A stretch of 64,000 nt of DNA from contig OZ024741.1 in the NCBI GenBank assembly GCA_964016885.1, forward strand, positions 399,714,001 to 399,778,000, read 5' to 3'. Each line of letters begins with the position of its first letter. Within the stretch, counting starts at the first letter, position 1. Origin of the DNA: Eledone cirrhosa. Its lineage: Eukaryota. Below the pieces are notes generated by a model that made no database searches, was not told where the DNA came from, and saw only the letters and a list, made by a program, of their open reading frames with translations. A program made the translations under genes and the position numbers. Below are positions 1 through 64,000 of this stretch, in pieces.

Positions 1-957
1 GAACATGGCCATTTCCCTGACGGAATCAGGGTTTTGTCCTCTTTTCTACTCATCAACACTTTTGTCTTAGCTAGATTTACTCTCAGTCCTCTTGCTTCCA
101 ACTGCTGTTTCCATAGCCGGAATTTATTCTCTAGCTCCTCTACTGATTCTGCCATAAGAGCCAGATCGTCAGCATAGAGAAGTTCCCATGGACAGCCAGT
201 CTTAAACTCCTCTGTTATGGCTTGGAGGACTATAATGAACAAGAGCGGGCTGAGGACCGAACCCTGATGTACTCCTACTTGTATCTGGAATTCCTCACTA
301 AACTCCATTCCTACCCTGACTTTACTGAGAGTACCTCTGTACAAAGTTTGCACTGTCCTTACAAGCCATTCCTCAACACCCAGCTTCCTTAGGGACCACC
401 AGATGACAGATCGGGGTACCCTATCAAAGGCCTTCTCTAGGTCAACAAAGGCTAAGTATAGTGGCTTATTCTTCTCTAAGAACCTCTCTTGCATTTGTCT
501 CACCAAGAAGAGGGCATCTGTTGTACTCTTCCCAGGCACAAAACCAAACTGCATCTCATCTAGTTTGACCCTTTCTCTAATTAGTTGTGCTAAAATCCTT
601 TCTGCCACTTTCATAACCTGATCTATCAGTTTTATACCCCTATAATTGCTCCTCTCCAAAGCATCCCCTTTACCTTTGTAGCAATTTATGAGAATACTGC
701 TGCACCAGTCTTTGGGTATGACACCACCATATATAGCCTGATTGATTATGCGTGCAACCAGTTTAGTGCCTACGTCCCCTGATGCCTTCAGCATCTCAGC
801 AACTATTCCCGATGGTCCGGCCGCCTTACCATTTTTCATTTCCCTAATCGCCTCTTGGACCCTATATTCGTCAATCTCAATAGCTGGTCCCTCTGTCGGA
901 TCTACCAAGGGTAATTTCTCTCTCTCCCATTCGTTCTCCACATTCATCAGTCTCTCA
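1..957 (-). mobile_element. RTE-clade LINE reverse-transcriptase fragment (runs off window edge)
   Basis: Minus-strand translation gives GCPWELLYADDLAL, VGVHQGSVLSPLLF, FVDLEKAFDRVPR and IPSGKWPC, homologous to but diverged from the RT ORF at 52057-53682. Confidence 0.9.
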
Positions 958-1664
958 TATATTCATTAGTTAAGCAAAACAAGACCACAAATTTCACAAG
1001 GAAGACATTATTTAAAGATTGTCAACATATTTGTAGTTTAATGTAAGGAATGTAAAGAATAATAATAATAATACTAATAATGTCCGTTTACAATTGTTTC
1101 GCTACTCCATATGATGTTTCTGGATCAAATGATTATAGTTCATTATTGATCTGGTTCAGTTGAAGATAATTAACTTAGGTAAAATTGGAGCATCGGTTAC
1201 TTCAAAAGGAATATAAATTAAGGTAAAAAAGATGGTTACATGAAAGTCAATTATCTTCAACTGAACCAGATCAATAATTGTTTCTACTTTAGGCACAAGG
1301 CCAGCAATTACCCAGTGCATTACTGGTACTTTATTTTATCGACCCCATAAGGATGAAAGGCAAAGTCAACCTCGGCGGGATTTGAACTCAGATCGTAAAG
1401 GGACGTAACTATGCTGGAAAGCATGGCATCCACCCTCCACCGATACTGCCAATCCACAACCAGATCAATAATGATCTACAATCATTTGATCCAGAAACAT
1501 CATATGGAGTAGCGAAACAATTGTAAACGGACATTATTAGTATTATTAGTATTATTATTATTATTCTTTACATTCCTTACATTAAACTACAACTATGTTG
1601 ACAATCTTTAAATAATGTCTTCCTTGTGAAATTTGTGGTCTTGTTTTGCTTAACTTAATGAATA
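958..1664. mobile_element. Fold-back (inverted-repeat) element, probably a Penelope pLTR remnant, interrupted by a SINE
   Basis: 958-1175 is the reverse complement of 1244-1278 plus 1458-1664. The SINE at 1279-1457 is flanked by a 15-bp TSD aaccagatcaataat (1264-1278, 1458-1472). Confidence 0.8.
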
Positions 1665-2080
1665 TTTCCAGCTCTGTGCACCTAACCTCTGCATGAACCC
1701 AGCCACCTAGCTGCCTTCCACTGCATATTGCACATTGAGCACATGCTTTTATACTTTTGGCTTCTAACTAATTCACCAATCTCTCCTCTCCTATCTCCAT
1801 CTCTCTCTTTAAGATTGGTTACTCTTGAACTGTGTGTGTGTATATACACACACACATATATATATATACACACATATATATATCAATCAAATATGTTCCC
1901 ACAAATGGAGCAGCTAGTTGTCGAGGTGCCACTCTAGATGTGCCACTGGTACAGTCAGTTGTTTGGGTGCCATTCTAGATGTGCCACTGGTGCAGCCAGT
2001 TGTTGAGGTGCCACTCTAGATACTTTTACAGTCAGCTGTCACCACCAGTCTCTATTCTCCATCATGTATTGAAGGGTCTC

Positions 2081-4580
2081 AAATATATATTGAGAAAGCT
2101 GTTTTTTGTCAAGTATATATTGAGAAAGCTGTTTTTTGTCAAGTATATATTCAGAAGGCTGTTTTTTGTCAAGTATATATTGAGAAAGCTGTTTTTTGTC
2201 AAGTATATATTGAGAAAGCTGTTTTTTGTCAAGTATATATTGAGAAAGCTGTTTTTTGTCAAGTATATATTGAGAAAGCTGTTTTTTGTCAAGTATATAT
2301 TGAGAAAGCTGTTTTTTGTCAAGTATATATTGAGAAAGCTGTTTTTTGTCAAGTATATATTGAGAAAGCTGTTTTTTGTCAAGTATATATTCAGAAAGCT
2401 GTTTTTTGTCAAGTATATATTGAGAAAGCTGTTTTTTGTCAAGTATATATTGAGAAAGCTGTTTTTTGTCAAGTATATATTGAGAAAGCTGTTTTTTGTC
2501 AAGTATATATTCAGAAAGCTGTTTTTTGTCAAGTATATATTGAGAAAGCTGTTTTTTGTCAAGTATATATTGAGAAAGCTGTTTTTTGTCAAGTATATAT
2601 TGAGAAAGCTGTTTTTTGTCAAGTATATATTGAGAAAGCTGTTTTTTGTCAAGTATATATTGAGAAAGCTGTTTTTTGTCAAGTATATATTCAGAAAGCT
2701 GTTTTTTGTCAAGTATATATTGAGAAAGCTGTTTTTTGTCAAGTATATATTCAGAAAGCTGTTTTTTGTCAAGTATATATTCAGAAAGCTGTTTTTTGTC
2801 AAGTATATATTGAGAAAGCTGTTTTTTGTCAAGTATATATTGAGAAAGCTGTTTTTTGTCAAGTATATATTGAGAAAGCTGTTTTTTGTCAAGTATATAT
2901 TGAGAAAGCTGTTTTTTGTCAAGTATATATTGAGAAAGCTGTTTTTTGTCAAGTATATATTGAGAAAGCTGTTTTTTGTCAAGTATATATTGAGAAAGCT
3001 GTTTTTTGTCAAGTATATATTGAGAAAGCTGTTTTTTGTCAAGTATATATTCAGAAAGCTGTTTTTTGTCAAGTATATATTGAGAAAGCTGTTTTTTGTC
3101 AAGTATATATTGAGAAAGCTGTTTTTTGTCAAGTATATATTGAGAAAGCTGTTTTTTGTCAAGTATATATTGAGAAAGCTGTTTTTTGTCAAGTATATAT
3201 TGAGAAAGCTGTTTTTTGTCAAGTATATATTGAGAAAGCTGTTTTTTGTCAAGTATATATTGAGAAAGCTGTTTTTTGTCAAGTATATATTGAGAAAGCT
3301 GTTTTTTGTCAAGTATATATTCAGAAAGCTGTTTTTTGTCAAGTATATATTGAGAAAGCTGTTTTTTGTCAAGTATATATTGAGAAAGCTGTTTTTTGTC
3401 AAGTATATATTGAGAAAGCTGTTTTTTGTCAAGTATATATTGAGAAAGCTGTTTTTTGTCAAGTATATATTGAGAAAGCTGTTTTTTGTCAAGTATATAT
3501 TGAGAAAGCTGTTTTTTGTCAAGTATATATTGAGAAAGCTGTTTTTTGTCAAGTATATATTCAGAAAGCTGTTTTTTGTCAAGTATATATTGAGAAAGCT
3601 GTTTTTTGTCAAGTATATATTGAGAAAGCTGTTTTTTGTCAAGTATATATTCAGAAAGCTGTTTTTTGTCAAGTATATATTCAGAAAGCTGTTTTTTGTC
3701 AAGTATATATTCAGAAAGCTGGGTTTTTTTGTCAAGTATATATTGAGAAAGCTGTTTTTTGTCAAGTATATATTGAGAAAGCTGTTTTTTGTCAAGTATA
3801 TATTCAGAAAGCTGGGTTTTTTTGTCAAGTATATATTGAGAAAGCTGTTTTTTGTCAAGTATATATTGAGAAAGCTGTTTTTTGTCAAGTATATATTCAG
3901 AAAGCTGTTTTTTGTCAAGTATATATTCAGAAAGTTGGGTTTTTTTGTCAAGTATATATTGAGAAAGCTGTTTTTTGTCAAGTATATATTGAGAAAGCTG
4001 TTTTTTGTCAAGTATATATTCAGAAAGCTGTTTTTTGTCAAGTATATATTCAGAAGGCTGGGTTTTTTTGTCAAGTATATATTGAGAAAGCTGTTTTTTG
4101 TCAAGTATATATTGAGAAAGCTGTTTTTTGTCAAGTATATATTCAGAAAGCTGTTTTTTTTTGTCAAGTATATATTCAGAAAGCTGTTTTTTGTCAAGTA
4201 TATATTCAGAAGGCTGGGTTTTTTTGTCAAGTATATATTGAGAAAGCTGTTTTTTGTCAAGTATATATTCAGAAAGCTGTTTTTTGTCAAGTATATATTC
4301 AGAAGGCTGGGTTTTTTTGTCAAGTATATATTGAGAAAGCTGTTTTTTGTCAAGTATATATTGAGAAAGCTGTTTTTTGTCAAGTATATATTCAGAAGGC
4401 TGGGTTTTTTTGTCAAGTATATATTGAGAAAGCTGTTTTTTGTCAAGTATATATTGAGAAAGCTGTTTTTTGTCAAGTATATATTCAGAAAGCTGTTTTT
4501 TGTCAAGTATATATTCAGAAAGCTGTTTTTTGTCAAGTATATATTCAGAAAGCTGTTTTTGTCAAGTATATATTCAGAAA
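2081..4580. repeat. 30-bp tandem satellite (AAGTATATATT[G/C]AGAAAGCTGTTTTTTGTC), about 83 copies
   Basis: Directly visible periodicity; 33-bp variants appear only right of ~3720. Confidence 0.98.
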
Positions 4581-5124
4581 GTTGGTATTTTTATCATCAT
4601 TTTATGTCCACATCATTTTATGCCCACATTTTCTTACTGGCATAGGTTGTATGGGATATTTTAGAGGCAATGTTTTACAGCTGGATGCCCTTCCTCACAC
4701 CAACATTTTTAGTCACCTCTCATAATATGTGTGGAGGCACATGGCGTAGTGGTAAATGTGTAGGACTTACAATCATAATGTCGTGTGTTCGATTACTGTG
4801 TTGTGTTATTGAGCAAAACACTTCATTTCACGTTGCTCCAGTATACTCAGCTGAAAATGAGTACCATCAATAGCTGTGAGGTTTAACCCTGTGATGACTG
4901 ACGTCCTGTCCAGGGGGAAGTTTTATTCTCTCAGTCACACCATGAAACCGGGATAAGCACTGGCCTAACGAGCTTAAGACTTTAGACTAGATTGGACACA
5001 TGATATCTAAGGATATGGTGTACCTATTCTGAAAACCAGGGTACATATGATCCCTAATTTTCAATATTTTAAATTGGGTCTCATGAGTATTAAAGAGTCT
5101 TATGAGTCAACTCCCACTTTAAAT

Positions 5125-6862
5125 ATACATTACATTTTTATTGTATAATATTGTGTCTATATAACATTTTGTTGTATAATGTTGTGTGTATACATTACAT
5201 ATTTTGTTGTATAATGTGTGTATACATTACATATTTTGTTGTTAATGTGTGTATACATTACATATTTTGTTGTTAATGTGTGTATACATTACATATTTTG
5301 TTGTTAATGTGTGTATACATTACATATTTTGTTGTTAATGTGTGTATACATTACATATTTTGTTGTATAATGTGTATATACATTACATATTTTGTTGTTA
5401 ATGTGTATATACATTACATATTTTGTTGTATAATGTGTGTATACATTACATATTTTGTTGTTAATGTGTGTATACATTACATATTTTGTTGTATAATGTG
5501 TATATACATTACATATTTTGTTGTTAATGTGTATATACATTACATATTTTGTTGTTAATGTGTATATACATTACATATTTTGTTGTATAATGTGTATATA
5601 CATTACATATTTTGTTGTTAATGTGTATATACATTACATATTTTGTTGTATAATGTGTATATACATTACATATTTTGTTGTATAATGTGTATATACATTA
5701 CATATTTTGTTGTATAATGTGTATATACATTACATATTTTGTTGTATAATGTGTATATACATTACATATTTTGTTGTATAATGTGTATATACATTACATA
5801 TTTTGTTGTTAATGTGTATATACATTACATATTTTGTTGTATAATGTGTATATACATTACATATTTTGTTGTATAATGTGTATATACATTACATATTTTG
5901 TTGTTAATGTGTATATACATTACATATTTTGTTGTATAATGTGTGTATACATTAGATATTTTGTTGTATAATGTGTATATACATTACATATTTTGTTGTA
6001 TAATGTGCGTCTATATAATATATTTTTGCATAATGTATGTATACACTATATATTTTGTGTATATTACATATTTTGTATAATGTTGTGTATACATTACATA
6101 TTGTATGTATTCAGTACATATTGTATATATACATTACATGTGAGTATACATTACATGTGTGTATATATATTAGATGTGTGTGTATACATTACATGTGTGT
6201 GTATACATTACATGTGAGTGTATATATTAGATGTGTGTATACATTACATGTGTATATACATTACATGTGAGTATACATTACATGTCTGTATACATTACAT
6301 GTGAGTGTGTATACATTACATGTGTGTATATATACATTACACATGTATATATATTACATGTGTGCATATATATACATTACACATGTATACATATTACATG
6401 TGTATACATTACATGTAATGTATACACATGTAATTTACACACACAGCATGTAATGTCTACACACATAACATGTAATGTCTACACACATGTAATGTATACA
6501 CACATGTAATGTATACACACATGTAATGTATATACACACATATAATGTATACACACTCACATGTAATGTATACACACATGTAATGTCTACACATATGTAA
6601 TGTATACTCACATGTAATGTATATACACATGTAATGTATACACTCACATGTAATGTATACGCTCACATGTAATGTATACACACTCACATGTAATGTATAC
6701 ACACATGTAATGTATATACACATGTAATGTCTACACACATGTAATGTATATACACACACATGTAATGTCTACACACACATATGTAATGTCTACACACATG
6801 TAATGTATATACACATGTAATGTCTACACACTCACATATAATGTCTATACACACTCATGTAA
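5125..6862. repeat. AT-rich minisatellite (TACATTACAT core) that switches orientation at a palindrome
   Basis: ~29-bp units tgtgtatacattacatattttgttgttaa shorten to tacattacatgtg, then appear as the reverse complement cacatgtaatgta after ~6414. Confidence 0.9.
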
Positions 6863-6889
6863 TTACTTAATAAAAAAGTGTTATGTTAC

Positions 6890-7158
6890 CTTGGGGCAAG
6901 TGATGTCACATATTTCACCACATTTTAGTAAATCATTGACACATTTACATAAATTACATGCAGACGTCTTAATTGAATCCTCGAGAGGTTTTCCATCAAT
7001 TAAACAACTGCAGTTACGAACACATTCACCTTCTTGGTAATAAGTTCCATCTGGACAAGCACATCCAGGGGAACAATTCTCCACATTACAGGAATGGTTA
7101 TGGAATGTACATGTTCGATTACAAGCACATTTCTTCCATATGAAAGGCCCTGTACAGT
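6890..7158 (-). CDS. Mucin-like gene exon: TIL domain plus VWC-like module
   Basis: tttcag acceptor, gtaaca donor, phase 1->0. (N)CTGPFIWKKCACNRTCTFHNHSCNVENCSPGCACPDGTYYQEGECVRNCSCLIDGKPLEDSIKTSACNLCKCVNDLLKCGEICDITCPK. Confidence 0.9.
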
Positions 7159-7929
7159 CTGAAATACAAAATAAAATATATTATGGTTTCCAAAACAAAC
7201 TAACAGAGCACTGAGTTGATTGTCATTCTTAGAAAATGTAGAAATCTCAGAGAATAACTGTAAACACAGTCGGTTGCTACATATAACAGCTTAGAAAATG
7301 TAGAACCCTCAAACACTGAAAATAATTTTAAATACTGTCATGAATCTTGGGTAATGACTGAAAGAATATAATCGTGAATACAAGCGGCAGAAATGGGGTT
7401 CCTCCGAAGGGTCTTTGGAGTAACGTTATTTGATAGAGTACATAGCTCAGAGATCAGAGAGTTACCCCAGGTAAAGCCACTACTTCTCCGAATTGAGAGA
7501 TGACAGCTCCAATACTACGGGCAGGTAGTTATAATGTCTCAAGAAAGAATCGGCAGACAGATTTTACAGGCAAAACCAACCGGCAAGAGACTCAGTGGTA
7601 GCAACCTCATATGAAGCCACTTAAATCAACATAAGTTGGGAGGCCCCCTTCATCATCATCATCGTCATTTAACGGCCATTTTTCCATGCTAGCATGGGTT
7701 AGATGAGCTGTCCCATTGTGAGACAAGTCAGATCAGATGACTATGTCTTGCACATACAGAACTGATTTTGGCTTGGCTTCTATGGTTGGATACCCTTCCT
7801 AATGCCAACCACATTTACAGTGTGGACTGGGTGCTTTTTGTTGTGACACCTACAAAACCACTTTACAGTGTGGGCTGGGTACTTTTTGTTGTGTCAAAAA
7901 CATAACCACCTCAGTTGTACTGGGTCATG

Positions 7930-8190
7930 TGAAGGTACATGGCTTAGTGGTTAGAGCATTGGGCTTGCAATCAAAAGGTTGTGAGTTCAATTCCCGGACT
8001 GGGTGATGTGTTGTTTCCTTGAGCAAGACACTTTATATCACATTGCCCCAGTTTACTCAGCTGTAGAAATGAGATGATAGGACTAGGGTCTCTATCATTA
8101 AATCACCCAAGACACCTCCAACGAGATTTACCTTGGAGGAGGCCAGCTAAACCTGCATAGGTGTGAGCTGTCACACACACACACACACAC
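7930..8190 (+). mobile_element. tRNA-derived SINE family B (representative copy)
   Basis: A-box-like tggcttagtggttaga and B-box-like gagttcaattcc, then ccttgagcaagacacttta. Related copies near 4733, 12190-12443(-), 26050-26290(-), 29870, 46000, 46660/47820 (split), 49620-49778(-), 54320-54488(-), 58280, 58680-58840(-). Confidence 0.8.
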
Positions 8191-8347
8191 ACATAGGTGT
8201 GAACTGTCACACACACACACACACAGGTGTGAGCTGTCACACACACACTGGGTCATGATAAAATCCATTCAGTAGAATGATGGTGGTGATGATAAAGTGA
8301 GAGTTGTAACAATAATATGAAAAAAAGAATCTAGCGTAATCACTTAC

Positions 8348-8453
8348 TTGATGTACACTCTTCGTTAACCCATTTAATGAAACCTTCACCTGTACAAGTA
8401 GCTTGAATTAAGTCACAGTCGTTCCTTGTCTCAATCACAATGGTGTCGTTCAA
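8348..8453 (-). CDS. Mucin-like gene exon (completes the Cys-rich module begun in exon 13378-13646)
   Basis: tttag acceptor, gtaagt donor, phase 0->1, compatible with both neighbours. LNDTIVIETRNDCDLIQATCTGEGFIKWVNEECTS. Confidence 0.8.
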
Positions 8454-8871
8454 CTAAATTATAAAAAGATTTAAAGTAATACATATTAGAAATATACACA
8501 ATAGCCTGTTAGAATACACACTGGTGTCCTAGGACCACCTCCCTACACACCACCATCAGCACCCCATAGCAATGGAAACTTCTGGTGTTCTTGGCCCTTG
8601 GACCACACCTCCCTAGTCACTACCACAGGACAGAGTTGGCTACCCACAAGTGTGAGTTTGTGAGCTGGAATGTCTCTTTCAATGCGTTTCCCTCTCCATC
8701 CTCCAGGGAAATGTCTTCTTTATTCTGTCCACCTGGGCTGTGAGGTGGCCTGCACATGAGCCCCTATTTGCTTATCATAGTGAGAGATGGAGGCAGTGAC
8801 TATACCAGCATTGCTGAATAGCTGAATAGCTTACTTGGCACATGATAAATATATATATATATATATATATA

Positions 8872-11572
8872 AATATTGCCAGAATTAATAACAGAATACA
8901 CTCACTGTTTGGTTGGTTTTCGCTTCTCGCTTCTGTGTCTTTTATATCGGTAATCTAACTTATGCAACCCCACATCACCAACGCGAGCGAAATTGCACAA
9001 CAAACACACGATGGGAGAGAGAAAATCCTCAACGCTCACATGATGATGTGGACTGACATCCTAAAGCCAAGCAGACGCACTGCCAACAACTTCCAGGCGT
9101 CTAACAATGGCATACCACCCTTGTATGGGCTCCGCAAAGACCACAAGACAGTCGACGACCCGACAACAGGACCACCAACAAGACCCGTATGCGGAGCTAA
9201 TATAGCTAGTAACTACAGGATCTCCTACTTCCTCTCAATAGTTATACGCCCCATAATCAAGATGTCCCCAGATGTATGTGATAGTACAGAGGACCTCCTC
9301 AGCAGAATCAGTGAGTGCAACAAAAACAGGAACCTATCCAACTGCATAATAGGCAGCATGGATGTGGTGTCACTGTACCCATCCATTAACATTGATTTTG
9401 CTGTGAAAAGATGTGTGGAGATGATCATTGAGAGTGAGGTGGAGTTCTGCGACGTCAACACAGATGAACTGGGCCTCCTACTTAGACTTACCTACGACAC
9501 TGACTACCTAGCCAGCCATGACCTTAGACGTTTCTGCCCAGTAGACCTATAAGAGGTAGACCCCCCACCATAACCTCAATGGCAAAAAAGACTCCCGTGG
9601 GAAGGTGGATTGGGTGGACCAAAGCTATACAGACCCCCCAAAACAATGATCAGGTAAGAAAAATGGTCGCACATGCAATAGGGGCTAGTATCAAAACTAC
9701 CCTAAAGGGCCACATATTTAAGTTCAACGAGAAGATCTACACCCAAAATGAGGGAGCAGCCATTGGCGTCAGCATAGCTGGTGATGTTGCCAACCTTTTC
9801 ATGGTATGGTGGGAAAGGAGACTTAAAGATCTCCTTAATGAGAGCTCCATAGACCTCATCATGTACTCTCGTTATGTAGACGATATCAATATAGTTATAA
9901 GAACATCCCCACTAGAAAGCACTAACAAGTTTGATTTAGAACGTAGCACGATGGAAAGCATCCAGCAGATAGCTAATTCCATACACCAGAGTATAACTGT
10001 AACTATCGACTTCCCTTCCAAACACCCTAACATTAGACTACCTGTATTAGACACAGAACTCTGGTTTAACACTATAGACGAGAGAGCCCAAATTCTCCAC
10101 TCACACTACGCTAAGCCCATGGCCTCCAAATACCTGATACTCAAAATCTCAGCAATGTCCAGTAGTGCTAAGTTTAATATTCTGATCGCAGAGTTGGTAC
10201 AAGTGATGAAGAATGTGTCCCGCATGTGCGACCCAACAGAAATGGAAAGACACATCCAACACTTCATCAACCGCATGCAGTTCTCTGGCTACAACCAAAG
10301 AGACAGAGTTAGAGTATACGAAGGAGCCATGGAGAAGTATAAGACCCTCATAGAACTGGACATGAAATAAATTTGCCCATTATACAGGAGCAAATCATGG
10401 AATAGCTTAGATAGGGCTAGACATAAGATAGGGAAAGCCACCTCATGGTACGACAACCAGAGATACCAGAGTGTCATGTTTGTGGACGCTACCCCCGGAG
10501 AGAAATTAGCTAACCAGTGTAGAAAGGCCCTGAGAAAGACCCACTTAAAGATTAAAGTGGTAGAAAAGCCAGGAACCACCATAAAATCCCTGATCAGCAA
10601 AACCTACTCTTTTAAGAAAACCCACTGTACCAATAGGAAGTGTATCATATGTAAGGTAAACCCCCGGATAAACTGTAAAATTAGAAACGTAGTCTATAGC
10701 ATAAGATGTACAGAGGGTACTTGCAGAAACATGACAACAACATATATAGGTGAGACAGCTCGTAGCATAGGTGAAAGGATAGACTAACACTGGGGGGAAC
10801 TAAAAGGACGAAAAAAAGGGGTCAGTACTATACGAACATGCTAGACAACAACATGACGGTAACATAGACAACATAGAAATTAGAATAATATCTAAACATA
10901 GAAATGACCCAGCAGATAGGCAAATCAGAGAGACCAGTGAAATAGAAATTAGAAGGCCAAGACTAAACAGAAAGAATGAATGGAATAACAACAACACCCA
11001 AACAAACAACACTGACCTAAGAGAAGTATAAATAAGTAAATAAAATAAAATAAATAAATAAATAAATACATACACAAACACAATAACAACAAGCACATAA
11101 ACACACACTAGTCACCCATCACACAGCAAACAAAACACTATACACACACGCAAACGCATGCGCAAAGAAGACAAAATAAAATAAACAAACAAACAAATAA
11201 ATAAATAAATATATAGACAGACTGAATAAAAATGGCGTAGACATATAATACAACAGGAGGAAACGATAACACCACTGACGATGTTGCAGATGTGCAACGA
11301 AAGATTTATGATAAACTATATATATATGTGTTTGTGTCTATATTGTATCTGTATTATTTTTGACCGTTGGTCAGTCAATGGCAACATTGAGGACCGAGTA
11401 AGTTAGATTACCGATATAAAAGACACAGAAGCGAGAAGCGAAAACCAACCAAACAGTGAGTGTGTTCTGTTATTAATTCTGGCAATATTACACAAATATG
11501 ACCCTCCCCAAGTATAACAATATTTGTTTCGACACACGATTTCATATAAAAAACCTCGCAAAACTAATTATA
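8872..11572 (+). mobile_element. Penelope-like retroelement (RT + C-terminal GIY-YIG), 5'-truncated and disrupted, with pLTR
   Basis: RT motifs GSMDVVSLYPSI, GAAIG and YSRYVDD; Cys linker CTNRKCIIC; GIY-YIG NVVYSIRC...YIGETARSIGER. Frameshift near 9550 and stops at 10368 and 10785. 8872-8962 is an inverted copy of 11399-11489. Flanked by (TA)n. Confidence 0.92.
11271..11312 (+). ncRNA. Minimal type I hammerhead-ribozyme motif (degenerate) in the PLE 3' region
   Basis: acca-CTGACGA-t-gttgca/gatg/tgcaac-GAAA-gatt-TA-tgat: catalytic boxes and stem II intact, stem I has one mismatch. Confidence 0.65.
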
Positions 11573-11770
11573 AATATATATATATGTGTGTATATATGTA
11601 TAAATACTTACATACATATATATACAATACAAACAGAGAAAGCCTTAAGCGATACTCCGACCAACTCATATATATATATATATATATGTGTTAGGTAATT
11701 CCAAAGGAAAAGCAAAGGAAAAAAGAGTGCTCTATGTATAGAACAGAGCTATTTAATTAGTTATGTACAT

Positions 11771-11838
11771 CTCTGTTTGACGACCGATCCAGACGTATAT
11801 TATTATTGTCTGGAATCCAGAAACCTTTGGTAATGGAG
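11771..11838 (+). ncRNA. Hammerhead-like motif in a (TA)n-flanked PLE remnant
   Basis: ctctgt-TTGACGA-(tccagac/gtctgga stem)-GAAA-cc/ttt/gg-TA-atggag; stem I pairs with G-U wobbles and core position 3 is U. Confidence 0.55.
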
Positions 11839-13077
11839 TAGTTTTATTTTGTGTTGTTCACTTTCTAATTAAATATATATATATCATCATCATCACTGTT
11901 TTACCTCCATTCTTCCACATCCTTATTTTTTCAAATTGGTATGCAGACATATGCAGTCCTTCTAGTGGGTCCTGTCAGAAGTGTTTGGGGACTCTGCCCC
12001 CATGACCCTCTCAGAAATTAGTGGGTGAAGAAGGAGAATATTTTCCATGTGAACTGAGCTTAAACAGATCAGGTGACTTGCTCATGTGCTCTGTGATTTT
12101 GGTTTGGTTTCTATGGCTAGATGCCCTTCCTAATGTCAACCAATTTACAGTGTGTACTGAGACCATTTATCATGTGTGTGTGTGATGTGTGTGTGACAGC
12201 TCACACCTATGCAGGTTTAGCTGGCCTCCTCCAAGGTATATCTCGTTGGAGGTGTCTTGGGTAATTTAATGATAGGGACCCCAGTCCTATCATCTCATTT
12301 CTACAGCTCAGTAAATTGGAGCAACGTGAAATAAAGTGTCCTGCTCAAGGAAACAACACATCACCCGGTCCAAGAATTGAACTCACAACCTTTCGATTGC
12401 AAGCCCAATGCTCTAACCACTAAGCCATGTACCTTCACATGACTCTAATAGAAACATATTTTATTATATTCATCATGGAAGGGCGGTGGATTGGCAATAT
12501 TTGGTAGAGTGTTGGACAACATGCTTCGTGGCATAGAGTTACTGCCCTTTACGGTCTGATTTCAAATCCTGCAGAGGTTAGTTTTGCCTTTCATCCTTAT
12601 TGATAAAATAGATTACCAGTAACGCTGAAGCGTACGGAGGAGATGACGAAGGACAAGTGGAGAGATGGTGTGCTGAATAGGACCCGTCCCACCCTTGCAA
12701 GCAGGGAAAAGTGGATGATGATGATGATGATGATGATGCAATGGGGTCGATTTAAATCCCTCCCCCCACACATACAACAAAATTGTTGGCCCTGTGCCTA
12801 AACCATCATACTCATTATGAAGTCCGTTTTGAGGCCTTGCTTTATGGCTGGATGCCCTTCCTAGCTACCTCATATGACACAGGTACAGGGTAGCTATGCT
12901 GAATTGTAGAGTGTGAATGTTCGTTGGTGCCATGAAAAAAACACACCCTGTACACTCTGTAAACTATTAGTGTTGTTGCTGCTACAATAAAGTGCACCCA
13001 GTATGGGTTGATCTGACTTGTCTGATCTCTGACTGTGACAAACTGTGCAACCCATTCCAGCATGGGAAGGTTGTAAT

Positions 13078-13326
13078 ATGATGATGATGATGAAGGTGGT
13101 GGTGATGGTGATGATGTTGATGAAGATGAAGGTAGTGGTGATGGTGACGATGATGATGATGATGGTGGTGGTAATGGTGGTTTTGGGGATGATGATGATG
13201 ATGAAGGTGGTGGTGATGGTAGTGTTGTTGCAGTGAGGATGATGATGATGATGGTAGTGATGATGATGATGATGATGATGGTGGTGGTAATGGTGGCTTT
13301 GGGGATGATGATGATGATGATGATGG
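13078..13326. repeat. Compound (GAT)n/(GGT)n microsatellite
   Basis: Directly visible. Confidence 0.95.
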
Positions 13327-13377
13327 CATTTACTTTATTTGTTTTCTTAATTTTTTTTTCACATAAATTTTACTTAC

Positions 13378-13646
13378 TTTATAAAATTTACTGTTGTAGT
13401 AACAAGGACAATCAGTTGGTTTAATACACTCTCCTTTTTCTTGGACATAGTCATCGGGACACTGACAGCCAGATTCACACTCGCTTTCATCTATAATTGT
13501 AGCATTCTTTTCAGCTAAAGTCTCACAGGTTCGTAGAACAAGACAAGTTGTATATTCCTTTGGTGGATCACATTGCGGTCTTGGTGTTGTAGTTGTCATT
13601 GTAAATGTTGGAGTAAAAGATGTGCTAGTCATTTCTAAAGATGTCA
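13378..13646 (-). CDS. Mucin-like gene exon: Thr-rich linker plus TIL domain
   Basis: tttacag acceptor, gtaagt donor, phase 1->0. ...TTTTPRPQCDPPKEYTTCLVLRTCETLAEKNATIIDESECESGCQCPDDYVQEKGECIKPTDCPCYYNSKFYK, with the GCxCP...ECIxxxDCPCxYN pattern of mucin TIL-E modules. Confidence 0.92.
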
Positions 13647-13669
13647 CTGTAAAATAAAAATCCTGGTAT

Positions 13670-14090
13670 AAATCTTGTGTAATGACCGAAAGAATATGAT
13701 CGCGAATACAAGTGGCTGAAATGGGGTACCTTTGAAAAGGTCTTTTGAGTAATGTTACCCGATAGAGTGTGTAGCTCGGAGATCAGAGAGTCACCCCAGG
13801 TAGAGCTGCTACTTTTCCAAATTGAGAGACCACAGCTCTGATACTATGGACATGTGGTTAGAATGTCTCAGGAAAGAATTGCTGGACAGATTTTACAGGT
13901 AAAACCAACTGTAGATCCCGAGTAGATCCTGGGCATTATGGTTGGATAACATCATGAGCTTGCTTTCCCAGCTGGATGAGTTGGAGATGATTTCTTCTGA
14001 TAGGACCTGCTGGAGGGAGTGTTTCAGGACTCTGCCCCTACGACCGCCCCCCCCCCCCCCCCTCTCAAGAAGAAGAAGAAGCAGAAGAAG
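13670..14090 (+). mobile_element. RTE-like LINE 3' fragment with (GAA)n tail
   Basis: Degenerate ...AEMGYL...DRVCSSEIRESPQVELLLFQIERPQL*YYGHVVRM. Related copies at ~7340-7600 and ~37360-37745. Confidence 0.7.
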
Positions 14091-14659
14091 ATTTTTCAAT
14101 CTGTTCAACAGAATTATAACTAAAGCAGTATAGTTTAAATGAAACATTGATATATATATAATTATAAGAAAGGGAATGAAATATTTTAATACACACATAA
14201 GCGTGTATTAAGATATATCAGAACTTAAAACTAGAGACAATCTGCACTGAATGTAAGATTACATAATTTGTTGAGTATCTTATTAAATTTAATAAAAAAT
14301 TAAAACAAAATACCTGATAACAATCAAATATATTTCCCTCATATGTATTCTCCACAAAATCAGAATACATTTCACCAAATAACGGTGAAATTAGATATTT
14401 TGAAACTCTGTATTTACTATTATATTTTCACTGTAAGTGTTTTATCCCACATAATTATCTCACATAATATCAAATCTATGAGATTTGGATGTTATTTACT
14501 TTGAGGGCACTACCTTAACATCAGTATGAGTGGCCAGTTACAGCCGGTTTGAACAGAAAGAGGTGAGAGGATTCTGGCCGGATATGGCCGGTTTAAATGC
14601 TAAACTGTTAATCAACAGTAAAATAATATAAATATAAACATAATTTCTCAAAAATATCA

Positions 14660-15255
14660 TGGAGCAGACATGAAATTAAACTGACCACCAAAATTCTGAT
14701 CTACCAAGCCCTTGTCCGAACGCTCCTGCTATATGGCTGTGAACCATGGCCACTGAGAGCAGAGGACATGCACAAACTCGAAGTGTTCGACCATCATCAT
14801 TTACGCTGCATCCTTCATGTTCGCTGGCAACAATTCATCTCAAATTCTGCCATCTGTGCATGCTGCAAAATCTCCTCCCTCCAGCAGGCCCTTCTCATGA
14901 GGCATCTTCGCTGGCTTGGTCATGATCTCCGTCGACAACCAGGTGACTTCATCCGCGAAGCCATTGATCCATCTCCTCCGTTGGGATGGAGGAAACGTCG
15001 TGGAGGCCAACTGAAAACGTGGCTTAGGACAGTGAGGCAAGACACTGAGTTGATCTTAGGCCCACGCCTGTGTGGGGTTCGGCGATGGAACCGCGAATGG
15101 CTGACACTCATATCTTCGATAGCGTCAGACCGTCGTGATTGGTCGGTCTTCGTTCGGGATACGGTAAATTCATTGGAAGGAGCCGGCTCAACAGACCCAG
15201 GGTGAATGCCTCCACACACACACTCACACACACTCACACACACACACACTCACAT
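14660..15255 (+). mobile_element. RTE-type LINE 3' fragment with (CA)n tail
   Basis: TKILIYQALVRTLLLYGCEPW...LEVFDHHHLRCILHVRW...LRWLGH...RRGGQLKTW, a typical RTE C-terminus. Confidence 0.85.
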
Positions 15256-15296
15256 ACCTCAAATTAGGAAATTCCAGAAATAATATTATTAACTAC

Positions 15297-15569
15297 CTGG
15301 AGAAATTGAAGATGTCAGTGAAACAATATTTGTTGTGAAAGGGGTTGTTGGTGTTGCAAGACCAGATGTACCAAATGATGTAGTGAAAGAAGCAGTGGTA
15401 GATTTTGACCATTGGGTTGTTACAGTTGATTGACAATAACTGGGTGTATGGACACAAAGTGACCCATCCTTCTCAAAACCTGGCATACATATACAGTCCT
15501 CCTCACACATTGTACGGACACAAATCTCATCACAGGAAGTTTTATTGCAATGGCACTGTAATGAGCAGA
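15297..15569 (-). CDS. Mucin-like gene exon: 10-Cys TIL-like module plus S/T linker
   Basis: ttacag acceptor, gtagtt donor, 273 nt, phase 1->1. (I)CSLQCHCNKTSCDEICVRTMCEEDCICMPGFEKDGSLCVHTPSYCQSTVTTQW...ISP. Confidence 0.88.
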
Positions 15570-15742
15570 CTGTAATATAAAAAACAGAAACAGAGAAACA
15601 TTAATGTACAGAAAACAGAAACATATGCAGAAAAACAGACACACACAAACATATACATGTGTGTGTATACATATATTTATATATATATAATATATATATA
15701 TGAGGATTTCTCCCGAATGAAAAAGTTCTAGTCCTGTAGAAG

Positions 15743-15830
<88 letters not shown>

Positions 15831-15885
15831 GTGAGGTTTTTTTTACAAAATGAAAAATAACCGAGGTGTCCTACACGAGTGAAAG

Positions 15886-16154
15886 TATAAAGAAAAAGAG
15901 ATGAAATCGAAAATGCAACTGAAGTCTTATTTTTTTTAAAAATATATATATTTATTTGGTTCCTTTACCGGTTTCGCAGTTCTTCTGGAGGGTCTGTGGT
16001 TTTTCTCACATCTGTGAGAAAAACCACAGACCCTCCATCACAACTCACCTTTTGAAAAGCAGAAGAACTGCGAAACCGGTAAAGGAACCAAATAAATATA
16101 TATATTTTTTAAAAAAATAAGACTTCAGTTGCATTTTCGATTTCATCTCTTTTT

Positions 16155-16160
<6 letters not shown>
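15886..16160. mobile_element. Fold-back PLE pLTR remnant containing a minimal hammerhead motif (16048-16085, +)
   Basis: Outer arms ~15886-15986 and ~16060-16160 are reverse complements, with an inner hairpin ggagggtctgtggtttttctcaca/tgtgagaaaaaccacagaccctcc. Motif: cctt-TTGAAAA-gcag/ctgc-GAAA-ccgg-TA-aagg. Confidence 0.75.
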
Positions 16161-16223
<63 letters not shown>

Positions 16224-16230
16224 TATATAT

Positions 16231-16688
16231 TGTTATACTTTGGGAGGGTCATGTTGCCAATAAGAAACACACGCACCAGTTGCTTTCATTCCAATTTATT
16301 ATAAATTAAATTTATAAATTTAAAAATTTATAAATTTCCGGTTGGTTGGTTGGTTCCACAACCGGACAGTTGTTCATATATTGTCAAAGTTCTTTCGTCA
16401 CACATTCTGTGACCTCTTCAGTAACTGGGGATTCTTTTCTTTGTTTTGTGCCTCTCCTTTGTTCTGTCCTATGCCATCTTGTTTTTGTGTGTGTCCGGTT
16501 GTGGAACCAACCAACCAACCGGAAATTTATAAATTTTTTTAATTTATAATTTAATTTATAATAAATTGGAGTGAAAGCAACTGGTGCATGTGTTTCTTAT
16601 TGGCAACATGACCCTCCCAAAGTATAACGATATCGGTTTCAACACACGTTTTCAGATAAAGAATCTTGCTAAACAAATTCAGAAAAAT
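16231..16688. mobile_element. Fold-back PLE pLTR remnant with hammerhead motif (16383-16425, -) and ORF start
   Basis: 16232-16368 is the reverse complement of 16492-16628. The loop carries gtta-CTGAAGA-g-gtcaca/tgtgac-GAAA-gaac-TT-tgac on the minus strand. 16608 starts MTLPKYNDIGFNTRFQIKNLAK, homologous to 11498. Confidence 0.8.
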
Positions 16689-17234
16689 ATATATATTTAT
16701 TTATATTATAATTGTCTTATGTTGTTTATTACATAAAATCTGGGATACACACACAAATACACACATATATATATATATGTATTTGTGTACAGTGACATAG
16801 AAATACTTGGTTTGGTACCCAAGCACAAGGTCAATCCACGACTGACAGACCCCTAAATTTTGTTAGGACATCATTCTGGGAGAAGGAAAACTGATGTAAA
16901 ACCTGTGACTCGATGGTAACCAATGATGTTGACCTATTCTTCTTTTTGTATACCTGTCAACATTGTTCAGAGAGTAGGATTGTTCCAGTGTAAGGCCTTT
17001 CTTCATTTAAAAGAGCTCCAACCACAGGCATTACTTTATCTAATCAACTTTCATATGTTTGGCAGTTTGAGAAAAGGTTATTCATGAAAATTAGATCCAT
17101 TCTAGTTGACTGATGTCATCCTTTTGGTCCAGTCGTAGAAGAGGGAAATCAAAAATTGAATGCATTTAACACCGAAGACAGAAAGGATTTATTGAATGAA
17201 AAATGTATAATATTGTCAAAAAAAACATACTTAC

Positions 17235-20200
17235 TAGTGATAGATGTAGTTGTCAGATAGGGGGAGCTTGTGATTGAAACTGTCCCAGGGGTAACAGTTG
17301 AGGTTGTTGTTGTAAGTGGTGTTATTGTTGATGTTGCTGGTTGAGCAGTTGTTGGCGTTGGACTTTTGGTTGATTCAATACTGGCTACAGAATACATTGG
17401 TGTAGTTGTTGGGGACATAGATGTTGGTAGCGTTGTCACTGTTGTTACTGCTGTTGTTACTACTGTTGGTGCAGCTGTTGTTGTTGTTACTGGTGCAGCT
17501 GTTGTTTCTGCAGGTGTTGCAGCTGTTGTTTGAGCTGACAGCACAGTTGTTGTTGATGGTGCAACTGTTGTTGTTATTTTTGTTGTTGTTACTGGTGGTA
17601 CTGCTGATGTTACTACTGATGGTGCAGCTGTTGTTACAGCAGTTGTGGCTGATGTTTTAGGGGTACTTTCTACAGTTGGTTGACTAGTTGTTGGTACAGC
17701 TGTTGCTGTTGTTTTAGGGGTACTTTCTACAGTTGGTTGACTAGTTGTTGGTACAGCTGTGGCTGTTGGTTTAGGGGTACTTTCTACAGTTGGTTGACCA
17801 GTTGTTGGTACAGCTGTGGCTGATGTTTTAGGGGTACTTTCTACAGTTGGTTGACCAGTTGTTGGTACAGCTGTTGCTGTTGTTTTAGGGGTACTTTCTA
17901 CAGTTGGTTGACTAGTTGTTGGTACAGCTGTGGCTGTTGGTTTAGGGGTACTTTCTACAGTTGGTTGACTAGTTGTTGGTACAGCTGTGGCTGTTGGTTT
18001 AGGGGTACTTTCTACAGTTGGTTGACTAGTTGTTGGTACAGCTGTGGCTGTTGGTTTAGGGGTACTTTCTACAGTTGGTTGACCAGTTGTTGGTACAGCT
18101 GTGGCTGTTGGTTTAGGGGTACTTTCTACAGTTGGTTGACCAGTTGTTGGTACAGCTGTGGCTGTTGGTTTAGGGGTACTTTCTACAGTTGGTTGACTAG
18201 TTGTTGGTACAGCTGCGACTGTTGTTTTAGGGGTACTTTCTACAGTTGGCTTAACAGTTGTTGGTACAGCTGTGGCTGTTGTTTTAGGGGTACTTTCTAC
18301 AGTTGGTTTAACAGTTGTTGGTACAGCTGTGGCTGTTGTTTTAGGGGTACTTTCTACAGTTGGTTTAACAGTTGTTGGTACAGCTGTGGCTGTTGTTTTA
18401 GGGGTACTTTCTACAGTTGGGTGACCAGTTGTTGGTACAGCTGTGGCTGTTGGTTTAGGTGTACTTTCTACAGTTGGTTGACCAGTTGTTGGTACAGCTG
18501 TGGCTGTTGGTTTAGGTGTACTTTCTACAGTTGGTTGACCAGTTGTTGGTACAGCTGTGGCTGTTGGTTTAGGGGTACTTTCTACAGTTGGTTGACCAGT
18601 TGTTGGTACAGCTGTGGCTGTTGGTTTAGGGGTACTTTCTACAGTTGGTTGACCAGTTGTTGGTACAGCTGTGGCTGTTGGTTTAGGTGTACTTTCTACA
18701 GTTGGTTGACCAGTTGTTGGTACAGCTGTGGCTGTTGGTTTAGGGGTACTTTCTACAGTTGGTTGACCAGTTGTTGGTACAGCTGTGGCTGTTGGTTTAG
18801 GGGTACTTTCTACAGTTGGTTGACCAGTTGTTGGTACAGCTGTGGCTGTTGGTTTAGGGGTACTTTCTACAGTTGGTTGACCAGTTGTTGGTACAGCTGT
18901 GGCTGTTGGTTTAGGGGTACTTTCTACAGTTGGTTGACCAGTTGTTGGTACAGCTGTGGCTGTTGGTTTAGGGGTACTTTCTACAGTTGGTTGACCAGTT
19001 GTTGGTACAGCTGTTGCTGTTGTTTTAGGGGTACTTTCTACAGTTGGTTGACCAGTTGTTGGTACAGCTGTGGCTGTTGGTTTAGGGGTACTTTCTACAG
19101 TTGGTTGACCAGTTGTTGGTACAGCTGTGGCTGTTGGTTTAGGGGTACTTTCTACAGTTGGTTGACCAGTTGTTGGTACAGCTGTGGCTGTTGGTTTAGG
19201 GGTACTTTCTACAGTTGGTTGACCAGTTGTTGGTACAGCTGTGGCTGTTGGTTTAGGGGTACTTTCTACAGTTGGTTGACCAGTTGTTGGTACAGCTGTG
19301 GCTGTTGGTTTAGGTGTACTTTCTACAGTTGGTTGACCAGTTGTTGGTACAGCTGTGGCTGTTGGTTTAGGGGTACTTTCTACAGTTGGTTGACCAGTTG
19401 TTGGTACAGCTGTGGCTGTTGGTTTAGGTGTACTTTCTACAGTTGGTTGACCAGTTGTTGGTACAGCTGTGGCTGTTGGTTTAGGGGTACTTTCTACAGT
19501 TGGTTGACCAGTTGTTGGTACAGCTGTGGCTGTTGGTTTAGGGGTACTTTCTACTGTTGGTTGACCAGTTGTTGGTACAGCTGTGGCTGTTGGTTTAGGG
19601 GTACTTTCTACAGTTGGTTGACCAGTTGTTGGTACAGCTGTGGCTGTTGGTTTAGGGGTACTTTCTACAGTTGGTTGACCAGTTGTTGGTACAGCTGTGG
19701 CTGTTGGTTTAGGGGTACTTTCTACAGTTGGTTGACCAGTTGTTGGTACAGCTGTGGCTGTTGTTTTAGGGGTACTTTCTACTGTTGGTTGAACAGTTGT
19801 TGGTACAGCTGTGGCTGTTGGTTTAGGGGTACTTTCTACAGTTGGTTGACCAGTTGTTGGTACAGCTGTGGCTGTTGTTTTAGGGGTACTTTCTACTGTT
19901 GGTTGAACAGTTGTTGGTACAGCTGTGGCTGTTGGTTTAGGGGTACTTTCTACAGTTGGTTGACCAGTTGTTGGTAAAGCTGTTGCTGTTGTTTTAGGGG
20001 TACTTTCTACTGTTGGTTGACCAGTTGTTGGTACAGCTGTGGCTGTTGGTTTAGGGGTACTTTCTACAGTTGGTTGACCAGTTGTTGGTACAGCTGTGGC
20101 TGTTGTTTTAGGGGTACTTTCTACAGTTGGTTGACCAGTTGTTGGTACAGCTGTTGCTGTTGTTTTAGGGGTACTTTCTACTGTTGGTTGACCAGTTGTT

Positions 20201-23200
20201 GGTACAGCTGTGGCTGTTGTTTTAGGGGTACTTTCTACTGTTGGTTGAACAGTTGTTGGTACAGCTGTGGTTGTTGGTTTAGGGGTACTTTCTACGGTTG
20301 GTTGACCAGTTGTTGGTACAGCTGTGGCTGTTGTTTTAGGTGTACTTTCTACAGTTGGTTGACCAGTTGTTGGTACAGCTGTGGCTGTTGTTTTAGGGGT
20401 ACTTGCTACTGTTGGTTGGACAGTTGTTGGTACAGCTGTGGCTGTTGTTTTAGGGGTACTTTCTACAGTTGGTTGACCAGTTGTTGGTACAGCTGTGGCT
20501 GTTGATTTAGGGGTACTTTCTACAGTTGGTTGACCAGTTGTTGGTACAGCTGTGGCTGTTGGTTTAGGTGTACTTTCTACAGTTGGTTGACCAGTTGTTG
20601 GTACAGCTGTGGCTGTTGTTTTAGGGGTACTTTCTACAGTTGGTTGACCAGTTGTTGGTACAGCTGTGGCTGTTGTTTTAGGGGTTCTTTCTACAGTTGG
20701 TTGACCAGTTGTTGGTACAGCTGTGGCTGTTGGTTTAGGGGTACTTTCTACTGTTGGTTGAACAGTTGTTGGTACAGCTGTGACTGTTGGTTTAGGGGTA
20801 CTTTCTACAGTTGGTTGACCAGTTGTTGGTACAGATGTGGCTGTTGGTTTTGGGGTACTTTTAACTGTAGAAGTTGTTGTTGCTGGTGGTACTGCTGATG
20901 TTGTTACTACTGATGGTGCAGCTGTTGTTGGTGTTATTGGTGCAGCTGTTGTTTCTGCAGGTGTTTCAGCTGTTGTTTGTGCTGACAGTGCAGTTGTTGT
21001 TGATGGTGCAGGTGTTGTTACAGCAGCTGTGGCCGTTGTTTTAAGGGTACTTTCTACATTTGGTTGACTAGTTGTTGATACAGCTGTGGCTGTTTGTTTT
21101 GGGGTACTTTCTACAGTTGTTGGTACAGCTGTGACTGTTGCTTTAGGGGTACTTTCTACAGTTGGTTGACCAGTTGTTGGTACAGCTGTGGCTGTTGGTT
21201 TTGGGGTACTTTCTACAGTTGGTTGACCAGTTGTTGGTACAGCTGTGACTGTTGTTTTAGGGGTACTTTCTACAGTTGGTTGACCAGTTGTTGGTACAGC
21301 TGTGGCTGTTGTTTTAGGGGTACTTTCTACAGTTGGTTGACCAGTTGTTGGTACAGCTGTGGCTGTTGTTTTAGGGGTACTTTCTACAGTTGGTGGACCA
21401 GTTGTTGGTACAGCTGTCACTGTTGTTTTAGGGGTACTTTCTACAGTTGGTTGACCAGTTGTTGGTACAGCTGTGACTGTTGTTTTAGGGGTGCTTTCTA
21501 CAGTTGGTTGACCAGTTGTTGGTACAGCTGTGGCTGTTTGTTTAGGGGTACTTTCTACAGTTGGTGGACCAGTTGTTGGTACAGCTGTCACTGTTGTTTT
21601 AGGGGTACTTTCTACAGTTGGTTGACCAGTTGTTGGTACAGCTGTCGCTGTTGTTTTAGGGGTACTTTCTACAGTTGTTTGACCAGTTGTTGGTACAACT
21701 GTGGCTGTTGTTTTAGGGGTACTTTCTACAGTTGGTTGACCAGTTGTTGGTACAGCTGTGGCTATTGGTTTTGGGGTACTTTTAACTGTAGAAGTTGTTG
21801 TTACTGGTGGTACTGCTGATGTTGTTACTACTGATGGTGCAGCTGTTGTTGTTGTTATTGGTGCAGCTGTTGTTTCTGCAGGTGTTTCAGCTGTTGTTTG
21901 TGCTGACAGTGCAGTTGTTGTTGATGGTGCAGGTGTTGTTACAGCAGCTGTGGCCGTTGTTTTAAGGGTACTTTCTACAGTTGGTTGACCAGTTGTTGGT
22001 ACAGCTGTGGCTGTTAGTTTTGGGGTACTTTCTACAGTTGGTTGACCAGTTGTTGGTACAGCCGTGGCTGTTGGTTTAGGGGTACTTTCTACAGTTGGTT
22101 GACCAGTTGTTGGTACAGCTGTTGCTGTTGTTTTAGGGGTACTTTCTACAGTTGGTTGACCAGTTGTTGGTACAGCTGTGGCTGTTGTTTTAGGGGTACT
22201 TTCTACAGTTGGTTGACCAGTTGTTGGTACAGCTGTGGCTGTTGGTTTTGGGGTACTTTCTACAGTTGGTTGACCAGTTGTTGGTACAGCTGTGGCTGTT
22301 GTTTTAGGGGTACTTTCTACAATTGGTTGACCAGTTGTTGGTACAGCTGTGGCTGTTGTTTTAGGGGTACTTTCTACAGTTGTTTGACCAGTTGTTGGTA
22401 CAGCTGTGACTGTTGTTTTAGGGGTACTTTCTACAGTTGGTTGACCAGTTGTTGGTACAGCTGTGGCTGTTGTCTTAGGGGTACTTTCTACAGTTGGTTG
22501 ACCAGTTGTTGGTACAGCTGTGGCTATTGGTTTTGTGGTACTTTTAACTGTAGAAGTTGTTGTTACTGGTGGTACTGCTGATGTTGTTTCTACTGATGGT
22601 GCAGCTGTTGTTGTTGTTATTGGTGCAGCTGTTGTTTCTGCAGGTGTTTCAGCTGTTGTTTGTGCTGACAGTGCAGTTGTTGTTGATGGTGCAGGTGTTG
22701 TTACAGCAGCTGTGGCCGTTGTTTTAAGGGTACTTTCTACAGTTGGTTGACCAGTTGTTGGTACAGCTGTGGCTGTTGGTTTTGGGGTACTTTCTACAGT
22801 TGGTTGACCAGTTGTTGGTACAGCTGTGGCTGTTGGTTTAGGGGTACTTTCTACAGTTGGTTGACCAGTTGTTGGTACAGCTGTGGCTGTTGTTTTAGGG
22901 GTACTTTCTACAGTTGGTTGACCAGTTGTTGGTACAGCTGTGGCTGTTGTTTTAGGGGTACTTTCTACAGTTGGTTGACCAGTTGTTGGTACAGCTGTGG
23001 CTGTTGGTTTTGGGGTACTTTCTACAGTTGGTTGACCAGTTGTTGGTACAGCTGTGGCTGTTGTTTTAGGGGTACTTTCTACAATTGGTTGACCAGTTGT
23101 TGGTACAGCTGTGGCTGTTGTTTTAGGGGTACTTTCTCCAGTTGGTTGACCAGTTGTTGGTACAGCTGTGGCTGTTGTTTTAGGGGTACTTTCTACAGTT

Positions 23201-23885
23201 GTTTGACCAGTTGTTGGTACAGCTGTGACTGTTGTTTTAGGGGTACTTTCTACAGTTGGTTGACCAGTTGTTGGTACAGCTGTGGCTGTTGTTTTAGGGG
23301 TACTTTCTACAGTTGTTTGACCATTTGTTGGTACAGCTGTGACTGTTGTTTTAGGGGTACTTTCTACAGTTATTTGACCAGTTGTTGGTACAGCTGTGAC
23401 TGTTGTTTTAGGGGTACTTTCTACAGTTGTTTGACCAGTTGTTGGTACAGCTGTGACTGTTGTTTTAGGGGTACTTTCTACAGTTGGTTGACCAGTTGTT
23501 GGTACAGCTGTGGCTGTTGGTTTTGGGGTACTTTTAACTGTAGAAGTTGTTGTTACTGGTGGTACTGCTGATGTTGTTACTACTGATGCTGCAGCTGTTG
23601 TTGTTGTTATTGGTGCAGCTGTTGTTTCTGCAGGTGTTGCAGCTGTTGTTTGTGCTGACAGTGCAGTTGTTGTTAATGGTGCAGCTGTTGTTGATGGTGC
23701 AGCTGCTGTTGTTGTTGTTACTGGTGGTACTGCTGATGTTGTTACTACTGATGGTGCAGCTGTTGTTTCTGCAGGTGTTGTACTTGTTGTTGTTACTGGT
23801 GTTGCAGCTGTTGTTGTTATTGCTGCTGTTGTACTCCTGTTAGGTGTTGCTGTGAATGGTGTCATTGAACTCAACTTTGTTGAAC
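17235..23885 (-). CDS. Mucin-like gene giant PTS exon 2 (6,651 nt, about 2,217 aa; 19-aa repeat TTGQPTVESTPKPTATAVP)
   Basis: Uninterrupted Thr/Pro/Ala-rich ORF; ctgtag acceptor at 23886, gtaagt donor at 17234; length divisible by 3, phase 1->1. Confidence 0.95.
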
Positions 23886-23919
23886 CTACAGTAAATAATT
23901 GTAAAAATAATACATTATT

Positions 23920-24470
23920 GTATATATAATATCACCATTGTATATATAATATCACCAGTGTATATATAATATCCCAGTGTATATATAATATCACCAGAGT
24001 ATATATAATATCCCCAGTGTATATATAATATCACCAGTGTATATATAATATCACCATTGTATATATAATATCACCAGTGTATATATAATATCACCATTGT
24101 ATATATAATATCACCATTGTATATATATCACCAGTGTATATATAAAATATCACCAGTGTATATATAATATCACCATTGTATATATAATATCACCATTGTA
24201 TATATAATATCACCATTGTATATATAATATCACCAGTGTATATATAATATCACCATTGTATATATAATATCACCAGTGTATATATAATATCCCCAGTGTA
24301 TATATAATATCACCAGTGTATATATAATATCCCCAGTGTATATATAATATCCCCAGTCTATATATAATATCACCATTGTATATATAACATCACCATTGTA
24401 TATATATCACCAGTGTATATATAATATCACCATTGTATATTTATCAACAGTGTATATATAATATCACCAT
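23920..24470. repeat. 20-bp minisatellite (TATATAATATCACCA[G/T]TGTA) next to the exon acceptor
   Basis: Directly visible tandem units. Confidence 0.95.
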
Positions 24471-24819
24471 TTTCATTTTATCTTTATAGAGTTGATAAAA
24501 TAACGTACCAGTAATGTACTGTGTCAATTTAATCAACTCTTTCCTCCTTCAAAACTGTTGGCCTTGTGCCTAAATCAGAAAGCAGTATGTTACTGGTATT
24601 TTATAATAATAATAATACTAATAATTACTGATTTAGGCACAAGACCATGAAATAATTGTTTCTACTTTTATCACAAGGCCAGCAACTATACCAGTGTATT
24701 ACGGGTACGTTATTTTACCGACCCTGTAAGGATGAAAGGCAAAGTTAACCTCGGCGGGATTTGAACTCAGACCATAAAGGGCCGTAACTCTTTGCTGCAA
24801 AGCATAGCATCCAACCCTC

Positions 24820-25150
24820 TCTCTCCTATCTCTCTCTTTCACTCACTACCTCCGTCTCTCTCACTCTCCCATTTCTCTCTTTCACTCACTACCCCGTCTC
24901 TCTCACTCTCCCATCTCTCTCTTTCACTCACTACCTCCGTCGCTCTCACTCTCCCATCTCTCTCTTTCACTCACTACCTCCATCTCTCTCACTCTCCCAT
25001 TTCTCTCTTTCACTCACTACCTCCATCTCTCTCACTCTCCTCATCTCTCGCTTTCATTCCCTGCCTCCATCTCTCTCGCTCTCTCCATCTGTCTCACTCT
25101 CCTCATCTCTCTCACTCTCCTCATTTCTCACTTTCACTCCCTGCCTCACT
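24820..25150. repeat. CT-rich ~39-bp degenerate minisatellite
   Basis: Repeated ctctctttcactcactacctccgtctctctcactctccc units. Confidence 0.85.
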
Positions 25151-25304
25151 ATCATATACAAATGGAACCCCATTCACTGGCTGCCCTGTGGTCCCAGCAG
25201 ACAGAATAGAGAAGCCGTTTCCCCAGAGGATGGTGACGGAGATGCGTTGAAAGATCTTTAAACCAATTTTTTGGGCAGTGAGGGACATATTACTGGATAC
25301 CTAC

Positions 25305-25355
25305 CTTTTGTAGAAATAGTTGTTGTTCCAGCACTTATTGGCATTATTGTAGTTT
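25305..25355 (-). CDS. Mucin-like gene micro-exon (51 nt)
   Basis: ttatttcatatctag acceptor, gtaggt donor, phase 1->1. (E)TTIMPISAGTTTISTK. Confidence 0.72.
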
Positions 25356-25471
25356 CTAGATATGAAATAAAAAATACATTTTTTTTTAAATAAAGGAACG
25401 ATGTTTGGAACTTGGTGAGCAAAGTTCAGAACTGACACCAAAGCAGAAGCCTCACAGCAATATTTTTTTAT

Positions 25472-26043
25472 TCTGAGCATAAAAGGAATCAAATGCTGTG
25501 TGCAGGAGAGGTGGTTGCGTTGGTATGGACATGTGATGCGTATGAAGGATGACAGCTGCATAAAAAGGTGCAGAGCACTAGAAGACAATGGAAACCGCGG
25601 AGTGGGGAGACCCAAGAAGACCTGGGATGAGGTGATAAAAGCCGACCTTACCCAATTACACCTCTCAAAGGCGATGACACACGACCGTGACCTCTGGCGT
25701 CATGCAGTAATACAGAGTACCCGACCTCCCATGGGTACAAACTGAAGCATATAGACAATATGCCCCCACACCCTCCCACTGCAAAGTGGTTGTGGAGGTG
25801 CCACGACAAAAAGCACCTAGCCCATACTGTAAAGTGGACGTGGAAGTGCCACAGAAAAAAGCACCCAGCACTCACTGTAAATGAGGTTGGTGTTAGGAAG
25901 GGCATCCAGCTGTAGAAATCAAGCCAACTCAGTTCCAGTATGAGCAAGGCATGGTCAGCTGACCAGACACTGCCCACAACAGGTCAACCTGTCTAACCCA
26001 TGCTAGCATGGAAGAACGGACGTAAAACGGTGATGATGATGAA
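25472..26043 (+). mobile_element. RTE LINE 3' fragment with (GAT)n tail (family of 52057-53942)
   Basis: RWYGHVMRMKDDSCIKRCRALE..GRPKKTWDEVIK plus the shared 3'UTR. Further fragments near 28400-28712, 49405-49615(-), 54048-54310(-), 54490-54900(-), 58450-58622 and 62340-62680(-). Confidence 0.88.
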
Positions 26044-26989
26044 TAATGTGTGACAGCTCACATCTATGCAGGTTTAGTTGGCCTCCTCCAAGGTATATTT
26101 CGTTGGAGGTGTCTTGGGTAATTTAATGATAAGGACCCCAGTCCCTATCATCTCATTTCTACAGCTGAGAAAACAGGAGCAACATGAAATAAAGTGTCTT
26201 GCTCAAGGAAACAACACATCACCCCGTCCGAGAATTGAACTCACAACCTTTCGATTGCAAGGCCAATGCTCTAACCACTAAGCCATGCACCTTGTGAAGG
26301 TGCAGACTAATAATGGGGCTCACTAATCTACCAAACGGGAAAAGATGGGTATCATGCATGCTAATACCCACTGTTTTCCAGTTGGTGGGTTTGTCCGCCC
26401 AATTTTTAGACTATGTCATAATGAAAAATATTGCTGTGAGGCTGCTCTTTCTTTTTCAGTTCAACATATTTTATGTTGAAATACAAATGTTGAGAAAATA
26501 ATTATTTTGCATTTTCAATTTTGATTTATTTTTCAAGGGACATTTTGTCTCAATGAAAGCTTTCTTTTTCTTTTTGCTTTTTGCTTTTTTTCTTTTGCTT
26601 TTTTTTATTAGTATTTAATTAATTATTTATTAAGTTTTCATAATTAATTATATAAATAATTGTTTCTACTTTTGGTACAAGGCCAGCAATTACCCAGTAC
26701 ATTACTGGTACTTTATTTTATCGACCTCGTAAGAATGAAAGGCAAAGTTAACCTCGACGGGATTTGAACTCAGACCACAAAAGGACGTAACTTAATTATA
26801 TAAATAATGAAAAAGAAGAGGTGGTTGTAAAGAATAGCAGATCTGACTGTATAGGAAAGTAAAGGAAAGGACTATAAATGCCATAAATAAGAGGAAAAGG
26901 AGGGAAAGAACAAGGACTATAAGTCCATGGAAGAAAGAGAGGAGGAAGAGGAGAGGGTGACAGGTTCAACGCTTTGGTCGGGCTGGTGT

Positions 26990-27228
26990 TTCAGCTGTGT
27001 TCTGCAGACAAAACTGCAAAGGCATTTTTGTGAACAATGGCCAACGATACCCACTGCAACAGCCACCCCACCTTGTGGGACTCCTTCCACAGATAGGCTG
27101 CTGAAATTACAATTTTACAGGGGAAATCAGCTGTACAAGGTCCAAGGATGCCTGAGTGTCTCGATAGTGACTGGCATAAAGAGGAAGCAGCTGGACAAGC
27201 CCTGGTATTTGCTTGACTTCTTGTCCTC
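26990..27228 (-). mobile_element. CRE-like LINE C-terminal restriction-like endonuclease fragment
   Basis: Minus-strand translation with one frameshift: EDKKSSKYQGLSSCFLFMPVTIETL/GILG...WLLQWVSLAIVHKNAFAVLSA*. This resembles the K..KY...F.P..ET.G..G...LQR.S.A..RGNA end of CRE-clade ORFs. Confidence 0.6.
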
Positions 27229-30117
27229 TTCTTTATTCTTTTAATATACAGGTCAAACCATAAATAGCTTACTGTTAAGAAACATGAATAAAAAAAAAAG
27301 CAACTTTAAACATATAAAGTCTGTGGGATTAGAAGCTCAATAGTAGGAAAGTAGTTGATGAGTGATGGTGAATAAAGATTTGTGTATCAGACATTGGATG
27401 GTGAACATCAAGAATATGTGTTTTAGTGTAAGTAAATATGTGACATATATTCTTATTTCGTGGATAGGAATGGCAGGTAGGATGGTATTGAGACCGTGGG
27501 GAGCCCAGGGCACTTCAAGTTGGGGGCTCATACACAAAAATTAGAATGCACAGCAACTCCCTAACCCAACAATTTTACATATCAAAGTTAGCTTGGCACC
27601 AGTAATTGGAATTAAAAAGTTATACATACAAGTATTATATTCAAAAATTCTAACCATCCTAAAACTAAAAAGCCCAGCTAAGGGCACAAATAAATTGCTA
27701 CGGCTGTCATTATCGGGGCCCCCCACTGCAGGATTGCCAGGGCAATTGCTCTATTTGTCCTCCATTAAATCTGACAAGGGCGGTGGATTGGCAGTCTCGG
27801 TAGAGAGTCAGACGCCATGCTTTGAAGCATAGAGTTATGGCCCTTTATGATCTGAGTTCAAATCCCGCCAAGGTTAACTTTGCCTTTCATCCTTACAGGG
27901 TTGATAAAATAAAGTACCAGTAGTGTACTGGGTAATTGTTGGTCTGTGCCAAAAGTAGAAACAATTAAATCTGACCCTGATTGCAAGTTATTGTAACTCT
28001 TTGAAGTTTTTCAGTTCAGTACTTTAAACTATAGCCCACACCATCAGCATCAGCATCATTTTATGTCCACATTGCATGCTGTCACAAATTGGTTAAGTTG
28101 TCTCAAACTGAGACTAAACAACTTAGAGAAACCTCATCTAGTTCATACATTCCATATTTGCCATGGTTTCTGTGTTTAGTTGCCTTTCTTAATGCCAACT
28201 ACATTACAGAATATATTGGCTGACATTTTATTGTCACATCAGTACTAGAGAGGTTGTCAGGTATTTGACAATTTCAGTGTGTCCATTCTATGCTGTCTTG
28301 GTCTGTTCATCCTCCACATTATAGAGGTGTAGGAAACTGAATGTGTTTCATTGTGAGCCATCACTTGAGAGGTTGTAACTATATACCACAAAACATGTCT
28401 GCGTGACGCTAGAGGTCACACACACGACCCGACTTCCCATGGGAACAAGCCAAAGCTGAAGCATATAGACAATATGTCCTCACCCCCTCCCACTGCAAAG
28501 TGGACGTGTAGGCGCCACGGAAAAAAAGCACTCAGCACTCATGTAAATGAGGTTGGTGTTAGGAAGCGCATCCAGCTGTAGAATCAAGCCAGAATCAGTT
28601 CCCGTATGAGCAAGACAAGGTCAGCTGACCGGACACTGCCCACAACAGGACAACCCGTCTAACCCATGCTAGCGTGGAAGAACGGACGTATAAAGGTGAT
28701 GATGATGATGATGTCTGACACTCTACTGAGACTGCTAATTCATTGCCCATCACTCTATATAATAATTGTTTCTACACAAGGCCAGCGATTTGAAGGGAAG
28801 GGGAAAATCAGTTAAATCGACCCCAGTTCTTACTAGTACTTTATTTTATCAACCTTGTCAGGATGAAAGGCAAAGCTAATCTCAGTGGGATTTGAACTCA
28901 GAATGTAAAGGCCGTAACTCTATGCTGCTAAGCATTCTACCAATACTGCCAATCCACCAAATGATTGCCATTATGAAGTGAATAAAAATGCTCAAATCCA
29001 TATTTCAGATCTGATTAGAGTATGGGAAGAAGATAGAATGTTACAATGTTTGCCAAGATAAGTTAGCATAAGAGAGTGTATTATTTTCTTTAAAGATGTT
29101 AAAGGATTCATGAATGGATTAATAACTTTCAAACAATATTTAATGTTGATATAAAGACTGGTATGCTCACGTGTTGAGATGCTGTAAAATAACTTATAAA
29201 ACAGGGTGAAGATCCTTAAAGATTGATAAAGAAGTTGCCATCATCCTGTGTATAGTATATTATCTACATTAATTTAAAGTATGTTTACTGTAGATGTAAT
29301 ATGTACCAGTAATGCACTGAGTAATTGCTGGCCTTGTGCCAAACATAGAAACAATTAATATAAAGAGTGGTGTGCTCATGTGTGGAGTGCTATGGTATGG
29401 TCCTGTAACTCCTGATAGAGTCATAAGGATGCTGTATTGACAAGAGATGCTGTATTGACATACAGTATTTCTTGGGTATTTTTTAAGCCTGGCGGAGCCC
29501 AACCCTCTCCAGGCCTGAGTACAGCAGACTTCTTCCAGAGAGAAGAATCGATCCTATTACTAGACGGCTACTTTTTTTATTGACCTCAAATGGAGGAAAG
29601 GCAAAGTTGACCTTGGCAGGATTTGAACTGAGAGAACAGAGAGCTGGAATAAATACCATAAAGCATTCTATCCAATGTTTTAACAACTCTGCCAATTCGC
29701 AGCCTATATTACAATAACTTATTTAATAGGGTGAAGACCTTTAAAGAAGGCTAAAGAAGTTGCCAATGACTGCTATTTAATGTTTATTTATAATTTGTTA
29801 TTGATTTTATTGTATTCATTTTGATATGACTTATATATTCCAGTATATTAACAATTTAAAGTAACCTTGTGAAAGTATGTGGCTTAATGGTTAGAGAATT
29901 GGATTCAATTCCTAGACCAGATAATGCGTTATGTTCTTGAGCAAGGCACTTTATTTCACATTGCTCCTTTCTGCCAGAGTTGCAACCAGTAGATAGTATC
30001 AGCATTGAAAAGACTAATGGAAGCATTGAATCTTTGGTCTGATTTTATAAGTTCCACCCCACTCAGTAATCTAATGAGGTCTGGGAACTTGTCAATCAAT
30101 TCCTAAAGTAACATTAA

Positions 30118-30517
30118 CCCTTCAGTTACCAAAGTAACTAAAACCAGCTCTGGTTCTGTGAAATAAAGTCACCTATTTTAGAGCGCCAGACACCATGCTT
30201 TGCAGCATAGTTATGGTCCTTTGTGTTCTGGGTTCAAATCCACCGAGGTTAACTTTGTCTTTCAACCTTACGAGGTCGATAAAATAAAGTACCAGTGATG
30301 CATTGGGGTAATCGCTGGCCTTGTGCCAAAAGTAGAAACTCTATTTTAAAGGTTTCCAATTTGAATTAAAATCCTCCAACATAATGTTATATAAGAACCT
30401 TACATTAAGTTACTATCTTAGTAATGACATAATTAATAATTTTAGTAAATCCCTCAAAATTCTTCATTAATTAATTAAAATAGTGGGTATTTCATTAGAA
30501 ATATGGTCATGAAAGGG
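30118..30517. mobile_element. piggyBac-type MITE (TTAA-flanked, CCC...GGG termini) with nested SINE at ~30181-30339
   Basis: ttaa|cccttcagttacca ... tggtcatgaaaggg|ttaa, imperfect TIRs. Confidence 0.6.
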
Positions 30518-30547
30518 TTAATAGTCAGAAAGATTTAAATCACAAAC

Positions 30548-30604
30548 CTGTTGTCATTTTACTGTATTTTGGTGTCAGTGGAGAAGTAGTAGTTTCAATA
30601 GTTG
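30548..30604 (-). CDS. Mucin-like gene micro-exon (57 nt)
   Basis: cttttacag acceptor, gtttgt donor, phase 1->1. (A)TIETTTSPLTPKYSKMTT. Confidence 0.75.
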
Positions 30605-30764
30605 CTGTAAAAGTGAATAAAATAAAGATTGTAATTTTTATTTTAACTAATATTGGTTTGTTTCAAGTTAAATGTACTGTCTATTTTTGAGACATTCTGG
30701 GAGGAACTGGGTTATTGAAAATGAGGTTCTTGTCATTGTTGATGACATGCCTTATCAAAGTATC

Positions 30765-31930
30765 TGTGAGGGTACTTGGTTATTCTAGTGTCTTAGCCTC
30801 TCTATCACCCAGCCTTACAGAGGTGTTAGGTGATGCCCATTGATGAGGGTGCTTGGTTGTTCCAGCTTCTTACCCTCGCTATCTCCCAACCTTATCGAGG
30901 TATCAGATGATGCTCATGGATGAGGGACTTGGTTGTTCCAGTGTCTTAGCCTCTCTATAACCCAGCCTTACTGAGGTATCAGGTGATGTCTGTGGATGAG
31001 GGTGCTTGGTTGTTCCAGTGCCTTAGCCTCACTATCACCTGCATCAATGCTACAGGTGCGCTAGCTTACTTAAGTAATTATCAGAGGTGAAACTCTAGCC
31101 CCTTTTGTTGTGGCATCTGATTAAATGTGCCAGTCATCTTCCTACTATATTTTGGGGGGAAGGGAAAAACAATTTTACAAAAGGGTCCCACGTGTTGGCT
31201 GTCCCAAAGCCCCGGCAGACAGAATGTAGAAGGAGTTCCCCCGGAGGATAGTAAGGGCGATGTGCTGGAAGAGCTATTCCATCTTGTGAGGCTCACACCT
31301 GCGACTAGCTAGCTCAGGCCTCTGGTGGTAAGTAGGGAGGTAGCCCTAGGCTCAAGGACACCAGAAGTCTCAACTGCTAGGGGTAGCCAGCTCAGCACAT
31401 GTGGTGGTAAGTAAGGAGGTAGCCCTAGGCCCAAGGACACCAGAAGTTTCAACTGCTAGGGGTAGCCAGCTCAGCACATGTGGTGGTAAGTAAAGAGGTA
31501 GCCCTAGGCCCAAGGACACCAGAAGTCTTCACTCCTAGGAGCTCAACTGCAAACCTGCCAGAGAGAGATCAATACTTGGAGAGATTACCCTCCTCAGCCT
31601 GAAGTGTAGCAGAACCTAGGCTAGTCGCAGACGGCACCAGGTTGCGGCTGAGAATATGTCGCTGCAAGTGGCATCGGCAGGATGGGAAAATGGTCATATT
31701 ATATTCCGACCAATCAATTGCTGGATATTGTAGGAATATCATATTCTGACTAATCAAATACTTTGTTATTTTAGAAATATTATATTCCAGCCAATCAAAT
31801 ACTTTGTTATTCTAGATATATTATATTCCGACTAATCAAATGCTGGATATTTTATGTATAATATATTCTGACCAATCAAATGCTGGATATTGTAAATATA
31901 ATATATTCTGGCCAATCAAATATGGACTAT
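30765..31930. repeat. Cluster of short degenerate tandem repeats (~79-bp units at 30765-31040 and 31310-31540; ~38-bp units at 31700-31930)
   Basis: Visible repeated blocks; the 31310-31540 unit resembles 8520-8640 in the opposite orientation. Confidence 0.7.
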
Positions 31931-32003
31931 TATATATGAAAAAATTGTTGACTACACTAATAGGAAAAACATTTTTTGAAAAGAATTGAAATTTAAAGAT
32001 AAC

Positions 32004-35000
32004 CTGTTGAGGTGATGGATGTTGTTGAAAACGTTCCAGAGGTAATTGGTGTTGAGGTCATTGTTGACATGCTTGGTGAAGATGCAGCAATTGCTGTTGT
32101 TGTCGACGGTGGTGTTATTGTTGTGGGTAGTGGGGTACTCTCTCCAGTTGGTGGACCAGTTGTTGGTACAGCTGTGGCTGTTGGTTTAGGGGTACTTTCT
32201 ACAGTTGGTTGACCAGTTGTTGGTACAGCTGTGGCTGTTGTTTTAGGGGTACTTTCTACAGCTGGTTGACCAGTTGTTGGTACAGCTGTGGCTGTTGGTT
32301 TTGAGGTACTTTCTACAGTTGGTTGACCAGTTGTTGGTACAGCTGTGGCTGTTGGTTTTGAGGTACTTTCTACAGTTGGTTGACCAGTTGTTGGTACAGC
32401 TGTGGCTGTTGTTTTAGGGGTACTTTCTACAGTTGGTTGACCAGTTGTTGGTACAGCTGTGGCTGTTGTTTTAGGGGTACTTTCTACAGTTGGTTGACCA
32501 GTTGTTGGTACAGCTGTGGCTGTTGTTTTAGGGGTACTTTCTACTGTTGGTTGACCAGTTGTTGGTACAGCTGTGGCTGTTGTTTTAGGGGTACTTTCTA
32601 CTGTTGGTTGACCAGTTGTTGGTACAGCTGTGGCTGTTGTTTTAGGGGTACTTTCTACTGTTGGTTGACCAGTTGTTGGTACAGCTGTGGCTGTTGTTTT
32701 AGGGGTACTTTCTACAGTTGGTTGACCAGTTGTTGGTACAGCTGTGGCTGTTGGTTTAGGGGTACTTTCTACAGTTGGGTGACCAGTTGTTGGTACAGCT
32801 GTGGCTGTTGTTTTAGGGGTACTTTCTACAGTTGGTTGACCAGTTGTTGGTACAGCTGTGGCTGTTGGTTTTGAGGTATTTTCTACAGTTGGTTGAACAG
32901 TTGTTGGTACAGCTGTGGCTGTTGGTTTAGGGGTACTTTCTACTGTTGGTTGACCAGTTGTTGGTACAGCTGTGGCTGTTGTTTTAGGGGTACTTTCTAC
33001 AGCTGGTTGACCAGTTGTTGGTACAGCTGTGGCTGTTGGTTTTGAGGTACTTTCTACAGTTGGTTGACCAGTTGTTGGTACAGCTGTGGCTGTTGGTTTA
33101 GGGGTACTTTCTACTGTTGGTTGACCAGTTGTTGGTACAGCTGTGGCTGTTGTTTTAGGGGTACTTTCTACAGTTGGTTGACCAGTTGTTGGTACAGCTG
33201 TGGCTGTTGGTTTAGAGGTACTTTCTACTGTTGGTTGACCAGTTGTTGGTACAGCTGTGACTGTTGTTTTAGGGGTACTTTCTACAGTTGGTTGACCAGT
33301 TGATGGTACAGCTGTGGCTGTTGGTTTAGGGGTACTTTCTACAGTTGGTTGACCAGTTGTTGGTACAGATGTGACTGTTGTTTTAGGGGTACTTTCTACT
33401 GTTGGTTGACCAGTTGTTGGTACAGCTGTGACTGTTGTTTTAGGGGTACTTTCTACAGTTGGTTGACCAGTTGATGGTACAGCTGTGGCTGTTGGTTTAG
33501 GGGTTCTTTCTACAGTTGGTTGACCAGTTGTTGGTACACCTGTTGCTGTTGTTTTAGGGGTACTTTCTACAGTTGGTTGACCAGTTGTTGGTACAGCTGT
33601 GGCTGTTGGTTTAGGGGTACTTTCTACAGTTGGGTGACCAGTTGTTGGTACAGCTGTGGCTGTTGTTTTAGGGGTACTTTCTACAGTTGGTTGACCAGTT
33701 GTTGGTACAGCTGTGGCTGTTGGTTTTGAGGTATTTTCTACAGTTGGTTGAACAGTTGTTGGTACAGCTGTGGCTGTTGGTTTAGGGGTACTTTCTACTG
33801 TTGGTTGACCAGTTGTTGGTACAGCTGTGGCTGTTGTTTTAGGGGTACTTTCTACAGCTGGTTGACCAGTTGTTGGTACAGCTGTGGCTGTTGGTTTTGA
33901 GGTACTTTCTACAGTTGGTTGACCAGTTGTTGGTACAGCTGTGGCTGTTGGTTTAGGGGTACTTTCTACTGTTGGTTGACCAGTTGTTGGTACAGCTGTG
34001 GCTGTTGTTTTAGGGGTACTTTCTACAGTTGGTTGACCAGTTGTTGGTACAGCTGTGGCTGTTGGTTTAGAGGTACTTACTACTGTTGGTTGACCAGTTG
34101 TTGGTACAGCTGTGACTGTTGTTTTAGGGGTACTTTCTACAGTTGGTTGACCAGTTGATGGTACACCTGTTGCTGTTGTTTTAGGGGTACTTTCTACAGT
34201 TGGTTGACCAGTTGTTGGTACAGCTGTGGCTGTTGGTTTAGGGGTACTTTCTACAGTTGGTTGACCAGTTGTTGGTACAGATGTGACTGTTGTTTTAGGG
34301 GTACTTTCTACTGTTGGTTGACCAGTTGTTGGTACAGCTGTGACTGTTGTTTTAGGGGTACTTTCTACAGTTGGTTGACCAGTTGTTGGTACAGCTGTGG
34401 CTGTTGTTTTAGGGGTACTTTCTACAGTTGGTTGACCAGTTGTTGGTACAGCTGTGGCTGTTGTTTTAGGGGTACTTTCTACAGTTGGTTGACCAGTTGT
34501 TGGTACAGCTGTGGCTGTTGGTTTAGGAGTACTTTCTACTGTTGGTTGACCAGTTGTTGGTACAGCTGTGGCTGTTGTTTTAGGGGTACTTTCTACAGTT
34601 GGTTGACCAGTTGTTGGTACAGCTGTGGCTGTTGGTTTAGGAGTACTTACTACTGTTGGTTGACCAGTTGTTGGTACAGCTGTGGCTGTTGTTTTAGGGG
34701 TACTTTCTACAGTTGGTTGACCAGTTGTTGGTACAGCTGTGGCTGTTGGTTTAGGGGTACTTTCTACAGTCGGTTGACCAGTTGTTGGTACAGCTGTGGC
34801 TGTTGATTTAGGAGTACTTTCTACTGTTGGTTGACCAGTTGTTGGTACAGCTGTGGCTGTTGTTTTAGGGGTACTTTCTACAGTTGGTTGACCAGTTGTT
34901 GGTACAGCTGTGGCTGTTGGTTTAGGGGTACTTTCTCCAGTTGGTTTACCAGTTGTTGGTACAGATGTCACTGTTGTTTTAAGGGTACTTTCTACAGTTG

Positions 35001-36986
35001 TTTGACCAGTTGTTGGTACAGCTGTGACTGTTGCTTTAGGGGTACTTTCTACAGTTGGTTGACCAGTTGTTGGTACAGCTGTGGCTGTTGGTTTAGGGGT
35101 ACTTTCTACAGTTGGTTGACTAGTTGTTGGTACACCTGTTGCTGTTGTTTTAGGGGTACTTTCTACAGTTGGTGGACCAGTTGTTGGTACAGCTGTGACT
35201 GTTGCTTTAGGGGTACTTTCTACAGTTGGTTGACCAGTTGTTGGTACAGCTGTGACTGTTGCTTTAGGGGTACTTTCTACAGTTGGTTGACCAGTTGTTG
35301 GTACAGCTGTGGCTGTTGGTTTAGGGGTACTTTCTACAGTTGGTTGACCAGTTGTTGGTACACCTGTTGCTGTTGTTTTAGGGGTACTTTCTACAGTTGG
35401 TGGACCAGTTGTTGGTACAGCTGTGACTGTTGGTTTTGGGGTACTTTCTACAGTTGGTTGACCAGTTGTTGGTACAGCTGTGGCTGTTGGTTTTGGGGTA
35501 CTTTCTACAGTTGGTTGACCAGTTGTTGGTACAGCTGTTGCTGTTGGTTTTTGGGTACTTTCTACAGTTGGTGGACCAGTTGTTGGTACAGCTGTGACTG
35601 TTGGTTTTGGGGTACTTTCTACAGTTGGTGGCCCAGTTGTTGGTACAGCTGTGGCTGTTGTTTTAGGGGTACTTTCTACAGTTGGTTGACCAGTTGTTGG
35701 TACAGCTGTAACTGTTGGTTTTGGGGTACTTTCTACAGTTGGTTGACCAGTTGTTGGTACAGCTGTGGCTGTTGTTTTAGGGGTACTTTCTACAGTTGGT
35801 TGACCAGTTGTTGGTACAGCTGTCACTGTTGGGTTTGAGGAAATTTCTACAGGTGAAGTTGTTACTACTGATGGTGTAGCTGTTGTTGTTGTTACTGGTG
35901 CAGCTGTTGTTTCTGCAGGTGTTGCAGCTGTTGTTTGTGCTGACAGTGCAGTTGTTGTTGATGGTACAGCTGTTGTTGATGGTGCTGTTGTTGTTTTAGG
36001 TGTACTTTCTTGTGTTGGATGACCAGTTGTTGGTACAACTGTTGTAGCTGTAGTTGTTGCTGGTGTACTTTCTCTTGTGACTACTGCACTGGTTGGTGGT
36101 ACAACTGATGCTGTTGTTACAACTGGTGTCTCACTAGTTGGTTTAGTAACAACTGCTGAAGGTTTCTCTGTGATTACTTTTGTCACTGGTGTACTTTCTC
36201 TTGTGACTACTGCACTGGTTGGTGGTACAACTGATGCTGTTGTTACAACTGGTGTCTCACTAGTTGGTTTAGTAACAACTGCTGAAGGTTTCTCTGTGAT
36301 TTCTGTTGTCGCTGGTGTACTTTCTCTTGTGACTACTACACTGGTTGGTGGTACAACTGATGCTGTTGTTACAACTGGTGTCTCACTAGTTGGTTTAGTA
36401 ACAACTGCTGAAGGTTTCTCTGTGATTTCTGTTATCGCTGGTGTACTTTCTCTTGTGACTACTGCACTGGTTGGTGGTACAACTGATGCTGTTGTTACAA
36501 CTGGTGTCTCACTAGTTGGTTTAGTAACAACTGCTGAAGGTTTCTCTGTGATTACTGTTGTCACTGGTGTACTTTCTCTTGTGACTACTGCACTGGTTGG
36601 TGGTACAACAGATGCTGTTGTTACAACTGGTGTCTCACTAGTTGGTTTAGTAACAACTGCTGAAGGTTTCTCTGTGATTTCTGTTGTCGCTGGTGTACTT
36701 TCTCTTGTGACTACTGCACTGGTTGGTGGTACAACTGATGCTGTTGTTACAACTGGTGTCTCACTAGTTGGTTTAGTAACAACTGCTGAAGGTTTCTCTG
36801 TGATTTCTGTTGTCGCTGGTGTACTTTCTCTTGTGACTACTGCACTGGTTGGTGGTACAACTGATGCTGTTGTTACAACTGGTGTCTCCCTAGTTGTTGG
36901 TGTAGTTTTTTGCGTCACTCTGCTTGGTGTGGTGTTTTCTGTAGTATATGCCGATGCACTTCCTTCTGTTGTACCACTAAATGTTG
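32004..36986 (-). CDS. Mucin-like gene giant PTS exon 1 (4,983 nt, about 1,661 aa; 42-aa repeats followed by 19-aa repeats)
   Basis: ttttgcag acceptor, gttatc donor, phase 1->1, uninterrupted ORF. About 6.5 copies of a 126-bp unit (TPVVTTASVVPPTSAVVTRESTPATTEITEKPSAVVTKPTSE), then 57-bp units. Confidence 0.93.
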
Positions 36987-37751
36987 CTGCAAAATAATTG
37001 ATTTATTTATTTAATCCTCTGAATATAATACATTCATACATGATTCCATAATCCTGGTAGATACACCGTATTGACAGATGGCGTTTCTAGAGTATTTAAA
37101 ACCTGGCAGAGCCCAGCTCCTCTCCAGGTCTGAATACAGCAGATATCTTCCAGAAAAGGAGAGAGAGTGATAGAATGGAAGTGAGAAAGATATATAGAGG
37201 AAGAATCAACTGTAGTTAAACTGGTACTTTTTTATCACCCTTGACTAGATGAAAGGCAAAGTTGACCTCAGTAGGATTTGAACTGAGAGATTAGAGATCC
37301 AGAGTGAATAACACAAAGCCAATAAATAATACATTATCACAATTATATATTTTTGAAATGAGTAACGTTACTTGATAGAGTTCGTAGCCCAGAGAGTCAC
37401 TCCAGGTACAATTGCTCCTTCTCCAAATTGAGAGATCACAGCTCCGATACTATGGGCATGTGGTTTGAATGTCTCAGGGAAAAAAAAATCACTGGACAGA
37501 TTTTATGGGCAAAACCAACTGGCAGGAGACCCAGGGTTAGACTTCCTGAGCAAGATGGTTGGATAACATCCATGAGCCTGGTTAGGTTGCCCTTGCAGAT
37601 CCAGCCGAATCAGTTGGTGACGGTTAGTTCTGACGGAACCTGGGGGAAGGAGTGCTTGAGGATTCTGCCCTAACGACCATCTCAAGAAGAAGGAGAAGAA
37701 GAAGGAGAAGGAGAAGAAGAAGAAGAAGAAGAAGAAGAAGAAGAAACATAC

Positions 37752-37784
37752 CTGTAGATGATAACATTGTTGACCAAGTAATTT
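37752..37784 (-). CDS. Mucin-like gene micro-exon (33 nt)
   Basis: ttccatttcag acceptor, gtatgt donor, phase 1->1. (E)ITWSTMLSST. Confidence 0.68.
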
Positions 37785-37925
37785 CTGAAATGGAAATTCA
37801 TGTTAAAAAATGTGAATATTTTAAAAATTTTGAATTTATAATTAAAACAGCATTATTTAAAAGACATTAATTTACGGACACTCTCACTTACTCATACATA
37901 CACACACACTTAAATATATATATAT

Positions 37926-38094
37926 GTAACAAAGAGGGTGTGGTAATATACCAGGTGGACCATAACACACCAGAGTACTCAATACTTAGGGTAGTGGAGT
38001 GGGTAATAGGAAAAGAGTCAGGACCCCGATGCCTGAGCTTGGATCTAGCTGTTGAAATGGCCGGAGCTCAGCCATCGGGGTCATGACTCTATTC

Positions 38095-38097
<3 letters not shown>
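37926..38097. mobile_element. Short hairpin-forming repeat family at (TA)n tracts (probable PLE pLTR fold-back remnants)
   Basis: Shares gagtgggtaataggaaaagagtcaggacccc and the flanking segment with copies at 50078-50285 and 58045-58245, and (in reverse-complement, partial) at 50410-50510. Each copy forms a long hairpin next to (TA)n. Confidence 0.7.
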
Positions 38098-38179
<82 letters not shown>

Positions 38180-38224
38180 GATAAAATAAATAAGTCAAAT
38201 GTTTAAAATTTAGCTTCGTTTATT

Positions 38225-38279
38225 ACTGCTATATGTATTTCAGTGACAGCCATCTTTGGCTGTGACCTCTTCAGGCAGT
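38225..38279 (-). ncRNA. Type I hammerhead ribozyme motif (inverted pLTR copy; sense to the mucin pre-mRNA)
   Basis: actgc-CTGAAGA-ggtcacagcca/aaga/tggctgtcact-GAAA-tacata-TA-gcagt on the minus strand. Confidence 0.8.
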
Positions 38280-41200
38280 CCGTATTAGTGTGGTATAGAC
38301 AAGTACATATGTTGTTGAGGTGTATAACTTTGTCAATACTCTGATATGCCCAGTTCCTGGTTGGGTTGTTATTTCACTGAGGAGCTGGAATCATATGAAT
38401 TCAAACAAACGAATTTCAGTGTCATGGGCTTCTTCTCCTCTCATTGGTCAGTTGTTAGAACATTCCTCATTCAAAAGTCCATAGAAATTCGTTCTGAGGC
38501 AAGCCAATCTGCAGTTGTTGTTCTTGTTATTGTTAGGTACATCTGACCTCAATTCTTGTGTTGGTAGTGTTGTTATTGTTGGAGTTAGCTCAAAAAATTG
38601 ATAAAGTGGTAGAAGGAATAAGATGGTAAATGAACAAAATAACAAAAATATGTCAAACTTCCCATTGGTCAGTTTTGAGAGCATTCCTCAGTCAGAAGTC
38701 TATAGAAATTCTTTCTAAGGTGAGGCTCCCTGTAGTGTTTGTGTTTGCTATTGTTAAGTACATCTGACCTCTACCTTTATTTTGGTAGTGTTGTTGGTGT
38801 TGTGGTCAGCTTATGTCTTGCTGCTGCTGACAATTTAGAAGTATCTATGTGTGTGTTTTTTCATCCCTCCTGCCACCATCTCCTGAGGTGGTGGTGGTGG
38901 TGGGGAGGGGGGGGGGGGTTCTTCGATGTATATGAAGAAATATAAGGCAATAAAATGAAGAAAACAGAAAATAAATAATAAATAGAGAATAAAGAATGAA
39001 TGAAAAATTAATGAAAATGTAATGAAAATGAATATGGAGAAGTGAAAAATAAAATGAAGATTGAAATAAAGTAAGATAAAGTGTGTGTGTGCTATAACCA
39101 ATCTCAAGGTCAGAAATATGTTGGATATATTGGTATGAGAAACAAGATGGTAAAAGAATAAAAGAATATTTTACATTACTCCGGAGTAACCAAACCAACC
39201 TGCGCACTTCGTCGAGTGCTCCAATCTGCATACTGAGGTGTTGGTATACAACCAGCATATACTCAAAATCTATCTAGCTCCCACACGGGTTGAGCGCTTC
39301 AAACATTAGCGGACTTAAGTCACTATGGATAAACTGGCAACCTTAGCGTCACTGAAGGTCATCCGCCTACCTGACAAACGAGAATACACCAGTGATCTAA
39401 TCAAGTGTACGGACTCCCTCGTCCGTAGGATGAGATGGAAGGCGTTCCACTTCGAAAGAGGAACGCAAAAAATTACCAACACACAAAACATGGAGTACCT
39501 TTTTCGATCAAGGAGGAATCCCCCCTCCCCCACAACAGACTAATGGAGGAGTTTGAAAACGAGATGATTAACATCATATCCAACCTCAAATTCTCCGGAA
39601 ACCCAAGCAGAAGTCAGGAGTACCTCAGACACCTGAGAAACCGGATTACAGTACTTAAAGAGACAACTGGAATACTTGTCCATGCTGACAAAACCAACAA
39701 CCTCTACAACATGAACACTGAACTGTATAATAAGCTAATTCTCAGGGAACTGGGGAAGTGCTACAAAAAAACACCTGGATTTACCCTGGATGAGATCAAT
39801 GCCACAGCTTACAGGATTATATCTAGACTCGGCAAAGAGGACAGGACGGCCCCATATCAACCAAGGGAGCCGCGGATTACCCTTAAAGATCACAAGCCAA
39901 ACTTTGAGTCCAACCTCCCTGTCAGACTAATAGCCCCCTCCAGATCTGACCTAGGGATCGTCAGTAAAAGAATACTAGATAGGATTTTGCCCAAGCTTCG
40001 GAAGAAAACTAAATTACAGCAATGGTCATGCACGGGAGAAGTAATAGAATGGTTTAAGATACTACATGAGAGAAGTAAGACCAGCTTTATACAACTGGAT
40101 ATCGCAAGCTACTACTCCGCAATCTCACTCAATAAGCCCCTATTTTTAACGATGTCCAATACGGACCTAACCCGAGAGGAGGTGAGCATCATCCACGCCG
40201 CAAGAAAGACCTTAATCCGTTTCGATGGAGACCTTTGGACCAGGAGTGATTGGCCAAATAACTTTGACATCACGATAGGCTCCAGCGACTCAGCGCAGGT
40301 AACGGACCTGGTTGGGCTCTTCCTGCTGAAGCAGATAAAAAATGAAATCCCCTGCCTGGGCAGCGGATTATATCGTGACGATGCTCTATTCACAGTATAT
40401 GACCACAGCACCAATATGTTGGAGGGAATGAGAAGGCGTATTCGCCATTTCTTTAAGAACCAGGGGCTCAGTATCGAACTAGACCCAAATAGGAAGGTAG
40501 TTAACTTCCTAGACACCACCCTAAACCTGAACACCGAACAATACCCCTACCACAAGCCCAACGAGAAACTCGTATATGTTAACGCCAAATCAAACCACCC
40601 TAGATCCATAACCAAGGCCGTGGTGAAGAGTGTCTCGGACAGGATCTCCAGCCTGTCCGCAAGTAAGGAAATATTCGATAACAACGCGGAATATTACAAC
40701 GCAGCTCTAAATAAGGCGGCACATGGCCAAAATATAACATATAGTCCGAAACGCCGGGATGGGGATGGCCCAATGGACACCCGCATCCGCGTTGCCCGGG
40801 GGAGGCGAACCCTAACAATAAAGGCAGAACAAAAACAAATAGGCACCATGAGCCCGACACCACCACACGGGCGTTGGTGACTAGTACGCTTAACCATGAG
40901 ATGAAACCCAATATGAGTAGCAGTCTCAGGGGTGACGCTAACCACCCCAAGACCGACGACCCCCAACCGCAGGACACGTGGGGGCGGAACGGGGGACTAC
41001 CCCGCGATAGATCTCCCAGCGCGGGCAACGACCACCCCACAGATTCGGGCGGTGAAGATAGCAAGACGCATAGCGTCCAAAGGGGAAGCAACAGTGCGGG
41101 AACCACCAGCAACCCAACAAATCTCCAACAACTCATGACGCCCCGACCCACACATATAGGAGGAGACACAGAAAAATCACGTGGTACAATCCACCCTACT

Positions 41201-43218
41201 CAGCGGCCCTAAAGAACAGCTTGGCCCGATCATTCTTTGGAGCACTTGATAAATGCTTCCCGAGGGACCATAGATACCACAGGATCTTCAACAGACACAC
41301 GGTGAAGTTTTCGTATTCCACAACGAGAAATCTGGCCCAACACATAGTTAGCATCAACAGGAGTAGGCTTAAAAACCACACACAACCATAAGATGGCAAT
41401 ACAAGCACTCAGCAGAAACATGTGAAAGGAGGGAAGGGGGACCTAGTTCCCACCCAAGAAACCCAAACAGACCCGGGGACCCCCCACCGTGCCTGGGGGA
41501 AGACCACCATGTAACACCTAACGGGAACCCCATTCTAGGCACGCAGAGGTCGAACACCCTCTGGAACTGCAGAAACCCCGAATCATGCCCCCTTGGTAAT
41601 GAATGCCTTAAGAAGAACCTAGTATACGGTTGTAGGGTTAAAAACCCCAACTCCGAACACCTCTACATAGGAGCCACATCAACGAGCTTTAAAGACCGCT
41701 GGTACAACCATCGCCATTCCTTCAATAAGGAGGCCAAAAAGAAAAGCACGGCTCTCTCTGACCTGATCTGGAAGCTTAAGCTGGACAGTACTCTCAGGCC
41801 TGGTACATAATCAGGAAAGTACCACCCGATAAAGGGGATCTTGCATATGCAAACTATGCCTGAACGAGACCCTCGAGATACTAAGAGGTGGAAGCGGCCT
41901 GATAAACCTCAGAACCGACTTCTTTGGGACATGCAGACACCTCAGATCCGGGACCTTCCTCAAGATATATGGAAAGTAGCAACACAAGAAGATGTGAACT
42001 CCCCTCAAGCGATAGGGACTTCTCCAGAACATGTAGACACCTCTCAGCCAGCTATATGGGCAATAACAACACCCTAGGTTGAGAACTCCCCTCAAGCCAT
42101 AGGGACCAACCCAGGCTGAGCTGACACCATGATAGCCTAGAGATTGATTCGGACACAGCCATTATAATTTGGCCAACATCTTTATAATACAAACACATTT
42201 TATTTTACTTGATTTCTCTTTATTAATTTGTTATTTGTTTTCTGTTCTCTTCTTCACTTTATCACCTTATATTTATTTTTAAGTTGAGATTGGTTATAAC
42301 ACAAACACATTTTATTTGATTATCTTATTCTTTTATTCTTTTACCATCTTGTTTCTCATACCAATATATCCAACATATTTCTGACCTTGAGATTGGTTAT
42401 AGCACACACACACTTTATCTTACTTTATTTCAATCTTCATTTTATTTTTCACTTCTCCATATTCATTTTCATTACTTTTTCATTAATTTTTCATTCATTC
42501 TTTATTCTCTATTTATTATTTATTTTCTGTTTTCTTCATTTTATTGCCTTATATTTCTTCATATACATCGAAGAACCCCCCCCCCCCCCTCCCCACCACC
42601 ACCACCACCTCAGGAGATGGTGGCAGGAGGGATGAAAAAACACACACATAGATACTTCTAAATTGTCAGCAGCAGCAAGACATAAGCTGACCACAACACC
42701 AACAACACTACCAAAATAAAGGTAGAGGTCAGATGTACTTAACAATAGCAAACACAAACACTACAGGGAGCCTCACCTTAGAAAGAATTTCTATAGACTT
42801 CTGACTGAGGAATGCTCTCAAAACTGACCAATGGGAAGTTTGACATATTTTTGTTATTTTGTTCATTTACCATCTTATTCCTTCTACCACTTTATCAATT
42901 TTTTTGAGCTAACTCCAACAATAACAACACTACCAACACAAGAATTGAGGTCAGATGTACCTAACAATAACAAGAACAACAACTGCAGATTGGCTTGCCT
43001 CAGAACAAATTTCTATAGACTTTTGAATGAGGAATGTTCTAAGAACTGACCAATGAGAGGAGAAGAAGCCCTTTGACACTGAAATTCGTTTGTTTGAATT
43101 CATATGATTCCAGTTCCTCAGTGAAATAACAACCCAACCAGGAACTGGGCATATCAGAGTATTGACAAAGTTATACACCTCAACAACATATGTACTTGTC
43201 TATACCACACTAATTCGG

Positions 43219-43273
43219 ACTGCCTGAAGAGGTCACAACCAAAGATGGCTGTCACCGAAATATATATAGCAGT
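43219..43273 (+). ncRNA. Type I hammerhead ribozyme motif in the PLE pLTR
   Basis: actgc-CTGAAGA-ggtcacaacca/aaga/tggctgtcacc-GAAA-tatata-TA-gcagt: 5-bp stem I, intact core and a palindromic stem III of the PLE dimer type. Confidence 0.85.
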
Positions 43274-43484
43274 AATAAACGAAGCTAAATTTTAAACATT
43301 TGACATTTATTTTATCTTATTTTACATTACTCCGGAGTAACCAAACCAACCTGCGCACTTCGTCGAGTGCTCCAATCTACATACTGAGTTGTTGGTATAC
43401 AACCAACATATACTCAAAATCTCTATATATATATATAATAGTAGTAACAATAATATGATTAACTAGAGTAGTTAAACTGCTTTA

Positions 43485-44940
43485 CCAACTGACTTGGTAA
43501 ACACACAAAATTATTAACCATCTTGCCAACAACAACCCTGAGTACCTTTTTGATTTCCATGTGTCTAACACATGTGGGCATGCCAACAAAGTCAGAAAAC
43601 AGCACAGCTCCCATGACTTTCGGAAACATTTTTTCACGCTCTGAGTTGCTGAAGCATGGAACAAACTACCTGCATCAGTTGTTAGTTGTCAGGACAATGC
43701 ATCCTTTAAAACCTCCATGGAACAAACTACCTGCATCAGTTGTTAGCTGTCGAGACACTGCATCCTTTACAAACCTCCATGGAACAAAGTACCTGCATCA
43801 GTTGTTAGCTGTCGAGACACTGCATCCTTTAAAACCTCCATGGAACAAACTACCTGCATCAGTTGTTAGCTGTCAAGACACTGCATCCTTTAAAACCTCC
43901 ATGGAACAAACTACCTGCATCAGTTGTTAGCTGTCAAGACACTGCATCCTTTAAAACCTCCATGGAACAAACTACCTGCATCAGTTGTTAGCTGTCGAGA
44001 CACTGCATCCTTTAAAGCCTCCATGGAACAAACTACCTGCATCAGTTGTTAGCTGTCGAGACACTGCATCCTTTAAAGCCTCCATGGAACAAACTACCTG
44101 CATCAGTTGTTAGCTGTCGAGACACTGCATCCTTTAAAACCTCCATGGAACAAACTACCTGCATCAGTTGTTAGCTGTCGAGACACTGCATCCTTTAAAA
44201 CCTCCATGGAACAAACTACCTGCATCAGTTGTTAGCTGTCGAGACACTGCATCCTTTAAAACCTCCATGGAACAAACTACCTGCATCAGTTGTTAGCTGT
44301 CGAGACACTGCATCCTTTAAAACCTCCATGGAACAAACTACCTGCATCAGTTGTTAGCTGTCGAGACACTGCATCCTTTAAAGCCTCCATGGAACAAACT
44401 ACCTGCATCAGTTGTTAGCTGTCGAGACACTGCATCCTTTAAAGCCTCCATGGAACAAACTACCTGCATCAGTTGTTAGCTGTCGAGACACTGCATCCTT
44501 TAAAACCTCCATGGAACAAACTACCTGCATCAGTTGTTAGCTGTCGAGACACTGCATCCTTTAAAACCTCCATGGAACAAACTACCTGCATCAGTTGTTA
44601 GCTGTCGAGACACTGCATCCTTTAAAGCCTCCATGGAACAAACTACCTGCATCAGTTGTTAGCTGTCGAGACACTGCATCCTTTAAAGCCTCCATGGAAC
44701 AAACTACCTGCATCAGTTATTAGCTGTCGAGACACTGCATCCTTTAAAACCTCCATGCTTCCTGAGATTCGCCAACACTACACCTAATATTCCCCCTCCA
44801 TATGCAAGCACACATGTATATCATGACTCATACACTATTCACCTCCCTGACATTTGTACATTATTCTATGTACTATACATGTACCTTTGATGAGTTGTAG
44901 TGCACCTGAGCACTGTACACAATAATTTCATTATTTTTAT
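43485..44940 (+). mobile_element. CR1-like LINE 3' fragment containing 18 tandem copies of a 61-bp unit (43655-44754)
   Basis: GHANKVRKQHS..KHFFTL.VAEAWNKLPASVVSCRDTASFK is a CR1-type C-terminus. A second copy at 63370-63872 has only 2 units and an (ATT)n tail. Confidence 0.85.
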
Positions 44941-45174
44941 TAAAAGCTCGATGCAGTGGAGATCACACAGAGCTGTCTTATATAAATTTCAAAATCACCG
45001 AAGATTCAATGCATTATCAAACTGATATATGTTTCTGTTGGCTTAAAATCTCCTCCCTTGAAAAATGTTATGATTTTATAACTTAACCTTCATGTGTTGA
45101 TTCAGAGTCGGATTCATCAGAGTTTATTTAGGCATCACCAATATTTCACATAAGTTAGAAGTTCACTATTTTAA

Positions 45175-45395
45175 CCCTTTAGCAGTTACATTACTCTATA
45201 TTTACTATTATATTTTCATAGTAAAGGCTTTACCTCACATAATTATCTCACATAATATCAAATCTATGAGATATTGATATTATTTATTTTGAGAACAATA
45301 CCTTAATATCAGTATAACTGGCCGGTTACAGCCAGTTTGGACAGAAAGAGGTGAGAGAATTCTGGCCGGATACAGACGGTTTAAATGTTAAAGGG
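45175..45395. mobile_element. piggyBac-type MITE
   Basis: ttaa|ccctttagca ... tgttaaaggg|ttaa. Same family as 56076-56487 and a partial copy at ~14405-14612. Confidence 0.75.
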
Positions 45396-46687
45396 TTAAA
45401 GTGTTCATTCATCATTCATTATGGTAAAAGATTACAGGAATATTTTTTATATCTTTAAAAATTCCAAAAATTTCAAAGAATTCTTTAAAAAGTAGTTTCA
45501 AAAATAATTTCATAAAGCCATTCAAAAATAGTTCAAGTTTAGCAATGCTGTCGGGTGACCATGCTTGTGAGAATTAGAGAGAATTCTATTTTGTTACAAT
45601 TATAGGGAATTTTACTTTCAAAGATTGTATTTATAGGCTTAGAGTCATTATTAAAAGAAGTTAGCAGTGGGTTGGCAGTATCGGTAAAGGATCAGACGCC
45701 ATGCTTTATAGCATAGAGTTACGGCCCTTTATGATCTGAGTTCAAGTCCCACCGAGGTTAACGTTGCCTTTCATCCTTACGAGGTCGATAAAATAAAGTA
45801 CTAGTAGTACACTGGGGTAATTGCAGGCCTTGTGCCAAAAGTAGAAACAATTATTAAAAGATTTTCAGTAATAAAATCCTGAGAATATTTCTTGAGAAGT
45901 TCTATATTCCTACATGAAGTTGGGTTCAGAGGTATCAATGGTTGCCTGTAGTTGGATATATTCCTGATTTTATTTTAGATTTGTTTAGTACCATATAGTG
46001 AAGGTATGTGGCTGAGTGGTTAGAGAATTGGATTCACAATCTTGAGGTTGTGAGTTTGATTCCTGGACCAGGCAATGCGTTATGTACTTGAGCAAGACAC
46101 TTTATTTCACGTTGCTCCTTCTACCTGGAGTTGCGACCGATAGATAGTATTAGCAATTGGAAAGACCGACGAAAACATTGTTTCCTCGGTCTGATTTGAT
46201 AAAAGTCAATCGATCCTTTTAGTACCATATACACATGTAATAATTATAACAATAAAACTATAAATACATAAAATCTATAATAAATAAAGTTGAACTTACT
46301 AAACACATTAATAGTAAACATGTCTGACTCTAATGGCTTAATATCAACTAGACTACAATATGTTTACTAAGGATTTACACCCAGCAGTGAATAAGCACAT
46401 GTGTGGATCGGCATAAATGAGGACAAAGTGCTCAATACCATAGTTGAGAGTTTATCATATAACTGAGATTACTCTTCACTGTTATTCTGAGATTTTAAAA
46501 TTATTTCTTGCTGATCAGGTGGTATTTCAAAGCCTAGTCATCATCACCATTTAATGTCCATTTAACATGCTTGCATCGATTAGACGAGTTGTCATGTTAT
46601 GTGACAAATCAGGTCCAGAGACCACATCATGCTCATATATACAGTATATATAGCAAATATGAAGGCACATGGCTTAGTAGTTAGGAC

Positions 46688-47784
46688 ATCATCATCATCA
46701 TCATCATCATCACCGTTTTACGTCCGTTCTTCCACGCTAGCATGGGTTAGACGGGTTGTCCTGTTGTGGGCAGTGTCTGGTCGGCTGACCATGCCTTGCT
46801 CATACAGGAACTGATCTGGCTTGATTTCTACAGCTGGATGCCCTTCCTAACACCAACCTCATTTACAGTGAGTGCTGGGTGCTTTTTCGTGGCGCCTACA
46901 CGTCCACTTTACAGTGTGGGCTGGGTGCTTTTTTGCCGTGGCACCTCCACGACCACCTTGCGGTGGGGGGGGGGGGGGCATATTGTTTATATGCTTCAGC
47001 ATGTACCCATGGGAGGTCGGGTACCCTGTATTACTGCGTGACGCCAGAAGTCACGGTCGTGTGTCATTGACTTTGAGAGGTGTAGTTGGGTAAGGTCGGC
47101 TTTTATCACCTCATCCCAAGTCATCTTGGGTCTCCCCACTCCGCGGTTTCCATCAACTTCTAGTGCTCTGCACCTTTTTATGCAGCTGTCATCCTTCATA
47201 CGCATCACATGTCCATACCAGCGTAACCGCCTCTCCTGCACGCAGCATTTGATTCCTCTTATGCTCAGTCTCTCTCTCAATTCATTTATGCTTTGTCGTT
47301 CACGTATATTACTGTTACACATCCATCGGAGCATGCAGGCTTCGTTTCTCTCTAATCTACGTAAGTCTTCCACCTTCAGCGCCCAGGTCTCACTACCATG
47401 CAACATCGCTGTTCGGATACACGCATCATACAGTCTGCCTTTCATTCTGAGGGAGAAGCCTTTTGCAGCTAGCAGTGGTAGTAGTTCCCTAAACTTCTTC
47501 CATCCCGTTCTTACCCTAGTTATTGTACTTTCTGAGCACCCACCTCCGTTGCTAATTCGGTCACCTAGGTAGCAGAAGCTGTCTACTGTTTCTACAGGGC
47601 CCTCCCAGAGATTGGTGGTACTTGTTTCCTGTGGCTGTTTGCTTGCTGTTTCAGCACAGCTGCTGCATGTGAATCCTACATTCTTAATTAAGCTTCCTGA
47701 GATCCCGCTACATCTCTTGTGTACCCATTGTTTGCATTTGGGGCAAAGAATGGAGTTCCTACCTACACCTTTCCTACATACTGA
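46688..47784 (-). mobile_element. 5'-truncated young RTE LINE copy inserted into a SINE
   Basis: Reverse complement of 52894-53942; the 148-aa antisense ORFs of the two copies differ at one residue. It splits a family-B SINE (46660-46687 and ~47815-47930), with duplicated 12-mers at the 5' junction. Confidence 0.93.
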
Positions 47785-48181
47785 TTACAATCTGGATTAC
47801 AATCAGGAATACAATCTGGATTACAATCAGGAAGGTGGGAGTTCAATTCCTAGATCAGGCAGTGTGTTCTGTTATTGAGAAAAACACTTTATTTCACATT
47901 GTTCCAGTTCACTCAGCAGTAGAAACGAGTTTTAATGTCACCAGTGCCAAGCTGTATTGGCCATTGCCTGGTATACATGGGTGAGTGCTGGTCTTCTACA
48001 AACAACCTTGCCCGGACTTGTGCCTTGGAGGAGAACTTTCTAGGTACAAATCCTGTGGTCTGAAGGGGGTCTTTATGTAGACAATGTCTATGAAAAATGT
48101 TGCTATAAAAAAAAATGGAAAATATACTATCATTGATTATATTTATTTTAAAGGGAACTAGGTAAATAAAAAGATAAATAC

Positions 48182-48595
48182 CTGGAAAGCAGGCTTTAAT
48201 AGATATCCACACTTGATAAATTGTAACCATTGGCTTTGGAGACTCAAGAATAATTTTCAATTTTTGTGCTTTCATTTCCGTCTTTAATAAAAGACTTTCT
48301 GTTACATCTGCTGCTAAAAGATTGTATGTCTGTGTCTTTTCATCCCATGAACTGACGGAGAAAGTTTGAACATTGCCGCTCACAATCACTTCAACTAGTG
48401 TTACTCCAGCTGAGCTGTTTGTAAGAGTTACAAAAAGAGTTGGTTTTTCATTGCTAGTAGGGACTGGAACCAACCATCCTGGTCTACCAGGACGAACGTT
48501 AGTAATGCTGTGATCTTCAAAAGTTGGATATCCAATGATGGCAGTGTCTGGGATTAGTACAGCTTGTTCCATTCCATCAGTAACAACACAAGGAA
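48182..48595 (-). CDS. Mucin-like gene exon: divergent F5/8 type C (discoidin-like) domain 2
   Basis: ttttcag acceptor, gtattt donor, 414 nt, phase 1->1. PCVVTDGMEQAVLIPDTAI...VRPGRPGWLVPVP...GNVQTFSV...VWISIKACFP: terminal Cys pair plus the GME..IPD start and xCF end of FA58C-like folds; paralogous to 59095-59532. Confidence 0.85.
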
Positions 48596-49221
48596 CTGAA
48601 AATAATTGAAGTTGATGTAAATAATTAGATTTTAAACAGCCTAATACACAATATCATCATCATCAACAACAACACCTTCATTATTGCAATCAAAAGTATC
48701 CCACGTGTAGTTGGTAGAACAACCAGAAATAGCAACCAAATCTTTCTCAAATCACACCCTTCAATGTTAAATAGAGAGGCACATACTGGTTAGATTTTTG
48801 TAACCCCCTCCTCCTCAATTTCCTGGCTACTGGTTTCCTTTCGGTAAATCCTACAGAAATTTTCTGGCTACTAGTTTTGTTTTGGTAACCCCTACCCCCA
48901 GATTTCCTAGCTACTGGTTTATTTTCTGAAACTCCTTCCCTCAGATTTCTTAGCTATTGGTTTGATTTTTGTAACCCCTCCTCCCCAATTTTGCAACCCC
49001 TTCGCCCAAATTTCCAAGCTACTGGTTTGATTTTTGTAACCCAAGACATATGCTTAACAATGAATGAAATAAAATATTTTTAAAAATAAGTTCAACGTTG
49101 AATATTTACACTTATGTTCCATTCACTACAGAGAAAAACTATCTAAAAATTTCAAATTGAAAATTAAAGTTGTATAAAGAATTGGAAATATATAATTGTA
49201 TTTAAATAAAGTCACATATAC

Positions 49222-49287
49222 CTTGTGTTGTAGGTTGTGGATGTGTTCCTATTGTTGGTAACAAACTCGATACTGAGGTAAAATATG
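49222..49287 (-). CDS. Mucin-like gene micro-exon (66 nt)
   Basis: aattacag acceptor, gtatat donor, phase 1->1. (P)YFTSVSSLLPTIGTHPQPTTQ. Confidence 0.7.
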
Positions 49288-49829
49288 CTGTAATTTAAGA
49301 ATTATAAAATGGTAAATGTTATAATTTAGAAATATACTTATTAACATGCATGATATAAATACAATAGACATGTATATATATATATATGTATATGTATATA
49401 TCGTTGTCGTCATCATTTTATGTCCGCTTTTCCCTTCTTGCAAGGGTGGGGTGAGAGCTGATTCTGGCTCGATTTCTACAGCTGGATGCCCTTCCTAACA
49501 CCAACCTCATTCACAGTGAGTGCTGGGTGCTTTTTTTCCATGGTGCCTACACGTCCACTTTACAGTGAGTGCTGAGTGCTTTTTTGCCGTGGCACCTTCA
49601 CAACCACTTTGCAGTGGAATTATAGGGACCCCAGTCCCTATTATCTCATTTCTACAGCTAAGTAAACTGGAGCAATGTGAAATAAAGTGTCTTGCTCAAG
49701 GAAACAACACATCACCCGGTCTGAGAATTGAACTCACAATCTTTCGATTGCAAGGCCAATGCTCTAACCACTAAGCCATATATATAATAATAAACAAGAA
49801 AGACGGTTTCAATTGTACATCTCTATTTA

Positions 49830-49900
49830 TTTTCTTATACGTATTTCAAAGACATATAGCAGTTATATAACATCTGCCATACATGTTCTCTTCAGACCAC
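49830..49900 (-). ncRNA. Degenerate hammerhead-like motif in a (TA)n-flanked remnant
   Basis: CTGAAGA-long stem (acatgtatggcag/ctgctatatgt)-GAAA-tacgta-TA on the minus strand; stem I does not pair. Confidence 0.5.
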
Positions 49901-50282
49901 AATCCAAACGAGATGTAAATATCTATTGATATGTTACCACTCATATATGTTATTCTCTTCGCTGACCAGTAAGCATATGTCCAAAATTCTCAAGCAGCAG
50001 TTCTTATATGTGTGGGATATAGACATTCCAATTGGCGTTGCTGCTTGTGAACTAGCTAAAGTATCAAGTTACCATATATAGAGTGGGTAATAGGAAAAGA
50101 GTCAGGACTCTGATGGCTGAGCTCCGGGTGTTTCCACAGCTAGATCCGAACGCTCATATCTAGCTGTTGAAATGGCCGGAGCTCAGCCATCGAGGTCCTG
50201 ACTCTTTTCCTATTACCCACTCTACGACTCTAAGTACTCTAGTGTGTTATGGTTCACCTGGTATCTTACCACACCCTCTTTG

Positions 50283-50344
<62 letters not shown>

Positions 50345-50687
50345 TAAAATAACAGATTAAAGTTTAATCAAAGAATCACTGCTTTCATCCTTAACGGGAT
50401 CACCTGAGTTTCAGAGCTCAAACCGTTTCAACGGCTATTTCTGGACGCAAAAATAGCCGTCAAAACGGCTTGAGCTCTGCTGTCAGGGTCCTGAACCTTT
50501 TCCTATTAACATATATATATATACAGCTATTTTTTATTATGATTCATATACATGATAATCCATTGCAACTAAGGATTTCATGAGCTAACAAGCCTGCATA
50601 TGGGCAAGCTGTTTTTGTTAGTCATATAATCAGGTAAATGTGCAATTCATGGATGATTGATATCTATAATGTGTGTATAAGTAATTA

Positions 50688-50882
50688 ATAATTGTTTCTA
50701 CTTTTGGCACAAGGCCAGCAATTATCCCAGTGTATTACTGGTACTTTATTTTATCGACCCTGTAAGGATGAAAGGCAAAGTTAACCTCGGCGGGATTTGA
50801 ACTCAGACCATAAAGGGCCGTAACTCTTTGCTGCAAAGCTTGGCGTCCGACCCTCTACCAATACTGCCAATCCACCGCCCTT
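50688..50882 (-). mobile_element. tRNA-derived SINE family A (representative copy)
   Basis: On the minus strand: ggcggtggattggcagta..., B-box-like gagttcaaatcc, aactttgcctttcatcct...gataaaataaagtaccag, and an A/T-rich tail. Other copies near 1279, 12481, 24652, 26655, 27778, 28760, 30181, 45665, 55222, 55435, 57843, 60262. Confidence 0.85.
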
Positions 50883-51725
50883 AAGTAATTAATAATAATT
50901 ATAAATTATATCATATCAACATCTATAAAACATACCTATATTAGAAACATCCAGGAAAGCTTAACACTAAACTGTTTTTTTAATGATATGTTTTAATAAT
51001 TGTTTCTACTTTAGGCACAAGGCCAGCAATTACCCAGTGCCAACACACATTTTGGTGCAAGCACTATTTGAACTGTTTTTTAGTAATTTTGTGGTGCTGA
51101 ATCTAAAAGTAACATCCATTTGTCTTGGTTAGCTCTCATTTTCCCTTTCCTGAATATGCCTATTTTTCCTAAAATCATACATTTTGCTTTCTTGTGACTC
51201 ATTGTTGTCTGATTTTATGGGAATGAAATACTTGTTAAATTATACTGAAGGTGTGCTTCTGATTTCCTATTTTATATCAACAAAATCTTTTTTTTTTAAA
51301 TTGACTTTGTAAATTTCGTTTAATATCAAAAGAAAAAATTATTTTATGTTCAATTCAATAATAATTTTTTTTTAAGTTTCAGTTATTTCTGAGTTTCTAA
51401 GCTCCAATCCTCTTTAAATGTTCTGCCATTAAATCTTGTACTAAATTTCATTAACTTTACATCTGACATATCTCTATTTCTTCAATGATGCTGTATGGCA
51501 GGCAATTTCTATTTTTTTAAATCTTCTGCTTATGTCCCTGTCATTTTAACAACCCCTAGCTCTTGTCTGAAGTTAAGTAATGTTCAACTTAGGATAGTGG
51601 AACCTCGGTTCTACAAGGTCATTCGTCACCCAAAATATTCGTAAACCAAAACTATTTTTCCCATATGAAATGTTGAGAGAGAATACAGTGAGAGAGAGAG
51701 AGACTGTGTATGAAAGATAGCTAGA

Positions 51726-53942
51726 TATCATCATCATCATCATCATCACCGTTTTACGTCCGTTCTTCCACGCTAGCATGGGTTAGACGGGTTGTCCTGT
51801 TGTGGGCAGTGTCTGGTCGGCTGACCATGCCTTGCTCATACAGGAACTGATCTGGCTTGATTTCTACAGCTGGATGCCCTTCCTAACACCAACCTCATTT
51901 ACAGTGAGTAACTAACTACACAATGATAGATTACTAAATGATAGATTACTAAATGAGGAGAATGCATGGGAAGAAGAGACCCTACCCCACGTAGACCCTA
52001 TAGAGGGACCAGCAGTACAAGTCAGCGGCAGCGTAGTAAGTAAGGCAATCAGAGATATGAAGATAGGGAAGGCAACCGGTCCATCGGGTATAGCTGCCGA
52101 GATGCTGAAGGCATCTGGGTCTGTAGGTCACACTATAACCACACGTATCGTTAACCAGGTAATACTAGAGGGGGCCATACCAAAAGATTGGTGCAGTAGC
52201 ATCATTGTCAACTGCTACAAAGGTAAAGGCGATGCACTAGATAGAGGAAACTATAGAGGTATAAAGTTGATGGACCAGGTCATGAAAGTAACAGAAAGAG
52301 TTATAGCACAGCTGATTAGGGACCGGGTGAATATAGACGAGATGCAATTTGGGTTTGTACCAGGGAAAGGCACCACTGATGCGCTCTTCCTTGTGAGGCA
52401 ATTACAGGAAAAGTACCTAGCTAAAAGTAAGCCACTCTACTTGGCATTTGTCGACCTTGAGAAAGCCTTTGACAGAGTTCCACGTGCAGTAATCTGGTGG
52501 GCTCTTAGAAAACTAGGAGTAGATGAATGGCTTGTGAAAGCGGTACAAGCCATGTATAGGGGAGCAGTCAGCAAAGTTAGGATTGGCAATGAGTATAGCG
52601 AGGAATTTAGCGTACAGGTTGGGGTCCACCAGGGCTCTGTTCTTAGCCCTCTCCTGTTCATCATAGTCCTGCAGGCAATAACGGAGGAGTTTAAGACCGG
52701 ATGCCCATGGGAACTCCTGTATGCTGATGACCTCGCACTCATAGCTGAATCTATGGTAGAACTAGAGAATAAATTCCAAACCTGGAAGCAGGGACTAGAG
52801 AGAAAGGGCCTCAAAGTCAACATGACAAAGACTAAGGTCCTTATAAGTAGACGAGAAAACAGAACCCAGATCCCCTCAGGGAAATGGCCTTGCTCAGTAT
52901 GTAGGAAAGGTGTAGGTAGGAACTCCATTCTTTGCCCCAAATGCAAACAATGGGTACACAAGAGATGTAGCGGGATCTCAGGAAGCTTAATTAAGAATGT
53001 AGGATTCACATGCAGCAGCTGTGCTGAAACAGCAAGCAAACAGCCACAGGAAACAAGTACCACCAATCTCTGGGAGGGCCCTGTAGAAACAGTAGACAGC
53101 TTCTGCTACCTAGGTGACCGAATTAGCAACGGAGGTGGGTGCTCAGAAAGTACAATAACTAGGGTAAGAACGGGATGGAAGAAGTTTAGGGAACTACTAC
53201 CACTGCTAGCTGCAAAAGGCTTCTCCCTCAGAATGAAAGGCAGACTGTATGATGCGTGTATCCGAACAGCGATGTTGCATGGTAGTGAGACCTGGGCGCT
53301 GAAGGTGGAAGACTTACGTAGATTAGAGAGAAACGAAGCCTGCATGCTCCGATGGATGTGTAACAGTAATATACGTGAACGACAAAGCATAAATGAATTG
53401 AGAGAGAGACTGAGCATAAGAGGAATCAAATGCTGCGTGCAGGAGAGGCGGTTACGCTGGTATGGACATGTGATGCGTATGAAGGATGACAGCTGCATAA
53501 AAAGGTGCAGAGCACTAGAAGTTGATGGAAACCGCAGAGTGGGGAGACCCAAGATGACTTGGGATGAGGTGATAAAAGCCGACCTTACCCAACTACACCT
53601 CTCAAAGTCAATGACACACGACCGTGACTTCTGGCGTCACGCAGTAATACAGGGTACCCGACCTCCCATGGGTACATGCTGAAGCATATAAACAATATGC
53701 CCCCCCCCCCACCGCCCACACTGTAAAGTGGACGTGTAGGCGCCACGAAAAAGCACCCAGCACTCACTGTAAATGAGGTTGGTGTTAGGAAGGGCATCCA
53801 GCTGTAGAAATCAAGCCAGATCAGTTCCTGTATGAGCAAGGCATGGTCAGCCGACCAGAGACTGCCCACAACAGGACAACCCGTCTAACCCATGCTAGCG
53901 TGGAAGAACGGACGTAAAACGGTGATGATGATGATGATGATG
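51726..53942 (+). mobile_element. 5'-truncated RTE LINE with intact RT ORF (open from ~51940 to 53682), PHD-type insert and (GAT)n tail; inverted 3'-end copy at its 5' side
   Basis: GKATGPSGIAAEML, NYRGIKL, FVDLEKAFDRV, GVHQGSVLSPLLF, YADDL, FCYLG, LHGSETW, RWYGHVMR; no APE domain present. 51726-51909 is the reverse complement of ~53760-53942. Confidence 0.95.
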
Positions 53943-55737
53943 ACAACAAGTGACACTTTCCTGGTGAAACTCCAAGCTTGTTGCTAACTGTTGTTGCTGG
54001 CTTGCATGTTACTCAAGACACCATTCATGAACCAAGACAGTTTATCCTCATCATCACTGTTTTACGTCCATTCTTCCACGCTAGCATGGGTTAGACGGGT
54101 TGTCCTGCTGTGGGCAGTGTCCGGTCGGCTGACCTTGTCTTGCTCATACGTGAACTGATTCATCATCATCATCATTTTATTTTACGTCCGCTTTTCCCTG
54201 CTTGCAAGGGTGGGGCAGTAACTGATTCTGGCTTGATTTTTACAGCTGGATGCCCTTCCTAACACCAACCTCATTTACAGTGAGTGCTGGGTGCTTTTTT
54301 TTCCATAGCGCTTTGCAGTGGAATGATAGGCACCCCAGTCCCTATCATCGCATTTCTACAGCTGATTAAACCGGAGCAATGTGAAATAAAGTGTCTTGCT
54401 CAAGGAAACAACACATCACCCGGTCTGAGAATTGAACTCACAACCTTTCGATTGCAATGCCAATACTCTAACCACTAAGCCATGTGCCTATTCTGGCTTG
54501 ATTTCTACAGCTGGATGCCCTTCCTAACACCAATCTATTTACAGTGAGTGCTGGGTGCTTTTTTTCCGTGGTACGTATGTGTCCACTTTACAGTGTAGGC
54601 TGGGTGCTTTTTTGTCATGGCACCTCCATGACCACTTTGCAGTGTGGGGGTGGGGGCATATTGTCTATATGCTTTAGCTTCGGCTTGTACCCATGGGAAG
54701 TCGGGTCTTCTGTATTACTGCGTGACGCCAGAGGTCACGGTCGTGTGTCATCACCCTTGAGAGGTGTAATTAGGTAAGTTCAGCTTTTATCACCCCATCC
54801 CAGGTCTTCTTGGGTCTCCCCACTCTAAGACTTCCATCGACCTCTAGTGCTCTGCACCTTTTTATGCAGCTGTCATCCTTCATACGCATCACATGTCCAT
54901 ACAGAGATGTTCAGAAAAATTGCTCATGAACCAATTTGTTTGTGATGTGAGGTATTCTGAGGTTCCACTTTGAGGATCCTAGAGGGGGCCAGCGCTCTTT
55001 CTTTTTCACTACACTGTATTAACTGGTTGACACATTATCAATAGAATCCAACCACAGAAAATGTGTTAAAAACTGAAGTGTATGAACAAGACATACTCCC
55101 CCCCCCCTCCACCCCACGGGCCCATCTAAGGGGGAAATAACTCCAAATAAGAACTGACTCAAACTGAAACAACCTGCCTATCCCATAACAACAGGGAAAG
55201 TAGATATAAAAAGCTGGTGATAATAATTGTTTCTACTTTTGGCACAAGGCCAGCAATCATCCCAGTGTATTACTGGTAGTTTATTCTATAGACCCCATAA
55301 GGATGAAAGGCAAAGTTAACCTTGGCGGAATTTGAACTTTGAACGTAAAGGGCCGTAACTCTTTGCTGCAAAGCATGGCATTCGACCCTCTACCGATACT
55401 GCCAATCCACCGCCCTTAAAGCTGGTCATAATAATGGTTTCTGATTTAGGCACAAGACCAACAATTTTGGAATAAGGATAGTTGATTATATCGACCTCAG
55501 TGAATTACTGGTACTTTAGTTTATCGACCCCATAAGGATGAAAGACAAAGCTAACCTCAGCCAGATTTGAACTTGGAATATAAAGGGCTGTAACTATATT
55601 CCACAAAGCATGTTGTCTGATGCTCTACCAATTCTGCTACCAATTCACTGCCCTAGTGATAATAATGATGATATTCCAACAATAATATCCAAGATAAACA
55701 ACAATAAAAGATATAATTAAGGAATAAAATAGCTTAC

Positions 55738-55782
55738 GTGATGTAGAAGGTTTGGTAGTTGAGGCCGCAGGTGTTGTGAATT
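55738..55782 (-). CDS. Mucin-like gene micro-exon (45 nt)
   Basis: ttttcccttaccag acceptor, gtaagc donor, phase 1->1. (K)FTTPAASTTKPSTS. Confidence 0.8.
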
Positions 55783-56075
55783 CTGGTAAGGGAAAAATAC
55801 ATAACAGACTTTAGGTAAATATTTTTAAACAATAGAAAATTCATGAAAAAACAAAAAAACAAAAGTCATCAATCTTTGATTGCCTATTTTTTAATCTTTG
55901 ATGTTTTTAAAACGTTAAATTAAATTATGGTATTCACCCTATCATTGCGATATTTCTAATAAAAAAACACTACCTAGGATTTTAAAATAATTTTGAAAAT
56001 AATCCAGAATTTGAAGTGATTTAGTAATATAATAAATCTTCTCATTAATAAACTCATGTCTGGAACACAACTTAA

Positions 56076-56487
56076 CCCTTTAGCATTTAAACCGGCCATA
56101 TCCGGCCAGAATTCTCTCACTTCTATCTGTTCAAACCAGCTGTAACTGGCCACACATGCAGATGTTAAGGTATTGTTCTCAAAATAAATAATACCAAATA
56201 CTCATTGAGTCAATATTATGTGAGATAATTCCTTTACCACAAAAATACAATAGTATATATAGAGTAATGTAAATGTTATGTGAGGTAAAGCCTTTACCAC
56301 AAAAATACAATAGTATATATAGAGTAATGTAAATGGTATGTGAGATATTATGTGAGATAATTCCTTTACCACAAAAATACAATAGTATATATAGAGTAAT
56401 GTAAATGGTATGTGAGATATTATGTGAGATAATTCCTTTACCACAAAAATACAATAGTATATATAGAGTAATGTAAATGCTAAAGGG
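56076..56487. mobile_element. piggyBac-type MITE expanded by internal tandem duplication
   Basis: ttaa|ccctttagcattta ... taaatgctaaaggg|ttaa, with four internal copies of cctttaccacaaaaatacaatagtatatatagagtaatgtaaatg. Confidence 0.8.
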
Positions 56488-56656
56488 TTAAAAAAAAGGT
56501 TTTACACAAAATTATGATGGAATTTTTTAGATAAATATAAAGTTTAAATTGTAGAAGCAGGTATGATTATAGGTGGTTTGATAGCAAAACAGTTTGGGAA
56601 GGGGGTGTTGTGGAGGTAAATTTCAGAGGAGATGGTGGAGATTTGATAAGAAACAG

Positions 56657-57433
56657 AGTCTACAGTTGAGTGGTGGGTCTGTTTGGGGTGGAGGTGTAGT
56701 CTACAGTAGAGTGGTGGGTTTGTTTGGAGTGGAGGTGTAGTCTACAGTTGAGTGGTGGGTTTGTTTGGAGTGGAGGTGTAGTCTACAGTAGAGTGGTGGG
56801 TCTGTTTGGAGTGGAGGTGTAGTCTACAGTAGAGTGGTGGGTCTGTTTGGAGTGAGGTGTAGTCTACAGTTGAGTGGTGGGTCTGTTTGGAGTGGAGGTA
56901 TAGTCTACAGTTGAGTGGTGGGTCTATTTGGAGTGGAGGTATATTCTACAGTAGAGTGGTGGGTCTATTTGGAGTGGAGGTATAGTCTACAGTAGAGTGG
57001 TGGGTCTGTTTGGAGTGGAGGTGTAGTCTACAGTAGAGTGGTAAGTTTGTTTGGAGTGGAGGTGTAGTCTACAGTTGAGTGGTGGGTTTGTTTGGAGTGG
57101 AGGTGTAGTCTACAGTAGAGTGGTGGGTCTGTTTGGAGTGGAGGTGTAGTCTACAGTAGAGTGGTGGGTCTGTTTGGAGTGAGGTGTAGTCTGCAGTTGA
57201 GTGGTGGGTCTGTTTGGAGTGGAGGTATAGTCTACAGTTGAGTGGTGGGTCTATTTGGAGTGGAGGTATATTCTACAGTAGAGTGGTGGGTCTATTTGGA
57301 GTGGAGGTATATTCTACAGTAGAGTGGTGGGTCTGTTTGGAGTGGAGGTGTAGTCTACAGTAGAGTGGTAAGTTTGTTTGGAGTGGAGGTGTAGTCTACA
57401 GTTGAGTGGTGGGTCTGTTTGGAGTGGAAGTGT

Positions 57434-57437
<4 letters not shown>
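56657..57437. repeat. 41-bp G-rich minisatellite, about 19 copies
   Basis: Unit agtctacagt[t/a]gagtggtgggtctgtttggagtggaggtgt. Confidence 0.95.
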
Positions 57438-57506
<69 letters not shown>

Positions 57507-57785
57507 GTATCCACAGTAAGTTGTGGGGTCTATTCTGCATGAAGAACTTAATGTAATCCATATGTTGAAAATGTTGTAAGTTAAGATAAATCTCAGAAAA
57601 CAATAAAACATTAAAAGGAAAACAGAGTCATGATATAAGTTAAAACAATGAAATAAAAAATCAAGTCATTAGAGATATACTTCACTGCTTTACGATCGTT
57701 TCTAGATGGTGATAATACATTGTATCTATATTCCGTTATTGATCTATGTAAGTTTACTGAGTATAGATACAATGTATTATCAGCA

Positions 57786-57847
<62 letters not shown>

Positions 57848-59094
57848 GTTTTTACTTTTGGCACAAGGCCAGCAATTACCCAGTACATCACTGGTACTTT
57901 ATTTTATCGACCCCGTAAGGATGAAAGGCAAAGTTAACCTTGGAGGGATTTGAACTCAGTCCGTAAAGGGACGTAACTCTATGCTAGAAAGCATGGCATC
58001 CGACCCTCTACTGATACTGCCAATCCATTGCCCTATATATATAATGAAGGAAATGTGGTAAGGAACCAGGTGGACTATAACGCACCAAAGTACTCAATAC
58101 TTAGGGTAGTAGAGTGGGTAATAGGAATGAGTAGGACCCCGACGGCTGAGCTCAAGCCATTTCGACGGCTAATTCCGGACCTTTTTTTTAGTCCGGAATT
58201 AGCCGTCGAAACGGCTTGAGCTCAGCCGTTGGGGTCCTACTCGTTCATATATATATATATATATATATACACACGTATATGGAGGCAAATGGCTTAGTGG
58301 TTAGAGCATTGGCCTTGCAATTGAAAGGTTGTGAGTTCAATTCTCAAACCGGGTGATGTGTTGTTTCCTTGAACAAGACACTTTATTTCACATTGCTCCA
58401 GTTTATTCAGCTGTAGAAATGAGATGATAGGTCTGGGGTCCCTATCATTCCACTGCAAAAGTGGTCGTGGAGGTGCCACGGCAAAAAAGCACTCAGCACT
58501 CACTGTAAAGTGAGGTTGGTGTTAGGAAGGGCATCCAGCTGTAGAAATCAAGCCAGAATCAGTTCCCGTCCCACCCTTGCAAGCAGGGAAAAGCAGATGT
58601 AAAATGATGATGATGGTGATGATATATATTCGATCGACTTTCGTCAAATTTGACTGAGAAAACAATGTTTCCATGGGTCTTTCCAATTGCTAATACTATC
58701 TATCAGTCGCAACTCCAGGTAGAAGGAGCAACATGAAATAAAGTGCCTTGCTCAAGGGCAAAACGCATTGCTCGGTCCAGGAATCGAACTCACAATTGAT
58801 TGCGAATCCAATTCTCTCACCGCTCAGCCAAGCGCCTTCATACATATATATATTTTTTTTTTTTTACTGGAGAAGTAAGCAGGAAGTTATACACAGCCTA
58901 GTGAGAGAACTAACTGATGGGAGGCACAGTAGATGAAGACTTGCTTGAATCTTCTTCAATCAACTCTCAGAAGATACAGACATCAGAGGAGTTGTGAAGA
59001 GCAATGATAAATAGGGAATTATGGAGAGACTTTGTGAGGAATGTTTGACTGTGGTCACAATCATGATAAATATAAAACAAGTTAGAACACTTAC

Positions 59095-59532
59095 TTGGTT
59101 CAAAGCAACCAATGACAGACACTCTGATATCATATTCTTTAGGGTAAACATTAATATCCAACGGTTTGACTGTTTCCAGTAGAATACGAATTTGTGTGAC
59201 ATTTATCAGTTCGCTGGTCTTAAATTGAGATTTACCATTGATAAAAGAACCCAAAGACTCAAAACTGAATTTATTTTCCAGTTTCAACTGTATAATATAG
59301 CTTCTGACATTTCCTTTGACCATAATTTCTGAGATTGGAATGCCTTTATAAGTATCTGTTAATTTGATGGTGATTGATGGTTGGGATTCCAAATCAGAAG
59401 GTACAGGTACCTGCCAACCTCCTCTACCTGGTCGTATATTCACAGCAGTATCCATATGACTGAGAGGTGTTGCAGTAATAAATTTATCAGGGATAAATAT
59501 TGGGCTTTCCAGACCATCAATTAATTCACAAG
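59095..59532 (-). CDS. Mucin-like gene exon: divergent F5/8 type C (discoidin-like) domain 1
   Basis: ttttaacag acceptor, gtaagt donor, 438 nt, phase 1->1. CELIDGLESPIFIPDKFITAT...IRPGRGGWQVPVP...GNVRSYII...IRVSVIGCFEP, matching the C..GLE...IPD..ITA start and R..V.GC end of FA58C domains. Confidence 0.88.
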
Positions 59533-59649
59533 CTGTTAAAATAGAAATGAAAGATGTATTTATATTATTCCTCACAAAGGTTTTGACATTTTTTTTTTAA
59601 AATCATAAATTATTTATTTATAGAGTTCTTCAAATATTTGTATAAAAAA

Positions 59650-59958
59650 TGTGATACAAATATTTTATACAACTGTTTGATACAAATGTTTGATACAACC
59701 CTTTGAAACAGATATTTGATACAAATATTGTATACAACTGTTTGATACAACCTTTTGAAACAGATATTTGATACAAATGTTTGATACAAACATTTGATAC
59801 AAGTGTTTAATACAAATGTTTGATATAAATATTTTATACAAGTGTTTGGTACAACTGTTTAACACAAGTGTTTGATACAAGTGTTTGACAAGTATTTGAC
59901 ATAAGTGTTTGACACAAGTGTTTGATACAATTGTTTGAAACAAATGTTTGATACAAAT
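59650..59958. repeat. 12-bp degenerate minisatellite (TTTGATACAAAT-like)
   Basis: Directly visible. Confidence 0.85.
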
Positions 59959-60217
59959 ATAGATGGTTCTGTTTTATGATAGGACTTAGCATTTAGTATT
60001 GAATGACATTTGCTTTAGATACTTAAATGATGAAACATGTTTTTATTACAACTGTGCTTATGAATGCATGGTCCCATAATTCTGGAGGGAGTCATAGTGA
60101 TGCCATATTGACATACAGGTTTAACATAATTAAAAATTAATACAATTAAAAATATCTAAATTGCTAACAATTAAGTCAATATATTCCAAAGCAAGTATTG
60201 CTACGTCTGACAAACTA

Positions 60218-60599
60218 CCGTACATACTTGAATATAACCTGAGGAATATGTGACCAAAATATTAGTTTCTCATATAGGCACAAGGCCAGCAATTTTGGGG
60301 GATGGGAAAGTTGATTAAATCGACCCCGTAAGGGTGAAAGGCAAAGTTAACCTTGGCGGGATTTGAACTCAGATCACAAAGGGCCGTAACTCTATGCTGC
60401 AAAGCATGGCGTCCGACCCTCTACCGACACTGCTAATCAATATTGATGGTAGAAAGGAGGAGGAGTCAGCTTATATCTGGGGTCAATATTTTGATGATTT
60501 CACCAACTTCAAATTCTACATAAATAGGGTTTGAGTTCTTGCCCACTTCTAAGACATAAAATAAGGGGGGGGGGTCAGCTTATATTCTAGTATATACAG
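60218..60599. mobile_element. Tc1/mariner (pogo-like) MITE with nested SINE
   Basis: ta|ccgtacatacttgaatataacctga ... tcagcttatattctagtatatacag|ta: imperfect TIRs with a TA duplication. Confidence 0.65.
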
Positions 60600-60877
60600 T
60601 AAGTATTGATTAGAATCATTCAACCATCTTAGATTACAAAAAGCATTATTTTTTTATAATTAAACTTACTACTACATTGAAATTCAGTATTTATTGTAAG
60701 AAAATACATGAAAATCATCATCATCTTTATCATCATTTAACATCTGCTTTCTTTCCTAGCAGGGGTTGGACAGGTCTACATAGACCAAGTCAGTATTGAA
60801 GAAGGGCTACTGATCTCCCAGACAGGACAAGGGGGTCTGTGTCCCACTAATGGGCATATCAAGTGCAAAAGCAAGGT

Positions 60878-61300
60878 TGTCATGTCATTTAACACAACTG
60901 AAGGGTCCTCCTAAACACTTGTTTGGCAAGCCTTCTATAGCTGGATGCTCATTCTAACACCAACCACTTTACAGAGTGTACTGGGTGCTTCTATTGTGTA
61001 GGTCACTACCACTAGGGAGCCAGGCATGTCCTTCACACAACTGAAGAGTCCTCCTAACCCTTTGTTTGACAAACCTTCTATAACTGGATGCTCTTTCTAA
61101 CACGAACCACTTTTCAGAGCGTACTGGGTGCTTCTATTGTGTAGGTCACTACCACTAGGGAGCCGAGCATGTCCTTCACACAACTGAAGGGTCCTCCTAA
61201 CCCTTTGTTTGACAAACTTTCTATAACTGGATGCTCTCCCTAACACCAACCACTTTACAGAGTGTACTGGGTGCTTTTGTTGTGTAGATCACCAACACTA
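60878..61300. repeat. About three tandem copies of a ~145-bp unit
   Basis: Repeated cacaactgaagggtcctcctaa...ctggatgctc...gtactgggtgctt blocks resembling a LINE 3'UTR. Confidence 0.75.
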
Positions 61301-61342
61301 GATATAAAAGAAATCAAAGAAATATTCTATTTAATAACTTAC

Positions 61343-61393
61343 GTGGTGGTAATGCTGTTGAAGCCCTTGTTGGAAGAGTTGTTGAAATTGTTG
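61343..61393 (-). CDS. Mucin-like gene micro-exon (51 nt)
   Basis: ttttccag acceptor, gtaagt donor, phase 1->1. (S)TISTTLPTRASTALPP. Confidence 0.8.
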
Positions 61394-62679
61394 CTGGAAA
61401 ATATAAAATTTTAATCATTAACCTTCCAATATTTATTGATATGAAATCAAATCAATAATTAGTTTATTTACTAAACTTAATTTTATATGAAATAACAACA
61501 AAAATCAATTACATAAAATAAATTGGTAATTTTTCAATAAAATCTTGTTTCCTGTTCAGTTAGAAATTTTTTCTTCTCCATTTTTTTCCCTTGTGCTGAC
61601 CTCTGAAAGCGATGCAAATGACCCTTTATTTTTAGGGGGAGGGGGATACTCGGAGTTCTCACCTATGGAGTTTTCTTTCGTGGGATTTTTTAAATCTTTT
61701 TTAGGTTTTTTCATGTTCTTTCACTGAATCAGACTTCAAAATCATGCAAAAATGACTCCTTTTCTCTAAAACGGAAAGATTTGGTTGCTATTTCTAGCAT
61801 GTTGAGCTACCTAGTAGCAGCTTCCTTTTGAAAAAAACACCCATCCTCAATTTTGTTATAAATACTGTTCCCCAACCATTTTTTTTCTTGCGCTTTCAAC
61901 TAACTGATCTCTAAAAGAGATGCAAACAACTTTTTTCTGGAAAAAGAAGGGTAGTACTACAAACCCTTCTTTTTCTGGAAAAAGAAGGGTAGTACTACAA
62001 ACCCAACGAAATAATCTGGAAAAGAAAAAAATCCCCCAAAGAAAACTTTGTGGGTGGAAAACTCCAGGCATCCCCCCCACTCTCCCCCATCCCTTCCCAG
62101 AAAAAAAAGTCATTTGCGATGCTTTTGGAGGTCAGATTAGTTGAAAGTACATACAAAAAAATGAGGAAAAATATTTTCTAACAGAACTGGAGATGCTTTT
62201 GGAGGTCAGGAGAATGGCTGTCCAGGGACTTAGGACACTTGAAGTCTTGACAGTAACCAGCATGAAAAAGATGGTGTTTGGAAGTCTCCTCTGCACTGGG
62301 AGTGGCAGTGCCTGTAGTTAAAGCCGAATCAACAAGGTTCATCATCATCATCAATTTTACATCCACCTTTCCATGCTTGTATGGGTTGAACAGGTCCTTC
62401 TCAGCACAGCATCTCTCCACTTGCTGCGTTCCATCATCAACTCCTCTGCCAGTCTTAGCAATTTGAGGTCCACCCTCGCAACCTCTACTCAGGTCCTCTA
62501 CTGCGGCTTTCTTCCACTGGGATTTCCTGACATTTCTTCAACTATCAGTCATTGTCTATACACATCACATGTCCTTACCAATGCAGTCTTCTCTCCTGCA
62601 CACCATCTTGGATTCCCCTTAAGCCCAGCTTCTCTTTCACCTCATCCAAGCTCTGCCTTTCTCCAACATTTACATTACA

Positions 62680-63115
62680 CATGCTGTAGTGGAGTCTGTG
62701 CTGCTGTACGAGTCTGAGACTTGGACACTGACCAAGAAACTCACTCAGATGGTGGATGGGTGCTACACGAGAATGCTGAGGATGGCTCTGAACATTAATC
62801 AGTATATACTGAGGATAAAGAACTCAGAGCTGTACGGGAGCCTCCCAAAAGTCAGTTCGAAAGTGACACAGAGGAGACTGAAGTTAGCTGGACATGTTCA
62901 CCGACATCCAGAGTTGACACTGCAGTCAGTGCTCCTGTGGGAGCCCTTGCATGGACACACTGGAAGAGGAAGACCGAGGTTAACATATGTTGATGTCCTA
63001 AGGACAGACACTGGTCTCTTGGAGACACAGGACATGGCAGCGATAATGAGGGACAGAGACCGCTGGAGAGAACTCATCCATGGATCTCAGGAATTTTACC
63101 CGCCCTAGATAGATA
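62680..63115 (+). mobile_element. RTE-like LINE 3' fragment
   Basis: VESVLLYESETWTLTK...YTRMLRMALNI...RLKLAGHVHRH...GRGRPRLTYVDVL...MRDRDRWR, with a short (TAGA)n tail. Confidence 0.85.
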
Positions 63116-63178
63116 TGTAAACAAAAGAGCAATATTTTATATTTACTGATATTAAAACTGAAAATAGTCTGAACTCAC

Positions 63179-63322
63179 ATGTACAGAATGGAGGTTTACT
63201 AATACAAACACCATTCTTGAATGTATATCCTTCTTTGCAACTACATATCTCTTGACAATCCAAAGAAGCAGAACAGTCGCTGTCACAAGTATCCAAATCA
63301 CAGTAACATTTGCTGGGACATT
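63179..63322 (-). CDS. Mucin-like gene exon: 10-Cys TIL-like module (most 5' exon visible)
   Basis: ttttacag acceptor, gtgagt donor, 144 nt, phase 1->1. CPSKCYCDLDTCDSDCSASLDCQEICSCKEGYTFKNGVCISKPPFCT. Confidence 0.88.
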
Positions 63323-63369
63323 CTGTAAAACAAATTCAGAGAAAGATTTAGATTAAAAATCCGACGCCT

Positions 63370-63872
63370 GGCAACTGACTTCGTAAACACCCACAAAATT
63401 ATTAACCATCTTGCCAACAACAACCCTGAGTACCTTTTTGATTTCTGTGTCTAACACACGTGGGCATGCCAACAAAGTCAGAAAACAGCACAGCTTCCAT
63501 AACTTTCAGAAACATTTTTTCACGCTCAGTTTTCACGTAGTTTGTTCCATGCTGAAGCATGGAACAAACTACCTTCATGAGTTATTAGCTGTCGGGACAC
63601 TGCATCCCTTAAAACCACCATGGAACAAACTACCTGCATTAGTTGTTAGCTGTCGAGACACTGCATCCTTTAAAATCTTCATGCTTCCTGAGATTCGCAA
63701 ACACTACACCTAATATTTCCCCTCCATACACACGTACACATGTATATCATGACTCGTACACTGTTCATTTTCCTGACATTGTATATTATTCTTTGTACTA
63801 TACATGCACCTTTGATGAGTTGTAGTGCACCTGAGCACTGTACACAATAATTTCATTATTATCATTATTATT
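63370..63872 (+). mobile_element. CR1-like LINE 3' fragment with (ATT)n tail
   Basis: TRGHANKVRKQHS...WNKLP motif; homologous to 43485-44940. Confidence 0.85.
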
Positions 63873-64000
63873 AAAATATATATGATAAATCTTTCCTCAT
63901 TGTCATAAATATCTAAACCACTGTAACAAATTGCTAAGACATTCTGTAAAACATAAATTCACAGAGTTCTATATATATATTTAAAATATATATGATAGAT

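What the first reader, a model, noticed from the sequence alone, without database searches (positions are those of the whole stretch)
958..58245. Swarm of Penelope-derived fold-back elements with minimal hammerhead ribozymes, mostly at (TA)n tracts, inside one gene
Seen: seven hammerhead-core motifs from several sequence families (11271+, 11771+, 16048+, 16383-, 38225-, 43219+, 49830-), plus half-motifs (1255-1510, 57691-57789, 50160, 58200). Most sit beside (TA)n, and many lie in or next to long inverted repeats. Established: Penelope-like elements carry minimal type I hammerheads with palindromic stem III that cleave as dimers, and they make inverted pLTR structures. Inference: the short non-coding hairpins are either a stereotyped abortive integration product (cDNA snap-back at the structured ribozyme) or a non-autonomous, retrozyme-like class mobilised by PLE RTs and targeted to (TA)n.
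Basis: partly seen in the sequence, partly recalled or inferred. Interest (0 to 1): 0.75.

Follow-up and report, generated by a model that had tools for sequence, protein, structure and literature searches.

The report
Penelope hairpins ending at transcription start
These mirror-image repeats are short insertions of about ten abundant Penelope-type jumping genes sitting in TA repeats; the short ones stop about 30 bases behind a TATA-like box and so are likely copies of just the front end of the element's RNA, while full-length copies run straight past that point, which offers a test of how these elements regain their promoter.

Summary
The motifs are real and belong to about ten Penelope-like element (PLE) families. 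Three of the seven named hammerheads look intact, four are damaged, and two are one insertion. The window is not special: similar insertions occur at about 6 per 64 kb elsewhere. The two families studied in depth have autonomous RT plus GIY-YIG parents. Their hairpins sit in (TA)n, carry the PLE tail on one arm only (78 of 81 pairs), share alleles between arms and have mostly unique junctions. Arm 5' ends pile up about 30 nt behind a TATA-like box (41 of 87; 125 of 155), which is upstream of the hammerhead in one family and inside its loop II in the other. So the apex tracks a predicted transcription start, not the ribozyme, and these are not retrozymes. Copies that have traversed the ORF never stop there (0 of 20; 0 of 14), implying circular, multimeric or strand-transferred templates. 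No RNA data were available.

The parts
959..1665 (.). Family F4 head-to-head insertion (arms 959-1156 and 1458-1665, plus a 35-nt inverted piece); hammerhead core deleted in this copy; tail continues past 1665 (end not mapped); inserted at the end of a LINE fragment
1270..1457 (+). Unrelated dispersed short repeat inserted into the right arm of F4
   Evidence: (many window copies)
8872..11595 (+). Family F6 5'-truncated PLE: tail-less inverted arm 8872-8962 after (TA)11, broken RT/endonuclease frames 8959-10784, damaged hammerhead 11271-11311, tail from 11490
11687..11872 (+). Family F7 short insertion: inverted tail piece, then an arm starting just after the family's usual 5' end; core mutated at position 3
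15700..15747 (+).
15824..16161 (.). Family F1 hairpin in (TA)n: tailed arm on the left, tail-less arm on the right, apex near 16020 at the predicted start site; intact U3-A8 minimal hammerhead 16048-16079 (+)
16227..16706 (.). Family F2 hairpin: tail-less minus arm with intact hammerhead (core 16421) beginning just upstream of a YY1-like motif; tailed plus arm beginning about 19 nt after the predicted cut site
37911..38095 (.). Family F3-type hairpin with internal deletion
38169..43422 (+). Family F8 near-full-length PLE: 1-kb tail-less inverted arm 38169-39168, body from 39167 with broken RT and GIY-YIG frames, hammerhead 43219-43273, tail 43318-43422; holds both the 38225- and 43219+ motifs
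49783..50075 (-). Family F9 arm; hammerhead core at 49895, stem I broken
50076..50284 (.). Family F3-type hairpin with tail, ending at (TA)28; 3' half of the hammerhead only
50412..50511 (.). Small F3-type hairpin
57500..57790 (-). Family F5 insertion between two (TA)n tracts with short fold-back 57703-57789; 3' half of a U3-A8 hammerhead with a large loop II
58044..58247 (.). Family F3 hairpin: tailed left arm, tail-less right arm, apex at the predicted start site inside hammerhead loop II

Best explanation
The hairpins are head-to-head pairs of short copies of the ends of ordinary endonuclease-bearing Penelope-like elements, inserted in (TA)n, and they likely form when both strands of a cut TA tract prime reverse transcription on one uncut, capped RNA at two fixed internal sites and both copies run off at or near the transcription start. 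Shown: family membership, autonomous parents, (TA)n flanks, one tail per pair, shared alleles between arms, unique junctions, and a sharp 5' edge 30-31 nt behind a TATA-like box. Inferred: that this edge is the transcription start and cap; that priming is two-ended; that the arms are joined by microhomology. The short copies lack the promoter and would be mostly dead ends. The hammerhead is carried along uncut in most copies; a minority of F1 arms begin at or just after its predicted cut site, so some templates may have been cleaved. Copies that have already crossed the ORF do not stop at the edge, so they likely use a template without a 5' end there (circle or read-through multimer) or transfer from the cap to the 3' repeat; which one is unresolved.
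For: Parents: F1 has intact 775-aa RT plus GIY-YIG frames; F3 and F2 have RT/GIY-YIG frames upstream. Abundance: 11,632, 23,824 and 17,089 exact motif matches for F1, F3, F2, reversed controls 0. 5' ends in a position-ordered sample from one chromosome: F1 58 of 95 arms at -5..+15 with a hammerhead anchor and 41 of 87 with a downstream anchor, against 3 at -30..-6; F3 125 of 155 aligned arms, against 1 at -30..-6. Genome-wide F3: 3,042 matches just upstream of the edge against 23,824 just downstream (different patterns). G before the first base in 11 of 19 arms that start exactly at +1. One tailed and one tail-less arm in 24 of 24 callable F1 pairs (4 of 28 uncallable) and 54 of 57 callable F3 pairs (3 of 60 uncallable). 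In short pairs the tail-less arm reaches further 5' in 6 of 18 (F1) and 15 of 50 (F3), and by kilobases in some long copies, so it cannot be a fold-back copy of the tailed arm. Allele sharing between arms 21/22, 20/23, 27/27 (F1) and 28/28, 25/28, 49/50 (F3) against 0.33-0.72 expected. Junctions distinct in 20 of 20 and 47 of 55 short pairs. (TA)4 within 6 nt of 78 of 89 and 137 of 144 arm ends against 5.5% at random. Four F3 copies start at the edge and continue 113-851 nt from the tail end into the ORF region, linking the edge to ORF-bearing RNA. PMC11167929 (main text read) shows a PLE protein cutting and extending both strands, two internal start sites and no need for hammerhead cleavage.
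Against: No RNA evidence: the start site is inferred from DNA ends and motif spacing, and I chose the +1 position after seeing the junction cluster. In F3 the TATA-like box is degenerate in several subfamilies. The extra-G count is small, and in hairpins the G can come from the other arm. ORF-traversing copies never stop at the edge (F1 0 of 20, F3 0 of 14), which a plain linear capped mRNA does not predict. 22 F3 ends scored at -4 are probably an alignment effect of the palindromic junction. Only F1 and F3 were quantified; F2, F4, F5, F7, F9, F10 were judged by eye, and F4 shows no clear TATA box. Allele sharing cannot separate one RNA molecule from two RNAs of one source locus, or later gene conversion.
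Confidence: 0.75

Rival explanations
1. The edge is a pause or template-switch hot spot on a longer RNA (local structure or bound protein), not a 5' end.
For: F1 has a 6-bp hairpin right at the edge; F3's edge abuts the 3' strand of stem II; no RNA data exclude it.
Against: Same 30-31-nt spacing from a TATA-like box in unrelated families with different local structure; extra G; ORF-traversing copies pass the same sequence without stopping.
Confidence: 0.12
2. A single cDNA stalls at the folded hammerhead, snaps back on itself and copies itself to make the second arm.
For: Arms share alleles; F3 apices lie within the hammerhead and F10, F5, F7 apices lie close to its 5' edge; 13 of 87 F1 arms start at +72..+94, at or after the cut site.
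Against: F1 apices lie 42 nt upstream of the core; the tail-less arm often holds 5' sequence absent from the tailed arm while lacking the tail; both junction polarities occur.
Confidence: 0.07
3. The hairpins are a self-propagating, retrozyme-like non-autonomous class copied as hairpin or circular RNAs.
For: Tens of thousands of copies; a few tandem repeats of short units; some junctions recur 2-3 times in F3.
Against: Continuous size range up to full-length parents; junctions nearly all unique; no head-to-tail arrays delimited by cut sites; the promoter is absent; F3 short copies hold half a ribozyme.
Confidence: 0.05

Closest known systems
Endonuclease-bearing PLE insertions with inverted 5'-truncated pLTR and one-sided tail (PMC3846280, passages read; PMC8557442, passages and section 10 read)
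   Same: RT plus C-terminal GIY-YIG parent, partial tandems, head-to-head inverted arm, tail on one arm, palindromic junctions, TATA and Inr-like motifs or a start site in the pLTR, microsatellite targets
   Different: Tails here are about 60-105 nt rather than 30-40; the commonest product is only the start-to-tail segment; the passages read do not report 5' ends piling at the start site or the run-through contrast; F1 and F2 parents have two overlapping frames
Minimal type I hammerheads of metazoan PLEs (PMC4209133, parts 1-2 of 4 read)
   Same: Short stem I, palindromic or near-palindromic stem III, U3-A8 core variant, pairs of motifs 100-700 bp apart on opposite strands, mostly in truncated copies; circular template proposed there
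   Different: F3, F4, F5 have 45-75-nt loop II; F3 has a 6-bp stem III and its predicted promoter and start inside loop II; about 38 of 100 listed F3 upstream halves have an unpaired C3/A8 core
Poseidon element of green anole in vitro (PMC11167929, parts 1-2 of 4 read)
   Same: Two internal start sites that define the tail, both DNA strands cut and extended, AT-rich target, hammerhead cleavage dispensable
   Different: Genomic 5' ends and arm pairing were not analysed in the parts read; no reads at the cut site there, whereas a minority of F1 arms begin near it
Metazoan non-LTR retrozymes (PMC7229834, passages read; bioRxiv 10.64898/2026.07.22.740005, part 1 of 5 read)
   Same: Non-coding, type I hammerhead, likely moved by PLE enzymes
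   Different: Retrozymes are head-to-tail arrays with a hammerhead per unit; these are head-to-head pairs that match the ends of autonomous PLEs

Membership tests
EN+ Penelope-like element | RT followed by C-terminal GIY-YIG endonuclease | tested here: met
   F1 parent: RVT_1 E 1.3e-6 (28.7 bits, just under cut-off), GIY-YIG E 2.9e-6 (above cut-off) in one 775-aa frame; weaker hits in window F6 and F8
EN+ Penelope-like element | Partial tandem pLTRs and inverted 5' arm | tested here: met
EN+ Penelope-like element | Tail on one end only, equal to the start of the next unit | tested here: met
   78 of 81 callable pairs; tail precedes the ORF in tandems
EN+ Penelope-like element | Phylogenetic placement in a named clade (Penelope/Poseidon, Neptune, Nematis, Hydra) | not tested
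   No reference set used; a cysteine motif before GIY-YIG is visible in F6, F8, F3 and F1 frames
Minimal type I hammerhead | Conserved core with a 3-8 pair | tested here: met
   F1 U3-A8; F2, F8, F10 C3-G8; not met by window copy 11771 or by about 38% of listed F3 halves
Minimal type I hammerhead | Stem covariation among copies | tested here: met
   F10, 12 hand-picked copies: 92.9% cells paired, 2 stem I pairs with changes on both sides, slid controls 32-49%; related copies inflate the shuffle comparison; other families not counted
Minimal type I hammerhead | Self-cleavage as monomer or dimer | not testable with these tools
   Only an indirect hint: 13 F1 arms at +72..+94 against 3 at +42..+71, two exactly at +72
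Non-LTR retrozyme | Head-to-tail tandem units each with a complete hammerhead | tested here: not met
   Head-to-head pairs or solos; F3 short units carry half the motif
Non-LTR retrozyme | Abundant small linear and circular RNAs | not testable with these tools
   No RNA holder listed

The most novel reading that the evidence does not exclude
PLEs use two kinds of template: linear capped RNA, whose copies stop at the cap and give the promoter-less hairpins, and an endless template made when the two hammerhead copies of a full-length mRNA pair, cut and close into a circle (or bring the cap next to the 3' repeat for strand transfer), which lets long copies run past the start site and regenerate the promoter. 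The 0 of 34 versus 166 of 222 contrast would be the genomic footprint of that step.
Probability: 0.3. Interest if true: 0.75.

Novelty: new member of a known kind. Interest (0 to 1): 0.5.

Why it matters
How PLEs make inverted ends, what their hammerhead does and how a copy regains a promoter that lies upstream of its own start site are open questions in the papers read. This genome has very young, very abundant families with intact proteins, so base-level end maps give concrete predictions: the start site, two priming sites, a cut site and a template class. It also means many short 'MITE-like' or unknown palindromes in such genomes are PLE by-products, roughly 6 per 64 kb from these ten families alone. 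The window itself is ordinary.

Tried and rejected
Rfam scan: no hammerhead model matched. PDB sequence search with the F8 RT frame: nothing meaningful. Sequencing-run search with an F1 stretch: no RNA holder listed, so no reads were laid. A hairpin query returns only hairpins, so those 30 loci were left out of all end, tail and allele counts. Folding energies of single motifs did not separate them from shuffles. The idea that F3 is a clean monomer-active ribozyme was weakened by the C3/A8 subfamily and by predicted folds that favour other pairings. The idea that every partial tandem comes from a unit-length circle is contradicted by L448, whose two direct repeats differ. No genome-wide count of arms ending at the predicted cut site was obtained; that question rests on 87 arms, and some of the 13 late-starting arms end at an internal AT palindrome that could collapse after insertion. 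The F3 sample was anchored upstream of its cut site and cannot show such ends. The host taxon was not tested.
Full report
Setting. The window lies on contig C2 of a 3.0-Gb animal genome. It holds minus-strand mucin-like exons with TIL domains and long Thr/Pro repeats, LINE fragments and many short repeats. The taxon was not tested; an earlier scan note calls this genome octopus-type. Family labels F1-F10 are mine. Hammerhead numbering, the TATA-to-start spacing of about 30 nt, the names Inr and YY1, the copying of a cap as an extra G and the A-to-G signature of RNA editing are recalled knowledge and come from no call.

Observation. All named motifs and inverted repeats exist. A strict descriptor found one motif against 0.025 in shuffles, a relaxed one three against 0.15; Rfam found none. 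Against family siblings, three motifs look intact (16048+, 16383-, 43219+) and four are damaged (11271+, 11771+, 38225-, 49830-); 38225- and 43219+ are the two ends of one PLE with RT and GIY-YIG remnants. The half-motifs are 3' halves of hammerheads whose loop II is 45-75 nt long in longer relatives. In F10, 12 hand-picked copies show compensatory changes at two stem I pairs, with slid controls far lower. The window's 13 insertions compare with 6.1 per 64 kb in twenty evenly spaced 10-kb pieces, measured with window-derived queries, so it is at most about twofold enriched.

Families and parents. Exact motif counts are 11,632 (F1), 23,824 (F3), 17,089 (F2) and 276 (F7), with reversed controls at 0. 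F4 and F5 gave 1,678 and 1,752 first-look candidates. F1 extends upstream into a 4.7-kb unit with a roughly 400-aa first frame and a 775-aa RT plus GIY-YIG frame. F3 and F2 likewise lead to RT/GIY-YIG frames. The hairpins are therefore the short end of a size range of ordinary PLE insertions.

Anatomy of the short copies. I merged 170 loci taken in positional order from chromosome C1 into 433 kb, leaving out the 30 loci of the hairpin-biased search. Arm 3' ends abut (TA)4 in 78 of 89 (F1) and 137 of 144 (F3) callable cases against 5.5% at random. Head-to-head pairs have one tailed and one tail-less arm in 24 of 24 and 54 of 57 callable cases; 4 and 3 pairs were uncallable. The arms share subfamily alleles far above chance, yet the tail-less arm often reaches further 5' (6 of 18, 15 of 50; equal in 4 and 12), so two RNA-templated syntheses are needed in those cases. 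Junctions are distinct in 20 of 20 and 47 of 55 short pairs, so each hairpin was made anew.

Where the apex lies. F1 arms end sharply at a base 31 nt behind a TATA box and 42 nt upstream of the hammerhead core: 41 of 87 at -5..+15, 3 at -30..-6, 23 further upstream, 7 at +16..+66 and 13 at +72..+94. F3 arms end at an Inr-like motif 30 nt behind a TATA-like box that lies inside loop II: 125 of 155 at -5..+15, 1 at -30..-6, 29 further upstream. By eye F10, F7 and F9-like families show the same spacing and F2 arms start just upstream of a YY1-like motif, often with an extra G; F4 does not show it clearly. Arms starting exactly at +1 have G before them in 11 of 19 (p about 0.01 against an assumed 0.3). 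The position was picked after seeing the cluster, the F3 box is degenerate in several subfamilies, and no RNA run was available, so the start site is inferred.

The hammerhead. Most templates were uncut, since arms span the motif. In F1 a second, smaller edge begins at the predicted cut site (+72): two arms start exactly there, each in a hairpin whose other arm also starts later, and density rises from 3 in 30 nt to 13 in 23 nt (p 0.002). Several of those arms end at an internal AT palindrome, so this is a hint only. In F3 about 38 of 100 listed upstream halves have an unpaired 3-8 position (counted by eye), which argues against required catalysis in that family.

Run-through. Of 85 exact F1 tail-to-ORF junctions I examined the first 30: 29 run more than 1 kb into the ORF, 20 extend past the start site, none stops at -5..+15 and 10 stop short (Fisher p 2.5e-7 against terminal arms). 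Of 30 F3 junction loci (best-scoring of 672 candidates), 15 run more than 1 kb into the ORF: 14 pass the start, none stops, 1 stops short. One of the 14 is the query locus and two are units of one tandem. Four of the other 15 start at the edge and end 113-851 nt on, so capped-type ends do occur on ORF-bearing RNA. For a circle or same-template recopying: private variants are shared by both repeats in 2 of 5 full-length F1 copies, the other 3 being uninformative, and no two-unit tandem appears among the 85 F1 junctions. Against: F3 has multi-unit tandems that could give read-through RNA, and in one F2 insertion the upstream repeat and the inverted tailed arm share 32 A-to-G changes that the downstream repeat lacks, which a unit-length circle cannot produce.

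Comparison with print. Inverted arms, one-sided tails, junction palindromes and pLTR promoter motifs are described in PMC3846280 (passages) and PMC8557442 (passages, section 10). Minimal hammerheads, the U3-A8 variant, opposite-strand pairs and the circle hypothesis are in PMC4209133 (parts 1-2 of 4). Two internal start sites and two-strand extension are in PMC11167929 (parts 1-2 of 4). Retrozymes are tandem arrays (PMC7229834, passages; 10.64898/2026.07.22.740005, part 1 of 5). PMC13282606 (passages) does not mention hammerheads or palindromes. Seven searches showed no paper reporting start-site ends or the run-through contrast; subscription papers and supplements were not seen. I wrote down the start-site reading; the scan's notes, opened, give the same reading for other genomes, and a word search for the run-through contrast returned nothing.

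Verdict. Known kind of element and of insertion structure, new families. The interest lies in the end maps and in the run-through contrast, which make the template question testable.

Noticed in passing
L448 (arms near 5380-6457, 6548-7733 and 1034-2227); L099-L101: One F2 insertion whose upstream repeat and inverted tailed arm share 32 A-to-G changes between about the predicted start and the hammerhead, while the downstream repeat lacks them; looks like edited RNA written into DNA, or a previously edited source copy.
   Followed up: partly
L329, L330, L332, L333, L335; L448: F1 parents have two overlapping frames (about 409 and 775 aa, second in the -1 frame, overlap about 88 nt) in every copy holding both; F2 has 369 and 919 aa. 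PLEs are usually described with one frame; a frameshift or intron is possible.
   Followed up: no
window:39167-39271 and 43318-43422; L333, L348, L368, L370, L373: Several long copies begin within the tail segment of the upstream repeat (7 of 30 F1 junction loci at +156..+197), as if copying often halts at the upstream priming site.
   Followed up: partly
L329 both repeats: A private short duplication that begins at the predicted hammerhead cut site is present in both repeats.
   Followed up: no
L452, L454, L459, L467, L476: F3 copies whose 3' ends fall about 100-125 nt past the usual tail end; possibly a third priming site.
   Followed up: no
G000:C1:91476553-91487262: Four F3 units in tandem with a 3,542-nt period.
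   Followed up: no
window:46692-47784 and 51721-53950: LINE (RT plus PHD finger) with an 823-nt inverted repeat at 100% identity; a second copy ends at 961.
   Followed up: no
window:50340-50411: Short piece between two F3-type hairpins that recurs beside (TA)n in other loci; likely the tail of a further family.
   Followed up: no
window:17152-23931 and 31996-37002 (-): Very long exons of 57-nt and 126-nt tandem repeats encoding Thr/Pro-rich mucin-like sequence, with TIL-domain exons at 13333-13782 and 6884-7180.
   Followed up: partly
window:24559-24647, 53820-54159, 59631-59848, 61932-61998: Other local fold-backs not assigned to a family.
   Followed up: no
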